Origin: Candidatus Aenigmatarchaeota archaeon
GTDB lineage: Archaea > Aenigmatarchaeota > Aenigmatarchaeia > QMZP01 > QMZT01
Length of the DNA: 62,550 nucleotides
Reading direction: 5' to 3'
Assembly (NCBI GenBank): GCA_041489155.1
Contig: JBGPQP010000007.1
Location: 1-62,550, forward strand
Shown here one piece after another: positions 1-62,550 of this stretch (positions are counted from its first letter, which is position 1; each line of letters begins with the position of its first letter). The notes beneath the pieces are model-generated. The model saw only the letters and a program-made list of their open reading frames with translations, ran no database searches and was not told the origin of the DNA. The translations under genes and the position numbers were made by a program.

Positions 1-221
1 AGGTAAAGGATTTTCGCTTTCTTTACAAGCGGAAATATCTTCAGCCCGTTCTCTATCGCCGCAGCGGGTTTCGAACGCCAAGGATTCCATTCCCTGACTT
101 CGCCGATTTTCTGGACAGTGATCGGCTTGGAATATGTGCTGTCACCTGGGACGAGGTTTTTCGTGAAAATGTGCTCACCCTTCTTCCACACACCTGGGAA
201 GATCTGTTCCATTTTTTCCAT
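1..221 (-). CDS. flpA: Fibrillarin-like rRNA/tRNA 2'-O-methyltransferase, N-terminal part (runs off the window)
   Basis: Manual translation (not in ORF track): MEKMEQIFPGVWKKGEHIFTKNLVPG...VREWNPWRSKPAAAIENGLKIFP...KILYL, matching fibrillarin TKNLxPG / REWNPxRSK / LYLG motifs. Confidence 0.85.
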   Translation of the reverse strand, partial: MEKMEQIFPGVWKKGEHIFTKNLVPGDSTYSKPITVQKIGEVREWNPWRSKPAAAIENGLKIFPLVKKAKILY

Positions 222-242
222 AGTTTTATTTCAGACGTGGGC

Positions 243-1124
243 TTAAAATGTTTTGATTTTTTGCTTGCCTGAGAATTTGTAGCACAGCAGGGAAATGATG
301 AGTTTCGCAGCAAGAGCGTCCGGCGCGCGGTTCGCAGGCGAAGGGCAGAGCTCGACGACGTCAAAGCCGACTATGTTTTTGTTTTTAGAGACGAGCTTCA
401 GGAACTCGAGAACCTGGTACCAGCCTAGACCGCCGGGCTCGGGCGTGCCGGTTGATGGCATTATACCGCTGTCGAAAACGTCTAGATCAAGCGTCACGTA
501 AACGTTCTTCGAGAGCTTTCCCAAAGCCTTCTTCATCCATTTGCTTGAACTGTGGATTTCGTGCGCGTAGAAAATCGCGTCTTTTTTTATGTTCATGAGC
601 TCGGATGAATCCATGCTGCGCACGCCCACGGAAACGGTTTTATCGACCATCTCCTGCACTCTCGCCATCACGCAGGCATGGCTGTACCTGTTATTCTGGT
701 AGGAGTCACGCCTGTCGCTGTGCGCGTCAAGATGGAGGACGCTCAAGTTGCGGAAGAAATCTGCATGCGCCTTTATCGCTCCTATCGAGACTGAATGCTC
801 CCCGCCGAGTGTCACCACGAATTTCCTGTCCTTCAGCAGGTGGGTGATTTTGTCGTAAACCTTTTTGAACAGCTCCTCTGAATTTTTCGCCAGCAGCTCT
901 TCTTCGGTGTATATGCCTTTTCTGTGTATCTCCGAGCCAGTTTCTATGTCGTAATATTCGAGGTTTGCAGAGGCTTCGAGTATCGCTTTAGGTCCTTTGT
1001 CAGCGCCTTTGATCCATGTGCTGGTCCTGTCGAAAGGGACGGGAAGAACGACGATTTTTGAAGCCTCATACGTGGCAAATTCCGCCGGCACGTCAAGAAA
1101 ACCGCGAAGAATTTCTTTTTTCAT
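243..1124 (-). CDS. speB: Agmatinase (ureohydrolase family)
   Basis: GGEHS, HLDAHSD, DLDVFD, TGTPEPGG motifs; start taken at MKKEILRG. Confidence 0.92.
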   Translation of the reverse strand: MKKEILRGFLDVPAEFATYEASKIVVLPVPFDRTSTWIKGADKGPKAILEASANLEYYDIETGSEIHRKGIYTEEELLAKNSEELFKKVYDKITHLLKDRKFVVTLGGEHSVSIGAIKAHADFFRNLSVLHLDAHSDRRDSYQNNRYSHACVMARVQEMVDKTVSVGVRSMDSSELMNIKKDAIFYAHEIHSSSKWMKKALGKLSKNVYVTLDLDVFDSGIMPSTGTPEPGGLGWYQVLEFLKLVSKNKNIVGFDVVELCPSPANRAPDALAAKLIISLLCYKFSGKQKIKTF

Positions 1125-1125
1125 A

Positions 1126-1695
1126 TCATTTTTCCGTGGCCACCACGCTGGTCTGCGGCACAAAAACAGCTGCTACGACCACGGAGGTCCACAATCCGCA
1201 TTTGTTGCCCTCGGCCGACTGGCACGTGTGGGTCGTCTTGAAAATGTGGCCGCTCGCCTTGTATTGCTGCTTTCTTTCATTCCACGCCTTCTCTGGATCG
1301 AAGGGTATGCCAAGCGTCGTCGCAAGCATTGTGGCTGCCAGATCCTCGGCATATTCGCCCGACACCTCTCCCTTTTCGCCAAAGGTGTGGTGCTCGGAAA
1401 GATAGCCGTACGTGTCCTTGTTTTTGGGAACGGCGAGGCCAAGCGCTGCTGATATGAGCCTGTTAGGCTCGTTTGTCTCGTTCCTTGCCATGACACAGAA
1501 AACGACTTCGCCCGGGTTGAGGAATTTCAGGCCTTGCTCCCTGGTGACGATTTCGCATTTTGGCGGGTAAATGCTCGAAACGTTCACAAGATTGAATTTC
1601 TCTATGCCCGCGCACCTGAGGGCCGCCTCGAAAGAAGCGAGCCTGTCCTTGTGGACGCCGACTCCCTTGACGAAAAAGACTTTCGCAGGAATCAT
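1126..1695 (-). CDS. pdaD: Pyruvoyl-dependent arginine decarboxylase
   Basis: [24 protein letters not shown] with Ser-Ser self-cleavage site; YGYLSEHH. Confidence 0.92.
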
Positions 1696-1889
1696 ATATC
1701 ATCTTTTTGTTTTTTTAGCTAATTAAATTTTTTGCAAATTTGGAAGTTTTTTTGTTTTTTTAAAAAATTTTTAATAAATAAAATAAAGCGCATTTGTATT
1801 TAAAAAGTTTTTCTGTTTTTTCAGAAAAATTTTATGTTTTCTGTAGATTATTGAATTAAGCTTTTATTGAAAGCAAAACAAATATAAAA

Positions 1890-2828
1890 ATGATTGTAGT
1901 TGCAATCGCCATTTTTGCGGTAGCGCTCCTTGTTCTGATTAAAGCATCGAAATGGGTAATAGACGCTTCGATAACGATATCGGAATACACCGGCATATCG
2001 CAGCTGGCGATAGGCTTCATTCTCGTCGCCTTTTCGGTTTCAGCGCCGGACCTGACCGTTTCTGTCCTTGCGACTCTCGGCGGCATGGCGCCCATGGCCA
2101 TAGGAGACGCACTCGGATCAAGCATCGCGAACATATGCCTCGTACTCGGCGTCGTTACGCTTGTCAGGAGAATAAGAGTCGAAAGAATCCACACGCTCGA
2201 AAGCGCGGAGCTCCTGCTGCTGATAAGCATAATACCTGCCATAATACTGTCGAAGGGCATAGTCGGGCCGATTGAAGGCGTGATACTGCTTATAGTGTTC
2301 GTCCTCTACTGTTTTTTCGTGTTCAAGGACAAATTCACCCTGAACATAAAGGACGGCATAACCAGAAAGGAATGGAGATCTGCCCTGTTCTTCTTCTTCC
2401 TGGGAGTTGCCATGGTAATCGCAAGCGCCCATTTCGTGGTCACGTCGGCGGCTGAAATAGCGACGTTCGCCGGGATTTCGGAGGCTGTCATAGGCCTGAC
2501 GCTGATATCATTCGGCACGACCCTTCCGGAGCTTGCGCTGGACTTCACCGCGATAAGAAAAGGCCAGTGCGCCCTGGCGGTCGGTGACATACTGGGCAGC
2601 ACGGTCGTGAACCTGACGCTGATACTTGGCACGATTCTTCTGATGTCGCCGGCAGGCGGGCTTGTCCTCGTCTCATACACCATCCCTCTCGCCTTCATAA
2701 TAATAGCGAATTCGTTCCTGTTCTACAGCCTGGTAAAGCGCGAGAGCATCAACCACAGGGAAGGCATTATATTCATACTGCTTTACGTCATCTTCCTGCT
2801 GGTGATGATAACAACAAAAGCTCTTTGA
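1890..2828 (+). CDS. Cation:Ca2+ antiporter (YrbG/CaCA family)
   Basis: Multi-TM protein with two alpha repeats (FSVSAPD...GDALGSS; FGTTLPE...GDILGST). Confidence 0.85.
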   Translation: MIVVAIAIFAVALLVLIKASKWVIDASITISEYTGISQLAIGFILVAFSVSAPDLTVSVLATLGGMAPMAIGDALGSSIANICLVLGVVTLVRRIRVERIHTLESAELLLLISIIPAIILSKGIVGPIEGVILLIVFVLYCFFVFKDKFTLNIKDGITRKEWRSALFFFFLGVAMVIASAHFVVTSAAEIATFAGISEAVIGLTLISFGTTLPELALDFTAIRKGQCALAVGDILGSTVVNLTLILGTILLMSPAGGLVLVSYTIPLAFIIIANSFLFYSLVKRESINHREGIIFILLYVIFLLVMITTKAL

Positions 2829-2865
2829 GCAACTAAACGAAATAAAAGAGAATCGGAAATTTAAT

Positions 2866-3933
2866 TTACTTTTGCTCGAAAAGCCACGAGAAGTCCATGC
2901 CCTTTCTCCTGGTCTTCACTTTTTCGGCCAGGGCGTGCGCGACTATCGGCAACGCGATGGTGGCGTCGCAGTAGCATTGCACGAAGCCGCCTTCTTCGGT
3001 TTCCTTGCCCCAAGAAATCGCTTCCTCGAACGTCGCCCCTGAAAGGCCGCCCCACTGGGGCGAATCAGTCGTTATCTGGACCGCGTACCTGTGCGGGTAA
3101 TAAGTCTCGTCGGTTCCCTTCCTCGTGAGGGCGTTTTTCCTGTTGGGTATTTTTCTCTGCGTGTAAAGGAGGTCGCTCGTGACGGCGAGCAGCTGGATGA
3201 AATCCTTCGGGACGCCGCCGCCGATGTACACTACGCCCGTGTTTTTCACCTTCTCCCCCATGCTCATGAATTCTATGTAATCCTTGACCCCATCGAGTGT
3301 CAGCGTGAAATTCTTGCTTTTTGCGATGAGGGCTGCGTCTCCGTAGGGGCTGTCTATTATGGCGGGGCAGAATATCGGGACCTTGTTTTCGGCTGCTACA
3401 GCGACTATGCTTTTTATGCCTTTTTTGGAAAGCCACTTGCCGAAGAGATAAAGAAACTCTCTAGAGGAATACTTATGATCCTCCTTGAGCGTCATTATGA
3501 AATCGGCAATCATTTCCGTCATAACCATGTAATCGTTCTCCTTGCCGTAGACGTCATAGTATCTGTTCAGGCCTTCGTTGAAAACGTGCCTGTCGTCAAC
3601 CATATGGCTGCCCTGGAAATATGTGAAGCCCATGGCTTCGATTATGTCCTCTGAAATGTTGGCTCCGGTCGAAACCAGAACGTCGATGTAGTGGTTTTCT
3701 ATAAGCCATTTTATTATTTTCCACTGGCCTGTCGTTGACAGCGAGCCTGCGTAGCCGAGCAGGATGGTGACGTCCTTTTCCTTTATCATCCTTTCCAGCA
3801 TCTCAACTGTCTCTGCGAGCTTTTTTCCCTGGAAACCTGTTTTTGCCATGTCGTCCAAAAGGCGGGAAATTGATTTGCCAGAGCCGACTTCAATGGCTCT
3901 GACTTTTTTGTCGAAAACGAGTTTTTTTGTCAT
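2866..3933 (-). CDS. Deoxyhypusine synthase-like protein (DHS / homospermidine synthase family)
   Basis: STGAN, PAIIDS, IGGGVPKDF, GGLSGATFEEAISWGK (catalytic Lys), DATIALP. Confidence 0.9.
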   Translation of the reverse strand: MTKKLVFDKKVRAIEVGSGKSISRLLDDMAKTGFQGKKLAETVEMLERMIKEKDVTILLGYAGSLSTTGQWKIIKWLIENHYIDVLVSTGANISEDIIEAMGFTYFQGSHMVDDRHVFNEGLNRYYDVYGKENDYMVMTEMIADFIMTLKEDHKYSSREFLYLFGKWLSKKGIKSIVAVAAENKVPIFCPAIIDSPYGDAALIAKSKNFTLTLDGVKDYIEFMSMGEKVKNTGVVYIGGGVPKDFIQLLAVTSDLLYTQRKIPNRKNALTRKGTDETYYPHRYAVQITTDSPQWGGLSGATFEEAISWGKETEEGGFVQCYCDATIALPIVAHALAEKVKTRRKGMDFSWLFEQK

Positions 3934-4260
3934 GCTTCAAATAATTCATTTCATATTTATAAAGTTTTTTATTTTTCCAAAAATTTTTCAAGAATTTTAT
4001 TTTTCAAAATTTATTTTATGAAAAATTTTTTAAACATCAAAAAATTCCAGTTGAAAAAATTTCATTTCAAAATTAGTTGAATTTTTAATTGCAAAATTTC
4101 GTGCAATTTTATAATATAATTGCTATAAAATTACTTGTTAAAAATAGCGAATTGCTGGCGGCGATTTATCGAATTTATATACAAGATTTAACCTTTATAT
4201 ATTAATTAATTATATATAATATTAATTAATTAGACGCAATTCTGAGAGCCAGGTTTATAG

Positions 4261-6351
<2,091 letters not shown>

Positions 6352-6369
6352 TTCATATGGAAAGATATC

Positions 6370-8859
6370 ATGACGGCGAAAGAAGATTCCAACCCGAAGG
6401 AAGCTGGTGACGCGCAGAAGAAGGAAGACATCCGCGCGCGCGTCATCGAGGAGGAAATGAAAGAGAGTTATCTCGATTACTCGATGTCCGTAATTGTCGG
6501 ACGCGCCTTGCCTGACGTACGCGACGGCCTGAAACCGGTGCACAGAAGAATACTGCACGCCATGAACGAGATGGGCATGCACCATTCCAAGCCCTTCAAG
6601 AAGTCCGCGAGGATCGTAGGCGAGGTCCTTGGCAAATACCACCCGCACGGCGACCAGGCCGTCTATGACACGATGGTCCGCATGGTCCAGCCATTCTCGC
6701 TGCGCTATCCGCTCATAGACGGGCAGGGCAATTTCGGAAGCGTCGACGGCGACGCGGCGGCAGCGATGCGTTACACCGAGGCGAGGATGTCGAGAGTCGC
6801 CGAGGAAATGCTCGCGGACATAGAGAAAGCGACTGTTGAGTTCAGGCCGAATTTCGACGGCTCGCTTAAGGAGCCCGCGCTCATGCCGAGCAAATTCCCA
6901 AACCTCATAGTAAACGGTTCTTCCGGCATTGCGGTCGGCATGGCGACCAACATACCGCCGCATAACCTCAACGAAGTCGCCGACGGCATAATCGCTGCGA
7001 TAGAAAAGCCTGGCATAACGCTCGAAGATCTCATGCGCCACATCAGGGGGCCGGATTTCCCGACCGGCGGCATGATAATGGGGAAGACTGGTTTGATCCA
7101 GGCCTACACCACGGGCAGGGGCGGCATAACCGTCCGAGGACGAGCTGAAATCGAAGGCCGCGGCAAGGACAGGGAAAGAATTATCATCACAGAACTTCCT
7201 TATCAGGTGAACAAGGCGAGGCTCGTCGAGGAAATGGCGAGGCTCGCGAGAGACAAGGTGATAAAGGGGATAACCAACATCCGCGACGAGTCGGACAAGG
7301 AAGGCATGCGCGTGGTCATCGACGTCTCCCAGAACTTCCCTGCCGACGTCGTGCTAAGCCATCTTTACAAGCACACCCAGCTGCAGACGACCTTCGGCAT
7401 AATCATGCTTTCGCTGGTCGACGGCCAGCCGCGCGTTCTCAGCCTAAAGGAGATGGTAGAGGAGTTCATCAAGCACAGGAAGGACGTCGTCATAAAGCGC
7501 ACGAAATTCGAATTGAACGAGGCGAGCGAGAAAGCGCATATTCTAGAAGGCCTGCTCGTCGCGCTCAACGACATAGACAACGTAATAAAAACGATAAAGG
7601 CGTCGGACACAGTCGAGGACGCCAAAAAATATCTGATAGAGAAATTCAAGCTCAGCCCGAAGCAGGCGCAGGCGATACTTGAGATGCGCCTGCAGAAGCT
7701 CGCTTCCCTCGAACGCAAGAGAATCAAGGACGAACACGGTGAGCTGCTCAAGCTCATCGAGGAACTGAAGGACATCCTTGCAAAGGAGGAGAGAATCTAC
7801 GGGATAGTAAAGAAGGAGCTGGCGGAGCTGAAGAAGAAATATGGTGATGACAGGCGGACGGAGCTGATGGACGTAACGGAGTGCATCGAAGATCTTGAAG
7901 ACGACCGCCTGATAAAGCAGGAGGACGTCGTCATAACGCTTTCCGACGACGATTACGTGAAACGCATCCCTCTTGCGGAATACAAGCAGCAGAGGCGCGG
8001 CGGCAAGGGAGTCATAGCAACGAAGACGAAGGAGGGCGACATAGTGAAGGAGATTTACGTGATGAACACCCACGATTACCTGCTCTGCTTCACCAGCAAA
8101 GGCAAGGTCCACTGGATGAAGGCCTACAAGATTCCCGAGGCAGGCCGCTATGCCCGCGGCAAGCCCGTCGTCAACATCCTGAGACTCGAGGAAGGCGAGA
8201 GGCTGCGCGACTTCATACCCGTGCAGAAATTCGAGGAAGGCAAGTTCATATTCTTCGTCACGAAGAAGGGCTTGGTAAAAAAGACGTCGCTGGCCGAATA
8301 CGACAATCCAAGGAGCGGCGGCATAATAGCCATAAAGCTGAACGAGGATGACGACCTTGTCACTGCATGGCTGACGGACGGCAAGGAAAACATTGTAATC
8401 GCCACGAAACAAGGCTATGCCATAAGGTTCAGCGAGGCTGATGTCAGGCCGACGGGCAGGGCGTCGCACGGCGTGCGCGGCATCCGTCTCCGAAAGAAGG
8501 ACGAGGTCGTGGGCATGAGCAAGGTCGAGAGCGGGCGATCGCTTTTCACCGTCACCGAAAACGGCTTCGGCAAGAGGACGAAATTCGAGCTCTACAGGAA
8601 GCAGAGGCGCGGCGGCAAGGGCGTCAAGAACATGAAAGTCACGATCAAGAACGGCAGCGTCGTTGGTATAATCGCCCTAAAAGACAAGGACGAGATCATG
8701 TTCGTCTCCAAGGAAGGCCAGATAATACGCACGATGGCCGACCAGATTTCAGAGATAGGCCGCGCGACCCAGGGCGTTCGAGTGATGAGACTGAACCCGA
8801 AGGACTATCTCGTCTCTTTCGCGAGGATTTGTGAAGATGCCACAACGTCTCCTGTTTAA
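6370..8859 (+). CDS. gyrA: DNA gyrase subunit A
   Basis: YHPHGD, AAMRYTE catalytic Tyr, GyrA-box QRRGGKG, C-terminal pinwheel repeats. Confidence 0.96.
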
Positions 8860-8909
8860 ACGGGTTTCCAACTTTTTAAGCATCGAAACAACCCTTTATA
8901 GTGGAGGGT

Positions 8910-11402
8910 ATGGTGGAAAGGCTTGAATTCCTACTCCTTGATATAGACTACGTTCTGGAAAACGACAAGCCCGTCATCAGGATGTGGGGCAAAACGAAGG
9001 ATGGAAGGACGGTTCTGGCGAACGACCGGAATTTCAGGCCTTATTTTTACATAGAGATCGACGAGTCAGCCGGCTTCGACATGGGCATCTTTAGGGGCAA
9101 ACTCGCTGCGTTACAGGATTTCGCCAACAAGATAAACGGGGTCGAAATCGTGGAGAAGAACCTGCTTGGCGAAGCCAAAAGGTTCGCGAAAATCGTGTTG
9201 CAGGAACCGGGCGACGTCAACAATCTCAGGCGGATTGTCGAGGGATGGACCGAGGCGAAGAAGCCTTTCGAATACGACATCCCTTTTTACAGGCGCTACC
9301 TGATAGATAAAAACCTGACCCCGTGCGAGTGGGTAGCCGCAGAAGGTAATGTTAATAAGAGCGGGGGAAGCGGCGAGGCCGCTGAGGTAATCGAGGTTGC
9401 CGGCATAGCGCCGTCTAAAGGCGAAAGCCCGAAATTCCAGACCATGGCACTGGACATCGAGGTTTACGGCGACGAGGTGATAATGGTCTCGCTGGTCGGG
9501 CCGGGCTACAGGAAAGCGCTTACTTACGGATGGAAGGGCGCGAGGCACGCTGACACGGAGATGTACGCCGGCGAGAAGGAGATGCTCGAAGAGCTTGTGA
9601 AAATCGTACAGGAGAAAGACCCGGACGTAATAGTCACCTACAACGGCGACCTTTTCGATTTCGTGAAGCTGAGGGAACGGGCGAATTTCCACAAAGTTTC
9701 CCTGAATTTCGGCAGGGACGGCAGCCACATGGAATTCGTCAAGCGCGGCAGGCTTTTCCCTGCCTCAATCCCCGGGCGGGTGCATATAGATGTCTATAAT
9801 TTCATAGCGAACGTCCTTGCCGACACGATGGAGTCCGAGACGCTGACGCTGGACATGGTTTCAAAGGAGCTGCTCGGCTACGGCAAGGAGCCGCTTGACT
9901 GGAAGCAGATGGAAGACGTCTGGAAGGAAAGGAAGGATCTCGCGACCATCGCAGACTATTGTCTCCGTGATTCCGAGCTGACTTTCAAGCTTTCCGACAG
10001 ACTGCTGCCGCAGATTTTCGAGCTTTCCAAGATCGTCGGACAGACGCCATTCGATACGTCACGCATGGCGTATTCGCAGCTGGTGGAGTGGATGCTCATA
10101 AGGAAGGCGAAGGAAAGAGGCGAGATCGCGCTCAACCGGCCGGACATGAAGGAGATGGGACACCGCCGCGAGGCAGCGCCTTATGAAGGAGGCTACGTGC
10201 TCATGCCCGAGCCGGGGATACACGAGAACATCGCGCTGTTCGACTTCGCGAGCCTGTACCCGACGACGATAATCACGCATAACATCTCGCCTGAGACGCT
10301 GGACAAGGACGGCAGTGACAAGAGGAACGCCGTCCCTGGCAGCGAGCATTATTTTTCGCTTAGCAAAAAGGGCTTCATACCGTCAATAATCGAGGAGCTG
10401 GTCAGGAAAAGGGCGGCGATAAAGAGGGAAATGGAAACAGCGCAGCCCGGGTCGCAGAAGTACAAGGATCTTTACAGCAGGCAGTACGCGCTGAAAATAC
10501 TTGCGAACGCGAGCTACGGCTACTACGCCTACGCCGGCTCGCGCTGGTACTCGAGGATATGCGCCATGTCCATCGCAGCCTTCGGCAGGCATTACATCCA
10601 GAAGGTCATAAGCTACGCCAAGGCGAAGGGCTTCAACGTTATCTATGGCGACACCGATTCGCTGTTCATCGCGGACTGCAGCGAGGCCGGGGCGAACAAA
10701 TTCCTACGCGAAATCAACGAAACGCTGCCAGGCGTCATGGAGATGGACCTGGAAGGCATATACAAGGCCGGCATATTCGTGCCCGCGAAGACGGGGATGA
10801 CGGCGAAGAAGCGCTACGCGCTACTCGACGAAAACGGCAGGATAACGATACGCGGCCTGGAAAAGGTAAGAAGGGACTGGTGCAGCATCGCGAAAGACAC
10901 GCAGGAAAGCGTCCTGATGGCGATACTCAGGGACAGGGACGCGAAGAAAGCTGTCAGCCTTGTCCAAGAAGTGATAAACAGAATAAACACCGGCGACATC
11001 GACCCGAAGGATCTCGTAATATACACGCAGCTCACGAAGCCTCTTGAGAAATACGAACAGATAGGCCCCCACGTCGCAGCCGCGAAGAAATACGCCGCAC
11101 GCGGCCAGCCTGTGAAGGAAGGCTCGGTAATAGGCTATGTGATTACGAGGGGCGAAGGCTCGATATCGAACCGCGCCGAGCCCTTTGAATACGCGCAGAA
11201 TTACGATCCGGATTATTACATAAACAACCAGATCCTGCCGGCAGCGATGCGCATCCTCAACGCCGTCGGCTTCACCGAGGACGACGTCATCAACCCTTCC
11301 GCCAAAACCCAGAGCTCGCTGGACGCCTTCGTCAGGAAGCCGAGAAAAAAGAGCGGTCACCCGGCGGGCAAGGGAAAAATCACAAGAAGTAAGAATGCCT
11401 GA
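8910..11402 (+). CDS. polB: Family B DNA polymerase with proofreading exonuclease
   Basis: Exo motifs LDIE, YNGDLFD, YCLRD; polymerase motifs DFASLYP, KILANASYGY, YGDTDS. Confidence 0.95.
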   Translation: MVERLEFLLLDIDYVLENDKPVIRMWGKTKDGRTVLANDRNFRPYFYIEIDESAGFDMGIFRGKLAALQDFANKINGVEIVEKNLLGEAKRFAKIVLQEPGDVNNLRRIVEGWTEAKKPFEYDIPFYRRYLIDKNLTPCEWVAAEGNVNKSGGSGEAAEVIEVAGIAPSKGESPKFQTMALDIEVYGDEVIMVSLVGPGYRKALTYGWKGARHADTEMYAGEKEMLEELVKIVQEKDPDVIVTYNGDLFDFVKLRERANFHKVSLNFGRDGSHMEFVKRGRLFPASIPGRVHIDVYNFIANVLADTMESETLTLDMVSKELLGYGKEPLDWKQMEDVWKERKDLATIADYCLRDSELTFKLSDRLLPQIFELSKIVGQTPFDTSRMAYSQLVEWMLIRKAKERGEIALNRPDMKEMGHRREAAPYEGGYVLMPEPGIHENIALFDFASLYPTTIITHNISPETLDKDGSDKRNAVPGSEHYFSLSKKGFIPSIIEELVRKRAAIKREMETAQPGSQKYKDLYSRQYALKILANASYGYYAYAGSRWYSRICAMSIAAFGRHYIQKVISYAKAKGFNVIYGDTDSLFIADCSEAGANKFLREINETLPGVMEMDLEGIYKAGIFVPAKTGMTAKKRYALLDENGRITIRGLEKVRRDWCSIAKDTQESVLMAILRDRDAKKAVSLVQEVINRINTGDIDPKDLVIYTQLTKPLEKYEQIGPHVAAAKKYAARGQPVKEGSVIGYVITRGEGSISNRAEPFEYAQNYDPDYYINNQILPAAMRILNAVGFTEDDVINPSAKTQSSLDAFVRKPRKKSGHPAGKGKITRSKNA

Positions 11403-11407
11403 ATTTT

Positions 11408-11848
11408 CTAAAGCTTCTTCTCCATCACCAGCCTCGTCTTCCTGTAGTTCATCTTCCCGTAAAGCCTCAGGGCCGGCTCATTGGTGTGCGTGACCTTGAG
11501 CTCCATCCTGCCAGCACCTTTCGAAGCGAGGTATTTTTCAGCGTGCTTCAGCAGGCGTTCGGCCAGGCCGCCATTCCTGTGGCTTTCGTCTATGAAAAGC
11601 TGGTGCAGGCAGCCGTGCCTGCCCATGTCGCTGCGCACGAGGCCGAACCAGATGTAGCCTATTATCTTCCCTTCGCCTTCCAGGACCTGTATCCACTCCG
11701 GATGCGCTTCTGCGCATTTCAGGATGCGCTTAGCGAATCTTTCCTCGTCGAGCGAATGCCCTGGAAAGCTCGTTGGCATGCTCCTACGCTTGAAGTCCAT
11801 TACGTGCGGCAGGTCCTCCTGCCTGAAATTCCTCTGTATTATCACCAT
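11408..11848 (-). CDS. GNAT family acetyltransferase
   Basis: LFIDESHRNGGLAERLL acetyl-CoA motif; NEPALRLYGKMNY. Confidence 0.85.
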   Translation of the reverse strand: MVIIQRNFRQEDLPHVMDFKRRSMPTSFPGHSLDEERFAKRILKCAEAHPEWIQVLEGEGKIIGYIWFGLVRSDMGRHGCLHQLFIDESHRNGGLAERLLKHAEKYLASKGAGRMELKVTHTNEPALRLYGKMNYRKTRLVMEKKL

Positions 11849-11926
11849 AGAATCGCCCGGCAGTTATTTATTAAAATAGGAATATTAATATCATTAATCT
11901 ACAGCGTCTGACGCAAGACGTTGAAT

Positions 11927-12100
11927 GCCGATGTGGCTCAGTGGTTAGAGCACCGCGCTCATATCTTTTTGGATTATGAGATTCGAGATGCGTCTTCTGA
12001 CGCATCGGTGACAGGGAAACGCGGGGGCCGGGGGTTCAATAAACCCTTTCGCACAGAGAAAACGTTTGCGGAAAGGGGTTTGAAATTCCCCCCATCGGCA
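11927..12100 (+). tRNA. tRNA-Met(CAT), probably elongator, with two introns (37/38 at about 11964-12018; 59/60 at 12041-12086)
   Basis: Acceptor GCCGATG/CATCGGC, D stem GCTC/GAGC, anticodon stem CCGCG/CGCGG with CT-CAT-A, T stem GGGGG/CCCCC; removing both inserts restores a cloverleaf; CCA not encoded. Confidence 0.88.
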
Positions 12101-12127
12101 TTCTGATGATTAGGGGGTGGATCTGGT

Positions 12128-13015
12128 ATGGCAAAAAGAGTCAAGACAAGAAAGCAGGTAGAAAAATTCGAGTCACTCAAGGATAAGACAGGCCACATGA
12201 AGAAGGAGAAGATAGACAAGGCCATCGAGTTAGAGGGCAAGAAGAGAATCGAGATAATCAAGGAAAGCGGTAAAAAGAAGGGCATACCCCTTGCATACGC
12301 TGTCCTTATCGTGATTGTGATAGCGGCGATCGGCGCTGTCCTGATTCTGATGACGCCTTCCACAACGGGCAAAAATGCAGTGAAGGCGGGCGATGTCGTG
12401 CAGATAGCCTACGCCCTTAAGCTGGCGAACGGCAACACGCTAGAACAAGGCAATTTCACCTTCAAGGTCGGCGCAGGCGAGGCGATAGCAGGCGTTGACG
12501 AGGCTGTGGTGGGGATGAAAACGGGCGAAAGGAAGACTGTGACAATCCCGCCGGAAAAGGCGTACGGCTACCCTGATCCTTTCAACATAATAGACGTCCC
12601 GCTTTACCAGGTGCTGAACATGACCGAGTCGCTGACCGTCGAGCAGTTCAACCAGTCGTTCGGCTTCGAACCTGAACTGAACAAGGCGTACCAGTTCGAG
12701 GGCATGAACTGGCCGATGAGGGTCATAACGATAGCGAACGGGACTGTCACGCTGAAGCACGAGCCCTATAACGGGTCACAATACGAGCTGAAAGACAGCT
12801 TCGGCAGCATCTACGGCACTGCGAAAGTCACCGTCCTCGGCGACCAGATAAGGATAGACAGCATGCCCATAAACGGCAGCGAGGTCTATACGGTAATCGG
12901 CCTTGGCAGAATAATCGGCTTCAATGAGACGCACATGAAGATGGATTTCAACCACAAACTCGCCGGACAAACACTGACGTTCGACCTGACGGTGCTCAAC
13001 TTCGTTCCCTACTAA
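12128..13015 (+). CDS. Membrane-anchored FKBP-type peptidyl-prolyl isomerase with large insert
   Basis: TM helix, then VKAGDVVQIAY, GVDEAVVGMKTGERKTVTIPPEKAYG, DFNHKLAGQTLTF. Confidence 0.88.
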   Translation: MAKRVKTRKQVEKFESLKDKTGHMKKEKIDKAIELEGKKRIEIIKESGKKKGIPLAYAVLIVIVIAAIGAVLILMTPSTTGKNAVKAGDVVQIAYALKLANGNTLEQGNFTFKVGAGEAIAGVDEAVVGMKTGERKTVTIPPEKAYGYPDPFNIIDVPLYQVLNMTESLTVEQFNQSFGFEPELNKAYQFEGMNWPMRVITIANGTVTLKHEPYNGSQYELKDSFGSIYGTAKVTVLGDQIRIDSMPINGSEVYTVIGLGRIIGFNETHMKMDFNHKLAGQTLTFDLTVLNFVPY

Positions 13016-13058
13016 AAAGGCATTCATTTTTGCCTTTTCCTTTTGTTTTTAAGAAATT

Positions 13059-13253
13059 TTACTTCTTGAACTTGCCGATCTTGTCTATCATGTCCACGTG
13101 CGTCAGAAACAGCGAGCGGCAGCAGTATCTTTCCAGCCCCAGTGAGTCCAAGACTGTTTTAGGCGCGGCGCCCTTCTCCACTTCGGCCTGGTATTTTTCC
13201 CACAAATGGCCGACGGGCTTGCCGCATGTCATGCATCTTATGGGTACGATCAT
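13059..13253 (-). CDS. rpoN: RNA polymerase subunit N (Rpo10)
   Basis: [12 protein letters not shown]...LGLERYCCR. Confidence 0.95.
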
Positions 13254-13286
13254 AATAACACCATCAATCAGGCAGTCTTCGTGAGT

Positions 13287-13493
13287 TTATTTATCGCTGA
13301 ACGACTTTAAAAGCTTAACTGAGACAACAAAGCTCACAAACCCTCGTTGAGAAAGTCCTTGACTATCTTTCTCGTGTTCTCCGGCATCCGGGCTATCTTG
13401 TCCGTCTCCTTCGTTCTCTTTATTTCCAGCATGTCCACATTTCTCATGTCGATCCTTATGCCCTTTCTTCTCAATCGAACACCTGAAAGACAT
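13287..13493 (-). CDS. Possible small hypothetical protein
   Basis: Open frame MSFRCSIEKK... filling the gap upstream of rpoN; no recognisable motif. Confidence 0.25.
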   Translation of the reverse strand: MSFRCSIEKKGHKDRHEKCGHAGNKENEGDGQDSPDAGEHEKDSQGLSQRGFVSFVVSVKLLKSFSDK

Positions 13494-13633
13494 TAATTGG
13501 TTGCTATCACTTAAATACTTTGCGCGCGCTTCGCGCTTCCTTCCCGTTGCATCCAATATTAATATTATAACCCTGATTATAATATAACCAAACCAGCGAT
13601 TGACACAGGCGTAACCTGTGTCCTTCGAATAAC

Positions 13634-13741
13634 GGGGCCGTAGTGTAGTCTGGTCTAGTCAACCTCGAGCTTTTGAGCTTGACGCCATGATCATTCCAGC
13701 TTGGGGTGCTGGTGACCTGGGTTCAAATCCCAGCGGCCCCA
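13634..13741 (+). tRNA. tRNA-Pro(GGG) with 33-nt D-loop intron (13657-13689, site 20b/21)
   Basis: Acceptor GGGGCCG/CGGCCCC, anticodon arm CCAGC-TTGGGGT-GCTGG, T arm CTGGG-TTCAAAT-CCCAG; BHB TGGT/GCCA with CTA and TGA bulges. Confidence 0.92.
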
Positions 13742-13780
13742 TCGAATCTTTTTAGAAAAAAGGCTCATCAAAAATAAGAA

Positions 13781-14761
13781 TTACATGACCGCGTTCTGCA
13801 AGTAATGTGAAATGGGTCTTATGCCAGTGTGAAATATATAATCTTCTGCAACCATGTGGCCGATGCCGGCTGCTTTTCTGATGTCTATGGATTGCCCGCA
13901 TTTAAGGTCGTGGATGATGCCTGCCTGCACGCCAACTGAAAATGCGTCGCCAGCGCCGGTGAAATCAGGCGGCTTGTCCTGCCTTAGCGTGCGGCCTTCA
14001 TGGTTTTTCCCATTGTACCTCAAAAGCGAGCCTTCCTTTCCCAGCGTGACGCCGACTATGCCGTCCGTGTGTTCGGATAGTTTTTTGACTATCCGCAGGG
14101 GTTCTTTTTCCCCTGTCATGTAGAGGCCTTCTTTCTCATTCACAAGGAAAAGGTCCACTTCCTCCAAGACATTAAGCATATCCCTGTAAGGCAGTTTGTC
14201 ATTTGTCAGGACGCTGGTCGTTGTCATAATGCCGGACTGGCGCAGCCTGTGAAAGGCCTCCTTCATCGGCTTTCCGTCAAAACCCGGCAGAAGCAGGGCG
14301 TAAATCACGTCGACAAAATAAGGCTTGTTTTTTTCGAGAAATCTCATCTCTTTCCTGCCCAGAGCAAAATAACCGGTGAGGCCGGAGTAATGCGCGATGT
14401 TCCTGTCGGTCTCAGTGTTTTCTATCAGCGAGAATTCCGTCGTCTCGCCCGGCATGAACCTGAGCAGTGCCGTGTCTACGCCCATTTTCTTGAATTCCTT
14501 CGCAAGGCCATGCCCGTATATGTCGTCTCCCAGGATTCCGGCAACCGCAGAACTGAAACCCAACTGCTGCATGATGGGAACCTTGTTGCCCAGCCCGCCT
14601 GCCGCGGGTTTTGGCACGTCTTCTCTTCCTATCAGCACGACCTGCCCCGGCTGCTCGTCAAAGCTCCTGACAATTCTTCGCAGGCTTTCTTGCGGAATCC
14701 GTGCATCAAGACATATCTTGCCGCAGCCCGCATAGTCTATTTTTCTCGGCGCTGGTTGCAT
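13781..14761 (-). CDS. PfkB/ribokinase-family carbohydrate kinase
   Basis: GILGDDIYG, VNEKE, VTLGKEGS, DFTGAGDAF. Confidence 0.85.
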   Translation of the reverse strand: MQPAPRKIDYAGCGKICLDARIPQESLRRIVRSFDEQPGQVVLIGREDVPKPAAGGLGNKVPIMQQLGFSSAVAGILGDDIYGHGLAKEFKKMGVDTALLRFMPGETTEFSLIENTETDRNIAHYSGLTGYFALGRKEMRFLEKNKPYFVDVIYALLLPGFDGKPMKEAFHRLRQSGIMTTTSVLTNDKLPYRDMLNVLEEVDLFLVNEKEGLYMTGEKEPLRIVKKLSEHTDGIVGVTLGKEGSLLRYNGKNHEGRTLRQDKPPDFTGAGDAFSVGVQAGIIHDLKCGQSIDIRKAAGIGHMVAEDYIFHTGIRPISHYLQNAVM

Positions 14762-14805
14762 GTTTTTTCTATAAAAATAAGTTTTAAATGACTATCGAGC
14801 AGAAA

Positions 14806-16041
14806 TCACTTGTTTCTATTTCTCCACTCCTCCACCATCGCCGGGTTCTCAAGCGCTTCCTTCATTTTTGTGAGGCCTTCCTTTATGTCAGGCAGGTCGA
14901 TGCCTGAATAAGCGAGGCGGATGTATTCGCGGTGCTCGCCGTCCATCGGCGTGCCGAAGTGCTTGCGGGTGCAGAAGGAGACGCCGGTCGTGTGGAGCAT
15001 GTATTTCCTGAAATCCTCGACTTCGGTGAAGCCGAGGTTGCGCATTGCGTCCGTTACGTCGGGGAACAGGTAGAAGGTCGAGTTGGGCTTGAATATCTTC
15101 ACGCCTTTCATCTTTTTGAGCATCCTGACGGCGAGGTTCCTGCGCCTCTTAAGGATTCTCAGTATCCTGGCGGTATCCTTCTCCGTCGCCTTCAGCGCCT
15201 CCAGCGCGCCCCACTGAATAAAATGATTGGAGCACGACTCGTCGTTGATGTTGAGGCGGTTCATCTGCTCGACCATCCATTCAGGTCCTATCGCCGCACC
15301 GAGCCTCCAGCCGGTCATGGCGAACTTCTTGGAGAATGTGTAGAGGATCATCGTCCTCTCGAACATGCCCGGGTACGAGGCGATGCTCCTGCCCTTGCCG
15401 TCGTAGTTGATGTCGAAGTACGCTTCATCACTCAGCACGAGCAGGTCGTGCTTTATGCAGATTTTCGCTAGTTCGTCCATCTCCTCGGGATGCGACTCCG
15501 CTCCCATGGGGTTGTGGTAGTTGTTGAAGATGAGGATTTTGGTTTTTGGCGTGATGAGGCTTTCGATCTGCGCCAGGTCGAGGCTGAAGCCCTTGGGGCT
15601 CATCTTGAAGCCGTAGGGCTTCGCGACCCCGCCATGGAACTGGATCTGCGATTCGTAAATCGGGTAGCCGGGATTGGGATAAAGAACTTCGTCGCCGGGA
15701 TTCATGAAGGCGAGTATGAACTTCATTATCACCGGCTTGCCGCCTGGCTGTATCGAGACGTTGTCCTTTGTCAGGCTGATGCCGCGCTGCTTTCCCGTCT
15801 CTTTCGCCAGCTCTTCCCTGAGCTCGGGAATGCCTGCGCACGGGCAGTAGCCGGTCTTGCCTTCTCTCATCGCCTTCGTGGTCGCCCTGATTATCTTGGC
15901 CGGCGTCTTTATGTTCATGTCGCCGAGATGGAACGGGTAGATCTTGTTGCCCTTGGAGGCGAATTCCCTGGCCTCGAGGGAAACGGAAAACGCTGTCTCC
16001 GTCCCGAGCCTTGACATCCTTTCCGCGACTTTGCCCATCAT
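14806..16041 (-). CDS. PLP-dependent class I/II aminotransferase (aspartate aminotransferase-like)
   Basis: NNYHNPMG, SDEAY, TFSKKFAMTGWRLG. Confidence 0.9.
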   Translation of the reverse strand: MMGKVAERMSRLGTETAFSVSLEAREFASKGNKIYPFHLGDMNIKTPAKIIRATTKAMREGKTGYCPCAGIPELREELAKETGKQRGISLTKDNVSIQPGGKPVIMKFILAFMNPGDEVLYPNPGYPIYESQIQFHGGVAKPYGFKMSPKGFSLDLAQIESLITPKTKILIFNNYHNPMGAESHPEEMDELAKICIKHDLLVLSDEAYFDINYDGKGRSIASYPGMFERTMILYTFSKKFAMTGWRLGAAIGPEWMVEQMNRLNINDESCSNHFIQWGALEALKATEKDTARILRILKRRRNLAVRMLKKMKGVKIFKPNSTFYLFPDVTDAMRNLGFTEVEDFRKYMLHTTGVSFCTRKHFGTPMDGEHREYIRLAYSGIDLPDIKEGLTKMKEALENPAMVEEWRNRNK

Positions 16042-16068
16042 AAAAAAACCTCCTAAAGCGTTGCGCCT

Positions 16069-17088
16069 TTACTTTTTCTTTCTTCTGAGCACGTCCTCGA
16101 CAGCCTTTATGATATCTGTGCTCTTGAGATTGAATTCCACCATGAGCTGGTCTGGCTCGCCCGACTCGCCGAAGCGGTCCAGCACGCCGACGCGCTTCAT
16201 GGGAACCGGATAATGCTCAACCACGACCTCCGCTATCGCGGAGCCGAAGCCAGCTGTGATCTGGTGCTCTTCCGCGGTCACGATCGCGCCAGTCTCCTTC
16301 GCCGCCGTGATTATCGCTTCCTCGTCTATCGGCTTGATGGTGTGGAGATTTATCACGCGCGCCTCAATGTTGCGCTTCTCCAGCTCCTTCGCCGCGATAA
16401 GCGCCTCGTAAACCATCGGGCCGCACGCGAAAATCGCGACATCGTTGCCGAAGCGGAACGTTTCCGCTTTTCCGAAACGGAACGGCGTTTCCGGCGTTGT
16501 GATGACAGGGACTTTTTCCCTGCCGAAACGTATGACCATCGGGCCGTGTATGCGGGCGGATTCAAGCGTCGCTTTTTTCGTCTCCCAGTAATCTGTCGGG
16601 ACGACGACCTTCATGTTCGGCAGGACGCGCGAGAGCGCGATTTCCTCGAGCGACTGGTGCGTCGCGCCATCCGCTCCTACGGAAACTCCGCCGTGCGCGC
16701 TGGCGATCTTGACGTTGAAGTCGCCGTAGGCGACTGTCGTGCGCATCTGGTCCCATGCGCGGCCGGTGCAGAATACGCCGTACGTGCTGACGTACGGAAT
16801 CTTGCCCACTGCTGCCAGCCCTGCAGCGAGACCCATCATGTCCTGCTCGGAAATCCCGACTTCTACGAAGCGGTCAGGATATTTATCAGCGAACCACTGG
16901 GCGCGCGTCGAATCGGAAAGGTCGGCGCAGAGCACGACGATCCTCTGGTTGTCTTTGCCCATTTCCACCAAGCCGTGGCCATAACCATCTCTTGTCGGTA
17001 TCTTTTCCACATTATCGTAAATGTTGGCCGCCAGCTTCATGTCCGGGTTCAGGCCGGATTTCTGCGAAGTGTGCGAAGACATAAACAT
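16069..17088 (-). CDS. Transketolase, C-terminal subunit
   Basis: EVGISEQ, GADGATHQ, TAEEH. Confidence 0.92.
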   Translation of the reverse strand: MFMSSHTSQKSGLNPDMKLAANIYDNVEKIPTRDGYGHGLVEMGKDNQRIVVLCADLSDSTRAQWFADKYPDRFVEVGISEQDMMGLAAGLAAVGKIPYVSTYGVFCTGRAWDQMRTTVAYGDFNVKIASAHGGVSVGADGATHQSLEEIALSRVLPNMKVVVPTDYWETKKATLESARIHGPMVIRFGREKVPVITTPETPFRFGKAETFRFGNDVAIFACGPMVYEALIAAKELEKRNIEARVINLHTIKPIDEEAIITAAKETGAIVTAEEHQITAGFGSAIAEVVVEHYPVPMKRVGVLDRFGESGEPDQLMVEFNLKSTDIIKAVEDVLRRKKK

Positions 17089-17094
17089 TACCTC

Positions 17095-17931
17095 TCATGC
17101 GCAGCCGTATGCCTGCGCTTCTAGCTCCTTCAGTGCCTTTTCGGCTTCCTCTTTCTTCGGCGCTTTGCCGTGCCATTCCGCCTTGTTCTCCATGAAAGAG
17201 ACGCCTTTGCCTTTCACGGTGTTTGCAAGTATGACCGTCGGCCTGCCTTTTGTGTGCTCGGCTTCCCCGAAGGCGCTGAGCAACTGCTCGATGTTATGGC
17301 CGTCGACTTCGATCGCGTGCCAGCCGAAGGCCTCCCACTTCGCCTTCAGCGGATCGATGCACATCACGTCTTTTGTCCATCCGTCTATCTGGAGCTTGTT
17401 GACGTCGACGACGCCGCAGAGGTTGTCGAGCTTGTAATGAGCGCCTGACATCGCGGCTTCCCATATCTGGCCTTCCTGCAACTCGCCGTCGCCCATCAGG
17501 CAGTAGACGCGCTCGTTGCGGTGGTCCATCTTAAGACCTATCGCCATTCCCGCTGCGATGGAAAGGCCCTGGCCAAGCGAGCCTGAAGAGGTCTCGAGGC
17601 ATTCGAGCTTGAGGCGATGCGGGTGGCCCTGAAGCCTTGAACCAAGCTTGCGCAGCGTGATCAGTTCGTCGACCGGGAAGTAGCCGCGCCTGGCGAGCGT
17701 CGCATAAAGCACAGGGCACACGTGCCCTTTCGAAAGAATGAACCTGTCCCTCTCGTCCCATTTTATGTTCTTGGGGTCGTGCTTCATGACGTTGAAGTAA
17801 AGGGAAACGAGGATTTCGACAGAAGAAAGCGATCCTCCCGGGTGCCCGCTGCCAGCGGCACAGGTCATCCTGATTATGTCCTTCCTGACGTCATTTGCGA
17901 TTTTCTTCATGTCCTGGACGCTATGCTTCAT
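17095..17931 (-). CDS. Transketolase, N-terminal (TPP-binding) subunit
   Basis: GHPGGSLS, SKGH, LQGHP, GDGELQEG. Confidence 0.93.
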   Translation of the reverse strand: MKHSVQDMKKIANDVRKDIIRMTCAAGSGHPGGSLSSVEILVSLYFNVMKHDPKNIKWDERDRFILSKGHVCPVLYATLARRGYFPVDELITLRKLGSRLQGHPHRLKLECLETSSGSLGQGLSIAAGMAIGLKMDHRNERVYCLMGDGELQEGQIWEAAMSGAHYKLDNLCGVVDVNKLQIDGWTKDVMCIDPLKAKWEAFGWHAIEVDGHNIEQLLSAFGEAEHTKGRPTVILANTVKGKGVSFMENKAEWHGKAPKKEEAEKALKELEAQAYGCA

Positions 17932-18044
17932 CGGGTATCACTATTTCGGGAAGATATAATCTTTGATTCCCGTAATTTAAGCTTTACGGTTTGCCTGTTT
18001 CCATTTCTACCCCTTTATTTATGCGGCTGATGCAAAAATATTAT

Positions 18045-19067
18045 ATGAAACCTGATTTCGCAAGGAGGATCAAAGCGCTCAGGAAGGCGATGGCGGAAAA
18101 GGGCCTGGATGTAATAATGACGTCCAGCCAGGATGAAATCCTCTATTACACGGGCTACCGCGGCCTGAGGGACGACAGGCTTTTCATGCTCTTCCCCCTG
18201 AACGGCAGGCCGAAGCTCATAGTTTCCTCGCTCTCCAACGAAGCGAAGAAGTTCTATCCGGAAATAGTGTATATGAAGGAATTCAAGGACGTGCTCGCAT
18301 GCATGAAGCCGTACAAGACGATAGGCTACGACGAGCGCGTCATCGACATCATGGTTTTCCATGAGATAAAAAAGCTGAAGCCAGGCATCAGGCCTGCGAC
18401 ATCGCTGCTTGAGGCTCAGAGAATCGTCAAAGACGCTTACGAAATAACGCAGCTGAAGAAGGCGGCACAGGCGACAGGCAAGGCCATGTCCGCCGTCAGC
18501 GGGAAGCTCGCTGGCAGGACCGAGAAGCAGATCGCCGACGCGCTGGAGATAGAATACAGGAAACTGGGAGCAGAGAGCGCCTACGAGCCTCTGGTATGCG
18601 CTGGCAAAAACACGCAGTTCATTCATCATGCCGCCGGCCCGAAGGTCATCGCTAAGAACGACGTGGTGATGATAGACGCGGGGGCGAGAGTGAACGGCTA
18701 CTGCTGCGACGTGACCAGAATGTTCTTCAGGAAAATCAACGCGAAGCACAGGCAGATGTACGAGGACGTCAAGCAGATTAAAAGCGAACTGACCTCGCGC
18801 ATACGAGCAGGCGTTAGCTACAAGGAGATAGAAAATCTTTACAGGAGCCTGCTCGCGCAGAAAGGGTACAAGGTGTTCCACAGCTTCGGCCACGGCGTCG
18901 GCCTCTCCGTCCACGAGCCGGCTGGCGAGGTGCTGCAGGAAAACGCGGTCATCACCGTCGAACCAGGAGTCTACATAAAGAACTTCGGCGGCGTAAGGAT
19001 AGAAGATACAATAGTGGTAAAAAAAGGTAAGGCAGACGTTCTCTCAAGGTCGATAAGGCTTCTGTGA
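18045..19067 (+). CDS. Xaa-Pro aminopeptidase / prolidase (M24)
   Basis: DAGARVNGYCCDVTR, HSFGHGVGLSVHEP, TVEPGVY, GVRIED; start approximate. Confidence 0.9.
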   Translation: MKPDFARRIKALRKAMAEKGLDVIMTSSQDEILYYTGYRGLRDDRLFMLFPLNGRPKLIVSSLSNEAKKFYPEIVYMKEFKDVLACMKPYKTIGYDERVIDIMVFHEIKKLKPGIRPATSLLEAQRIVKDAYEITQLKKAAQATGKAMSAVSGKLAGRTEKQIADALEIEYRKLGAESAYEPLVCAGKNTQFIHHAAGPKVIAKNDVVMIDAGARVNGYCCDVTRMFFRKINAKHRQMYEDVKQIKSELTSRIRAGVSYKEIENLYRSLLAQKGYKVFHSFGHGVGLSVHEPAGEVLQENAVITVEPGVYIKNFGGVRIEDTIVVKKGKADVLSRSIRLL

Positions 19068-19075
19068 GTTCCGGC

Positions 19076-19378
19076 TTATTCCTCTACTGCCTCTGATTTT
19101 TCGCCGGATTTTTCCTCGTCAGCGACCGGAAGCGATATGTGCTTTATCAGGATGACATCGCCGATCGACTCGACCATGGGGAACGGGATGATTACGCCTT
19201 TCTTGCTGCCGAGCATCTTCGAGATGTAGGATTCCTTGGCTGCGCGCACTACAAGGGAGCGGATCTTGAACCTCTTGAGGTCGCATTCGACGTCCTCGAC
19301 CTTGCCGCAGAACATGCCCTTGTTGGTGAACACGTCTTTGCCGTATGTTTCAGAAATGCTCGATACTTTTATCGCCAT
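19076..19378 (-). CDS. PRC-barrel domain protein (CdpB-like)
   Basis: YGKDVFTNKGMFCGKVEDV...IPFPMVESIGDVILI. Confidence 0.85.
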   Translation of the reverse strand: MAIKVSSISETYGKDVFTNKGMFCGKVEDVECDLKRFKIRSLVVRAAKESYISKMLGSKKGVIIPFPMVESIGDVILIKHISLPVADEEKSGEKSEAVEE

Positions 19379-19499
19379 ACACCCACCTCTCCGTCTCGCT
19401 TTTCAGTAAATTTTATCTGTTATATGATTTAAGCGGAGGCTTTATAAAGTTTGTGATTTTAAGGCGCTAATATTTAAACCATGAATCCAATAACAGAGC

Positions 19500-20129
19500 A
19501 TGAGGCAGCTGTTTTCCCTCGACGTGGAAACGCTGGGCGAGGCCTGCGGCATTTTCGCAGGCGATGGCGGCATTTACAGGACGGCCAGGAGCTTTGTCGT
19601 CGAGGTCAGGGGCGGGAAGGACGAAGCGCATTACTACACCCACACCGTCAGGCCGCTCTTCGAGGAGCTTTTCTCCAAGAAACTGGAAATCACCAAAAGG
19701 AAATATGTGGGAGGGCATGTAATAGGCATACGCGTGTGCGGCGGGGAAGCGATGCGCCTCTTCCATGTCTTCCTCGAGTTCCCGGTCGGCAGCAAGACCC
19801 ATGCCCTCCGCATGCCGAAGATAATCTTCAACAACATGGAATACTGGAAGCCGTACGTGCGCGGCGTTTTCGACTCGCGCGGTTCGCTCTACCTGCGGCG
19901 CACGGGGAAGGGATACATGAATCCAGTTATAGATATCTCCAGCCCGTCTATTTCGCATCTTGTGCAGCTGAGGGAGATCCTGCACGACATCGGCTTCACC
20001 TTCTGGCTCGAGAAACGCAACCGTAAAATAAGGATCGCCGGCCGGAAGAACGTGGAAAGATTTTTTAAAGAGATAAAACCACATAATATTGCGAAAACAA
20101 AAAAGTTCGCTGAAATAATGCTGAGATGA
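19500..20129 (+). CDS. Free-standing two-motif LAGLIDADG endonuclease-like protein
   Basis: Motif 1 EACGIFAGDGGI, motif 2 YVRGVFDSRGSL; C-terminal ERFFKEIKPHN. Confidence 0.82.
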   Translation: MRQLFSLDVETLGEACGIFAGDGGIYRTARSFVVEVRGGKDEAHYYTHTVRPLFEELFSKKLEITKRKYVGGHVIGIRVCGGEAMRLFHVFLEFPVGSKTHALRMPKIIFNNMEYWKPYVRGVFDSRGSLYLRRTGKGYMNPVIDISSPSISHLVQLREILHDIGFTFWLEKRNRKIRIAGRKNVERFFKEIKPHNIAKTKKFAEIMLR

Positions 20130-20235
20130 CCGAGTGGTTAACCGCTTTTCCAGAAGCGAAAAAGCCGGCCAAAAGGTGCAAGGTTGCTAACCTTGTGGGC
20201 GAAAGCCCGCGCAGGTTCGAATCCTGCTCTCAGCG
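20120..20235 (+). tRNA. tRNA-Ser(GCT) with 33-nt D-arm intron (20141-20173, about site 21/22)
   Basis: Acceptor GCTGAGA/TCTCAGC, anticodon arm CAAGG-TTGCTAA-CCTTG, long variable arm GGGC-GAAA-GCCC, G73; BHB-like TGGT/GCCA. Confidence 0.92.
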
Positions 20236-20310
20236 CTCTCTTCTTTTTTGTTTCTGGGTCTCAAGACGCGTGTTTTTTATTTATTAGGGGGTTCGCCTGA
20301 ATTATATAAT

Positions 20311-20700
20311 ATGATAGACCTCAACTTCAAGGGGTTGAGCACCGAAGCGACGATAGCAAAGGTGCTTATTCTCGTGGGTCTGCTGCTGAAGATAGTCGGC
20401 GTGATAGTAATATTCGGAGGCCTCGTGCCGGTGACGAATGTCAGCATGACTCTCGGAATAGCGCCTTTCACATGGGTCTTGGCAGGAGCTTTGACCGCTT
20501 TCGGCCTGCTTGCCATAGCGGGCATAATAGTCCTCTGGAAAGGCTTGGGCAAGTTCAAGCAGAAGGACTATTCTGGAGCGGCCATATTCGCCCTCATAGC
20601 GGCATTCCTTCCGCCCATCGGCGCACCGGAGCTCATAGGAGCAGTTCTTCTCCTGATAGGCCCTGAACTCAAGGGTTCCCTAATTGCCAAGAAAAAATAA
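20311..20700 (+). CDS. Hypothetical membrane protein
   Basis: About 130 aa, 3-4 hydrophobic segments. Confidence 0.7.
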   Translation: MIDLNFKGLSTEATIAKVLILVGLLLKIVGVIVIFGGLVPVTNVSMTLGIAPFTWVLAGALTAFGLLAIAGIIVLWKGLGKFKQKDYSGAAIFALIAAFLPPIGAPELIGAVLLLIGPELKGSLIAKKK

Positions 20701-20888
20701 ACGCAAAACATGGGGCTTGGGAGAAAAGAAAGGATGGTTTGATTTTTTTATTTTATCTTTTCCAGTCTATGCTATCCTTGTTTATTTTATTTGTAAAACA
20801 ACAAAGGCTAGAGACACAACCAAAGGCAGTATGATTCTTTTTATATATGTTATTTTAAGTAACCCGGTAACAAACTTATATCGATATT

Positions 20889-21000
20889 GCGCCAATAGTC
20901 TAGCCTGGTAGGACACGGGCTTCCCAAGCCTGTGGCCCGGGTTCAAAGGACGCATGAAGCAGACTTCGTCTGCTTCCGTCTGAAGCTCCCGGTTGGCGCA
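20889..21000 (+). tRNA. tRNA-Gly(CCC) with 39-nt T-loop intron (20948-20986, site 59/60)
   Basis: Acceptor GCGCCAA/TTGGCGC, anticodon arm CGGGC-TTCCCAA-GCCTG; BHB TTCA/TGAA with AAG and GCT bulges restores TTCAAAT. Confidence 0.92.
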
Positions 21001-21104
21001 TTATTTTGTTCTAAAAACTCCGGAAGATGTTCTTGCATCCAATTACTCAGAACTGGGTTTTAGCGGAATTTTTAAAGCTAATTCCGAAGACTTTAAAGAT
21101 ACGC

Positions 21105-21548
21105 ATGTCTCGGGTTGTAAGGCTTTTCGGCAAAGGGGCTGAGAAATACATCCAAGAAGAGAAACCCGCAGCCTGCCCGTATCCTTTAGACAAACTTGGA
21201 GAATACGTGGGGAAGCAGATAAAAATCAAGTATCTCAACTGTGACATTTTCAAGGAAGAAACAGAGACGCTGAAATTTTTCCCGGGCAGGGATTTTTTCT
21301 ACATAGGGGATGAGATTGGTTATCACATGGTGAACTGGGACCGAGTAGACAGCAATGGGAGAACCTACAAGGTGCTGTCCATCAAAGTTCAGAAGGAAGA
21401 TGGCACGTGGGAAAAGATTTACAAGGCAATCGATGTGGAGCCGCAACTTATGATAAAAGCCAAGGAAGTGACTGCAGAAGCGGAACGAAATAAGAAAGGA
21501 AAGACTGGTGGTCTTGCATCAGGCGCTCCTTCTCTGGTCATGCCGTGA
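21105..21548 (+). CDS. Hypothetical protein
   Basis: Open frame MSRVVRLFGKG... with protein-like composition. Confidence 0.6.
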   Translation: MSRVVRLFGKGAEKYIQEEKPAACPYPLDKLGEYVGKQIKIKYLNCDIFKEETETLKFFPGRDFFYIGDEIGYHMVNWDRVDSNGRTYKVLSIKVQKEDGTWEKIYKAIDVEPQLMIKAKEVTAEAERNKKGKTGGLASGAPSLVMP

Positions 21549-21652
21549 AACCCCGATGCAAAAAACCTATATATTGAACAGACATTATTAATATAATATT
21601 AGCGCTCCATGAAATTCTGTTGGGGGATGGGGAGTCTTGGGGTAGGTTTTCT

Positions 21653-23512
21653 ATGACGTTCAACCCGGACCTTCTTGAGAAAGAGGGCAAGAAGGTCGTC
21701 TTGCTGGGGAACGAGGCGATTGCGAGAGGCGCGATGGAAGCGGGCATGGGCCTGTGCGCGTGCTATCCTGGAACGCCGAGCTCCGAGGTAGGGATTGCGC
21801 TTTCTCCGCTTGCAAAACAGGTGGGCTTCTATTTTGAGTGGAGCACGAACGAGAAAGTTGCGGTCGAGGTCTGCACCGGAGCCGCGTTTTCCGGCGTGCG
21901 CTCGCTTTCCGCGATGAAGCATTTCGGCCTCAACGTAGCGAGCGACTCGCTGCTGCCGATTGCCTACACTGGCGTACCGGGGGCGATGGTGATAATGGTC
22001 GCGGACGACCCGCTCGGCCACAGCTCCGCCCAGACCGAGCAGGACACCAGATTTTACGCGAGAATGGGCAAGATACCCATGATCGAGCCGGCGAACGCGC
22101 AGGAAGCGAAGGACTACACGAAGCTCGCTTTCGAGATATCCGCGAAGTACCAGCTGCCCGTCTTGCTGCGGACGACGACTATGGTTTCCCACTCCATCGG
22201 AACTGTCAAGCTGGGCAGCATGCCTGCGACGCTGAAGACGAAAGGGAAATTCGTGAAGGACCTGGAAAGGTTCAACTGCATCCCGCCTAGGCTGCAGACG
22301 CTGCATCATGCCCTCAACAAGAAGCTCGACCAGATCGAGACCGCATACGAATACCTCAACAAAGCCGAGGGCGCGGGCAGCACAGGCATACTTACGAGCG
22401 GGGTCTCGTACCAATATGCGAAGGAGCTGGGACTCAAAGGCGTCAGGATAGGCAAGATAGGAATGACGTATCCGATATCAAGGAAATTCGTCGAGGGCTT
22501 CATCCGCGGCCTGAAGAAGCTGATTGTTCTTGAGGAACTCGAGCCAGTGGTGGAGAGCTTTGCAAGGATGGCGGCGAAGGACGTGAACCCATCGCTCGAG
22601 ATCCACGGCAAGGACATCCTTTCCCGCGTGGGCGAATACAACCCCGAAATGATTCTGCAGGCCATAGCGCCGATACTGAAGATCAAGAACCCGGATTTCA
22701 CCATGCATGAAATGCATCTCAAGAAGATACAGCTGCCAGTGAGGAAGGCCGTGCTATGCCCGGGCTGTCCGCACAGGTCGACCTTCTACGCGGTGAAGAA
22801 GGTGATGGGCGAGCAGACCATATGGGGCGGCGACATCGGATGCTACGTCCTCGGGATACAGGAGCCTTTCAAGATGCAGGACTACATAATTTCCATGGGA
22901 TCGAGCATCGGGATCACGCACGGCATACAGATGGTGAGCGACCAGAAGGTCGCGCTGTTCATCGGCGACTCGACGTTCTTCCATGCAGGCCTATCAGGCC
23001 TCGTGAACACGAAGGCTCACGGCACGAAGCCTCTGGTAGTGATACTGGACAACGGCATCACGGCTATGACCGGCCACCAGCCGAACCCCGGAAGCGACTT
23101 CACCGGCATGGGTGACAAGAGGGAGCCGATGAAAATCGAAGATATCGTCAGGTCCTTCGGCATCAGCAACATGCGCGTCGTAAATGCTTTCAGTCAGAAA
23201 GAGCTGCAGGAGGCGGTAAAGGAACTGACATCTAAAGACGAAATCGGAGTCCTTATCTCCCGCGGGCTCTGCAGGCTTTACATGCGGCGTTTGCTGAGGC
23301 GGCAGGGCAGGGAATTCACGAAGTTCCAGATAGCTTCTGACAAGTGCAAGAAATGCCTCATGTGCGTCAAGCAGTTCGCGTGCCCTGCGATAATGCATGA
23401 GGGCGACAAGGTCTACATACGCGAAGACATATGCTGGGGCTGCGGCGTGTGCGCGCAGATATGCCCGGCTGGCGCGATAGTGCCGGCAAAAATGAAGGTG
23501 AAGAAAAAATGA
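21653..23512 (+). CDS. iorA: Indolepyruvate:ferredoxin oxidoreductase alpha subunit
   Basis: LGNEAIARG, YPGTPSSE, NEKVA, LCPGCPHR, GDSTFFH, C-terminal 2x[4Fe-4S] motifs. Confidence 0.93.
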   Translation: MTFNPDLLEKEGKKVVLLGNEAIARGAMEAGMGLCACYPGTPSSEVGIALSPLAKQVGFYFEWSTNEKVAVEVCTGAAFSGVRSLSAMKHFGLNVASDSLLPIAYTGVPGAMVIMVADDPLGHSSAQTEQDTRFYARMGKIPMIEPANAQEAKDYTKLAFEISAKYQLPVLLRTTTMVSHSIGTVKLGSMPATLKTKGKFVKDLERFNCIPPRLQTLHHALNKKLDQIETAYEYLNKAEGAGSTGILTSGVSYQYAKELGLKGVRIGKIGMTYPISRKFVEGFIRGLKKLIVLEELEPVVESFARMAAKDVNPSLEIHGKDILSRVGEYNPEMILQAIAPILKIKNPDFTMHEMHLKKIQLPVRKAVLCPGCPHRSTFYAVKKVMGEQTIWGGDIGCYVLGIQEPFKMQDYIISMGSSIGITHGIQMVSDQKVALFIGDSTFFHAGLSGLVNTKAHGTKPLVVILDNGITAMTGHQPNPGSDFTGMGDKREPMKIEDIVRSFGISNMRVVNAFSQKELQEAVKELTSKDEIGVLISRGLCRLYMRRLLRRQGREFTKFQIASDKCKKCLMCVKQFACPAIMHEGDKVYIREDICWGCGVCAQICPAGAIVPAKMKVKKK

Positions 23513-24096
23513 TGTGCAACATGCTTATTACCGGAGTGGGGGGAGAAGGCGTCCTAGTCACGTCGGTCATTGTTTCCAAGGCTGCGAACATCGAAGGCTA
23601 CGAAGTTCGCGGAACGCAATTGCACGGCCTTGCACAGAGGGGCGGGGCGATACCGGCGCACGTCAGGTTCGGGACGCGCGTATATTCGCAGCTCATCCCG
23701 AGGGGGCAGGCGGATCTGCTGCTGGCGCTCGAGCCGCTTGAGGCAGCGAGGTTCTGCTACTTCGCGAGCAAGGAGAGGACGAACATCATCGTTGACAACT
23801 ACCCGCTCAAGCCGGTGTATGCGAGCCTGTTCGACCAGCCATATCCGCCGGCGCAGAAGCTCACGGAAATGATTTCTCCTTTCGCCAAGAGCCTGTACTT
23901 CATAAACTCCTCTACCATATGCGAGGAGAAGCTGGGCGACCCGGTCTACGGGAACGTCATGCTACTCGGCTTCGCCATCGCGAAGGGTATGCTGCCGCTG
24001 AAGAAGGAATCGCTGGTGCAGGCCATAAAGGCGACCGTCAAAGAGCCGGAGAAGGACCTCCAGGCCCTGAGGATGGGCATGGAATACAGAGGCTGA
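23509..24096 (+). CDS. iorB: Indolepyruvate:ferredoxin oxidoreductase beta subunit
   Basis: TGVGGEG, HGLAQRGG, ALEPLEAAR; overlaps iorA stop. Confidence 0.92.
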   Translation: MMCNMLITGVGGEGVLVTSVIVSKAANIEGYEVRGTQLHGLAQRGGAIPAHVRFGTRVYSQLIPRGQADLLLALEPLEAARFCYFASKERTNIIVDNYPLKPVYASLFDQPYPPAQKLTEMISPFAKSLYFINSSTICEEKLGDPVYGNVMLLGFAIAKGMLPLKKESLVQAIKATVKEPEKDLQALRMGMEYRG

Positions 24097-24124
24097 ACCG
24101 ATTCTGTTTCTGAAAAAAAAGAAC

Positions 24125-26449
24125 CTATTCTCTAAGGTAGCCCCAATTGTGCAGGCGGTCGCTGTCCTCGAACCAGCGGTCGCCAACGTCCTTCCTGTAG
24201 AACATGTTGGGTATCAGGATGTTGTTTATCCTGTTGTACATCTGCGTCTGTGCCTGCTTCATCGTCGGACCGGTTCCGACGACGATAAGGACGACTCCGG
24301 CGTGGCCTGTGATGAGCCACTCGCCATTTACCAGCCTCACATCCTCTATGTGTATGCCTTCCATGTGCGGCTTCTTGAAGACGATGACGGCGTCCTTGGA
24401 ATTCGTGTTGAAGGTTTCCTCGTCGGTGAAAGGGAACGGAGGGACCACGACGCGGACACCGACCTGGAAACCGCTCTTCACCTTCAGTTTGTGGCCATTT
24501 CCCTTTGCGAGTTCGTAAAGGAACTCGCCTATCGGTGTTATCATGCCTTCCTGCTGGATGCTGATGGTCGGGTAGCCGAATCTCGAGGTGAACTCCAGCG
24601 GGTAGATGCCATAGCTGTTCACTATGCAGTTTATGTCTATGTAGCCGATGTAGCCTTCCTCGCGCAGCTTGGGTTCCATCTTCTTTAGCGTGGCGTTGAA
24701 TATCTTGTTGGGCATGGACCAGAACATCGAGGTGTTGCCGCACCAGAAGGGCTTGCCGTTCCTTCTGACATACATTATATGGTTCTTCACGGTGGCGCAG
24801 TACACCTTTCCGGAATAATTTATCATTTTAATATCCCTCTTGTCAAGCCACGAGTCGAGCTTCTTCACTCTTTCGAGGACTTCGTACTGAACGCCTGAGC
24901 AGTCAGCGAAATGGTCCTTTATCCATCGCTTCCCTTCGCGCTGCCTTTTCTTTATGATGCCGACTTTCCCGGTCTTCAGCAGGAGTTCCTGGATGCCGTC
25001 CGCCATTAGCTTCGAACAGGTGTAGAATATCCTGAAGCCTTTCATCTGAGTGGCGTCGCCGAGCGCAAACCATTTCAGGAAGATGTCTATCTGCCTCGGG
25101 CTCAGCTCCCTGATGAATGAAGGGACGTGCTTGTCATGCGCCTTGCCGAAAAGCCCGAGATAAGTCGAAAGCTGCTTGCCATAGGCGTAGAATTCGCCGT
25201 CTCCCCTGGTGAAAGTGAAGGGAAGCGTTTTGAGCATGGATGATATCATCTCGGTCTTCTCCGGGGTCTTCTGGGCGATGCTTACCTTGCCGTATGACGC
25301 AGAACCCTCAGCCAGCCATACGCCCATGAAAGCTAGCCAGTCGTCCATGGGAATTTCCAGTTCTCCCGTTTCCTGGAACAGAACCTGCCTTCCGGAGTAG
25401 TGGCCAACCGGGACGGAAGGAAGGGTGAAATATTGCTGCTCCTGCCCGGTCCATGTGCCGGTCCTCTTGATGACTGACTGACATTGCAGGTCGCGGGCCT
25501 TGACGAACCCGAATTTGTTCGCCCTGTTCCTCGCATCCCATTGCTTCGCGACGTACATGTTATGGTCCGGAGTGACCATGATGTCCAGCGTCTGGTTCTG
25601 TACCGAAACGAGCTCCCTGTGGTGATCGAAGGAAACCAAAACTTCCGGCCTGTGGAATTCGATTGCGTGGCTTGAGGGACTAAGGGTGCATATCTGGTCG
25701 TTATGATCCAGATCCCTGAAAAGCTTCCACCCGTTCTGCGTCAGGACTTCCGTCTGGTCGTCATAGCAACCCATCTCGCCGGTCGAGGGGCCGATGTTGC
25801 CCGGGAAGAGCTTCTTGTGCTCGAAGTTGACGTTTATCGGGTAGATGAACTCCTTGCCGTTGAAGAAAGCGCCGACCGCCACTTCGACTCCGCTGATTTT
25901 CTTCTGCAGCTGAAAGACCTTTATCCTTTCAGACCATGCCTTCTTGTAGTGCTCCAGGACCTGAATGACATCCTTGCCGTCGTCTTCTTCACCGACGAAA
26001 AGCAGCTGCTTTATGTTCTGGGCCTCGCCGCTCGGCTTGATGACGTATTTGCCGGGATGCTCCTGGACGAAGTTTATGGCGTCGTCGAACGAGGTGAAGT
26101 TCCAGCTGGGTATGGTCGTCACTCCCGCCTTTTTTAGTTCGTCCTGGCCGAAGCCCCTGTCATCCTCGAGCATGTCCGTGTAAGGCGTTCCGCCAACAAC
26201 CAGCTTGCCTTCCTGCCTGAGCTTCTGCGCAATCGTACCCTGACCGAGGACGTCATCGAATACGATGACATCCGCCCAGTCCGCATCCTTCCTCCAGTCG
26301 TCCGTCTTGGAAACGAAGCCGTCGCCTATGCTCCTTTCTGTCGGGCATTCAATAAAATATTTGGCCTCGTGGCCTTCCTTAATCACCTGCCACGCAATAT
26401 CGCTAATCAGCGCATCTAAGGAGACAAAAAGAAACTTTTTCTTTTCCAT
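24125..26449 (-). CDS. purD: Phosphoribosylamine-glycine ligase-like ATP-grasp enzyme interrupted by an intein
   Basis: LEDDRGFG, YVIKP, FEHKKLFPGNIGPSTGEMG|TS, LEFTSRFGYP. Confidence 0.82.
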   Translation of the reverse strand: MEKKKFLFVSLDALISDIAWQVIKEGHEAKYFIECPTERSIGDGFVSKTDDWRKDADWADVIVFDDVLGQGTIAQKLRQEGKLVVGGTPYTDMLEDDRGFGQDELKKAGVTTIPSWNFTSFDDAINFVQEHPGKYVIKPSGEAQNIKQLLFVGEEDDGKDVIQVLEHYKKAWSERIKVFQLQKKISGVEVAVGAFFNGKEFIYPINVNFEHKKLFPGNIGPSTGEMGCYDDQTEVLTQNGWKLFRDLDHNDQICTLSPSSHAIEFHRPEVLVSFDHHRELVSVQNQTLDIMVTPDHNMYVAKQWDARNRANKFGFVKARDLQCQSVIKRTGTWTGQEQQYFTLPSVPVGHYSGRQVLFQETGELEIPMDDWLAFMGVWLAEGSASYGKVSIAQKTPEKTEMISSMLKTLPFTFTRGDGEFYAYGKQLSTYLGLFGKAHDKHVPSFIRELSPRQIDIFLKWFALGDATQMKGFRIFYTCSKLMADGIQELLLKTGKVGIIKKRQREGKRWIKDHFADCSGVQYEVLERVKKLDSWLDKRDIKMINYSGKVYCATVKNHIMYVRRNGKPFWCGNTSMFWSMPNKIFNATLKKMEPKLREEGYIGYIDINCIVNSYGIYPLEFTSRFGYPTISIQQEGMITPIGEFLYELAKGNGHKLKVKSGFQVGVRVVVPPFPFTDEETFNTNSKDAVIVFKKPHMEGIHIEDVRLVNGEWLITGHAGVVLIVVGTGPTMKQAQTQMYNRINNILIPNMFYRKDVGDRWFEDSDRLHNWGYLRE
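24734..25768 (-). mobile_element. 345-aa intein with LAGLIDADG endonuclease domain in the PurD-like gene
   Basis: N-terminus CYDDQTEVLTQNGWK, block B VTPDHNM, EN motifs GVWLAEGS and WFALGDA, C-terminus YCATVKNH...WCGN followed by Thr+1. Confidence 0.92.
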
Positions 26450-26677
26450 GTTCTATCAGGCTGTACGCCAATTTTGACAAATTCTGACAAATTTGCTTAC
26501 ATTAATATTTATGTTCAAGCACATTTAAAAAACATGATGTTTTACATTCGTAAAATACTGCCGTCTGCCGGGGACGGCCGGGCAAAATCGTTGCCTGACG
26601 AACATGCCATGATATCTTTTATAAACTCCTGAGTAATATTTGAATATAATTTTCATCTGTTTTGTGGGGGTGTCTTG

Positions 26678-27865
26678 ATGAAAGGCCAGAAAAACCGGCT
26701 GCAATTCCTCAAGGACGAGCTTGAAGGCTTGAAGAAGGAGAATCTTTTCACCACCCTGCCCGTGCTAAGCACGCCGCAGGGAGCAAGGGTTGTAATAAAC
26801 GGCAAGAAAGTGCTCACGCTTTCTACGAATAATTATCTCGGTTTCGCCAACCATCCGAGGCTCGCCGCCGCTGCGAAGAAGGCGATGGACAGGTGGGGCT
26901 TCGGCTGCGGCGCCGTAAGGCAGATCGCAGGTACGATGGAAATACACAACGAGGCGGAGGAGATGCTTGCCAGGTACAAGCACACTGAGGCGTCGCTCAT
27001 TTTCGTAGCAGGCATCGCCGCCAACCGCGGCACGATACAGGTGCTCATGGGCGAGGGCGATGTCATCATAAGCGACGAACTCAACCACGGCAGCATCATC
27101 GACGGAGTTCGCCTTACGAAGTCGGAGAAGAAGATCTACCCGCATCTGGACATGGCCGGGCTGGAGAAGGCGCTGAAGGAGTCGCAATCCGCGAGAAGGC
27201 GCCTGGTCGTAACGGACGGCGTGTTCAGCATGGACGGCGACATCGCTCCGCTTGACCAGATAGCCGAACTCGCGGAAAAATATGACGCGATAACAATGGT
27301 CGACGACGCGCACGGGGATGGCGTCCTCGGAAAAGACGGGAGGGGCATAGTTGACCACTTTAATCTTCACGGACGGATCGATATTGACATGGGCACGCTT
27401 TCGAAGGCGTTCGGTTGCCTGGGAGGATATATCGCGGGCCGCCAGGAGCTGCGCGATTATCTGATCAACCGCGCCCGCTCTTTCATCTTCACAACCGCGC
27501 ACCCGCCCTGCGTGACCGCAGCGATAATGGAGGCGCTGAGAATCGTTCAGGACGAGCCGCAGCATCTCAAGCAGCTGTGGGACAACACGAAATTCTTCAA
27601 GGAAGGGTTGCGCGACTTGGGTTTCAATATCGGCCACAGCCAGACGCCGATCACGCCCGTGATAGTCGGCGAGAGCGCGAAGGCTCAGCAGCTGAGCAAG
27701 GCGCTGTTCGAGCACGGCGTATTCGTCAAGCCGATATTATACCCACTCGTATCGAAGGATTCCGCGCGCGTGAGGAACATCGTGACAGCGGAGCACACAA
27801 AAGACGATTTGGACTTCGCGCTCAAGACATACGAGAAGGTAGGGAAGGACCTGAAACTTATATAA
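26678..27865 (+). CDS. kbl: Glycine C-acetyltransferase (2-amino-3-ketobutyrate CoA ligase)
   Basis: NNYLGFANHP, SDELNHGSIIDG, DGVFSMDGD, VDDAHG, GTLSKA; neighbour of tdh. Confidence 0.88.
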   Translation: MKGQKNRLQFLKDELEGLKKENLFTTLPVLSTPQGARVVINGKKVLTLSTNNYLGFANHPRLAAAAKKAMDRWGFGCGAVRQIAGTMEIHNEAEEMLARYKHTEASLIFVAGIAANRGTIQVLMGEGDVIISDELNHGSIIDGVRLTKSEKKIYPHLDMAGLEKALKESQSARRRLVVTDGVFSMDGDIAPLDQIAELAEKYDAITMVDDAHGDGVLGKDGRGIVDHFNLHGRIDIDMGTLSKAFGCLGGYIAGRQELRDYLINRARSFIFTTAHPPCVTAAIMEALRIVQDEPQHLKQLWDNTKFFKEGLRDLGFNIGHSQTPITPVIVGESAKAQQLSKALFEHGVFVKPILYPLVSKDSARVRNIVTAEHTKDDLDFALKTYEKVGKDLKLI

Positions 27866-27935
27866 CTTCAACTTTCCTTATTTTATAGTCAAGCGACAGC
27901 TTGAACTATACAACGAGACTGTCTTTCGCTGGTAT

Positions 27936-28092
27936 GGGCCGGTAGTCTAGCGGTTAAACCCTTTTGCTGACGCAAAAGCGTTTACGGAAAAGTTCCGTAT
28001 ATGACGTCGCGCTTACAACGCGAAGGCCGCAGGTTCGATGGGCGCATGAAGCAGGTTTCACCTGCTTCCGTTCGAGATTCCTGCCCGGCCCA
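27936..28092 (+). tRNA. tRNA-Val(TAC) with two introns (D-loop 27956-28000, 45 nt; T-loop 59/60 28040-28078, 39 nt)
   Basis: Acceptor GGGCCGG/CCGGCCC, anticodon arm TCGCG-CTTACAA-CGCGA, T stem GCAGG/CCTGC; BHB helices GCGG/CCGT and TTCG/CGAG. Confidence 0.9.
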
Positions 28093-28133
28093 TTATTGCA
28101 CTTATTGCGAAGAAAAGAACGAGTGGTGAAGGG

Positions 28134-29096
28134 ATGACAAGGATTCTTGTAACAGGCGCGACGGGCCAGATAGGCACGAGCCTTGTGCCGGCCCTGAGGG
28201 AAAAATACGGCAACTCGAATGTTGTGGCTGCAGGCCACAGAAATATGCCGGAAGAAGCTTTCATAAAGGCCGGGCCTTTCGAGGTCCTTGAAGGCACCAA
28301 CAGGGAAACGCTCATCGACGTGATAGAGAAATATCGTATAGACACGGTTTATCACTTGGTATCACTGCTTTCTGCGACGGGAGAAAAGAATCCGGACCTG
28401 ACCTGGCAGGTCAACATGATCTCGCTGAAAAACGTGCTCGACCTAGCAAAAGAATACGAGATGTCGAGGGTTTTCTGGCCGAGCTCCATTGCAGCCTTCG
28501 GCCCGACGACTCCAAGGGACAGAACGCCCCAGGCGACCATACTGGAACCGAACACAATGTACGGGGTGACGAAAGTCGCGGGTGAACTGCTGTGCAACTA
28601 CTATTTCAAGAAGTACGCTGTCGATGTCAGGAGCCTGCGCTATCCAGGCATCATAAGCTACAAGGCCTTGCCCGGCGGCGGGACGACCGATTATGCGGTC
28701 GAAATATTCTACGAGGCGCTGAAAAACAAAAGATACAAATGCTACCTGCGCGAGGATTCGACGCTGCCCATGATGTACATGGACGACGCCATCAAAGCGA
28801 CGGTAAACATGATGGAAGCGCCGCCGGAGAAGATAAAGGTCCGCACGAGCTACAACCTGGCAGCGATAAGCTTCTCTCCCAAGGAAATCGCAGCCGAGAT
28901 AAAGAAGCACATCCCCTCGTTCGAATGCGCATACGAGCCGGACTTCCGCCAAGCCATCGCTGATTCCTGGCCCAAGGTAATAGACGACTCACAGGCAAGG
29001 AAAGATTGGGGCTGGAAGCACGAGTACGACCTGAAGCGCATGACAAAAGACATGCTTGAAAAACTGGGCGCGAAACTGGGCATACAGTACAAGTAG
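28134..29096 (+). CDS. tdh: L-threonine 3-dehydrogenase (SDR/epimerase type)
   Basis: TGATGQIG, LLSATGE, PSSIAAFG, YGVTK, GGGTTDY. Confidence 0.88.
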   Translation: MTRILVTGATGQIGTSLVPALREKYGNSNVVAAGHRNMPEEAFIKAGPFEVLEGTNRETLIDVIEKYRIDTVYHLVSLLSATGEKNPDLTWQVNMISLKNVLDLAKEYEMSRVFWPSSIAAFGPTTPRDRTPQATILEPNTMYGVTKVAGELLCNYYFKKYAVDVRSLRYPGIISYKALPGGGTTDYAVEIFYEALKNKRYKCYLREDSTLPMMYMDDAIKATVNMMEAPPEKIKVRTSYNLAAISFSPKEIAAEIKKHIPSFECAYEPDFRQAIADSWPKVIDDSQARKDWGWKHEYDLKRMTKDMLEKLGAKLGIQYK

Positions 29097-29182
29097 GCTC
29101 GTTTCGCTTCCCGCAGGGCACAAAAACCTTTTTTAAGTCTAAATATGATTTTTTTATTTACCGCACGGGTTTCGGGGTTGGT

Positions 29183-31192
29183 ATGGTCAAGGCAAAAATT
29201 AACAAGGAAGAGATGGCGGAGAAGTTCAACGAATTCCTAGACAAGTTCTACAAGAAAGGCCTTGCCAAGGCTTCCAACGACGGCAAGCCGCTCATCGTGG
29301 ACTTCAACAACATCGACAAGTTCAATGCCGACCTTTCCGACATGCTGATAAATAACCCCAACGCTTTCATGGAGATGACAAGCGAGGCGCTGGGCCAGAT
29401 GGAACTCACGAACCCTGTAAAACTCAGGTTCCAGCTCAGCGAACCGCTCAACATACGCGACCTGCGCTCTAGGCACATAGGCAAGTTCATCTGCATCGAG
29501 GGCATCGTGAGGCGCTCCAGCGAGATAAGGCCGGAGATAATAGAAACCACCTGGCAGTGCCCGGACTGCAGCGAGATATTCCAGCAGCCGAGGAAGGCGA
29601 ATTTCATAATGGAGCCCTACCAGTGCCCGAAATGCAGGAACAAGAACGGGCTCAAGCAGATAGACAAGAAAATGATAGACACGCGATGGGTAACTATAGA
29701 CGAGCCCTTCGAGCTGACAGAAGGCGAAAGGCCGTCGCAGCTTAATATTTTCCTTACAGAGGATCTGGTCTCGCCGGAGGGCAGGCGCATGACCGATCCT
29801 GGAAACCGCATAAGGATAAGCGGCGTCCTGCGCGAGATGCCGAAAGCGAAGTCAATGGTCAAACTTGATTTTTACCTTGACGCGAACCAAGTCGAGCCGA
29901 CCGAGATTGGCTGGAGGCAGTTGGAAGTGACGAAGGAAGACGAGAAGAAGATAAAGGAAAGCTCAAAAGACCCGCTCATTTACGATAAGCTGGTCGATTC
30001 GATCGCGCCTTCGCTCTACGGCATGCGCGAGATAAAGGAGTCCATCCTTCTCCAGATGTTCGGCGGGGTCCCTCGCACGCTGAAAGACGGAACGAAGTTC
30101 AGGGGGGACATACATCTCCTGCTTATAGGTGATCCGTCCTCAGGTAAATCGCAGCTCATGAAGCTCATATCGCAGATCGTGCCGCGCGGCAAATACGTTT
30201 CAGGCAAAGGCGTGACGGGCGCAGGTCTGACGGCGACCGTAGTGAAGGACGAGCAGTTCATGGGCGGATGGGTCCTTGAAGCCGGCGCGCTCGTGCTGAC
30301 TAACGGCGGCATGCTCGCCGTGGATGAGTTCGAGAAGATGTCGACGGATGACCAGGTTGCCATGCACGAGGCGCTCGAGCAGGGGACTATATCGATAGCG
30401 AAAGCATCGATAGTCGCAACGCTGCCGGCGCAGACGTCGGTTCTCGCAGGCGGCAACCCCAAGTTCTCGAGGTTCGACCCTTACATGCCCATCGCGAAGC
30501 AGATAAACATACCGGACACTCTGCTCAGCCGTTTCGACCTCAAGTTCGCCCTGCGTGACGTGCCGGACAGCGAGATGGACAAAAAAATAGTCGACCACGT
30601 CCTCAAGTCGAGGGAACATGATTTCGAGCTCAGCAAGCCCCTCATCGACCCGATGTTCATAAGGAAATACGTCGCCTACTGCAGGAAAAACTGCACCCCC
30701 GTCCTCACTTCCGAGGCGGGCAAGACCCTGAGGAAGTTCTACATAAACATGAGGAAGCGCGCCGAAGAACGCGGCGGGGGCGGGCCGATACCCATCACAC
30801 TCCGTCAGTTCGAGGCGCTCATCCGTCTTTCTGAAGCTTCGGCGAGGATCCAGCTGAGCGACGAGATCCGCAGGGAAGACGCGCAGAGGGCGATGAGGCT
30901 CATGCGCTTCTCGCTCGAGCAGCTCGGCCTGGACACCAAGACCGGCGAAATAGATATCGACAGGGCTGAAGGAGCGACGACGACATCGAGCGACAGGTCA
31001 AAGATAAGGGTAGTGATGGACGTAATAAACGAGCTTACGAAGAAGGCGAAGGAAGTCGCCATCTCGGAAATCCATCAGTTGTCCAAGAAAGAAGGGCTTG
31101 AAAGCGACGACGAGGTCGATGAAGTAATAGAGAAGTTGAAGCGCGAGGGCCTGCTTTTCGAGCCGAGCCCCGGGTATGTGCAGAAGGTTTAA
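29183..31192 (+). CDS. mcm: MCM replicative helicase
   Basis: Zn finger CPDC/CPKC, Walker A GDPSSGKS, DEFEKM, SRFD arginine finger, C-terminal winged helix. Confidence 0.96.
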   Translation: MVKAKINKEEMAEKFNEFLDKFYKKGLAKASNDGKPLIVDFNNIDKFNADLSDMLINNPNAFMEMTSEALGQMELTNPVKLRFQLSEPLNIRDLRSRHIGKFICIEGIVRRSSEIRPEIIETTWQCPDCSEIFQQPRKANFIMEPYQCPKCRNKNGLKQIDKKMIDTRWVTIDEPFELTEGERPSQLNIFLTEDLVSPEGRRMTDPGNRIRISGVLREMPKAKSMVKLDFYLDANQVEPTEIGWRQLEVTKEDEKKIKESSKDPLIYDKLVDSIAPSLYGMREIKESILLQMFGGVPRTLKDGTKFRGDIHLLLIGDPSSGKSQLMKLISQIVPRGKYVSGKGVTGAGLTATVVKDEQFMGGWVLEAGALVLTNGGMLAVDEFEKMSTDDQVAMHEALEQGTISIAKASIVATLPAQTSVLAGGNPKFSRFDPYMPIAKQINIPDTLLSRFDLKFALRDVPDSEMDKKIVDHVLKSREHDFELSKPLIDPMFIRKYVAYCRKNCTPVLTSEAGKTLRKFYINMRKRAEERGGGGPIPITLRQFEALIRLSEASARIQLSDEIRREDAQRAMRLMRFSLEQLGLDTKTGEIDIDRAEGATTTSSDRSKIRVVMDVINELTKKAKEVAISEIHQLSKKEGLESDDEVDEVIEKLKREGLLFEPSPGYVQKV

Positions 31193-31218
31193 AAAATTTA
31201 TTATCTTAATTCTATGTT

Positions 31219-31407
31219 ATGGGCATCGAAACATCATCATCATACAATAAACTCGTTAATAAAAAAGGCTACGGGGCGGTCCTGAAGTTCTACGCGGATG
31301 CGCTAAGGCAAGGCGACGAAGCAGAAGCGCAAAGGTTTCTGGGAATCCTGCAGAGAAGCGAATTTAGCGGCAGGCTTGCAAGGGATCTGGCAAAAATACC
31401 CGTCTAA
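31219..31407 (+). CDS. Small hypothetical protein
   Basis: 62-aa ORF downstream of a TATA-like AAAAAATTTATT. Confidence 0.5.
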   Translation: MGIETSSSYNKLVNKKGYGAVLKFYADALRQGDEAEAQRFLGILQRSEFSGRLARDLAKIPV

Positions 31408-31521
31408 TTACCGCAATTTCCTGCGCTTAAATAAGGGGAAGGATAATTTCTAAATAACTATTCGTGAATTAAGTCTAATTCGCACCCGAATTACGCTTAT
31501 TTGCGTTGAGGAGTTGGTAGG

Positions 31522-31985
31522 ATGACGGCAAAGACCGGGAAAACAGCGAAGAATGTCGCGAAAACGGGCGACAGGTGAAGCTGGAATACGAAGGCAAACT
31601 GGAGGACGGCACGGTTTTTGATTCTTCTGAGAGGCACGGGAAGCCGCTCGAATTCGTAATAGGCACGGATCAGATAATACCAGGTTTTGAAAAAGCAGTG
31701 ATGAGGATGCAGAAAGGCGAGGAGAAGACCTTCAAGCTCAAGCCCCCGGAAGCGTACGGCGAACACAACCCCCAGCTCGTACAGAAATTCCCGAGAGACA
31801 GGCTCCCGAAAGGCGATGAACCGAAACCGGGCATGCTGCTGGTGCTCACGCTGCCCGACGGCAACCAGCTGCCTGCGAAGATAACCGGCGTAGAAAAGGA
31901 CTGGATAACCATAGACCTCAACCATCCGCTCGCGGGGAAAACGCTGACCTTCAAAATAAAACTTGTGGAGATAAGGGCTGCGTGA
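31522..31985 (+). CDS. slyD: SlyD-like FKBP peptidyl-prolyl isomerase, apparently with a 1-nt frameshift at about 31573-31575
   Basis: ATG 31522 gives MTAKTGKTAKNVAKTGDR-stop; the -1 frame continues VKLEYEGKLEDGTVFDSS...DLNHPLAGKTLTF. Confidence 0.85.
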
Positions 31986-32017
31986 AAAATTTATACGTGA
32001 TGCACCAATAGTTTCTT

Positions 32018-32332
32018 ATGAACTGCCCTAAATGCGACGGCGGGGCGTACGTGTCGGAAGAGGAAGTCGTCAACGTCCTCGAAAGCACGAGCCCGGTAAA
32101 AGCGATAGTGAAGATTGCTTACATCTGCAAATCGTGCGGAGAGCGCTTCTCAAGGGTCTACTTCGAGGACGTCGAGGGGAGGAAGAAAGCGGAAGAGAAA
32201 GAGACGAAGACGAAAACATGGAAGCCCGCTCCCGGAATGCCGACCAGCGAGTTCGCAGCCGGCGGGCCGCTGATACCCAAAGCGAAGGACAAAGAACCCA
32301 TGGACACGCTCAAGTTCCTTGACGACGTCTAG
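32018..32332 (+). CDS. Small zinc-ribbon protein
   Basis: CPKC...CKSC. Confidence 0.7.
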   Translation: MNCPKCDGGAYVSEEEVVNVLESTSPVKAIVKIAYICKSCGERFSRVYFEDVEGRKKAEEKETKTKTWKPAPGMPTSEFAAGGPLIPKAKDKEPMDTLKFLDDV

Positions 32333-32355
32333 ACTGGTTTGAAAAATAGGATTGC

Positions 32356-35300
32356 CTACTCGTACTCGCCCCAGTGTTTTATTTTCAGCTCCGAGATGTT
32401 TTTGCTGGCCAGCGACTGCACGAAAAGGTCCGAAACCTGCAGGTTTGTGAACAGCGGAATGGAAAAATCTATCGCTGTCCTCCTGAGGGCGTAGTCGCTG
32501 CCGAAATTGTTTTTCCTTTCCGGGTCGGGGACGGCGATTACAAAATCTATTTTCTTTTGCATCAGGTAATCCTTTATGTTCGGCTTTTTCTTCTCATGTA
32601 CCTTGTAAAGCCTCGTGTTCTCAACGCCGTTATCCCTGAGGAATGCGGACGTGTGCTCGGTGGCGAACATGCTGAAGCCCAAGTCTCTCAGCTTCTTCGC
32701 GGAGTCGAGGAATTTGAGCTTCCCGATCTCGCCGCCTATGCTTATGAGTATGTTCTTATGCGGAAGGGTATAACCGACGGAAAGGATGGATTTCAAAAAC
32801 GCTTCATGGATGTCCTCCCCGAGGCACGCGACCTCGCCCGTCGATGCCATCTCCACGCCGGAGACGGGATCCGCTTCCTTAAGGCGCGAGAATGAGAACT
32901 GGGGCGCTTTCAGGCCTATGTAGTTCAGGTCGAGCGTCGATTTCGTGTTTTTCACGGGCAAGCCCATGAGCGACCTGGTGGCGAGCTCTATGAAGTTGAT
33001 TTTCGATACCTTCGAGACGAAGGGAAAGGATCTCGAAGCGCGCAGATTGCATTCGATCACCTTTATGTCGTTGTCCTTTGCTATGAACTGTATGTTGAAG
33101 GGTCCTGTTATGCTGAGGGCCTTCGCTATCTTCCTTCCGGTTTCCCTGATTTTCCTTATGGTCTCGATGTAAAGTCTCTGGGGCGGAAGGACCATCGTCG
33201 CATCGCCGGAATGGACGCCTGCGTTCTCGATGTGCTCGACTATCGCCGATGCCACGACATCGCCCTTGTTCGCGACGGCGTCCATCTCGATTTCCTTCGC
33301 GTTCATTATGAACTTGCTTATAACGACGGGATATTCAGGAGAAACCATCGACGCCTTTTTCAGGTAAGCGTCAAGGTCCTTGTGGCCGAAGGCCACGCTC
33401 ATCGCAGAGCCGCTGAGGACGTAGGAAGGCCTGACGAGGACCGGGTATCCTATCCTTCTCGCGAACTCCTTCGCCTTCACGACGCTGGTCAATTCCTTCC
33501 ATTGCGGCTGGTCCACGCCGAGCCTGTCCAGAAGCTTGGAGAATTTGTAGCGGTTTTCCGCGATGTCTATTTTGCCCGGCGGCGTGCCGAGGATTTTCAT
33601 GCCGGCCTTGAAGCATTTCATGGCCATGTTGTTGGGTATCTGGCCTCCCATCGACACTACTACGCCTTTCGGCTTTTCCTTCTCGTATATGTCCATCACT
33701 CTTTCGAAGCTCAGCTCGTCGAAATAGAGCTTGTCGCATATGTCGTAATCCGTCGAGACGGTCTCGGGATTGTAATTGACCATGATCGTCGAATAACCCA
33801 TCTTCTTGAGGTTCACGACCGCCGTCACGCAGCACCAGTCGAATTCGACTGACGAGCCTATGCTGTAGGAACCTGAGCCCAGGACCATGACTGTCTTCCT
33901 GGCGGACGGGAAGTGTATATCATCCTCGCTGCCATTGTAGGTGAGATAAAGGTAATTGGTTTTTGCAGGGTATTCCGCGGCGAGCGTGTCTATCTGCTTC
34001 ACGCAGGGCACTATGCCGAGCGTCTTTCTCCTGCTCCTGACCGCGGCCTCGTCTGCGCCTGTTATTATGGCTATCTGCTTGTCCGAGAAGCCTTTCTGCT
34101 TTGCCTCGAGCAGCAGTTCCTGCGGGATTTCGTGCAGCCTGTATTTTTTCAGTTTCCCTTCAAGCTCGACGATGTTCTTCAGCTTGAAGAGGAACCATCT
34201 GTCTATCTTGGTCAGGCTGTAAATTTTATCAACGGAATACCCCTTAGCTATCGCTTCGGCTATGCCGAACAGCCTTTCGTCCGTCGGGTATTTCAGCTCC
34301 CTTTCCAGATCATCGAAGGAATAATTCCTGTTGCAGACCACGCCGTACATGCCTATCTGCAGCATGCGCGCGGCCTTCTGTATGACCTCCTCGAAATTCC
34401 TGCCTATCGCCATCACTTCGCCGACCGACTTCATCTCCGAGCCTATCTTCTTCGAGACCCTTGCGAATTTTTTCAGGTCCCACCTTGGTATTTTCACGAC
34501 GAGATAATCTAGCGCCGGCTCGAAGCATGCGGTCGTGGCTTTGGTTATCGAGTTCCGTATGCCGGGAAGCGTGTAGCCGAACGCAAGTTTCGCGGCAACG
34601 AACGCAAGCGGATAGCCGGTCGCCTTGCTGGCGAGGGCCGACGATCTTGAAAGCCTCGCGTTCACCTCGATAATCCTGTAGTCGCTGTTTTCAGGGTTGA
34701 GCGCGAACTGGATGTTGCATTCGCCTATTATCCCCAGGTGCCTGATCGCCTTTATGGAAATCTCCCTGAGCATGTGGTACTCGTGATTGGTGAGCGTCTG
34801 CGACGGCGCGATGACGATGCTTTCGCCGGTGTGTATCCCCATCGGATCGAAGTTCTCCATGTTGCAGACGGTTATGCAGTTGTCCTCCCTGTCGCGGACG
34901 ACTTCGTATTCGACTTCCTTCCAGCCTTCAAGATACTCCTCGATCAGAACCTGTTTCGTGTGGCTGAAGGCCTTCTTCAGGGCGTACCTGAGGTCTTCCT
35001 CGCTGTAGGAAACCCCGCTCCCCCTCCCGCCGAGGGCGTACGCGACCCTCGCCATCACAGGATATCCTATTTTTTTCGCCGCTTTCAGGCCTTCTTCGAT
35101 GCTGTTCACTGCCGTTCCTTCCGGGACTTTCAGGTCGCATTCATGGAGCCTCCTGCTGAACAATTCCCTGTCTTCCGTATCCTCTATCGCCTCGACCGGC
35201 GTTCCAAGAACGCTGACTTTGAATTTCTTCAGCACCCCCTTCTTCCAGAGCTCTACGCCGCAGTTGAGCGCCGTCTGCCCGCCGAAGGAAAGGACGATGC

Positions 35301-35544
35301 CGTCAGGCCTTTCCTTTTCTATCACCTTTTCAGCAAAGTGAGGGGTGACCGGAAGGAAATAAACTTTGTCAGCGAGATAGTCGGAGGTCTGGATGGTGGC
35401 TATGTTCGGGTTTATCAGAATGACTTCGATGCCCTCCTCTTTCAGCGCTTTTATTGCCTGGCTTCCAGAGTAGTCGAACTCGCCTGCCTCTCCTATTTTA
35501 AGCGCTCCGCTCCCGAGCACCAGGACTTTCCTTGGCTTTTTCAT
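32356..35544 (-). CDS. carB: Carbamoyl-phosphate synthase large subunit
   Basis: GEFDYSGSQA, NPNIATIQT, GIHTGES, EVNARLSRSSALASKATG, NPETVSTDYD, MGS domain. Confidence 0.96.
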   Translation of the reverse strand: MKKPRKVLVLGSGALKIGEAGEFDYSGSQAIKALKEEGIEVILINPNIATIQTSDYLADKVYFLPVTPHFAEKVIEKERPDGIVLSFGGQTALNCGVELWKKGVLKKFKVSVLGTPVEAIEDTEDRELFSRRLHECDLKVPEGTAVNSIEEGLKAAKKIGYPVMARVAYALGGRGSGVSYSEEDLRYALKKAFSHTKQVLIEEYLEGWKEVEYEVVRDREDNCITVCNMENFDPMGIHTGESIVIAPSQTLTNHEYHMLREISIKAIRHLGIIGECNIQFALNPENSDYRIIEVNARLSRSSALASKATGYPLAFVAAKLAFGYTLPGIRNSITKATTACFEPALDYLVVKIPRWDLKKFARVSKKIGSEMKSVGEVMAIGRNFEEVIQKAARMLQIGMYGVVCNRNYSFDDLERELKYPTDERLFGIAEAIAKGYSVDKIYSLTKIDRWFLFKLKNIVELEGKLKKYRLHEIPQELLLEAKQKGFSDKQIAIITGADEAAVRSRRKTLGIVPCVKQIDTLAAEYPAKTNYLYLTYNGSEDDIHFPSARKTVMVLGSGSYSIGSSVEFDWCCVTAVVNLKKMGYSTIMVNYNPETVSTDYDICDKLYFDELSFERVMDIYEKEKPKGVVVSMGGQIPNNMAMKCFKAGMKILGTPPGKIDIAENRYKFSKLLDRLGVDQPQWKELTSVVKAKEFARRIGYPVLVRPSYVLSGSAMSVAFGHKDLDAYLKKASMVSPEYPVVISKFIMNAKEIEMDAVANKGDVVASAIVEHIENAGVHSGDATMVLPPQRLYIETIRKIRETGRKIAKALSITGPFNIQFIAKDNDIKVIECNLRASRSFPFVSKVSKINFIELATRSLMGLPVKNTKSTLDLNYIGLKAPQFSFSRLKEADPVSGVEMASTGEVACLGEDIHEAFLKSILSVGYTLPHKNILISIGGEIGKLKFLDSAKKLRDLGFSMFATEHTSAFLRDNGVENTRLYKVHEKKKPNIKDYLMQKKIDFVIAVPDPERKNNFGSDYALRRTAIDFSIPLFTNLQVSDLFVQSLASKNISELKIKHWGEYE

Positions 35545-35545
35545 G

Positions 35546-36655
35546 TCATCTCTCCATAAGCCTGAAAAACCTGTCAAAAAGGAATTCCGTGTCCTTCGGT
35601 CCCGGACACGCCTCCGGATGGAACTGCACGCTCATGAAGGGCCTGGTCCTGTGGATTATTCCTTCGTTGGTTTTGTCGTTCGCGTTGGTGAACAGCGGTT
35701 TCCATTCTCTTGAAAGGCTTTTTACGTCGACGGCGAAGCCGTGGTTCTGGCTCGTTATGTAGCATCTTTTCGTCGCTTCTTCAACGCACGGCTGGTTCTG
35801 GCTCCTGTGGCCGAACTTCAGCTTATACGTGTCGCCGCCCGAAGCGAGGGCGAGAATCTGGTTGCCGAGGCATATGCCGAAAAGCGGGATTTCCTCTTCC
35901 ATCAGCTGCCGCACTGTTTCTATCGTTTTAGCGCACTGCTTCGGATCGCCGGGGCCGTTCGAAATAACAACGCCTGAAGGCGAGTGACTCATTATGTCGC
36001 TGAAAGCCGTCTGCGCAGGGACCCTGACGACTCTCGCTTCCCTCTTAGCCAGACATCTTACTATGTTCTCCTTTGCCCCGCAGTCGATCAGGACAACAGT
36101 CTTTTGCCGGGACTTTTTTCCGGACGGTGAAGCATTATATATTCTGGTGCCTTTGATGGTGACCTCGGAGACGAGGTCCCTTTTGTTGGGGTCAGGTATG
36201 CGCTTTGCCTCATCCAAAAGCGCTTTGACGTCTATCTCGTCCCTGTATGTCTGCAATATCCCCAGCATGACACCGCGGACCCTTAATCTTTTGGTCAGCG
36301 CCCTCGTGTCTATGCCGCAGATGCCGGGGATCCCGTTTTCTGCCAGCCACTGATCGAGCGATTTTTCAGAGGTGGAATGCGAAGGCTTTTCGCAGAGTTC
36401 GCTGACTATGTAGCCTTCTATCATCGGCCTCCCAGATTCGAAGCTTTTCGAGGAGACGCCGTAATTCCCTATGAGCGGGTATGTCTGGCAGAGAATCTGG
36501 CCGTTGTAAGAAGGATCCGTTATGGATTCCGGATAGCCGACCATGCCCGTGTTGAAAACCACTTCGCCTGAGCTTTTTCCAAGCGCACCGAAGCCTTTAC
36601 CCTTCCAAACGCTCCCGTCTTCAAGAACCAGTATCGCTTTCGTCTCTTTTTCCAT
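35546..36655 (-). CDS. carA: Carbamoyl-phosphate synthase small subunit
   Basis: GEVVFNTGMVGY, SNGPGDP, GICLG, VQFHPEA. Confidence 0.96.
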   Translation of the reverse strand: MEKETKAILVLEDGSVWKGKGFGALGKSSGEVVFNTGMVGYPESITDPSYNGQILCQTYPLIGNYGVSSKSFESGRPMIEGYIVSELCEKPSHSTSEKSLDQWLAENGIPGICGIDTRALTKRLRVRGVMLGILQTYRDEIDVKALLDEAKRIPDPNKRDLVSEVTIKGTRIYNASPSGKKSRQKTVVLIDCGAKENIVRCLAKREARVVRVPAQTAFSDIMSHSPSGVVISNGPGDPKQCAKTIETVRQLMEEEIPLFGICLGNQILALASGGDTYKLKFGHRSQNQPCVEEATKRCYITSQNHGFAVDVKSLSREWKPLFTNANDKTNEGIIHRTRPFMSVQFHPEACPGPKDTEFLFDRFFRLMER

Positions 36656-36868
36656 TGTTGTAAGACTTGTGCAAACATTTATAAATAGTTTACCCGCTAT
36701 CGATTTGAATAGAAAAGCCTGCCCTTGGTTTCAGCCTTTGCTATGTTCCCTCGCCTGGATGGAGGCAGCAAAAGAAACCCTTCAATAATTGGTTGCAGAA
36801 GTTTAAATTGATTTCTATGCTGCAGGAGACATTACGAAAATTTGCGGCTGGAAGCGAAACAACGGTGG

Positions 36869-37696
36869 TCATGCGACTTTGATGTCCATGCAGAACTTTA
36901 TTGTGCCGGGCCCGTAATCCGAGACCTTCTTCACGCTTATCGACCTGATTTTCCTTCCCTGATCTTTCAGATCAGCTCCGACGATTTCCTTTATGTCATC
37001 GAGGCCCTGCTCGGCAGACCAGAAATAATAGTGTATCATGCCGCCTTTCTTCCTCAGGCATTTCGAGGCGAGTTGCAGATACTGGTAGGCGCCCTTCGGA
37101 AGAGGCATGACGACCCTGTCGCACTGCCCGAGGCATTTGGCGCATTCGGTCTCAACGTCGCCGAGGACTGGAGTTATCTTGCCGCCCGCCTTGTTTATGC
37201 GTATGTTTTCCGCCATGTATTTGTAGGCGTCGGGGTTTATCTCGACGGCGTAAATCCTCTTTACCTTCGGCTGGCGCCTGGCGATGGCGATGGCGTATGG
37301 TCCTGCGCCTGCGAACATAACCATGACGGTCTCGTTCGCTTTAACCTGACCGGCTATCCTCTGCCTTTCGTTCGCCTCGCGCGGCGAGAAATAAACTTTC
37401 CTCACGTCCAGGCGAATCCGGTAGCCGTGCTCCTTGTGCTCGGTCTCCCTTTCCTCCCCGTGAAGCAGCTCCAGCTCTCGGAGCCTGTAAACGCCCTTCC
37501 TCTCGCTGCCCTTGTTGTAAACCGTCCTGACATTCGGGTGGACTTCAAGAAGCGCATCTACTATGTCCCCCTTCCTGTATAAAAGCTCTTGCGGGATTTC
37601 GAGTATCGCGATGTCACCGACGATGTCGAACGAGCCTTTCAACAGCTTCAGTTCCCTCTCCGGAAGCCTTTTTTCAAGAAGTTCCCGCATGTCCAT
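36869..37696 (-). CDS. Trm5/Tyw2-family tRNA methyltransferase
   Basis: FDIVGDIAI, HKEHG, YFSPR, MFAGAGPY, EINP, DRVVMPLP. Confidence 0.88.
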   Translation of the reverse strand: MDMRELLEKRLPERELKLLKGSFDIVGDIAILEIPQELLYRKGDIVDALLEVHPNVRTVYNKGSERKGVYRLRELELLHGEERETEHKEHGYRIRLDVRKVYFSPREANERQRIAGQVKANETVMVMFAGAGPYAIAIARRQPKVKRIYAVEINPDAYKYMAENIRINKAGGKITPVLGDVETECAKCLGQCDRVVMPLPKGAYQYLQLASKCLRKKGGMIHYYFWSAEQGLDDIKEIVGADLKDQGRKIRSISVKKVSDYGPGTIKFCMDIKVA

Positions 37697-37796
37697 ATTT
37701 ATTACTAATAACCGGCCCTTATAAAAATCTGACCGGCTTTGCCCTGTATCAGCGAACATTATTAAGCCGGCGAAAGAAAATGATATTGTTCTTGGG

Positions 37797-38441
37797 ATGC
37801 ACATGCTCGACATGAAGCTGGATCCGCTGGATTTTGCAGACCTCGCAGAAGCCGCAGAGATGAGTCTCGAAATGCTCAGCGATTCCTTCCGGGCAGAGCT
37901 GGAAAAGATAAAGGAGCTGCTGGACGAAGCGACGGACAAGGATAGCGAAGAAGACGAGGAAACGGATTACAAGGAGGCGTACGGCAGGGTTGACGAGGAA
38001 GCGAAGAAATATCAGGAAAAATTCAGCAAATACGCCGAAAAGCTGAAGGAGAATCTGGAGAAAGTATACAACGACGCCATCGCGAAAGAAACGGACGTTA
38101 AGCAGGAAAGGCGCGAAAAGACCGCGGAGAAGAGCATCAAAAGCCCGTGGGAGCGCGGCCACAAGCTCGGCTGCGGCTGCCCAGGATGCGCGACGTACCG
38201 CGAGTTTCACGGCATAGCGCCCGACAGCAACAAAACAATCTTCCTGATTGCGACAGATTTCGAAGACGCCGGCCCGGCTTTGAAATCAAAAAAAGGCAAA
38301 ACGGACAAATACGCAGAGGAAACCGGCTCCAAGCCCTGCGGAGGCAAGCTCTATAACTTCTTCCACGGTGACAGGGCGGAGATGAAAAACATACTTGGCA
38401 GTTACACGAAAAACTTCAATTTCGCCAGGGCAGGTTTTTAA
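37797..38441 (+). CDS. Hypothetical acidic coiled-coil protein with HxxGCGCPGC motif
   Basis: 214-aa ORF, Glu/Asp-rich helical N-half, HKLGCGCPGC. Confidence 0.65.
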   Translation: MHMLDMKLDPLDFADLAEAAEMSLEMLSDSFRAELEKIKELLDEATDKDSEEDEETDYKEAYGRVDEEAKKYQEKFSKYAEKLKENLEKVYNDAIAKETDVKQERREKTAEKSIKSPWERGHKLGCGCPGCATYREFHGIAPDSNKTIFLIATDFEDAGPALKSKKGKTDKYAEETGSKPCGGKLYNFFHGDRAEMKNILGSYTKNFNFARAGF

Positions 38442-38507
38442 ACTGTTCGGTTATACTAGATTAAATTACAATATAATATATGACGGTTTTATTGCAACGG
38501 TGACTCA

Positions 38508-39698
38508 ATGCTCGAGCTAAAATTAGACGGGAAAAGAGGGATATGGGCCGGAGAGGCAGAGACAGTGGAAAGACTGGCGAACGATTTCTTCGGCGACAGG
38601 GAGAAAGGTGAGCTTGTCCTTCTTCCGGAAGAAGCGCTTTACCTCATGCTTTTCAGGAACGCAGTGGTCCGCGACCAGGAAGGGAAGGAAATGGACTTCA
38701 ATGCCGTTGCAAGCCATTTCATAAAGAAGGAGCCGAGGCTTTTCATCCGCTACAACGCCTATCGCGACTGGAGGGACCGCGGCCTCGTTATCCGGAGATA
38801 CCGGCTCAACATACAGGGCAAGCATTCCAAGAAGACTTACAAGAAATATCCGGCGCAAAAACTTGAGGTCGAAGGCATCAAGGCGAAAGCCTACTGGTAT
38901 CCCGATTCGCTTTTCTCGGTACTGGACAACGAAGACGAGGGCAGGAAACTGTTCGACAAATACTGGCTGGGGCAGTACGGCGTTTACAAGCAGGAAAGGG
39001 GAAGGCAGTCGAAGCTGGACTTCTTCGAGACCATCTTTCTGGCGAAGCATTTCGGCGTCGAGATAATAAACAACGAGACGCGAAAACGGATGACCCATGC
39101 TGAGATAATGAAGGACGTCGTCAGGAAAAGGGAATATGCAAAACAGCTGTACGAGGTTTACGATGACTGGAGGATGAAGGCGTACGTCGTGAAAACCGGC
39201 TTCAAGTTCGGCTCCCATTTCAGGATATATTTCCCGGGCGCGTCGCCCGTGAAGGAGGACGAGTGGATTCATTCCAAGCACGTTTTGCACGTTTTTCCTA
39301 AGGACCAGAAGCTGCTAATTTCCGAGTGGTCCCGCGCAGTGAGGGTGGCGCATGGCGTCAAGAAGACCTTCATTCTTGGCATTCCTGAGATGGAGAAGAA
39401 GGACTACATCGACTTCCCGGTCGACTTCGTCGCGTACAGGAGGAAGAAAGACGGCGGGGTCTGGGCAAGGGAAACGCCGAAAGACAAGCCCAGATACATG
39501 CTGGTGGCGGTCTCGGAGGACGAGCACATCGGCGGCATCGAGCTAGCCTCGCTGCTGAACAAGGCGAAGGAAATGGGCCTGAACCTGCTGCTTTCCATAA
39601 CCGACAGGGAGACCAGCATAACATATTACGAACTGAAAAAGATAATCCTGCCGAAATCGAAATACGAATACTACGAAATAGAATGGTTCAAGCCTTGA
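38508..39698 (+). CDS. endA: tRNA-splicing endonuclease, epsilon2 (ARMAN-type) architecture
   Basis: PEEALYL and YRDWRDRG unit; KTGFKFGSHFRIY, HSKH, RVAHGVKK catalytic unit; loop WLGQYGVYKQERG; about 396 aa. Confidence 0.9.
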   Translation: MLELKLDGKRGIWAGEAETVERLANDFFGDREKGELVLLPEEALYLMLFRNAVVRDQEGKEMDFNAVASHFIKKEPRLFIRYNAYRDWRDRGLVIRRYRLNIQGKHSKKTYKKYPAQKLEVEGIKAKAYWYPDSLFSVLDNEDEGRKLFDKYWLGQYGVYKQERGRQSKLDFFETIFLAKHFGVEIINNETRKRMTHAEIMKDVVRKREYAKQLYEVYDDWRMKAYVVKTGFKFGSHFRIYFPGASPVKEDEWIHSKHVLHVFPKDQKLLISEWSRAVRVAHGVKKTFILGIPEMEKKDYIDFPVDFVAYRRKKDGGVWARETPKDKPRYMLVAVSEDEHIGGIELASLLNKAKEMGLNLLLSITDRETSITYYELKKIILPKSKYEYYEIEWFKP

Positions 39699-39834
39699 AC
39701 TCCGTTTTGGTAAAGGCTGCTTTTACAGGCTGTTGCTTATGTTCCAGTCTACCATTATTTTGGATATCTTCTTCAGGTTGACATTGAAGTCGGTCTTGTA
39801 CCTCCCCGTGAAGCCCACAACGAATCTCATGAAG

Positions 39835-40509
39835 TCAAGAATATTCAACTGATTTTTTCAGGATTTCCTTCATCCCTTTTTCATGGCCCGCGCCAACAAC
39901 GCACACTATTTTGCCGAACCTTTTGCCCAGTTCCTTGAGGTTCTTTGCCATCACCTCGTTCCTCTCGATTACCAGGATTCTGTAAAAATTCGGCAGTTCA
40001 TCCTCAAGGAACTGCATCGCCTCTTCTATGATTTTTTGTTCAGGCACGCGATTTAGGTCGATTTTCTGCTTATGCTTTTCGGCGGAAGGAATGGCCATCC
40101 CTAAAAGCGCAAGCAGCAGGATCCATAGCAGCTTCAGCTTTTCGGACAGGGGAATTGATTGTATCCTGTAAAAAGTGACGTCTATGCGCTGGTCTATGAA
40201 GGCGAAGGGTATGTGCTTCTCCTTCGCAAGCCTGACGGCCTCCATCATTTCGGAGCCCGGAAGTATTCCTGTCTTCTTGCCAAAATACCTCTGGAACTTC
40301 TGGAGCACCCAGAATATAACGAAGGTTGGCAGGCCGAGAATTTTTATGGAGGAAAGCGTTTCCTTCTTCTCGCTTTCCATGGATCGAAATCTCAGCACGT
40401 CAAGCTCAATCGCAATGCAATCAGGCGTTTCTTTTTCGACTGTTTTCCTTACTCTTTCAAGGCTCTCCCGCGCGACGTGCGAGGTGGAAACGAAAATTAT
40501 TTTGGGCAT
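39835..40509 (-). CDS. TraB/PrgY family protein
   Basis: STSHVA, IAIELD, PGSEM, IDQRI, ERNEVM, VVGAGH. Confidence 0.88.
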   Translation of the reverse strand: MPKIIFVSTSHVARESLERVRKTVEKETPDCIAIELDVLRFRSMESEKKETLSSIKILGLPTFVIFWVLQKFQRYFGKKTGILPGSEMMEAVRLAKEKHIPFAFIDQRIDVTFYRIQSIPLSEKLKLLWILLLALLGMAIPSAEKHKQKIDLNRVPEQKIIEEAMQFLEDELPNFYRILVIERNEVMAKNLKELGKRFGKIVCVVGAGHEKGMKEILKKSVEYS

Positions 40510-40540
40510 ATTTATAAAAACAGCTGTTATATAAATAATC

Positions 40541-41116
40541 ATGAAATTTGGCTTGAAGATGGGCCCTGCAAACAATGAAGCTGATTCTCATCATCATACG
40601 TCGCTCACTAGGCCATGCGATTCCGAAATAATAATTTTCAGACAGCATTTGGAAAACGCAGCAAAAGCCAAGAGGGATATGAGAGTTCTGATACTGGGCT
40701 GCAGCCCGGAACTCAGGGAAATCGCAGCAAACACAAAAGCCAAAACAACTGTAATAGCCAATGACCTGGAGGTAATCGAAAGGACGACGAAAATGATGAG
40801 GAAGAGAAACAAGAACGAGGAGTGGCTGGAAGGCGATATAATGAATTTGCCGCTCAAAAAAGCGAGTTTCGACGTGATTTTCAGCGACCACGTGCTTTCT
40901 AACGTTTCGCCGTACAACAAGGAAAGCTTCTACGAGAGGATGAAAGAGGTACTGAAAAGCGACGGTTTTATCGTGATACGTTCCGTAGTTTTCAAGAAAA
41001 CCACCAAGCCGTTTGAAAACAAGATACTGAAATACTTCCAGATAGTCGACAAGAAATTCGGCAAGGAGGGCCTTTTCTCAGAATACTTCCCGATCTATCT
41101 TATGAGGCCCAGATGA
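40541..41116 (+). CDS. Class I SAM-dependent methyltransferase
   Basis: VLILGCSPELR, GDIMNLPL..ASFDVI, VLKSDG. Confidence 0.8.
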   Translation: MKFGLKMGPANNEADSHHHTSLTRPCDSEIIIFRQHLENAAKAKRDMRVLILGCSPELREIAANTKAKTTVIANDLEVIERTTKMMRKRNKNEEWLEGDIMNLPLKKASFDVIFSDHVLSNVSPYNKESFYERMKEVLKSDGFIVIRSVVFKKTTKPFENKILKYFQIVDKKFGKEGLFSEYFPIYLMRPR

Positions 41117-41132
41117 TTTTCTGGAAAAACGT

Positions 41133-41843
41133 TTAGAAAATCAACAACACAAGCACAGCCATGACTATCATGTTGCCGAAGTCGGCGACTGACGTCGTGA
41201 TCGGGATCAGGAAGTTGTTGGGGTCCTCGCCCTTCTTGAAGAAATGAAGACCCGCCACAACCGCTATCAAAAACAGCGTGCCGACAAGCACCAGCACGTC
41301 CAGTATCACTATTGACATTACCTTTACTATCACGGTCACGTCAACAACGTATGCCGAAAACGACGCTATAGCGAGCGCTACGGCAGAGCTGAATACCGCG
41401 GTCAGGAACGATATGAAGATCAGCTGGAGGAAAAGCCTCCTGATTTCCATGTTCTTCCACCACTCCGTCTTTATTATCCCCTCGTACAGCAGTGTCGAGA
41501 ACTTTGAGGAAATGACGGTGCCATAGTTGCCTATCATGTCGTTAAGGACGGGTAGGAGTATGAGCAGCGGTAAGAGCGAAACGAAGAGCGTTTTTATGTT
41601 CTCGAGCGCGAGGCCGCCGAATGAGCTGATGAGCGAAGCAAGCAGGAGGATTCGTATGCTTTCCCTGATTATCGTTTTCGGGACGTTCGAATGCGGGCCG
41701 TATTCTTTTACGTAGAAAAGCGTTTTCTTCGATATGTTGTGCTTCTTGTGTATCGCGTGTATGAGCGGATGGTAGTGCTTCCTCTTGAGCTTTTGCAGCT
41801 TCTTCAGATGTCTGTGCGCCGGATGGTGCTTGGTGCGGCTCAT
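41133..41843 (-). CDS. MgtE/SLC41-type Mg2+ transporter membrane domain with His/Lys-rich N-terminus
   Basis: LPVLNDMIGNYG, DPNNFLIPITTSVADF. Confidence 0.82.
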   Translation of the reverse strand: MSRTKHHPAHRHLKKLQKLKRKHYHPLIHAIHKKHNISKKTLFYVKEYGPHSNVPKTIIRESIRILLLASLISSFGGLALENIKTLFVSLLPLLILLPVLNDMIGNYGTVISSKFSTLLYEGIIKTEWWKNMEIRRLFLQLIFISFLTAVFSSAVALAIASFSAYVVDVTVIVKVMSIVILDVLVLVGTLFLIAVVAGLHFFKKGEDPNNFLIPITTSVADFGNMIVMAVLVLLIF

Positions 41844-42382
41844 ATTATCACCAGGACTATGAACAGCGAAACTATGCTGGTTATGTCGCCGGTTGACGTG
41901 ACGAATGTGCCCATTATGTTATTGGGGTCGTGGCCTTTCCTGAACAGGTACAGGGTCATAAAGAATGTTAGCGGGATTTCGATTGCATTCGCTATTATTC
42001 CTGCAATGACAGGGAAGATGATTATCTTCAGCGTGTATATCCCGAAAATCAGGAAGCTGAAAAGGAATGCTATGACGCCAAGCACGAAAGTCAAGAAAAT
42101 TACCATCAGGAATGATGCTATGAAGTTGCCCCTGGTTATCCGGGTGTTGTACTTGTCCGGCTTAACCACCCCCAAGAAAAGTCCAGAGCTAAGCCTGCAG
42201 GCAAGGGAACCGCTTATATTGCCTCTCATCTCAAGGAAACCGGGAAGCAGGATGAGCATGCCGGGTATCAGCAGCATCTTGTCCATGTATATGGCGAGTA
42301 TTGTACCGGCCACGAGGTCGATGATTACGCAAAGCATCTGGGAGGACAGGATTTCCCTGAAGTCCATGTTGAAGAACTTCAT
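41840..42382 (-). CDS. MgtE/SLC41-type Mg2+ transporter membrane domain
   Basis: PGFLEMRGNISGSL, DPNNIMGTFVTSTGD. Confidence 0.85.
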   Translation of the reverse strand: MKFFNMDFREILSSQMLCVIIDLVAGTILAIYMDKMLLIPGMLILLPGFLEMRGNISGSLACRLSSGLFLGVVKPDKYNTRITRGNFIASFLMVIFLTFVLGVIAFLFSFLIFGIYTLKIIIFPVIAGIIANAIEIPLTFFMTLYLFRKGHDPNNIMGTFVTSTGDITSIVSLFIVLVII

Positions 42383-42436
42383 ATTATAATCTTGGGGTAA
42401 TATGGTAATTAAAATTTTTCCACCAAAAAATAATTG

Positions 42437-42694
42437 ATGCCACTGATTCCTCCTCTAGAACCCGGAACGACACTATATAAAATAGTGGACTGTCTTGATA
42501 GCCTTGTGACAGGTATAAATCATAAGTATCCCGCAATCGGAAAGATGCTTGATAATTATCTAAGTTCCTGCAGGTTCGACGGCAACACAGACAGTGTCGA
42601 GCAGTTTCTTCTTGTAGCTACGCTAGGTCTTGGTGCTGCCTTTCTTGTAAGCAAGGCTGTGAACGACGGCAAAAATAAGAAAATACTATTATGA
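42437..42694 (+). CDS. Small hypothetical membrane protein
   Basis: 85-aa ORF with C-terminal hydrophobic segment. Confidence 0.5.
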   Translation: MPLIPPLEPGTTLYKIVDCLDSLVTGINHKYPAIGKMLDNYLSSCRFDGNTDSVEQFLLVATLGLGAAFLVSKAVNDGKNKKILL

Positions 42695-42733
42695 TCGTGA
42701 ACCAATTTATTAGGGCCGCGGGAAATATTAAAT

Positions 42734-44074
42734 ATGGCATTGCTCAAGAGCAGATTCTGCGCCGAGGAAGTGCCTCCTGGAAAGGTCGTGAAAAGGCTGG
42801 CGGACCACATACTTGTCGACGGCTTCCACATAGTGATCGACCTCGAGCGCTCGAAAGGCAGCTACATGGTAGACGCGAGGGACGGGAAGAAATACCTGGA
42901 CATGTACACTTATTTTTCAACGCTTCCTATAGGTCACAACCACCCCAAGATGCACAACAAGGAATTCCTCCGCGAGCTCCAAGCAGCTGCGCTTGAGAAC
43001 CCGGCGAATTCCGACGTATACACTGAATCCTTCGCGAGCTTTGTCGAGGTATTCACCGACTACGCGAAGCCAAAATTCATGAAGCATCTTTTCTTAGTGG
43101 CCGGCGGCGCGCTGGCGGCAGAGAACGCGCTGAAGACGGCGATGGACTGGAAGATCCGCAAAAACCTTGCCCGCGGAGAAAGGAAGGAGCTCGGAACGCA
43201 GGCCATACATTTCAAGGAAGCTTTTCATGGCCGCAGCGGCTACACGCTCTCGCTCACCAACACCTCTGACACCAAGATAAAATATTTCCCGAAGTTCAAG
43301 TGGCCGAGAATTTTGAACCCGAAGCTCAGCTTCCCGATAACAAGCGAAGTGCTGAAGGAGGTCGAGAAAAATGAGCAGACCGCCCTTAATCAGATAAAGG
43401 AAGCGCTCAGGAAAAATCCGAAAGACATCGCCTGCCTCATAATCGAACCGATACAAGGCGAGGGCGGGGACAATCATTTCCGGGCCGAGTTCCTGCAGGC
43501 GCTCGAGGACGTATGCAGGAAGAACGACATAATGTTCATAACCGACGAAATACAGACGGGCATGGGTTCAACAGGTAAGATGTGGGCTTTCGAGCACTTC
43601 GGCATCAAGCCTGATATTATCGCATTCGGCAAGAAGGCACAGATCTGCGGCATAATGGCATCGGATAAGGTCGATGAGATAAAGGACAACGTCTTCCACG
43701 TGTCCAGCAGGATAAACTCCACATGGGGAGGCAACCTAGTAGACATGGTCCGCGGAAAGCGCTACATCGAAATAATCGTTGAAGACAAGCTCGTGCAGAA
43801 CGCCGCGAAGATGGGCGGGTATTTTCTGGGGAGGCTCCACGAGCTTTCAAGCGAGCATGACGAAATGTCCAACATCCGCGGCCGCGGCTGCATGCTGGCA
43901 TTTGAGCTGCCGAACGAAAAGGTGCGCGATCGCTTCAGGGCGAGATGCTGGAAGAACGGCCTTGCCATCCTCGCATCGTGGCCCAGATCAATACGCTTCC
44001 GCCCGCCGCTGACGATTAACACAGAAGAGATAGATGAAGCGATAGAGAAACTCGAAAAGTCGTTCAAAAAATAG
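42734..44074 (+). CDS. lat: L-lysine 6-aminotransferase (class III PLP)
   Basis: GGALAAENALKTAMDWK, FHGRSGY, EPIQGEGGD, DEIQTG, FGKK, SRINSTWGG. Confidence 0.9.
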   Translation: MALLKSRFCAEEVPPGKVVKRLADHILVDGFHIVIDLERSKGSYMVDARDGKKYLDMYTYFSTLPIGHNHPKMHNKEFLRELQAAALENPANSDVYTESFASFVEVFTDYAKPKFMKHLFLVAGGALAAENALKTAMDWKIRKNLARGERKELGTQAIHFKEAFHGRSGYTLSLTNTSDTKIKYFPKFKWPRILNPKLSFPITSEVLKEVEKNEQTALNQIKEALRKNPKDIACLIIEPIQGEGGDNHFRAEFLQALEDVCRKNDIMFITDEIQTGMGSTGKMWAFEHFGIKPDIIAFGKKAQICGIMASDKVDEIKDNVFHVSSRINSTWGGNLVDMVRGKRYIEIIVEDKLVQNAAKMGGYFLGRLHELSSEHDEMSNIRGRGCMLAFELPNEKVRDRFRARCWKNGLAILASWPRSIRFRPPLTINTEEIDEAIEKLEKSFKK

Positions 44075-44090
44075 CTTAAGATCGCGGCAA

Positions 44091-45557
44091 TTACTTCTTT
44101 TCCGTCTTTCTCTTTTTGCTCTTTGCATCTTCCTTTATTTCCTCATAGTCGTCCTCAAACTTCTTGGAAGGCTCTTTTATATGTTCGTCAGTGAATTCGT
44201 CGAGCTTCACGTCCTTGAATTTTTCATGGAATGCCTGTTTGACCTTTTTGGGGCCCTCTTCCTTTTTTTCTTCCTTCCTTTTCTGCCTTTCCTCAAGTCT
44301 CCTCTCGAACCATGAGATGCGCATATCCTGGACTTTCTTCTTGCCCATTATGATGGCAACGATGCTCGAGAAAAGTATGGACAATATTATCACGATGAAG
44401 ATTATGTTCATTATCTGGTTGCCTGTCGCAGCAGCTCCGGCGCCTACAAGGGCTGCGGCGACAAGCGGCGCCAGTGCGGCTTCCGAGTCGCCTTTCGGCG
44501 CGATGAAGCTCATGACTATCATGTCTTTCTTCGTGTATTTGCAGTTGTCCCTTCTGAGCAACGGGATTACAAAAACGGGCCTGACCAAAAATATGATGAG
44601 GAAGAAGGCAAAACCCAGCAACAGCTGGCCGGCGTCGAGCACCAGCATAACCTGCGCGCCGAGGAGCGTGAATATCGATATCCTAAGCATCTCTGAAAAC
44701 TGGTCCTCAAACTGGACTGCCTCTTCCCTGCCCTTCTCAGGGAAGGTTATGTTGCCCGCAACAAGACCGCAGACCGCAACGGCGAGGATGCCGGAACCGC
44801 CGACATTCTCGGCGAGCGCATAAGTTATCAGCGCTATCGCGAAAAGTATGAGCGATGAATATTTGCTCAGCATCCTTTTCATTATCTTGGAGACCGCCAG
44901 GCCAACGACTATGCCTGTTCCAACGCCGGCGACTATCATTAACCAGAGCTGGCCAGCGTACATCAGCGGCTGGAAAAGTGCGCTGGGGTCTATGGTAACC
45001 ATGCCAAGGAAAAGCAGCAGGAATATCGCCGCGAACGGGGAGTTGAATATCGATTCGACGCTTATGACCGTTAGCGATTTCTTGTACTTTGCCAAGGAAT
45101 CCTTGAACGTGAGGACAACGTCGGTTCCGGTGCCGCTTATGGTCGCCCCCAGCAGGAGCGCGTAAATGGGATTCAGGCCGAACATCAGGTGCGCGACAAG
45201 GCCTATGACTACCGTGTTGAACACCACGCCGACCATCGCAAGGTTGATGGAGAGATCCGAGAATTTCTTGAAAACTTTCAGCTGCAGGCTGAACATGGCA
45301 ACGAAAATCATGAGTATGATTGACAGCGTCCTGAGGAAGTTGGGAATCTCGCCCATCGCATTAACGTCGACCAGTGTCAGATGAATGTATTTGGTAACCA
45401 AAGGATTCATGAAAACGGTCGGCCCGAGCAGAAGGCCGAGCAGGAGAAGAAAGAAGGAATCCGGTATGTTCCTTTTTTTCATGACATTCGCGATGAGCAC
45501 GCCGAAACCGAGAAGGAAGGCGAAATATGTGACGGTAAGCGTAATATCAACGGCCAT
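44091..45557 (-). CDS. CPA1/NhaP-type cation:proton antiporter (divergent motifs)
   Basis: About 12 TM; ISGTGTDVV, ESIFNSP, RP, APKG; charged C-tail. Confidence 0.8.
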   Translation of the reverse strand: MAVDITLTVTYFAFLLGFGVLIANVMKKRNIPDSFFLLLLGLLLGPTVFMNPLVTKYIHLTLVDVNAMGEIPNFLRTLSIILMIFVAMFSLQLKVFKKFSDLSINLAMVGVVFNTVVIGLVAHLMFGLNPIYALLLGATISGTGTDVVLTFKDSLAKYKKSLTVISVESIFNSPFAAIFLLLFLGMVTIDPSALFQPLMYAGQLWLMIVAGVGTGIVVGLAVSKIMKRMLSKYSSLILFAIALITYALAENVGGSGILAVAVCGLVAGNITFPEKGREEAVQFEDQFSEMLRISIFTLLGAQVMLVLDAGQLLLGFAFFLIIFLVRPVFVIPLLRRDNCKYTKKDMIVMSFIAPKGDSEAALAPLVAAALVGAGAAATGNQIMNIIFIVIILSILFSSIVAIIMGKKKVQDMRISWFERRLEERQKRKEEKKEEGPKKVKQAFHEKFKDVKLDEFTDEHIKEPSKKFEDDYEEIKEDAKSKKRKTEKK

Positions 45558-45637
45558 GATTATATTTCAGAACATCTAAATAAATCCTTTATCTGCCGCG
45601 CTTTTAGTTTTAAAATACACCATTCCAATTCATTTTC

Positions 45638-46600
45638 ATGCCGCTGAAAATCGACCATAAAACCGAGAAGCAGCTGAGGAAAGCGCATTACGGTGTGTTC
45701 AACCACTCAGCGGTGCAGGTTTGCGCTTGGACGAAAAAAAGCCTGCACAGCGAGGGCGTATGCTACAAACAGCAGTTCTACGGAGTCGATTGTCACCGCT
45801 GCATGGAATTCTCTCCGGCGGCAGCGCTCTGCGAGAACAACTGCATCTTTTGCTGGAGGCCGATGGAATTCATGCGCTTCAGGCGGTTTAAAGCGAAGGA
45901 AGCGGACGAACCCAAGACGATATATGAAAAACTTCTGGCGGAAAGAAAAAAGCTTCTTTCCGGCTTTCCCGGAGACGGTAAGACCAACATGAATAAGTAC
46001 GCGGAGTCGCTGCTGCCGTCGCATTTCGCCATATCGCTGTCAGGCGAGCCGACTTTGTATCCCAAACTCCCGCAACTGGTCAGATTCCTCAAGGCGCTGC
46101 CGCAAACGAAATCGATATTCATCGTCACGAACGGTCAGGAGCCGGAGATGCTTTCGAAACTGGCGCGCTCGCCTCCCACTCAGCTTTACTTATCTGTGAA
46201 CGCGCCGAACCAAGCGCTTTTCAAACGCATAAACTACCCGCTCCACAAGGACGCTTGGTCCCGCTTCGTCCGCTCGCTGGAAATCATGAGCCGCATGAAA
46301 ACGAGGCGCGTCCTTCGCATAACAATGATAAAGGGCATGAACATGGATGACAGGTTCATCGAAGATTACGCAAAAATAATAAGCAAAGCGAAGCCGCATT
46401 TCGTCGAGGTCAAGGCCTACATGTGGATAGGCTTCTCACGGAAGCGATTGAAACAGGAGAACATGCCATTCCACAAGGATATCCGCGCCTTCGCGGAGAA
46501 AATCGCAAAGGCGGCCGACTTTGAGGTAGCCGACGAGAAAGCCGATTCAAGGGTTGTGCTGCTGAAGGCGAAAGGTACTGAAATAAAATCATTTATTTAA
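45638..46600 (+). CDS. taw1: 4-demethylwyosine synthase Tyw1/Taw1 (radical SAM)
   Basis: HSAVQVCAW, CYKQQFYG, CENNCIFCWR, AISLSGEPTLY, VEVKAYM. Confidence 0.93.
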   Translation: MPLKIDHKTEKQLRKAHYGVFNHSAVQVCAWTKKSLHSEGVCYKQQFYGVDCHRCMEFSPAAALCENNCIFCWRPMEFMRFRRFKAKEADEPKTIYEKLLAERKKLLSGFPGDGKTNMNKYAESLLPSHFAISLSGEPTLYPKLPQLVRFLKALPQTKSIFIVTNGQEPEMLSKLARSPPTQLYLSVNAPNQALFKRINYPLHKDAWSRFVRSLEIMSRMKTRRVLRITMIKGMNMDDRFIEDYAKIISKAKPHFVEVKAYMWIGFSRKRLKQENMPFHKDIRAFAEKIAKAADFEVADEKADSRVVLLKAKGTEIKSFI

Positions 46601-46622
46601 GAACATCTGACAATAATGGGTT

Positions 46623-47138
46623 ATGAACAATCTTCTCACCAAAAAGCCGATGACAGGCATCAATTATGCAGGGCTTATTCTCATCGCGCTGGGCATAGCG
46701 CTCTTCGTGATGATGTATAATTTCGCTACAATAACGCTGCAGATAATAGACAGCGAGCATAGCGGTTCCTGCTCGACATATGAAACGTGCCCGCACATAG
46801 CGGTTCTCAACCAGGCGTACATGGGCTACGGACTGGCGGCAATAATTTTCGTGATAGGATTTTTCCTTCTTTTCTACGGCGGCAAACCTGCTGCGAGCGA
46901 GACGGGTGCAGGCGGCAACAAAAAGAAATGGGAAGCAAACATCAGAACGCTTACCGGCGATGAGAAGAAGGTCTACGAGACCATAATGGCCGCGAATGGC
47001 GTGATATTCCAGAGCGACCTCGTGGAAAAGTCAGGCTTCCCGAAAGCAAAGGTGTCTCGCGTACTTGACAGGCTGGAAGCGGGTGGCCTCGCCGAGCGGA
47101 AGCGAAGGGGCATGGCGAATGCGATTGTTTTGAAATAA
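46623..47138 (+). CDS. Membrane-anchored winged-helix transcription regulator
   Basis: Two TM helices flanking a CSTYETCPH loop; C-terminal GVIFQSDLVEKSGFPKAKVSRVLDRLE...ERKRRG. Confidence 0.82.
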   Translation: MNNLLTKKPMTGINYAGLILIALGIALFVMMYNFATITLQIIDSEHSGSCSTYETCPHIAVLNQAYMGYGLAAIIFVIGFFLLFYGGKPAASETGAGGNKKKWEANIRTLTGDEKKVYETIMAANGVIFQSDLVEKSGFPKAKVSRVLDRLEAGGLAERKRRGMANAIVLK

Positions 47139-47179
47139 GAAGTTCAATGTTTTTAAATAAGGTCGTAAAAATCATATAA

Positions 47180-48025
47180 ATGACGTTTGTAAATTCTTTG
47201 CCTTACATCAGCAACCCGATAGAGGAATTCCGCGACTTCAAGTTTGTCAACTGGGAAAGGGGCATATACCCAAAATTCAAAGGCCAGGCCAAAAAAGAGG
47301 AGATAAAGTTCTTCACCGACATTATAGTGAGCCATAGCCTGAGACGTGTTATTGATCTTGGCGTAGGCGGCGGCATAGAATTGAGCAATATCGTGAAAGA
47401 GCTGGAAGGCATTAATTACCGGCTGAAAAACGTAGAGGCAAACGAGGTAGATGAGGATTTCATTGAACAAGCGAGGAAACTGTTCGAAAAAAGCGGGCAA
47501 AAAATAAAAATTCACAAAGCGAACTGGTTCGACCTGCCAAAGGCCGCTCCGGCTTATAAAAAATTTTTCGATTTCGGTTTTCTGACCGGCAATTCACTGA
47601 CTTATATAGGCGGCGGAACGAGAGAATATACAAAAAAGGCCCAGCAGATTGTCGTTAATAAATTTTCGCAGCTGATTAAAAGAGGCGGTTATATCTTGAT
47701 TGATTCGAGGGATTACGATTACATAAAATCCCTCATGAATTTGCCCAAGGAGGATATATTCAAAAATTTCACTTTCGACTTTTCGGTATATTATCACGGA
47801 GATATTTTTCTTTTTCCTGCGTACATTAGCGACACGGTCGTAGTGTTGCATTATTATGACCAAGAAAATAAACTATGGAGCAAGCTTGATCTATATCCGA
47901 TATACCAGAAAGATATGATAGAAATCTTAAGCAAGGATTTTCGCATCAGGCAGATATATTATGACTTTGAAAGGAAGAAAAAGAAAAAGAATCTTTTTAT
48001 TCAATACCTTGTCCAGAAGAAATAG
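47180..48025 (+). CDS. Class I SAM methyltransferase, glycine/sarcosine N-methyltransferase-like
   Basis: VIDLGVGGG, ANW, LTGNSLTY, GGYILIDSRDYD, YYHG. Confidence 0.7.
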   Translation: MTFVNSLPYISNPIEEFRDFKFVNWERGIYPKFKGQAKKEEIKFFTDIIVSHSLRRVIDLGVGGGIELSNIVKELEGINYRLKNVEANEVDEDFIEQARKLFEKSGQKIKIHKANWFDLPKAAPAYKKFFDFGFLTGNSLTYIGGGTREYTKKAQQIVVNKFSQLIKRGGYILIDSRDYDYIKSLMNLPKEDIFKNFTFDFSVYYHGDIFLFPAYISDTVVVLHYYDQENKLWSKLDLYPIYQKDMIEILSKDFRIRQIYYDFERKKKKKNLFIQYLVQKK

Positions 48026-48056
48026 GGTGTCAAATTAAGGTTATTTTCTGAATTGA

Positions 48057-48095
48057 TTTGAAACTACCCCGCAACTGCCCCTGAAACCAGTTTCA
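48057..48095. promoter_or_regulatory. Putative operator: palindrome TGAAAC-CA-GTTTCA with adjacent AACT(A/G)CCCC direct repeats
   Basis: Perfect 6-bp inverted repeat at 48082-48095 upstream of the Cys-rich genes. Confidence 0.45.
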
Positions 48096-48133
48096 CACAA
48101 GCGATTATATGCCGTTTCAGCCAAAAAAGGCGA

Positions 48134-48334
48134 ATGAACTGCATCGTCTGCGGAAAGTCGCTAACCGACTATGCGCTGATAGGCAAGAAGAAGGACATGA
48201 AAGTGACCTTCTGCGCAGAACATCTTCCCGATTGCGCAGCATGCGACTCGTGCGATCTGCGCTGCATAAGCTGCGGGAAGGAAGTTGAACTGCAGGGCTC
48301 AGCAGGCGTAACAGCAAAAGGAGAGATAACATGA
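48134..48334 (+). CDS. Small Cys-rich metal-binding protein
   Basis: CIVC, CAEH, CAACDSC, CISC in 66 aa. Confidence 0.65.
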   Translation: MNCIVCGKSLTDYALIGKKKDMKVTFCAEHLPDCAACDSCDLRCISCGKEVELQGSAGVTAKGEIT

Positions 48335-48576
48335 AAGGAGTAACGAAACTGGCAATGGCTTTCGCCGTGCTTGCCGTCGTGGCAGGGGCGATCTTCGTGG
48401 CCGCGCAACCGATAAAGGCGGATGTCGCCTCACCGACAAACAGCCTTACCGGCGGAACGGTTAACGAAGACGGCGCTTCGGATGCGAGCGGCAGCTGCGG
48501 CGGTGCCGGCGGCTGCAAGGCGACTTGCGGCTGCGGATGCGGCGGAAACCCCAACCTTTGCGGATGCGGCCGATAG
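48331..48576 (+). CDS. Secreted/anchored Cys-Gly-rich peptide
   Basis: Signal-like N-terminus, C-terminal SCGGAGGCKATCGCGCGGNPNLCGCGR; GGAG RBS. Confidence 0.75.
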   Translation: MKGVTKLAMAFAVLAVVAGAIFVAAQPIKADVASPTNSLTGGTVNEDGASDASGSCGGAGGCKATCGCGCGGNPNLCGCGR

Positions 48577-48700
48577 GCCGCCCGCCCTTTTCTTTTTTAT
48601 TCAGAAAAGGTAGAGGGCAGAAAACAGATATTATGGGAGGAAACGAAATATTCAATAAGGCTTAAAAGCCTGGCTGACAGAAGAATATAATTTGATAATT

Positions 48701-49630
48701 ATGATATGCCTGATTGCCCTCGTGGTATTTGGCGTACTCGGCGTTTTCAGCGCCAAGTACAGGACCATCGCCAAAGAAGCGTTTGACTGCGTTTTCAAGC
48801 GGCTCACGCTTCGCAAATGCACGACCGGCCTTGACAAGCGCCTGAAGTCTCAGATAACCGGCAAGGTCATGCGGAAGCATCCGCGCTTCGGCGCAGCGGT
48901 CTACAAAAACTTCGAGGTGATTTCATGGGCCTTTACCATAGCCATGATACTGAGCCTCGGCTACTCGGCGTACAGCATAGGCAATCTTTTTGTTTACGGC
49001 AACTGTAACGGCCCGATACCCGATGCCTTCTGTGTTTTTGACCCCATTATTCACGGAGGTGTTCAAGGCGAATGTACAGTCGAGGGGACGAAAGGTGAGA
49101 TAGTCGGTGTTCTGACTGTCCACCCGGACGACCCGGCGATAGGACCGGAAACGGCAAAGGTCACTATAATAGAAGCCGGATGTTTTGCATGCCCCTTTAC
49201 AAAACAAGCAGTCCCGACCATCAAGCAGGTAATCTCTTACTACGGAGACAGAGTGCGCTTCATTTACAAGGACTTCCCGATGAGCTCTTCCCATCCGGGT
49301 GCGCAGGAAGCGGCGGAGGCGTCGCATTGCGCCCGCGAGCAGGGCAAATACTGGGAATATTTCGACCTTCTGTTCGACAATCAAGGCAAGACAAGTTTCG
49401 ATGATCTCATAGGCTTCGCGAGGCAGCTGAACTTGGATGAAAGCCAGTTCTCAGAATGCCTCACGACGCACAAATACAAGGCGAAGGTCGACGCCGACTT
49501 CAGCGAGGGCTTCAAGATAGGCATATACGGAACGCCGACGTTCTTCATAAACGACCAGGTCGTCGTCGGGCCCAAGAGCTTCAACGAGTTCAAGACGATA
49601 ATAGACAGCGAGCTGGCAAAAGGTGGCTGA
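48701..49630 (+). CDS. Membrane-anchored DsbA/thioredoxin-fold oxidoreductase
   Basis: DDPAIGPETAKVTIIEAGCFACPFT, KDFP, AAEASHCA, GTPTFFIN. Confidence 0.85.
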   Translation: MICLIALVVFGVLGVFSAKYRTIAKEAFDCVFKRLTLRKCTTGLDKRLKSQITGKVMRKHPRFGAAVYKNFEVISWAFTIAMILSLGYSAYSIGNLFVYGNCNGPIPDAFCVFDPIIHGGVQGECTVEGTKGEIVGVLTVHPDDPAIGPETAKVTIIEAGCFACPFTKQAVPTIKQVISYYGDRVRFIYKDFPMSSSHPGAQEAAEASHCAREQGKYWEYFDLLFDNQGKTSFDDLIGFARQLNLDESQFSECLTTHKYKAKVDADFSEGFKIGIYGTPTFFINDQVVVGPKSFNEFKTIIDSELAKGG

Positions 49631-50842
49631 ATGGGAATTAACGTCGAAAAGATAAGACAGGACTTCCCTGTCCTGCAGAAACAGTTCAACGGCAAGCCGA
49701 TAATTTATTTCGATAATGCATGCATGACGCTGCGACCGATGCAGGTAATCGACAAGATAAGGGAATATTACCTCGAATATCCTGCATGCGGCGAGCGCAG
49801 CCTGCACAAGCTGGGCAAGCGCGTCGACGAAAACGTGGACAAGGCGAGGGAAACGCTCAGAAAATTCATAAACGTGAAGAGCGCGAAAGAGCTCGTTCTC
49901 ACAAAAAACACGACCGAGGGCATAAACCTCGTCGCTAATTCATTCGCTTTCAAGGCGGGAGACGTCGTGCTGGGCACTGACAAAGAGCACAACTCGAATC
50001 TCCTCCCGTGGCAGAAGCTCGCATCGAAGGGTGTGGTTTACGATTTTGTTGAAGCCGATGAGGACAACATTTTTTCCATCGAGAACTTCAAGCAGAAGCT
50101 CAACAAAAAGGTCAGGCTGGTCGCGATGGTCATGACGTCTAACATGGACGGGACCAGTGTTCCTGCAAAGGAAATCGTGAAAATGGCGCACGACAACGGC
50201 TCGCTCGTCCTTTTCGACGCTGCGCAGGCGGTGCCGCACCACGAAGTCGATGTCAGAAAGCTGGACGCCGACTTCCTCGCTTTTTCAGGACACAAGATGA
50301 TGGGGCCGTCCGGGACTGGCATCCTTTACGGCAAGGAGCATCTGCTCGAGGAGCTTTCGCCTTTCATAGTCGGCGGCGGGACTGTCATTGATTCGACGCA
50401 CACCACCGCGAAATTCGAGGAGCTGCCGCACAGGTTCGAAGCCGGGCTGCAGGACTACGCCGGCATAATCGGCCTAGGTGAAGCGGCGAATTACCTCATG
50501 AAAGCCGGTCGCGAAAACGTCGAGAAGCATGAAACCATGCTCAACAAGATCGTTACGGAAGGCCTCGCCGGCGTGGTCGACGTAATCGGCCCTAAAGACG
50601 CCGGCAAACGCTCGGGCATATTCAGCTTCAACTACTGCGGCGCCGACCCGCATGAAATCGCGCTTATGCTGGACCAGCTGGAAAACATCTGCGTCCGGTC
50701 AGGAGCGCATTGCGTCCATTCGTGGTTCAACGCGCACAACATGAAAGGCAGCGTGCGCGCTTCTTTCTATCTGTACAACACGCCAGGAGAATGCGAGAAG
50801 TTCGTCGAGACTGCAAAGAAGGTTATCGGCATAGTGAAATGA
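49631..50842 (+). CDS. sufS: Cysteine desulfurase, SufS/CsdA type
   Basis: YFDNA, EHNSN, DAAQ, SGHKM, FEAG, RSGAHC. Confidence 0.88.
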   Translation: MGINVEKIRQDFPVLQKQFNGKPIIYFDNACMTLRPMQVIDKIREYYLEYPACGERSLHKLGKRVDENVDKARETLRKFINVKSAKELVLTKNTTEGINLVANSFAFKAGDVVLGTDKEHNSNLLPWQKLASKGVVYDFVEADEDNIFSIENFKQKLNKKVRLVAMVMTSNMDGTSVPAKEIVKMAHDNGSLVLFDAAQAVPHHEVDVRKLDADFLAFSGHKMMGPSGTGILYGKEHLLEELSPFIVGGGTVIDSTHTTAKFEELPHRFEAGLQDYAGIIGLGEAANYLMKAGRENVEKHETMLNKIVTEGLAGVVDVIGPKDAGKRSGIFSFNYCGADPHEIALMLDQLENICVRSGAHCVHSWFNAHNMKGSVRASFYLYNTPGECEKFVETAKKVIGIVK

Positions 50843-51002
50843 ACCGAAAATTAATTTAAACCGGATTACCAATTTATTAATAGCGACCTTTGGTATGACG
50901 CCTCCTGTAAGATACATCAGAATCGTGAAGTAAATAAACGAAAAGTTTGAAACTGCCTTTTGCTCAAAACTATTTATATAACAGTGTTATATATTGACTA
51001 CT

Positions 51003-52199
51003 ATGAAAAGTTCCAAAAGTTCTGGCATAATATATCTCGACAACGGCAAAACGACCGAAGTCGACCCGGCAGTTCTGACAGAAATGAATAAATATTTCAC
51101 GCAGTACTACGGCGTTCCTTCTGCGACGGAATACGGCCATTCGTTCGGCCTCAAGATCAGGGAAGACGTCGAGAAGGCAAAGGCAACGATCGCGAAAAAG
51201 ATCAACGCCGACCCATCCGAAATCGTCTTCACCTCAGGCGAGACCGAGAACGACAACCTCGCGATAAAGGGTGTCTGCTTCGCAAAGCCGCTGGCTGCCG
51301 GGAAGAAGATGAGAATCGTAACGACTAAGATCGAGCGCAAGCCCGTTCTCGACGTTTTCAAAACGCTGGAAGCGATGGGCTGCTACGAAGCGATTTATAT
51401 CGGCGTGGATGGCGAGGGCTTCGTAAAGATAAACGAACTGGAAAAAGCGGTGAACAAAGACACTGCGCTTGTCGCGGTTCAGCATGCGAATCCCGAAATA
51501 GGAACGATGCAGGACATCGCGAAAATAGGCGAGCTGTGCAGAAGCAGGGGAGCGGTTTTTTATGTTGATGCAACTCAATCCTTCACCAGAGAAAAGATAG
51601 ACGTAAAGCAGATGCACATCGATGTTCTATCGATATCGTCGGACAAAATCCACGGCCCTAAGGGCGTGGGAGCGCTTTACGTGCGCAGCGGCCTTCGCCT
51701 GCAGCGCCTGTTTGAAGGCGGGGAAAGCGCAGATGACCCGAGGCCCGCTGGCATTCCGAACGTGCCGGGAATAATGGGCTTCGCGAAAGCAGTTGAAATC
51801 GCTGATGAAAAAGACAACGAAGCGATGCAAAAGCTGAGAGATTATTTGATAAGCGAATTGCTGAAAATACCGAACACGCGGCTCAACGGTTCGAGGGAAA
51901 AGCGCCTGTGCAACAACGTCAATGTAAGCTTCAGGTTTGTGGAAGGCGAAAGCCTACTCATGCTGCTTGACGAGAAAAAGATAGTGGCGACCACCGGCTC
52001 GGCGTGCTATTCATCGAACCTGCAGCCCAGCCACGTGATACTCGCGCTCGGCCTCGCGCATGAGGATGCGCACGGCTCGCTCAGGCTGACGCTTTCAAAG
52101 TTCAACACAATGCAGGAAATGAAATACGCCGTCAAAACAGCGAGAGACGTAGTGGAGCAGTTGAGAAAAATAAGCCCCTTCAGCGCAGTTAAAGAATAG
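51003..52199 (+). CDS. iscS: IscS/NifS-type cysteine desulfurase (divergent)
   Basis: YLDN, DATQ, SDKIHGPKG, EGESL, TTGSAC, PSHV, GSLRL. Confidence 0.82.
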   Translation: MKSSKSSGIIYLDNGKTTEVDPAVLTEMNKYFTQYYGVPSATEYGHSFGLKIREDVEKAKATIAKKINADPSEIVFTSGETENDNLAIKGVCFAKPLAAGKKMRIVTTKIERKPVLDVFKTLEAMGCYEAIYIGVDGEGFVKINELEKAVNKDTALVAVQHANPEIGTMQDIAKIGELCRSRGAVFYVDATQSFTREKIDVKQMHIDVLSISSDKIHGPKGVGALYVRSGLRLQRLFEGGESADDPRPAGIPNVPGIMGFAKAVEIADEKDNEAMQKLRDYLISELLKIPNTRLNGSREKRLCNNVNVSFRFVEGESLLMLLDEKKIVATTGSACYSSNLQPSHVILALGLAHEDAHGSLRLTLSKFNTMQEMKYAVKTARDVVEQLRKISPFSAVKE

Positions 52200-52243
52200 A
52201 TAAGAGTGAAGTCAAATAGTAATACAATGGCAAGGTTTTTCTT

Positions 52244-53305
52244 ATGAAAAAATCAGCAAAGGAAAAGCAGGAACATGCGTGCGCAACATGCCAGGCGGCG
52301 CCAGCAAAAAAGTGGTATAAGGAAAGGGTATTCATAATTTTAGCATTCGCGGCAGCTTTGCTGACTGCAGCGTACGTGTTCGAAACGACAAGGCCGTTTA
52401 CCTTCGCCTTCTTCGACTACCTCGGGATGATATGGTGGGCGCTGCTGCTGGGCTTCCTGCTTGGCGGCCTGATTGAATACTACATACCGAAGGAATACAT
52501 TCAGAGGTATTTTTCAGTCCACAAGAAGAGGACGATATTCTACTCCGTCGGGCTTGGCTTCCTGATGTCCGCATGCTCTCACGGCATACTGGCGATATCT
52601 ATGGAGCTGTACAGGAAGGGCGCTTCGACGGCGTCGGTAATCGCGTTCCTGCTCGCTTCGCCGTGGGCCAACCTTCCTGTCACCATCCTGCTGTTCGGTT
52701 TCTTCGGGCTCAAGGCCCTTTACATCGTGGTATCCGCGATAATAATAGCGATAATAACCGGCCTTATTTATCAGATCCTTGACAGGAAATGCATAATCGA
52801 ATGCAAGAGCCACAACCTGAAGGTCGACGAGAAGTTCTCGATCAGGAAAGACGTGGGTAGGAGGTTCGGAGGCTATAAGTTCACCGCGGCCAATCTGAAA
52901 ACCGACTTCAAAGGTGTCATGAAAGGCTCATGGGCGCTCACCAAAATGATCATGTGGTGGATCATACTGGGCATGCTCATGGCCAGCTTTGCGCGCGCGT
53001 TCGTGACGCACGAGTTGTTTATGATGTATCTGGGCCCGACCGTTCTTGGTATGATCTTAACGCTTGTCGTGGCGACGGTGATAGAAGTCTGCTCAGAGGG
53101 CTCGTCGCCGCTGGCCTTCGAGATATACAAGCAGACGGGCGCCTTCGGCAACGCGTTCGTCTTCCTTAACGGGGGCGTATCCACGGACTACACGGAAATC
53201 GGTATCATATGGTCCAACATAGGCAGGCGCGCTGCGCTTCTGCTGCCCGTTATAACCGTGCCGCAGATACTGCTTCTGGGATGGCTGTTCAACGTCTTTT
53301 TGTAG
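52244..53305 (+). CDS. Predicted permease (DUF318/ArsP-like)
   Basis: Two repeats with SACSHG and EVCSEG, AFLLASP; N-terminal CATC. Confidence 0.8.
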   Translation: MKKSAKEKQEHACATCQAAPAKKWYKERVFIILAFAAALLTAAYVFETTRPFTFAFFDYLGMIWWALLLGFLLGGLIEYYIPKEYIQRYFSVHKKRTIFYSVGLGFLMSACSHGILAISMELYRKGASTASVIAFLLASPWANLPVTILLFGFFGLKALYIVVSAIIIAIITGLIYQILDRKCIIECKSHNLKVDEKFSIRKDVGRRFGGYKFTAANLKTDFKGVMKGSWALTKMIMWWIILGMLMASFARAFVTHELFMMYLGPTVLGMILTLVVATVIEVCSEGSSPLAFEIYKQTGAFGNAFVFLNGGVSTDYTEIGIIWSNIGRRAALLLPVITVPQILLLGWLFNVFL

Positions 53306-53449
53306 GTTTAAGATGGCAGAGAATTTACATGTCTCTTGACTCCGAAAGCTAGGAGCAGATGAACATGTTCGGAGAACTTACCGGGTGCAAAATCTGATTT
53401 TTGACCTTTGGCGCCATGCGTTTATTAATTTTGAGGGGCAATTATTTTC

Positions 53450-53833
53450 ATGGTGAAAAGCTACGCGAGGGGGCGGAGATTCGAATATCATGTTGTCGAC
53501 AAACTCGCGAAGCACGGCATAAAGAGCAGGCGCATCGTCCTTTCCGGCCGCCAGCCTGCGTACGGGCAGCAGCCGATTTCTGACGTACCAAACTGCGACA
53601 TAATAGTCGAAGAGCGCTTTAAGGGAAAGGCGAAGACGACGAAGGCGAAGAAATACGTCTCCTTCCCCGAAAAGGAGATACTTGAACTCGAGAACGGGCA
53701 GGTCAATTTCCTGGTTTTCAACTATTCCAGAACGAATCCTTTCGTCGTCATACGCTTCGATGACTTCGTGGAGCTCGTGAAACTCTGGAAGGCGCGCGGA
53801 GCATCTAGTCCTTCTTCTGTTCAATCGCCCTGA
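53450..53833 (+). CDS. Hjc-like PD-(D/E)xK nuclease-fold protein
   Basis: YARGRRFE, RRIVLSG, PNCDII; the ExK motif appears as KAK. Confidence 0.6.
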   Translation: MVKSYARGRRFEYHVVDKLAKHGIKSRRIVLSGRQPAYGQQPISDVPNCDIIVEERFKGKAKTTKAKKYVSFPEKEILELENGQVNFLVFNYSRTNPFVVIRFDDFVELVKLWKARGASSPSSVQSP

Positions 53834-54545
53834 TTTTTCTCAGGTAATCATCCTTCATAAGCTTCAGCGATTCTGTCATCGCTTTCTCTTTCGGGTCGTT
53901 CCTACCCCTCGCCGCCTCAAGCATCCTGTTTATATCGATGATATGTTTCTCGCACAGCGCAGTCTCGAATCTGCGGACGTAGGGAACCGGGTAGGCTTTG
54001 TGCGCCCATATGTCGTCCAGCATCTCATCGATTTTCGGATCGCTTCCTACTTCGTATTCGCCAACGTCTGCCTCGCACGCGTATTGTTTCGCTAGTTTCC
54101 TTGCTTTCCCAAGTATGTAGAAATTATATACCTCGAAAAACCTCGACACCATCCTGAACCTGCTCATAAAGAAGCCGATGACTATCAGGAAGAATATGTA
54201 GTAGTTTATGAAAAGGAAAGAGTAGATGAGAGCCAGCAACACGGGGAATACGAGAACCATAAAAGATACTGAGCCGATGGTCCAGAAAACCAGCACGATG
54301 TACGGGAGAAGGTAAACCTTTATCACCCTTATCGGCTCGGCGACTTCCCTGTAGTTTTTGTAAAAATAATGCGCCACGATAAGGCTTGAGGCACAGTAGA
54401 AAGCGGTGAGGCCGAAAAAGCTCAGGGATTCGAAGCTGCCATAGGTGAAAAGCATCATGCCTGCGGTAAGGGAGAAAACAGCGAGGGAGAAGAAAAGGTA
54501 ATGAAAGGTTTTCAGGTAAGAAATGCTTACGTAAATCCTTTCCAT
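53805..54545 (-). CDS. Hypothetical membrane protein
   Basis: About 4 TM helices plus soluble C-terminus. Confidence 0.7.
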   Translation of the reverse strand: MERIYVSISYLKTFHYLFFSLAVFSLTAGMMLFTYGSFESLSFFGLTAFYCASSLIVAHYFYKNYREVAEPIRVIKVYLLPYIVLVFWTIGSVSFMVLVFPVLLALIYSFLFINYYIFFLIVIGFFMSRFRMVSRFFEVYNFYILGKARKLAKQYACEADVGEYEVGSDPKIDEMLDDIWAHKAYPVPYVRRFETALCEKHIIDINRMLEAARGRNDPKEKAMTESLKLMKDDYLRKIRAIEQKKD

Positions 54546-54556
54546 ACCGAGACCTG

Positions 54557-55066
54557 CTAAGCTCCACCGAAAACGGAGAGCACCCACTGCATGCCGTAAT
54601 ATCCGCCGAGGGCCAGAGAAAGGTTGAGTATCAGCTTGCCGATAAGCGATGCTATGAAGAATTTCCTGATGTCGTACTTTATCGCGCCGCAGAATACTCC
54701 GACCACGTCATCCGGAAGCGGGGTGGCAGCAAAAATAACGATGACAACGAATGCCTTGTATTTTTCCATCCATGCATTCGCCTTCCTCAACCATCTCTCG
54801 TGCTTTTTTTCGATTGCCTTCTTGCCAACGAGGCCGATGCCATATCCTGTCAGTTCGCCAAGCGCGCAGCCGAAGGCGGCGGCAATTCCAACGAACCATG
54901 GGTTCAAAACAGCTCCCATGGCGAAGACCAGCAGGAAACTCGGGACCGGGAGCAGCACCGTTGCTGATCCGACAAGGTTCACGATGAATATGCCCGCATA
55001 CCCCCAGGCAGCAGCGATGGACTGCGACCATGCTGAAAACGCGGCAAAAAGGGAGGCCAAATCCAT
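54557..55066 (-). CDS. DedA/VTT (SNARE-associated) membrane protein
   Basis: LGELTGYGIG, AATPLPDDVVG, LIGK. Confidence 0.85.
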   Translation of the reverse strand: MDLASLFAAFSAWSQSIAAAWGYAGIFIVNLVGSATVLLPVPSFLLVFAMGAVLNPWFVGIAAAFGCALGELTGYGIGLVGKKAIEKKHERWLRKANAWMEKYKAFVVIVIFAATPLPDDVVGVFCGAIKYDIRKFFIASLIGKLILNLSLALGGYYGMQWVLSVFGGA

Positions 55067-55099
55067 ATAGAATATTTATCCGCGCGTTAATATAATACC

Positions 55100-55384
55100 A
55101 TGGAAAGCGAGACTTTGCAAACAAAATCGCCGTGGATGGCTGCATTTATGAATTTCGTTGTGTGGGGCTCGGGCTACGTTTACATAAGGCACAGGATGGT
55201 GCTGGGCGTGGGCCTTGTGCTGGTGATGATTTTCAACGTGCTGATATTGCTGACCATACCAGATGTGATAATCCTGAGCAGTTCGGAGCTGTTTTTCCTC
55301 TGGATTTCTTTTCTGTGGACGAGCCTCAGCCTGTTGTTCGCGATAGACGTTTACAGGGAAACGAGGGAACTCAACAAAATATGA
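55100..55384 (+). CDS. Small membrane protein (TM2-like N-terminus)
   Basis: KSPWMAAFMNFVVWGSGYVY. Confidence 0.7.
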   Translation: MESETLQTKSPWMAAFMNFVVWGSGYVYIRHRMVLGVGLVLVMIFNVLILLTIPDVIILSSSELFFLWISFLWTSLSLLFAIDVYRETRELNKI

Positions 55385-55480
55385 TTTTGCACTGCTCAAC
55401 CTTTACTCAGAAACGGGTTATAGAAGGAATATAAAGCTTTATCGCCGTTAATAAATTCGACAAAGATGTGTGGGGATTAA

Positions 55481-55624
55481 ATGGACAAATGGAAATGCGG
55501 CAGTTGCAATTACATCGTGGTTGCGAAGGACGTGCCGAGGATTTGCCCGAACTGCGGGCACAAGACGGAATTCGAGCTTTTCAACGAGCTTCTCCCACCG
55601 TTCACGCCGATTTACGACGAGTGA
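55481..55624 (+). CDS. Rubredoxin-like small protein (47 aa)
   Basis: Manual translation MDKWKCGSCNYIVVAKDVPRICPNCGHKTEFELF...; below ORF-track cutoff. Confidence 0.8.
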   Translation: MDKWKCGSCNYIVVAKDVPRICPNCGHKTEFELFNELLPPFTPIYDE

Positions 55625-55685
55625 GATAGTTCTTCTTCTGAGCAAAATATAATGAAAAGAAAAAGAAGAATAAAAATCAAAAGCT

Positions 55686-56852
55686 TTAACCGCAACCGCC
55701 GCTGGCTGTAGCCGAAGTGTCACCAAGCGACTGGCTGCATTCCGACGGCGGGCTGTTGAAGCCGGAGCATATCGCGGCCTTGTAATCTTCCGGCGCACGG
55801 CCTCCGCTGTATTCAGCGTCGTTTATGAAGACGCTCGGAGAGCCCTGCACGCCGTATTCCTGGTTAAGATCATACTCTGTTTTCGCGAGAGCGACGCCCT
55901 CGTTCTGCTGGCACTGGCTTATCTTGGTCGTGTCTATGGAGTATTTCTTTGCGACCGCTTCCCAGCATGTGTCCACGTTGGCCGAGGTGCATGCGTTGTT
56001 CACGTCGGCAAGGAAGTCAAAGAACTTGTCGTGGGTTTCGTACTTCCATATGCACAGCTCGCGGATATCCTCGTTTACCTCCTGTATGCCGTGCATCGAG
56101 CAGTATGAGCCGTTCGCTATGCAGTAATCGGATCCGCCGCCCCTGTAGTTGGCGTATATAACATAGTGAGGTTCCCATGTGACCTTGTCCTTGAGCAGCT
56201 GGTACACGGGTATAAGACCTGTTTCGGCCTGGTTGCCGTACGGACAGTAGGACATCACGAAGAATTTCACGTTAGTCTTGTCAGCCTTTGGTATGGTCGT
56301 TGAAGGTTGCTGCGTGTTGTCAGTCGGAGGCGTGAGGTTCTTGGCCTGGTTGCATAGCTGGGTGTTGCTTGTTATAAGGCATACCTGCGTCTTGAACGTG
56401 TATTCATCCCCGACGCCGGATATTGTCGCGTTGCCTCCGTAAACCATGAAATAACCCGGGTTCTCTATTGCCTGCCCGAAACCGGTTTTAACGAAAGGTA
56501 TGTTGAGCGTTTTCGCAACTTCCCTCACCATCGGTTCCAGTGCGGCGCAGTTCGTGCAGCCCGGAGGCGATATGAAAACCAGCTCATCGCCGGTTTTTGC
56601 CGATGAAAAACCTCCCATCGACGTTGCTATATAGCCGATCGCGAAAAATACAGCCGCGATCACAACAAAGGAAACGATTTTCATGTAGTTCTGATAGAAA
56701 TTCGGATGCTTTCCGCCTTCCTTGTGCTCATGATGTTCGTGATGCTCAGCCTCGTGCCCGGCAGCGTGTTCGTGATGCTCCGGGTGCTCGGCATGAGTCT
56801 CATGATGCTCAGAATGCGGAACTTCGTGATGCCTTCTCTTTGACATAGACAT
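55686..56852 (-). CDS. Membrane-anchored double thioredoxin/GILT-like protein with His-rich N-terminus
   Basis: His/Glu-rich leader, TM helix, CTNC domain, VMSYCPYG, CSMHG, VQGSPSVFIN. Confidence 0.75.
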   Translation of the reverse strand: MSMSKRRHHEVPHSEHHETHAEHPEHHEHAAGHEAEHHEHHEHKEGGKHPNFYQNYMKIVSFVVIAAVFFAIGYIATSMGGFSSAKTGDELVFISPPGCTNCAALEPMVREVAKTLNIPFVKTGFGQAIENPGYFMVYGGNATISGVGDEYTFKTQVCLITSNTQLCNQAKNLTPPTDNTQQPSTTIPKADKTNVKFFVMSYCPYGNQAETGLIPVYQLLKDKVTWEPHYVIYANYRGGGSDYCIANGSYCSMHGIQEVNEDIRELCIWKYETHDKFFDFLADVNNACTSANVDTCWEAVAKKYSIDTTKISQCQQNEGVALAKTEYDLNQEYGVQGSPSVFINDAEYSGGRAPEDYKAAICSGFNSPPSECSQSLGDTSATASGGCG

Positions 56853-56919
56853 ACTTTTAGTGATGGTATTTAAATATTTTGACTATTTTCGCGGTCAAAA
56901 CCCGAAAAAGAATGGAAAT

Positions 56920-57330
56920 TTACTTGAAGTATTCCGCCGCCTCTTCAGTTGTCAGGTAGCGGAAGGTTATGACATCCCCATCGTTCGGATGGTAATAGTC
57001 GCAGCCAACTTCAGGCATGTTGCCGTTTACGAAATACATCCAGTAATGGCCGCTGTCCTGTGTAAGGCCGTTTATTGCTGTTATCAAAACGCCAGTGGAA
57101 TAAATTCTGTAATCGACAGTCGCCACGCGCTTGAGCGCATCGAAGGCTGTCTCCCTCGGCGTTACAGTTGTCTTATAAGTCGCCGTGCCAGCGCCGTTTT
57201 CGATGTTAACCGTGACCCCGAAGTTTCCAGCGCTTGATGCGGCGTAACCAGTTATGTTTGCCAGCTGTAGGCTTCCTATCGCGACCAGGACCACTATCAC
57301 GATGCCCGCCAGCAATAACTTTGAGTTCAT
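56920..57330 (-). CDS. DUF4430 / transcobalamin C-terminal-like exported protein
   Basis: TAFDAL, ITAING, YWMYFVNG, DGDVITF; N-terminal signal; GGAGG RBS. Confidence 0.8.
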   Translation of the reverse strand: MNSKLLLAGIVIVVLVAIGSLQLANITGYAASSAGNFGVTVNIENGAGTATYKTTVTPRETAFDALKRVATVDYRIYSTGVLITAINGLTQDSGHYWMYFVNGNMPEVGCDYYHPNDGDVITFRYLTTEEAAEYFK

Positions 57331-57952
57331 ACAGTATGTCCTCCCTATTTAGTTCTGAGAATTTATCTTTAAATGCGTATACTACCATCGCAAAACCCAT
57401 GCTGCTAGCGACGTGGATCACGCTGAAAGGCAGCGCTGGCACGAAGGCGAGCTCCCACGAAATCCAGCCGAACAGCAGGAGCCATGTGAGGTCAACCATT
57501 ATTTCGTAAAACACGGTGCCTGCCAGAACCGCGGTGAAAAACGAGTATTTCGACTGCGATATTTTACCCAGCGCCGCGCCCGTCAGCGCTGCAAGGCCGG
57601 TCCCCGCGACCTGGAAAAGCGTCCACGGTCCCTGGCCGCCCCACACGACGAAATTCGATAGGTAAAATGCGCCCATGCCGGAAGGCAGGGCATATTTGTA
57701 ACCGAAGAAGAAGCCTATCGCCACCGCCAGCGGAACGATGGGCTCGACGCTGGGAAGCCACTGGAATGCGGCGCGGCCGAGGATCCCGATGGACGTGAGA
57801 ACCGAAAGCTTAAGCGCGACGGCGACGAGGTTTTTCTGCATGAGCTTCTGTAAGGTGATCGTCAGTATGCCCTGCTTTTCTTCCTGCAAGTCTTTTTGTT
57901 CGGTTTCCCCGTCAAGCCTTTCTTCAAAAAGCTGCTCTGCTTTCTGTCGCAT
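57206..57952 (-). CDS. ECF transporter S-component (CbrT-like, probably cobalamin)
   Basis: GRAAFQWLPSVEP, SNFVVWGGQGPWTLFQ. Confidence 0.78.
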   Translation of the reverse strand: MRQKAEQLFEERLDGETEQKDLQEEKQGILTITLQKLMQKNLVAVALKLSVLTSIGILGRAAFQWLPSVEPIVPLAVAIGFFFGYKYALPSGMGAFYLSNFVVWGGQGPWTLFQVAGTGLAALTGAALGKISQSKYSFFTAVLAGTVFYEIMVDLTWLLLFGWISWELAFVPALPFSVIHVASSMGFAMVVYAFKDKFSELNREDILYELKVIAGGHRDSGPGRDRKPTAGKHNWLRRIKRWKLRGHG

Positions 57953-58462
57953 TCAGCTGTCCCTCTTCCTTCCGGTTATCGCGTGCTGGTCCGCGTATTT
58001 GCCAGCATAGCCGCTGCTTTCGTTGTCAAGTCTCATCAGAATCAGCTGGACGAAGCGTTTGCCCGCCTTTATCTTCACAGGAGAAGCATTCGCATTGAAA
58101 ACGCTGAGAGTCAGCGTGCCCCTGAAGCCCGGGTCGACCCAGCCCGCGTTGTTGAAGACGATTCCTATGCGCGACAGCGAGCTGCGCAGCTTGGTCATCC
58201 CTCCCACGTCGTTCGGCAGCTCTACGCGCTCAAGCGTGCGCAAGAGGACGTGCGTTCTGGGAGGGAGGACGATATCACTGGCCTTTATCTTTTCGTATTC
58301 CTGCTCCTTTTCGAAGTCGATGGCCTTTCCTTTCAGTATGAGTATTTCATCGGCAAGCCTGAGGTCGATGGAAGCGGGCTGTATCTGTTTCTCTTCAATG
58401 GGATCTATAACTAGCCTGCCTGAATTCAGCAGCTCCTTTATGGTTTTCTCCGAAAGAATCAT
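57953..58462 (-). CDS. dcd: dCTP deaminase / trimeric dUTPase family
   Basis: IQPASIDLRL, RSSLSRIG, DPGFRG, YAGKY. Confidence 0.88.
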   Translation of the reverse strand: MILSEKTIKELLNSGRLVIDPIEEKQIQPASIDLRLADEILILKGKAIDFEKEQEYEKIKASDIVLPPRTHVLLRTLERVELPNDVGGMTKLRSSLSRIGIVFNNAGWVDPGFRGTLTLSVFNANASPVKIKAGKRFVQLILMRLDNESSGYAGKYADQHAITGRKRDS

Positions 58463-58475
58463 GCGAGCACAACCT

Positions 58476-58991
58476 TCAATACTCGAGCCCCTCTTCAGCC
58501 TTCCTGCCCTTTGAAAACGGATGTTTTACGTCCTTCATCTCGGTGACGAGATCCGCCCTTTCCAAGAGCTTCTCTCCCGCCCCGCGGCCGGTGATGACCA
58601 GGTTCGTTTCCTCCGGAAGCTCGCTTATCAGGTCGAGCAGGTCCGTATCGTCTATCATGCCCGCCGAGGCAGCGACATTCGCCTCGTCCAGAATCAGCAA
58701 ATCCGGCCTGTACGCGCCCGTCATTATTTTTTTCGCGTACATGAGCGCTTCTATGGCGCGCTGCTTATCTTCCTTTGAGGGGTTTTTCAGGTCAACGAAA
58801 TTCTCGGTACCGAACTGCACGATGTCCAGGCCGGGCAGGTTTTTCTTGAGCATGAATTCGCCAGTCTTCGTGCCCTTCAGGAACTGGATTACGACGACGC
58901 GCTTTCCATGGCCGAGGAAGCGGAGCGCCATCCCGAAAGCAGCGGACGTCTTCCCCTTCCCGTTACCAGTGTAAACGCAGACCACACCCAT
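58476..58991 (-). CDS. cobO: Cob(I)alamin adenosyltransferase (CobO/BtuR)
   Basis: YTGNGKGKTSAAFG, QFLKG, LDE, TGR, ADLVTEM, KHPF. Confidence 0.93.
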   Translation of the reverse strand: MGVVCVYTGNGKGKTSAAFGMALRFLGHGKRVVVIQFLKGTKTGEFMLKKNLPGLDIVQFGTENFVDLKNPSKEDKQRAIEALMYAKKIMTGAYRPDLLILDEANVAASAGMIDDTDLLDLISELPEETNLVITGRGAGEKLLERADLVTEMKDVKHPFSKGRKAEEGLEY

Positions 58992-58995
58992 AACA

Positions 58996-59415
58996 TCACC
59001 TCATGCCTATCTTCCCGAGAAACAATCTCGAGCACAGCGAGCCTTTCGAAGCGGCGTATTCGAGTTCTTCGGGCTTCGCCCATTTCCATGCCACGTATTG
59101 CGTTCCGGCGAAAGGCTGCGGCACCTCCGGCTTCCCTTTCGCTATCCTCGCCTCGTATAATTTCATATATAATATGTAATCCTGTCTTTCAAGTCTTCCC
59201 TCGTTCAGCATGCCTTTTACTTCAAGCCTGACGCCGAGCTTTTCCTTCCCGGCCCTTATCACCGCGTCTTCCCACGCCTCGCCGTCTTTCAGCGACGTCG
59301 CCGGCAGGCCCCATACGCCGGCAAGCTCGTCTTCCTCAGGCCTCTTCACGGCCAGCACCTTTTTCCTGTCCCTGTCGTAGACAACGAACGCTATCGCTTT
59401 CTCGGTGCGCTTCAT
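58996..59415 (-). CDS. NUDIX hydrolase (degenerate box)
   Basis: GVWGLPATSLKDGEAWEDAVIRAGKEKLG. Confidence 0.8.
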   Translation of the reverse strand: MKRTEKAIAFVVYDRDRKKVLAVKRPEEDELAGVWGLPATSLKDGEAWEDAVIRAGKEKLGVRLEVKGMLNEGRLERQDYILYMKLYEARIAKGKPEVPQPFAGTQYVAWKWAKPEELEYAASKGSLCSRLFLGKIGMR

Positions 59416-62400
59416 TCAACCACATTTGGAATAGCCGCAGCTCAGGCACGTATAGCATCCCTCCGCCGAATAAAGTTTCGATTTGCAGACAGGGCAGTTC
59501 TCGTCGGACTCGCTGAGCTGCTTTTCATCTTCCTCTGCCTTCACGAGCTTTATCCTCTTCCTCTTCTCCTCCCCTATGTGTATCACCTGCACCGCCTTGC
59601 TCATGTCCCTGTAAATCGTCACGCCTTTGCACTTCAGCTTGTGGGCGAGGATGTAAGCGTTCTCGACGTCCTTTATGCTCGCCTCGTTGCGCATGTTTAT
59701 AGTCTTGCTTACCGCGTTGTCCGTGTATTTCTGGAACGCGGCCTGCATCCTTATGTGCCACTCGTAATCGATGTCGTGCGCCGTCTTGAACAGTTCCTTC
59801 GCCTCCCTCGGGACGCCGGCGATCTCCTCGACCGAACCTGTCTTTGAAATCTCGTGCATCAGCTCGTCGCTATAGAAATCCTTTTTCCTCGCATAGGTTT
59901 CGAAAAGCTTGTTAACCTCGACCAGTTCTTCGCCTCCGAGCACGTTCTTCCTGACGAACGCGACCGCGAACAGCGGCTCTATCCCGCTAGAGCAGTCCGA
60001 TATTATGCTTATCGTTCCCGTCGGGGCGATGGTCGTGACAGTCGCGTTTCTCATGTGCCTGTAATCCTTCTTGTCCCACATGCTGCCCTTGAAATTCGGG
60101 AAATTTCCCCTTGCCTTCCCGAGCTCCTGCGACCTCTCCCTCGCCGCCTCGTTAAGGTTCTTCATTACCTTTTCGCCGATCTTCAGCGCCTCCTCGGAGT
60201 CGTAACGGATGCAGAGTTTTATCAGCATGTCAGCGAAGCCCATGACGCCCAGGCCGATTTTCCTGTTGGCGTGCGTCATGAATTCTATCTGCTTTATGGG
60301 ATAGGAGTTCGCGTCTATGACGTTGTCGAGGAAGTGCGTCGCAGCCCTTGACACGTCCCTGAGCTTTTCCCAGTCTATCTCAAGCCCTCCTTTCGTTTCC
60401 TTCACCATCTTTGCAAGATTTATGGACCCGAGGTTGCATGACTCGTAGGGCAAAAGTGGTTGTTCGCCGCAATTTGATACTACTATCCCGTTACAAATAA
60501 ATGAATGTGTTTGCAGTTCGGTAAGGTCATACACAGCTTCCATTCCGTTAGGTTCAATGGAAGAAACTTCATCCTCAAACGTGTCCTTGTAGAAATTTCT
60601 TTTTCCCAAAAGATTAAGTTTGATTTTGTGCTTTTCGCAAAGGAAACCTATTTTGTCCAAGAATTTTGTTATATTACCTCTGCTGATGTTCAGTTCGTAG
60701 CATACTCCTTCTACATCGTAAATCTTTTCTTCGCCTTTCTTGTTTACATAGGGGAATATTTTTCTTGCTGGCCTGCTTCTGTTGTAAATTCTGGATTTGA
60801 TACCGAAGTTAAGAAGCAGTAATTGAACTTGCTTTAACAATTTTTCTGATTTGGAAGTCAGTCTGACATAAGCCATGCAGTTGCTTTCTTGCAAGCCTAC
60901 AGTGCCGTCGGCAGTGAATAAACCCTGCAAGAAACCCGTGACGGCATCCTCGGTGGCGGTAAACACCGTTTCAGGAACTTCCTTCTTTCCAGCTCTAACG
61001 GGTTTTACGCCGATTTTCCTGAAAAATTCTACAAACTTCTTTCCGTGATAGGAGAGATGATAAACTCCATTTTCCCTCTTGATTTCCTTTATTTCCTTAC
61101 CGTACATTTTGTTCAGGGTTTTTTTGAGAACTTGCATGACTTCTACATCATCCTTTCCGAAGGTGAAACCGGCTCTCATGTTTTTATCCCCGTCTCTTAG
61201 CCAACCGTCTCCGACAAGCCAGCCGAGAACCTGACCGAGCTCCCTGGACCATTTTTTTGGAAGACTGCCGTTTGTTTCGAACTGTAGTTTGCCGTTGGTG
61301 TTCCACATGCCCGGACCTGGTTGTATCAGTACCTTATCTTTGCCTTTTTTCAGTTCCGATAGCGGAACCCAGCCACGTGCGGTCATTATCTTATGGTCAG
61401 GGGTCGCAACAATTTCGTAGCCGGACTTTGTAGTCAACTTGTATGTTTGTTTGGTACCTGTCTTCCATGCCTTTGTCATGGGTGAAATGTCAGTCTCATT
61501 CTGCCCCACTGTTCTCTTATCGACAAGAAGCGTGGTATGATGACCATCCGCGAGTTTCTCCATGCCAATAAGCCCGTATTCGCTTGGCACGAGCATATCC
61601 CCTGAAACGCAAGGATTCGTGGCCTCTATCGCGCCTATGTGCGGCGTAGGATTTTCCCTGTTTATCTCGTCTATGAATATAACGCCGGGATCGCCCGTCT
61701 TCCATGCCTGATACGTTAGCATTTCCCATATCTGCCGCGCGAACATTTTCTTGAAGACCGCGCCCGTCCTCACGTTCACCAGCTCGAACTCGCTGTTGTT
61801 GTCGAGCGCCTTCATGAACTTGTCCGTGACCGCGAGCGAGATGTTGAAATTCGTGAGCAAGCGATTCTCGCTGTCCTTCGACGTTATGAAGTCCATCACG
61901 TCAGGATGGTCTATTCTCATTATGCCCATGTTCGCTCCCCTTCGTTTCCCGCCCTGCTTGATGACCTCTGTCGCGACGTCGAAAACGCGCATGAAAGAAA
62001 GCGGGCCTGAGGCGATGCCTTTCGTCGACTTCACCATGTCGCCGTTCGGCCTGAGCTTCGAAAACGAGAAGCCCGTCCCTCCGCCCGACTGGTGGATGAG
62101 GGCGGTATATTTCAGCGAGTCGAATATGCTCTCGAGCGAGTCGCTGACCGGCAGCACGAAGCATGCTGAAAGCTGCCCGAGGGGAGCACCGGCATTCATG
62201 AGGGTCGGGGAATTGGGCATGAACTCGAAATCCTTCATGAGCCCGTAGAACTCGTCCTCCCTTGCCTTGACCTCTTCCCACTTGTTCTTCAGGATTTCCA
62301 GCATTTCGTTGAAAGTCGTCTTCATCTGCTTCCTGACGTTAAGGCGCTGGTAGGCCTTGTGCAGCATCCTGACGTTGTGCATGTTCAGGCCGATTTCCTG

Positions 62401-62466
62401 CGCTTTTTTAGGCAGGCCGTCGAGCTCCGGGAGGTCCTTGACCTGGTCGCTGAAGGGGACATGGTT
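59416..62466 (-). CDS. nrdJ: Class II (adenosylcobalamin-dependent) ribonucleotide reductase with intein; N-terminus missing
   Basis: PNSPTLMNAG, SACFV, GGGTG, RRGANM, TNP|CGEQ, CNLGS, APTGT, C-terminal CxxC motifs; in-frame TAG at 62467-62469. Confidence 0.93.
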   Translation of the reverse strand, partial: NHVPFSDQVKDLPELDGLPKKAQEIGLNMHNVRMLHKAYQRLNVRKQMKTTFNEMLEILKNKWEEVKAREDEFYGLMKDFEFMPNSPTLMNAGAPLGQLSACFVLPVSDSLESIFDSLKYTALIHQSGGGTGFSFSKLRPNGDMVKSTKGIASGPLSFMRVFDVATEVIKQGGKRRGANMGIMRIDHPDVMDFITSKDSENRLLTNFNISLAVTDKFMKALDNNSEFELVNVRTGAVFKKMFARQIWEMLTYQAWKTGDPGVIFIDEINRENPTPHIGAIEATNPCVSGDMLVPSEYGLIGMEKLADGHHTTLLVDKRTVGQNETDISPMTKAWKTGTKQTYKLTTKSGYEIVATPDHKIMTARGWVPLSELKKGKDKVLIQPGPGMWNTNGKLQFETNGSLPKKWSRELGQVLGWLVGDGWLRDGDKNMRAGFTFGKDDVEVMQVLKKTLNKMYGKEIKEIKRENGVYHLSYHGKKFVEFFRKIGVKPVRAGKKEVPETVFTATEDAVTGFLQGLFTADGTVGLQESNCMAYVRLTSKSEKLLKQVQLLLLNFGIKSRIYNRSRPARKIFPYVNKKGEEKIYDVEGVCYELNISRGNITKFLDKIGFLCEKHKIKLNLLGKRNFYKDTFEDEVSSIEPNGMEAVYDLTELQTHSFICNGIVVSNCGEQPLLPYESCNLGSINLAKMVKETKGGLEIDWEKLRDVSRAATHFLDNVIDANSYPIKQIEFMTHANRKIGLGVMGFADMLIKLCIRYDSEEALKIGEKVMKNLNEAARERSQELGKARGNFPNFKGSMWDKKDYRHMRNATVTTIAPTGTISIISDCSSGIEPLFAVAFVRKNVLGGEELVEVNKLFETYARKKDFYSDELMHEISKTGSVEEIAGVPREAKELFKTAHDIDYEWHIRMQAAFQKYTDNAVSKTINMRNEASIKDVENAYILAHKLKCKGVTIYRDMSKAVQVIHIGEEKRKRIKLVKAEEDEKQLSESDENCPVCKSKLYSAEGCYTCLSCGYSKCG
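60472..61611 (-). mobile_element. 380-aa intein with LAGLIDADG endonuclease at the NP|CGE active-site motif of NrdJ
   Basis: CVSGD start, ATPDHK block B, LGWLVGDG and FLQGLFTADG, VYDLTE...VVSN followed by Cys+1. Confidence 0.95.
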
Positions 62467-62550
62467 CTATCGCTCTGCCACCAAAGCGTTAAGGAGCGAT
62501 TCATCATTCTCGACGAGGCCAAGAAGGCCGGGGTCAAGAGAATCGAGATA

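Follow-up and report, generated by a model that had tools for sequence, protein, structure and literature searches.

Two tRNA introns of an Aenigmatarchaeota archaeon share a short module that recurs in RNA genes of many small archaea

Intron-bearing tRNA genes and splicing enzymes

The stretch of DNA analysed here (the window, 62,550 nucleotides of the genome of a Candidatus Aenigmatarchaeota archaeon) contains a tRNA-Met and a tRNA-Val gene with two introns each, a tRNA-Pro gene and a gene for a tRNA-splicing endonuclease. One intron in each of the first two genes contains a common sequence unit, the module, which was scored with the covariance model R1. The features are as follows.

11927..12100, + strand: tRNA-Met(CAT) with two introns, read from the sequence
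11964..12018, + strand: canonical 37/38 intron of tRNA-Met, about 55 nt, outside the module family, lying after CTCATA (anticodon CAT) and before A-CGCGG
12041..12086, + strand: T-loop (59/60) intron of tRNA-Met (R1, 44.1 bits, E 2.3e-8), made up of the module (12041-12075), the inner-helix strand GGGGTT (about 12075-12080), the exon-matched TGAA (12081-12084) and the bulge AT (12085-12086)
13634..13741, + strand: tRNA-Pro(GGG), with no module here (Rfam tRNA, 50.7 bits)
27936..28092, + strand: tRNA-Val(TAC) with two non-canonical introns, called by ARAGORN after intron removal and having the same exons as the intron-free orthologue in the congener G004
27956..28000, + strand: D-loop (20/21) intron of tRNA-Val (R1, 60.7 bits, E 1.2e-12), made up of the module (27956-27991), the inner-helix strand GTT (27992-27994), the exon-matched CCGT (27995-27998) and the bulge AT (27999-28000)
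28040..28078, + strand: T-loop (59/60) intron of tRNA-Val, the second in this gene and of a different hairpin family, a strict candidate for a bulge-helix-bulge (BHB)
38508..39698, + strand: tRNA-splicing endonuclease of 396 aa, three-unit epsilon type (Pfam tRNA_int_endo in two stretches, and tRNA_int_endo_N)

With default settings ARAGORN found no tRNA in the window, and on the practical side such intron-bearing genes escape standard tRNA finders. Once both predicted introns were taken out, ARAGORN called tRNA-Val(tac). The tRNA-Met gene gave a weak partial match in Rfam because introns interrupt it; its 5' 112 nt are 83-84% identical to the orthologues in the congeners G004 and G003, both of which carry an intron homologous to that at 37/38. 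The spliced form of tRNA-Met was mis-called by ARAGORN, the BHB scan having missed the correct canonical intron, so that restoration of a normal tRNA-Met rests on the G004 orthologue. The core of the Val T-loop intron matches further loci in this genome and in its relatives.

The sequence-only reading of this DNA had proposed that the Met T-loop intron (46 nt) and the Val D-loop intron (45 nt) align end to end, and we found that both strings occur in the window exactly as quoted and that MAFFT aligns them over their whole length with identity in 32 of 47 columns (68%). Against 5000 dinucleotide-preserving shuffles of the Val intron, a local alignment score of 29 (shuffle mean 13.5 +/- 2.5) never occurred, and a global score of 33 (shuffle mean 11.0 +/- 4.3) was reached twice; the resemblance thus exceeds what composition-matched sequences give. 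A blastn-short search with both introns found no link even between the two, so the silence of BLAST is uninformative at such a length. The proposed pairing of the last 4 nt before the bulge with the intron's own exon was also confirmed, exon TTCA (12035-12038) pairing with TGAA in Met and exon GCGG (27950-27953) with CCGT in Val, the latter with one G.U pair. That both introns end in AT is true, but the AT is only the intron-side part of the 3' bulge, two nucleotides long.

A scan for the BHB motif, defined as a 4-bp helix between two 3-nt bulges at the exon-intron borders, recovered the Met intron with all pairs formed (central helix 4/4, outer 3/3, inner 3/3) and the Val intron in a relaxed form (central 4/4 including the G.U, outer 2/3, inner 3/3). 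The minimum-free-energy fold of the Met intron displays the BHB; that of the Val intron favours the module hairpin over it. As read from the sequences, the T-loop of 7 nt offers at 59/60 the 4+2/1 geometry of the canonical 37/38 site. The orthologues in G004, which lack these introns, read GCGGTT/ATGACG (Val) and GGGTTCAAT/TCCCAC (Met) across the joined sites and are identical to the predicted joined sequences, confirming both splice junctions to within 1-3 nt of sliding. The endonuclease encoded in the window matches chain A of PDB 4FZ2, a structure named twice in the paper on ARMAN-2 EndA (PMC3488258), over its full length (E 6e-110), and would be expected to cut both introns; an RtcB ligase is encoded on contig C1 of the same genome. 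Judged by geometry, restored tRNAs and encoded enzymes, the Met and Val introns are predicted to be spliced as archaeal BHB introns.

A conserved module and its distribution

The two introns have in common a module of about 36 nt, AAACCCTTTTGC-loop-GCAAAAGCGTTTACGGAAAA. It folds into a hairpin of 12 bp, in which a C.C mismatch is fixed, with the tail ACGGAAAA after it. Tail and mismatch are near-invariant across phyla. In the hairpin, 90% of cells are paired, changes on both sides occur at three pairs, and the covariation score was reached by none of 500 shuffles. A strict BHB begins exactly at base 1 of the module in 21 of 76 copies, against 1-10 copies at the other offsets (-15 to +10). The strand downstream follows the 5' class of the module: GGTC accompanies 6 of 10 GACCC copies but 9 of 56 AACCC copies, whereas GGTT accompanies 30 of 56 AACCC copies but 1 of 10 GACCC copies. 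No Rfam family covers the module, either at gathering thresholds on the window or in E-value mode on 37 loci.

Further members of the family were readily found. In this genome the R1 search gave five significant matches, all within tRNA introns: in the D-loops of tRNA-Val and tRNA-Pro(CGG), at different positions, in the T-loops of tRNA-Met and tRNA-Cys, and in antisense orientation in an intron of tRNA-Gln. An intron orthologous to that of tRNA-Pro(CGG) is present in a public record titled Candidatus Aenigmarchaeota (L017). Of 41 related genomes, 32 contain the module, the copy number per genome being 0-31; a sample of the phylum yielded it in 54 of 151 genomes, patchily by family and with up to 41 matches per genome. 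In these counts related genomes are non-independent samples, and some metagenome bins may carry a wrong taxon label. Among pattern matches, the full hairpin was found in 19 of 19 records with archaeal titles, from several phyla, versus none of four with bacterial titles. Copies also lie within 16S, 23S and 5S rRNA, 3' of tRNA ends and at gene ends, contexts that were assigned by eye from the flanks and Rfam where automatic tRNA recovery (28 of 81, with some doubtful calls) gave no answer. All 16 copies in rRNA genes and nearly all of those in tRNA genes are in the sense orientation; two copies inside tRNA introns are antisense. The proposal of a multi-copy intron family, occupying different tRNA positions with a helix matched to each exon, is thus borne out.

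The same comparisons bear on the idea that an intron moved inside this genome from one of these two tRNA loops (Val D, Met T) to the other and that its 4-nt exon-pairing segment changed afterwards. The two lie on one contig and are colinear end to end with a common start and end, and the Met intron, found only in this genome among three congeneric orthologues recovered, may be a recent gain. However, just 68% of columns are identical, and in the R1 search the Val copy ranks best of the five and the Met copy second, 16.6 bits lower. Outside this genome the Met intron is best matched by an intron in the T-loop of the neighbouring tRNA-Pro(GGG) in the congeners G002 and G003 (77-78%), and the Val module is nearer to copies in other genomes, being 94% identical to one at 37/38 of tRNA-Gly in G028, a member of another genome family. 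G002 and G003 also have the Val intron, which is therefore old. A direct jump of this kind is quite unlikely, and the claim that one intron is a transposed copy of the other finds no support. Instead, the Met and Val introns are probably separate members of a widespread BHB-intron family built on the module, which itself would be the end of a non-autonomous element.

Gain, loss and possible routes of spread

Orthologous Val, Met and Pro(GGG) sites differ between congeners, showing the presence/absence polymorphism for which the sequence-only reading had advised looking. The tRNA-Val gene carries 0-2 introns across congeners: the D-loop intron is present in G003 and G002, where its matched segment is CCGC-AG, and absent from G004, G001 and G014, and the T-loop intron is absent from G003, G002 and G004. 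The Met T-loop intron is absent from G004 and G003. The syntenic tRNA-Pro(GGG) of G004 has a module copy in its D-loop, and that of G002 and G003 has one in the T-loop. A genus tree built from a single locus (1.3 kb lying downstream of tRNA-Val) is too weak to tell gains from losses, and the Val intron may have been present in the ancestor of the genus and then precisely lost twice. Among contigs from four DNA runs compared with positions 11500-28500 of the window, none of the joints listed takes out either intron exactly, contigs being assemblies that lose rare variants; those of X2, X3 and X4 carry both intron regions unaltered.

Five comparisons of filled with empty sites revealed micro-repeats of only 0-3 nt and no target-site duplication. 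We also considered whether the sequence following the module, here called the adapter, might be a direct target duplication at palindromic T-loops (TTCGAA) or D-arms (AGCT). This was rejected for the Met and Val introns, because the empty sites place the whole adapter within the insert and the two adapters are not direct repeats of the exon.

The largest number of copies was found in G127, with 41 module matches, of which 20 were retrieved. The 43-nt module is identical in all 20. Eighteen of them are elements of 105 nt, whose extension is identical in 17 and has a single change in one; the others are a 96-nt variant and a copy cut by a contig end. Their flanks are all unique, those of the 105-nt elements being non-RNA, and the left flanks are A/T-rich and variable. 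By eye we saw no shared flank repeat, and no conserved target tetranucleotide lies beside the hairpin end. In a search for empty sites in the congener G029, one query had no match and one matched only a conserved flanking gene, giving no clean empty site. These copies represent an apparent recent burst of spread. Such numerous near-identical copies with unique flanks are a feature of G127 and not of the window's own genome.

The near-invariant tail and mismatch, the covarying hairpin and the fixed location at the 5' end of introns could suggest that the module is a functional RNA motif, such as a protein-binding or folding element, which is kept by selection, inherited vertically with losses, and not mobile. 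A copy number ranging from 0 to 41 among related genomes, the near-identical G127 copies with unique flanks, the occurrence of the module in different loops of one orthologous gene in different congeners, and the antisense copies all argue against this view, which we regard as very unlikely. RNA function and mobility are not mutually exclusive, and the module could be so strongly conserved across phyla on account of what the RNA does, not because it is mobile.

Spread could also have occurred at the RNA level by reversed splicing, in which the excised intron, made circular, uses its 4-nt segment to bind mature tRNA or rRNA at a hairpin loop, recreating the BHB, whereupon the endonuclease cuts both strands, RtcB joins intron and exons and the product is copied into DNA. 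This scheme would account for the coincidence of module base 1 with the 5' splice site, the lack of target duplication, the 4-nt exon complementarity of every copy and the overwhelmingly sense orientation of the copies in tRNA and rRNA genes. The genome also encodes a broad-specificity endonuclease and RtcB, and the 59/60 and 37/38 sites have one geometry in common. We know of no biochemical precedent for reversed endonuclease/RtcB splicing. Reverse transcriptase (PF00078) was found neither in this genome nor in 35 of the 41 related ones, and the six that have it include none of the four with the highest copy number and show no relation to it. The two antisense copies inside tRNA introns, the copies 3' of genes and the 105-nt elements of G127 with their unique non-RNA flanks also speak against this route, which we consider unlikely.

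The data may be better explained by insertion of a non-autonomous element, for which the antisense copies in tRNA introns and the copies at gene ends argue, both pointing to events at the DNA level. In this explanation the module would always begin at the 5' splice site and be followed by a short 3' adapter, consisting in order of a strand complementary to the first bases of the module (forming the inner helix), a 4-nt segment and two bulge bases; the 4 nt would pair with four exon bases 2 nt upstream of the splice site as the central helix, and the resulting structure would be cut and rejoined by the epsilon-type endonuclease and RtcB. We infer that the module may be the conserved end of the element, inserted into DNA by some enzyme, and that copies in tRNA and rRNA genes would persist only where the adapter permits excision. 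Such selection, with later compensatory change (CCGT here versus CCGC in G003), would produce the helix that appeared to be re-matched. The sense bias can be explained by this selection, and also by the RNA-level route. No transposase or reverse transcriptase could be linked to the module: the Y1 transposase domain (PF01797) was detected in 6 of the 41 related genomes, in none of the four with the highest copy number and with no relation to copy number, being absent from G000, G033, G035, G027 and G013 and matched twice in G010, which has no module.

More tentatively, and with the balance somewhat against it, the module may be the business end of a new class of small mobile elements of DPANN and other archaea, creating introns in tRNA, 16S, 23S and 5S genes without target duplication by means of a 4-nt guide-like segment that is either brought along or acquired. 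The boldest version of this reading would have the element spread by the reversed endonuclease/ligase reaction, the circular intron docking on a 7-nt loop. If such a class exists, archaeal intron gain could become directly testable.

Relation to known mobile elements and introns

IS200/IS605 elements with their miniature derivatives, and REP elements with their RAYT transposases, are hairpin-ended and insert without target duplication. The module resembles them in its short imperfect hairpin at one end, the lack of target-site duplication and the many dispersed copies, and differs in having no conserved target tetranucleotide, its tRNA sites differing from one another, in having a single conserved end and in the occurrence of a Y1 transposase in so few of the genomes. 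Of the marks of a miniature inverted-repeat/DDE transposon, a target-site duplication was lacking, whereas near-identical copies with unique flanks were found, in G127. The introners of eukaryotes are transposon-derived spliceosomal introns, and offer a conceptual parallel only: in both cases a mobile element would be tolerated in genes through its removal as an intron, but here splicing relies on a protein endonuclease and a ligase, and a much smaller element interrupts RNA genes.

The gain of archaeal tRNA introns has been an open question since transposition was proposed in 2010, and the available portion of a 2026 preprint on Asgard archaea states that the route of arrival has still not been found. 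In the module family the sequence unit is conserved and easily recognised, close relatives provide both occupied and vacant orthologous sites, different loops of one gene are interrupted in different genomes, copies lie outside RNA genes, and one genome shows an apparent recent burst; these features together make the mechanism of intron gain experimentally approachable. With members dispersed over the tRNA and rRNA genes of numerous small archaea, the family allows the spread of archaeal introns to be studied in a concrete case.

The host resembles ARMAN-2 (Candidatus Micrarchaeum) in being a tiny DPANN archaeon with many non-canonical introns and an endonuclease that matches 4FZ2 in full length; as of 2018 the epsilon2 endonuclease was known, according to the accessible text, only from Micrarchaeum and one relative (PMC5829648). 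A shared intron module or intron mobility is not described for ARMAN-2 in the available parts of these papers (PMC3488258, PMC5829648). Intron transposition as such is of a kind known from Thermoproteales, in which Fujishima et al. (2010, Mol Biol Evol 27:2233), as summarised in PMC4033280 and PMC4090602, reported similar introns at different positions of different tRNAs, and the portions of the literature searched contain no description of a module shared across phyla. The accessible accounts of that order agree with the present case in the BHB type of the introns, in the differing sets of introns carried by close relatives and in the occurrence of similar introns in several tRNA species and positions within one genome (here Val, Pro(CGG), Met and Cys). 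Unlike what those accounts describe, the host is a DPANN archaeon of the Aenigmatarchaeota, the short module is conserved across several phyla and occurs also in 16S, 23S and 5S rRNA, after tRNA 3' ends and at gene ends, and one genome carries near-identical 105-nt copies. Since the host lineage is not Thermoproteales, the family represents a parallel case and not a member of the published set.

Relatedness and splice junctions of the tRNA-Met and tRNA-Val introns

Host tRNA genes of the window and their introns
11927-12100, tRNA-Met(CAT), with two introns
about 11964-12018, canonical 37/38 intron of tRNA-Met
12041-12086, T-loop intron of tRNA-Met, at position 59/60, after TTCAAT
27936-28092, tRNA-Val(TAC), with two introns
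27956-28000, D-loop intron of tRNA-Val, after GCGGTT
28040-28078, second tRNA-Val intron, at position 59/60, unrelated to the D-loop intron

The Met T-loop intron (46 nt) and the Val D-loop intron (45 nt), whose strings as quoted in the sequence-only reading occur exactly at these positions, gave an end-to-end MAFFT alignment with identity in 32 of 47 columns. The shuffle check proposed for this likeness came out in its favour: among 5000 dinucleotide-preserving shuffles, none reached the local score of 29 (shuffles 13.5 +/- 2.5) and two reached the global score of 33 (shuffles 11.0 +/- 4.3). Chance does not account for the similarity of the two introns. This result, like the others given here, is computational.

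We scanned the whole genome for bulge-helix-bulge (BHB) structures, cut by the tRNA-splicing endonuclease at archaeal intron borders, specifying a 4-bp central helix between four exon nucleotides (2 nt before the cut) and four intron nucleotides (2 nt before the end), plus flanking helices. Both introns were returned at their quoted borders, Met with 4/4, 3/3 and 3/3 and Val with 4/4 (one G.U), 2/3 and 3/3; minimum-free-energy folding gave the BHB for Met and preferred the internal hairpin for Val. ARAGORN called no tRNAs in the intact window, and called tRNA-Val(tac) after deletion of both introns. The best proof of the predicted junctions is offered by the orthologues in G004, a genome of the same genus, with a syntenic tRNA-Val free of any intron and a tRNA-Met free of the T-loop intron; the joined sequences (slash, junction) are GCGGTT/ATGACG, GGTTCGAT/TCCTGC and GGGTTCAAT/TCCCAC.

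A profile of the two introns located a third copy in the tRNA-Pro(CGG) D-loop (contig C6), at another D-loop position, and a three-member profile added a fourth at 59/60 of tRNA-Cys(GCA) on C5. The three-member profile also had weaker matches in a tRNA T-loop intron (C2) and, in antisense orientation, in the canonical tRNA-Gln intron (C4). Searches with a covariance model and with a profile of 82 sequences agreed on four strong copies in sense orientation and one in antisense, every one in tRNA introns, with no further significant match in the 1.13 Mb genome. These copies and the exon-paired BHB at both introns bear out the earlier proposal of a mobile family of mini-introns whose helices are matched to their sites; a direct jump between the Met and Val sites, also proposed, was not borne out.

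Three side observations concern the same genome. The canonical intron (~100 nt) of tRNA-Gln(TTG) (C4, 39060-39272) holds the antisense module with its inner-helix strand. In DNA sequencing run X5, one low-depth contig joined 27957 to 27993 with TA between; the insert left in the Val D-loop would then lack the hairpin, and the contig may stem from another organism. The Val 59/60 intron (28040-28078) belongs to a different hairpin family, the core of which, GCAGGTTTCACCTGC, is also matched in the tRNA-Gly(CCC) T-loop intron (window, about 20940-20986), on C6 at 28739-28770 and 11012-11051, and at loci of six or more related genomes.

The conserved module and its site-matched adapter

The introns consist of a module, a conserved hairpin and tail of ~36 nt at the 5' end, followed by an adapter made up of an inner-helix strand, a 4-nt exon-matched segment and two bulge nucleotides. 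Searching for an exact pattern in a single genome of each prokaryote species gave 23 stretches, and all 19 with archaeal titles share the unit AA(A/G)CCCTTTTGC, a 3-8-nt loop and GCAAAAGCG(T/C)TT(A/G)CGGAAA(A/G); the titles name Iainarchaeum, Aenigmatarchaeota, Nanoarchaeota, Methanomicrobia and Methanobacteriota bins, Nitrosotalea and unclassified archaea, although bin labels may be wrong. The hairpin was absent from the four bacterial-titled stretches, which look like chance matches. In a 27-sequence alignment the hairpin was 90% paired, three pairs were changed on both sides, and its covariation score was reached by none of 500 shuffles. In a larger set, the first three module bases co-vary with those before the tail (TAA...TTA, GAA...TTC, TGA...TCA, AAG...CTT). 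Among candidates scored per genome with the covariance model, the module was present in 32 of 41 same-order genomes, which are not independent, at 0 to 31 copies each, and under stricter filters in 54 of 151 genomes sampled across the phylum, with a very patchy distribution by family (12/14 in one, 0/10 or 1/31 in others). Rfam has no family for it, and neither the module, nor intron families in DPANN archaea, nor such a 5S rRNA intron was found described in the full-text literature searched, which lies mostly outside subscription journals.

In 21 of 76 usable copies a strict BHB has module base 1 as its exact start, whereas each of the other offsets between -15 and +10 gave 1-10 copies; the hairpin itself is the source of the peaks at +12 to +15. 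The strand after the tail tracks the module's 5' class (raw counts of related copies), GGTC lying downstream in 6/10 GACCC versus 9/56 AACCC copies and GGTT in 30/56 AACCC versus 1/10 GACCC copies, and therefore the inner-helix strand moves along with the module. Site specificity is confined to the last six nucleotides.

Last six nucleotides of the introns
Met, TGAA-AT
Val in the window, CCGT-AT
Val in the congeners G003 and G002, CCGC-AG
both Pro D-loop copies, CTGC-AA
Cys, CGGA-AA

Comparison of filled and empty sites showed that the entire adapter is part of the insert and that there is no target duplication, since the flanks share merely a micro-repeat of 0-3 nt. By way of G.U pairs, TTCA loops and TTCG loops are matched alike by one T-loop adapter, for example TGAA; re-matching is needed for moves between loops but not for those from T-loop to T-loop.

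Turnover, genomic contexts and routes of movement

Presence/absence polymorphism, suggested earlier as a check, was found at orthologous Val, Met and Pro(GGG) sites of congeners. tRNA-Val has D-loop and T-loop introns in the window, a D-loop intron alone in G003 and D-loop and anticodon-loop introns in G002; G004 has none, and the introns of G001 (small, in the D-arm) and of G014, from another genus (in the T-loop), are different ones. The Met T-loop intron occurs in the window only, being absent from G003 and G004, which share the canonical intron. tRNA-Pro(GGG), 1.6 kb downstream of Met, has no module in the window; the module is in the D-loop in G004, but G002 and G003 have it in the T-loop. 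These events are not very recent, because identity between the genomes is 73-88% in the gene that lies downstream of tRNA-Val. A single-locus tree of that gene did not polarise gain versus loss; the simplest reading would be an old Val intron with losses, a Met intron gained on the window lineage and at least two events at Pro(GGG).

We examined 81 distinct module copies, reading the flanks of non-rRNA contexts partly by eye. Sixteen lie within rRNA genes (seven 16S, eight 23S, one 5S; Rfam), all in sense orientation, and the 16S site GGATTAGAT/ACCC is common to three genomes. Many others are in tRNA D-loops, anticodon loops, variable arms and T-loops, and ARAGORN recovered a tRNA after deletion of the module-bearing intron in 28/81, some calls being doubtful. 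Some copies lie directly 3' of a tRNA, or at a gene end where the first three module bases form the stop codon, and two are antisense within tRNA introns (L092 and tRNA-Gln of the window's genome).

Individual loci had further peculiarities. Module-bearing rRNA inserts of related genomes include those in 5S (G013, L098:2465-2646), 16S (L090, L095, L122) and 23S (L085, L118), one 23S gene having five. On viral contig L024 the module (296-328) is bordered on one side by a tRNA gene 3' end and on the other by this end in direct repeat, an arrangement that resembles an integration-site duplication. Loci L126, L097, L132 and L115 (G033, G030) have tandem repeats of the first 14 tRNA nucleotides, module and spacer before an intact tRNA, and partial tandem copies of the module 3' half. 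In L004 and L128 archaeal RNase P RNA is matched on the strand opposite the module, which lies at the edge of the match.

Insertion of the module at the DNA level is a candidate route, favoured by the antisense copies, by copies outside RNA genes and by near-identical elements with unique flanks in the many-copy genome G127 (L137-L156). There, all 20 matches retrieved of 41 have the same 43-nt module, and 18 are 105-nt elements with a 62-nt extension, identical as printed in 17 and with a single change in one; the other two are a 96-nt variant and a copy cut by a contig end. The flanks of these 20 of 41 matches are unique and A/T-rich, with no flanking repeat. (In 5/19 copies, an upstream reading frame of at least 54 codons ends on the element's first TAA.) However, the obvious mobilising enzymes, Y1 transposase and reverse transcriptase, were each found in only 6/41 genomes and do not follow module copy number. 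The sense bias, the 4-nt complementarity and the precision of the 5' border would all follow from an RNA-level route, in which splicing is reversed and a circular intron docks on a loop, but such a route would have to operate without reverse transcriptase and leaves the antisense copies and those outside RNA genes unexplained.

Splicing enzymes and known systems

RtcB is encoded on contig C1, and the window encodes a predicted splicing endonuclease.

Predicted splicing enzyme of the window
38508-39698, splicing endonuclease of the three-unit epsilon type, 396 aa, with an N-terminal domain and two catalytic-type stretches

This protein matches PDB 4FZ2 over its full length (E 6e-110), an identifier that occurs twice in PMC3488258, a paper on the epsilon2 endonuclease of ARMAN-2, an enzyme of broad substrate specificity. 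A 2026 preprint on Asgard archaea, with Thermoproteales as the positive control, reports that no copying route was found. According to a 2018 paper (PMC5829648), special endonuclease loops in DPANN lineages are linked with more disrupted tRNA genes, and the three-unit epsilon type was then known solely from Micrarchaeum and a close relative; the enzyme predicted here is from an Aenigmatarchaeota-like genome.

Follow-up and report, generated by a model that had tools for sequence, protein, structure and literature searches.

Two tRNA genes in the window (the whole 62,550-nt stretch of DNA analysed, from a tiny, uncultured Candidatus Aenigmatarchaeota archaeon), tRNA-Gly(CCC) and tRNA-Val(UAC), are each interrupted in the T-loop by a 39-nt intron at position 59/60 (Table 1). 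ARAGORN in its default mode called 0 tRNAs in the window, and we therefore used our own BHB enumeration together with ARAGORN, a noisy procedure from which many spurious multi-intron solutions were discarded by eye. Removal of the introns in silico restored the cloverleaf, with ARAGORN then calling Gly(CCC) (75 nt; one 39-nt intron) and Val(TAC) (75 nt; a 45-nt D-region intron and a 39-nt intron). The introns thus explain why standard tRNA finders miss these genes. At gathering score the Rfam tRNA model matched the window once, at a further tRNA (13634-13741), and no Rfam family other than tRNA reached gathering score in the window, the hairpin module described below being unmatched.

As the preliminary description had noted, the Gly and Val introns have the same length and site, and the letters it quoted match the sequence. 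The Gly intron is laid out as bulge AA/G, helix GACG:CGTC, bulge CAT, hairpin, TGAA (pairing with exon TTCA) and bulge GC/T; the corresponding elements of the Val intron are bulge AT/G, helix GGCG:CGTT, bulge CAT, hairpin, CGAG (pairing with exon TTCG) and bulge AT/T. Both contain two 3-nt bulges on opposite strands, a 4-bp helix and flanking helices (hBHBh'), with 4/4 pairs in the central helix, an outer helix of 5 bp that is the T stem and an inner helix of 4 bp. Beyond the BHB, each has a 4-bp helix, then a 3-nt bulge and then a 9-bp hairpin, and the exchange of AC/GT for GT/AC between the two hairpins does amount to two compensatory base pairs that preserve the stem. Model R1 scored the Gly intron at 85 bits and the Val 39-nt intron at 79 bits. 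The motif GAAGCAGNNTTCNNCTGCTTC has exactly two matches in the window, at the two hairpins (20956-20976 and 28048-28068), against an expectation of 0.03, and 0 of 100 shuffles had two or more.

Intron-bearing alleles were also seen in DNA contigs from other samples. Among the joints listed for such contigs none skips either 39-nt intron; a 45-base skip (27954 joined to 28000) occurs in a single, poorly supported DNA contig from run X2. None of the runs listed as RNA contains this DNA, and splicing, circular introns and leader processing are accordingly inferred from the DNA sequence.

Table 1. Features of the window relevant to the hairpin introns
Feature	Position	Strand	Basis
Third hairpin copy, GACACAGGC-GTA-ACCTGTGTC	13602..13622	+	Hairpin census, sequence, fold; cassette-like flanks
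Intron-containing tRNA	13634..13741	+	Rfam tRNA model, 50.7 bits
tRNA-Gly(CCC) gene, including intron	20889..21000	+	ARAGORN on in-silico spliced sequence, sequence read
39-nt intron of tRNA-Gly(CCC), T-loop 59/60	20948..20986	+	Strict mirror-orientation BHB
9-bp hairpin of the tRNA-Gly(CCC) intron, GAAGCAGAC-TTC-GTCTGCTTC	20956..20976	+	
tRNA-Val(UAC) gene, two introns	27936..28092	+	ARAGORN after in-silico splicing, sequence read
45-nt D-region intron of tRNA-Val, outside the hairpin family	27955..27999	+	BHB candidates; boundary ambiguous by 2 nt
39-nt intron of tRNA-Val(UAC), T-loop 59/60	28040..28078	+	Strict mirror-orientation BHB
9-bp hairpin of the tRNA-Val 39-nt intron, GAAGCAGGT-TTC-ACCTGCTTC	28048..28068	+	
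Three-unit (ε-type) tRNA splicing endonuclease EndA, 396 aa	38508..39698	+	Pfam tRNA_int_endo (two stretches) and tRNA_int_endo_N

A family of T-loop introns with conserved structure

The Gly and Val introns had been proposed to be homologous, and they are indeed members of one family common to different isoacceptors. Four full-length copies, including this pair, were found in the same genome, where only a subset of the introns carries the module and where the two Gly genes have nearly identical introns. The covariance-model search that had been suggested for the hairpin retrieved matches (E<=0.01) in 21 of the 23 genomes of this taxonomic family of Aenigmatarchaeota, with full-length matches at E<=1e-6 in 14 of the 23, and copy number ranges from 0 to 16 per genome. 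At site 59/60 the family comprises 72 members (69 distinct) from 5 genera; hosts could be assigned for 49 of these, covering 13 amino acids and 24 anticodons, with the other 23 hosts unassignable.

Within the class sample, the covariance model found the family in 8/11 genomes of f1, marginally in 3/9 of f7, and in 0/130 of the other genomes. The host lineage does not belong to the order Thermoproteales, and the records of its relatives are titled Candidatus Aenigmatarchaeota. An exact-motif scan of genome contigs returned at least 118 stretches, mostly bacterial, which is about the number expected by chance (~70). In the full-text literature searched, a collection with few subscription journals, this hairpin intron family of Aenigmatarchaeota was not found described.

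Since a MAFFT alignment (A1) put shorter members out of place, model-based alignments were substituted. Across the 72 members, 98.2% of cells are paired, compared with 81.7% in shuffles, and none of 500 shuffles attains the level observed. Such shuffle counts are not probabilities; the related genomes are non-independent samples, and the structures of the models guided the fitting of alignments A3 and A5. Slid-register controls gave 34-52% paired. In the T-loop family both partners vary at 19 of the 22 pairs, and among the 69 distinct members 238 cells are changed on both sides (66 in shuffles) and the central BHB helix is paired in 96.0% of cells. The 3' 4-mer that pairs with the exon follows each T-loop, as had been suggested from the window's two genes: at the exon-pairing position that tracks the T-loop, the 69 distinct members have A-U in 39 cases, G-C in 19 and G-U in 3, with 8 unpaired. 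Orthologous Gly(CCC) introns of this genome and of G004, from the same genus, are identical at 30/39 positions and differ by three swaps that preserve pairing, while their intergenic flanks cannot be aligned. The earlier proposal that structure beyond the BHB is maintained by compensatory change is therefore borne out both by the larger alignment, in which the stem is kept well beyond shuffles, and by an ortholog whose flanking DNA is saturated.

The family is not defined by one sequence. The GAAGCAG stem, taken in the preliminary description as a signature, is merely the commonest among many covarying stems, and the CAT bulge, present in both window introns, is kept in length (3 nt in 71/72) rather than in sequence, G being almost absent and the last base U in 61/72. 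Invariant in 72/72 members are the first two hairpin pairs (G-C, A-U). G·U pairs outnumber A·C pairs both in the hairpin (16 vs 0) and in the inner helix P2 (52 vs 4), an asymmetry that points to RNA-level selection on the sense strand and is equally compatible with a host or RNA function and with a mobile element.

In box C/D sRNAs, the C (RUGAUGA) and D (CUGA) boxes form a kink-turn. Inspection of alignment A3 by eye revealed no C box, and CUGA solely where the T-loop is TTCA; Watson-Crick G-C and A-U pairs occupy the places where a kink-turn needs sheared G·A pairs.

Copies outside the T-loop and turnover among relatives

The same hairpin also occurs outside T-loop introns. In the window, a third copy precedes the tRNA at 13634 by 11 nt. 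D-loop (20/21) introns with the hairpin core were found in 18 of 23 genomes, with 96.3% of cells paired and 13/20 pairs changing on both sides, and three of the D-loop introns contain nested copies. An extra cassette stands in the tRNA-Thr leader of this genome alone (1 of 4 genomes of the genus), and the gap between a stop codon and the start of rpoK holds a cassette in 2 of 10 genomes, which belong to different genera, and none in the other 8. A search for BHB processing sites among the leader hairpins, at the tRNA 5' end, found no convincing BHB. By eye, the flanks of D-loop introns resemble the reverse complement of the T-loop cassette more closely (AGCG…hairpin…TCGAAAT); most D-loop members, however, have a hairpin loop that is rich in U when read in the sense orientation, counter to the idea of an inverted cassette.

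Different tRNAs of one genus share letter-identical or near-identical introns. In genus g7, for instance, the GAAGCCG stem core occurs 8 times with differences in the exon-pairing 4-mer only. The tRNA-Asp(GTC) gene is uninterrupted in this genome and has a precise 38-nt insertion in its G003 and G004 orthologs; precise loss can also produce such filled and empty sites. Target duplication was absent at the tRNA insertions examined and intergenic copies show only a diverged repeat of ~15 nt, so that one mechanism may not fit both. No adjacent homing-endonuclease intron was seen at the family sites read.

Some introns at 59/60 do without the module: tRNA-Met has a 21-nt BHB intron at this site without the hairpin, and introns of 31-32 nt there also lack the long hairpin. 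By the evidence of the 21-nt intron the hairpin is dispensable for splicing, and this intron, together with the hairpin copies outside introns, suggests that the module belongs to a mobile cassette and is no prerequisite for splicing.

The window's EndA matches PDB 4fz2 end to end (E = 6.2e-110), the entry named in the structure paper on the ARMAN-2 ε2 EndA (PMC3488258). It is the enzyme expected to excise the 39-nt introns, and homology to the ARMAN-2 enzyme suggests that it has the broad specificity needed outside the anticodon loop. An RtcB ligase is also encoded in the genome (C1:59358-60626, E = 3.8e-156). In this 89.65%-complete assembly the queries used found neither a reverse transcriptase nor a Y1 hairpin transposase, and hence no mobilising enzyme was identified. 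The IS200/IS605 type of hairpin element (PATE/REP-like) was set aside for want of a PF01797 match in the assembly, which is not proof that a Y1 transposase is absent.

A probable mobile intron cassette and its alternatives

We consider it likely that the family represents a mobile BHB intron cassette that spreads between sites at the DNA level and is excised by an ε2-type EndA. Such a cassette would have two parts. One would be an adaptor, the 3' 4-mer pairing with exon TTCR to create the central 4-bp helix of a strict BHB whose outer helix is the T stem; the other would be a constant module, in which a 4-bp helix is followed by a 3-nt bulge free of G and by a ~9-bp hairpin that always starts with G-A and ends with U-C. 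In the pre-tRNA, EndA would cut both 3-nt bulges and RtcB would presumably join the exons. At the DNA level the cassette would move into the T-loops of many tRNAs, D-loops (20/21), tRNA leaders and occasional intergenic spots, becoming a spliceable intron at places where pairing between its flanks and the host RNA is possible, and a passenger elsewhere. The structure beyond the BHB would then be selected on the sense-strand RNA as a property of the cassette, not for splicing.

The window alone, with two copies and 2 covarying pairs, would also fit two recent neutral duplicates whose likeness and single stem swap say nothing about selection, and the near-identical introns of the two Gly genes speak for such a reading. 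Given the structure kept in 69 distinct members of 5 genera, the excess of double-changed cells over shuffles and the fully compensated differences between orthologous introns with saturated flanks, this explanation is hardly credible. A hairpin that is a mere folding aid, locking the BHB and spread solely by gene conversion between tRNA T-arms with no element-like mobility, is rather unlikely. T-arms would indeed supply flanking homology (GGTTCRA … CC), a stable hairpin beside a 4-bp helix would favour the BHB fold, and the precise tRNA insertions without target duplication, like the failure to find a transposase or reverse transcriptase, agree with conversion. However, the module is also present at sites without T-arm homology (D-loop 20/21, leaders, intergenic DNA in two genera, nested copies), and the 21-nt and 31-32-nt introns manage without a long hairpin.

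It is also possible to read the module beyond the BHB as a binding site for a host protein, or as what makes the excised and probably circular 39-nt RNA a functional small RNA, along the lines of the preliminary description. The invariant first pairs and constrained bulge, the G·U excess that indicates selection on the sense RNA, a hairpin dispensable for splicing and a Gly(CCC) intron far more conserved than its neutral flanks all speak for such a role. Copy number and hosts vary widely among close relatives, however, as one would not expect if the cellular function were fixed; the module occurs in only a subset of the introns of its own genome, has no Rfam match at gathering score and by eye is neither a C/D box RNA nor a kink-turn. 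We therefore think a host function improbable.

A bolder version of the mobile-cassette explanation, which we put forward tentatively, is that the ~39-nt unit is a self-propagating but non-autonomous "mobile mini-intron" selected as RNA, with the invariant bulge and hairpin base as a handle for some insertion machinery and with each landing in a tRNA loop adding a BHB intron in real time. Candidates for such machinery are the splicing enzymes, working backwards, and a homing nuclease with its gene elsewhere in the genome.

Relation to known archaeal introns

The family resembles, in a new lineage and form, the "intron transposition" of Thermoproteales, where very similar introns occupy the same positions, canonical or non-canonical, in different isodecoders (Fujishima et al. 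2010, as related in the accessible part of review PMC4090602). According to the same part of that review, the junction BHB is thought to set the possible targets, and introns are proposed to be gained at the DNA level by a mechanism described as unknown. In both cases highly similar introns share one position in different isoacceptors (here 72 members at 59/60) and are patchy among close relatives (here the empty and filled Asp(GTC) sites and 0-16 copies per genome). The hosts differ, being DPANN Aenigmatarchaeota rather than Crenarchaeota, as do the endonucleases (ε2 rather than (αβ)2). Compared with the Thermoproteales groups as portrayed in the accessible part of the review, the present family has one constant bulge-plus-hairpin module, which recurs in D-loops, leaders and intergenic DNA, and it shows filled and empty sites between species of a genus.

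The ε2 EndA of ARMAN-2 (Candidatus Micrarchaeum acidiphilum), which has the same three-unit architecture as the window's EndA, cuts an intron from the T-loop of pre-tRNA-Cys (PMC3488258; PMC3239211). In the accessible text of these papers that intron has a relaxed BHB, whereas the Gly and Val introns have strict ones, and a proliferated hairpin family is not described there. Non-coding BHB introns of <50 nt with little beyond a hairpin and the BHB are known from Thermoproteales 16S rRNA (Jay and Inskeep 2015, PMC4496867), and for at least one of these the movement is passive, the intron being co-converted along with a homing-endonuclease intron next to it. As far as the accessible part of that paper goes, those introns are confined to 7 fixed rRNA loci and no common sequence family is reported for them, while here a single family occupies dozens of tRNA sites.

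The route by which tRNA introns of archaea reach new sites is an open question in the field, for which a 2026 preprint on tRNAs of Asgard archaea found no general answer. The family described here offers a concrete view of intron gain and clean material for studying it: a single recognisable cassette inserted dozens of times per genome, orthologous sites that are filled in some species of a genus and empty in others, the module both in and out of spliceable contexts, and, as a natural control, an intron that lacks the hairpin at the very same site. Intron gain thereby becomes approachable by experiment in this lineage. If true, the mobile mini-intron would provide a direct and testable mechanism for intron gain in archaea.

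Intron-bearing tRNA genes of the window

The 21-nt motif GAAGCAGNNTTCNNCTGCTTC matches the window twice (20956-20976 and 28048-28068) against a chance expectation of 0.03, and none of 100 shuffles contained two or more matches. The intron letters quoted for tRNA-Gly and tRNA-Val in the preliminary description proved correct when the window sequence was re-read. ARAGORN in its default mode found no tRNA in the window, and the Rfam tRNA model scored above its cut-off at 13634-13741 only. Candidate bulge-helix-bulge (BHB) structures of either orientation were therefore enumerated near every weak tRNA signal in the genome (1.13 Mb in 39 contigs, 89.65% complete, GC 49%); we removed them in silico and had the products judged by ARAGORN, discarding by eye the many spurious multi-intron solutions in its output. 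The resulting genes and introns are listed in the table.

As read from the enumeration, from folds and by eye, both 39-nt introns form a strict BHB that is mirror-oriented with respect to a canonical anticodon-loop intron. The outer helix is the 5-bp T stem; it is followed by a 3' bulge (GC|T in Gly, AT|T in Val), a 4-bp central helix between exon and intron (TTCA:TGAA and TTCG:CGAG, respectively) and a 5' bulge (AA|G and AT|G). Inward of the latter lie a second 4-bp helix (GACG:CGTC in Gly, GGCG:CGTT in Val), a 3-nt CAT bulge and, innermost, a 9-bp hairpin with a 3-nt loop. Archaeal EndA cuts after the second base of a bulge, and each of the predicted cuts in the two introns falls there. The 3' 4-mer pairing with the exon is hereafter called the adaptor, and the 4-bp helix, bulge and GA...UC hairpin the constant module; together they make up the cassette.

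Contigs from other sediment samples (metagenome runs X3, X4 and X5; see table) bear the intron-containing Gly and Val alleles with 0-1 differences; among runs registered as RNA, none was found to contain this DNA. One DNA contig of a further run, X2, joins 27954 to 28000, an exact skip of the predicted 45-nt D-region intron of tRNA-Val, and would thus mean an intron-less allele in a related population, although its support is low (one contig, depth 3.3, 21 letters on the shorter side). As a separate observation, window positions 27050-27303 are covered at 5-10 times the depth of their neighbours in all four runs, with many joints skipping 90-192 bases at about 27105-27302, which suggests a conserved gene segment common to other organisms and flanking a length-variable stretch.

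Coordinates of the features (window positions unless a locus, L, is named)
Feature	Position	Strand	Description	Source
tRNA-Gly(CCC) gene	20889-21000		one 39-nt intron	ARAGORN after in-silico splicing
39-nt intron of tRNA-Gly(CCC)	20948-20986		T-loop, between positions 59 and 60	
tRNA-Val(UAC) gene	27936-28092		45-nt D-region intron and 39-nt intron	ARAGORN after in-silico splicing
D-region intron of tRNA-Val(UAC)	about 27955-27999		45 nt	
39-nt intron of tRNA-Val(UAC)	28040-28078		T-loop, between positions 59 and 60	
Third copy of the hairpin family	13602-13622	+	11 nt upstream of the tRNA at 13634-13741	hairpin census
EndA gene	38508-39698	+	396 aa; N-terminal domain plus two stretches of catalytic domain; lies 11 kb from the introns	
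Intron-bearing contigs, other sediment samples	20899-21232 (X4); 20909-21129 (X5); 27910-28300 (X3)			
D-loop introns with nested cassettes	L261 1501-1591 and L272 1501-1591 (G013); L262 1501-1592 (G008)			

Reach, structure and spread of the T-loop family

Two further copies in the same genome, of 39 and 37 nt, interrupt tRNA-Gly(GCC) (contig C6) and a tRNA-Leu (C4), respectively, the TTCGAAT loop of the latter being intact in a paralogous tRNA-Leu on C10. A covariance model (R1), made from six gap-free members with the structure supplied explicitly, found four full-length copies in this genome and matched 21 of the 23 genomes of its taxonomic family at E<=0.01, as often as 16 times in one genome; 14 of the 23 have a full-length match at E<=1e-6. 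At the latter threshold, 151 genomes sampled evenly across the class gave matches in 8 of 11 other genomes of the same family, single marginal matches in three of nine genomes of another family, and none in the 130 genomes of the remaining families.

After 40 further matches had been fetched, 72 matches (E<=1e-6, from 76 loci) were aligned to R1, leaving out some weaker matches of the family scan and including two atypical rows (L172 and L012) that are not clean T-loop introns. Since this alignment was fitted to R1 and its genomes are related, the following figures, for 69 distinct rows, are strong support and not probabilities: standard pairs fill 98.2% of cells as compared to 81.7% in shuffles (0 of 500 as high), 19 of 22 pairs show double-sided change, and sliding the 3' partner by 1-3 columns brings pairing down to 34-52%; the hairpin is 99.5% paired, with double changes in seven of its nine pairs, and at the exon-intron pair whose identity follows T-loop position 57, 39 rows have A-U, 19 G-C and 3 G-U, with 8 rows unpaired.

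All 72 members share the same first two hairpin pairs (G-C, A-U), and the rest of the stem changes freely by paired substitution (GAAGCAG, GACGCAG, GATTCCG, GACACGG, GAAGCCG and others). The CAT bulge, initially described as conserved, is so in its length (3 nt in 71 of 72 members) and not in its sequence, which varies (CAT, TAT, TTT, AAA, AAT and so on) with G occurring once among 215 bulge letters and U as the last base in 61 of 72. The introns of 68 members measure 36-40 nt; three members of genome G019 are short (31-32 nt), and in these a GAAA loop caps a 5-bp stem. G·U pairs exceed A·C oppositions both in the hairpin (16 vs 0) and in the inner helix (52 vs 4), an asymmetry to which R1's own G·U preference may add slightly and which places the constraint on the sense strand, that is, on RNA.

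Comparison of the Gly(CCC) gene with its orthologue in a genome of the same genus (G004) points the same way. About 4 exon positions differ, and the intergenic flanks practically cannot be aligned; the introns agree at 30 of 39 positions, including the whole 3' 11 nt, and in each of the three hairpin differences both partners of a pair are exchanged. Such introns beside unalignable flanks are therefore conserved beyond what would be expected of neutral recent duplicates, the explanation that the preliminary description had named as fatal to its claim. The interpretation put forward there is supported in part: the Gly and Val introns do belong to one family, and both this family and the selection on structure beyond the BHB are real; the function suggested for the excised RNA is putative.

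Hosts could be assigned for 49 of the 72 members and span 13 amino acids and 24 anticodons, with 17 members without a call, 6 ambiguous, and calls that needed further in-silico introns less sure. Among the 72 members, stem variants group by lineage and across different tRNAs. The GAAGCCG core occurs eight times, in genus g7 only, with some of these introns letter-identical in different tRNAs of G015 and G019, and GACGCAGAT is common to Asp, Ala and one unassigned tRNA in G003 and G004. Orthologous tRNAs of different genera bear different stems, with three for Phe(GAA) in g6, g7 and g9. The tRNA-Asp(GTC) gene is empty in the genome studied here (TTCAAAT) and filled in G003 and G004 by a precise 38-nt insertion after TTCAAA, at which no target duplication was found; its upstream flank in G003 is recognisably homologous to that of the empty gene.

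The hairpin module outside the T-loop

The same hairpin is found in D-loop introns, each about 40 nt long, of tRNA-Thr(GGU) (C6), tRNA-Arg(CCU) (C1) and a tRNA on C16. Lying at site 20/21, they form a strict BHB, and their removal restores an AGUGGUA D-loop. The structure comprises the D stem, the AGUG:CGCU central helix with GU|A and AG|A as its bulges, an inner helix of 3 bp, a bulge of 6 nt (UCGANN) and the hairpin. A second model (R2) recovered this version in 18 of the 23 family genomes at E<=1e-4; in an alignment of 27 rows, one of them an antisense self-match, the 26 distinct rows are 96.3% paired (85.2% in shuffles), with double-sided change in 13 of 20 pairs. D-loop introns of 91-92 nt, found twice in G013 and once in G008, contain two hairpin cassettes, one nested within the loop of the other.

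Two side observations concern tRNA positions. The D-loop intron of tRNA-Thr(GGU) on C6 (28726-28780, minus strand) has the hairpin loop GAA, while that of tRNA-Thr(GGU) in G002 (L253) has TTT and that of tRNA-Thr(CGU) in G004 (L257) TTC on identical or near-identical stems, which looks like a small loop inversion between inverted arms. At about 1460-1560 (minus strand) of locus L016 (G009), the same hairpin, GAAGCAGGT...ACCTGCTTC, forms part of an intron in the anticodon region of another tRNA, so that at least a third tRNA position is used.

A census of 9-bp hairpins in the genome retrieved 95 of the GA...TC type at 78 loci, as compared to 21-56 for 12 of the 15 other end-dinucleotide pairs and 61, 81 and 109 for the AT-rich AT/AT, TT/AA and AA/TT. 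More than 20 are clear family copies by eye, mostly tRNA-associated. The window's third copy, GACACAGGC-GTA-ACCTGTGTC, is flanked in cassette-like manner by AGCG-ATT ... CTTCGAATAAC and lies in a tRNA leader, and no BHB was found between it and the 5' end of that tRNA. On C3, a 39-nt cassette together with a diverged repeat (about 15 nt) of the preceding sequence occupies the intergenic space that separates the rpoK start from a stop codon; this spot is filled in two of ten genomes, of different genera (ours and G017), and empty in eight, where stop and start are 2-5 nt apart. In the tRNA-Thr(UGU) leader on C20, one hairpin is common to all four aligned genomes of the genus, and a second cassette of about 40 nt is present in ours only. 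At about 1490-1540 of L020 (G021; identical in sequence to L063), the predicted start of an ORF for a Bud32-like kinase (ATG-AAG-CAG...) is overlapped by a hairpin of the family, cassette flanks included.

Known introns, splicing enzymes and the place of the module

In Thermoproteales, near-identical introns in different isoacceptors have been read as DNA-level intron transposition of unknown mechanism (Fujishima et al. 2010, via PMC4090602), and short hairpin-only BHB introns are known from 16S rRNA genes (PMC4496867). The Aenigmatarchaeota intron family, from a DPANN lineage, differs in lineage and endonuclease type; unlike the Thermoproteales cases as described in these sources, it has one constant bulge-plus-hairpin module, occurs at two tRNA sites and outside genes, and shows insertion polymorphisms within a genus. 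Full-text searches, of incomplete coverage, found no description of an Aenigmatarchaeota hairpin intron family.

The EndA encoded in the window aligns end to end with PDB 4fz2 (E = 6.2e-110), an entry named in the structure paper of the ARMAN-2 ε2 three-unit EndA, where the ARMAN-2 enzyme was shown to excise a relaxed BHB intron from a T-loop (PMC3488258). Full-length homologs were found in all 12 sampled genomes of the same family, in 13 of 14 genomes from the order's sister families, where one partial match was also seen, and in nine genomes of two further families, overall in 34 of the 151 sampled genomes of the class with the one partial match in addition. As judged by homology, the ε-type EndA reaches far beyond the Micrarchaeum-type organisms to which a 2018 source confines the ε2 type (PMC5829648). 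RtcB is present in the genome; searches of the 89.65% complete assembly for a reverse transcriptase and for a Y1 transposase found neither enzyme. EndA is far more widespread than the intron family; it is permissive, without explaining the intron burst.

The tRNA-Met gene of the same genome (C6, 22841-22936, plus strand) carries a minimal 21-nt BHB intron at 59/60 (CCTT-AATGAA-AAGG). Its BHB follows the same plan (T-stem / TTCA:TGAA / AA|A ... AA|T), but nothing beyond a 4-bp helix with its 6-nt loop lies behind it, neither bulge nor hairpin module being present. Together with the copies outside tRNAs, and assuming that this tRNA-Met gene is functional, the hairpin-less intron argues that the conserved module would belong to the cassette itself and not to what EndA requires of its substrate.
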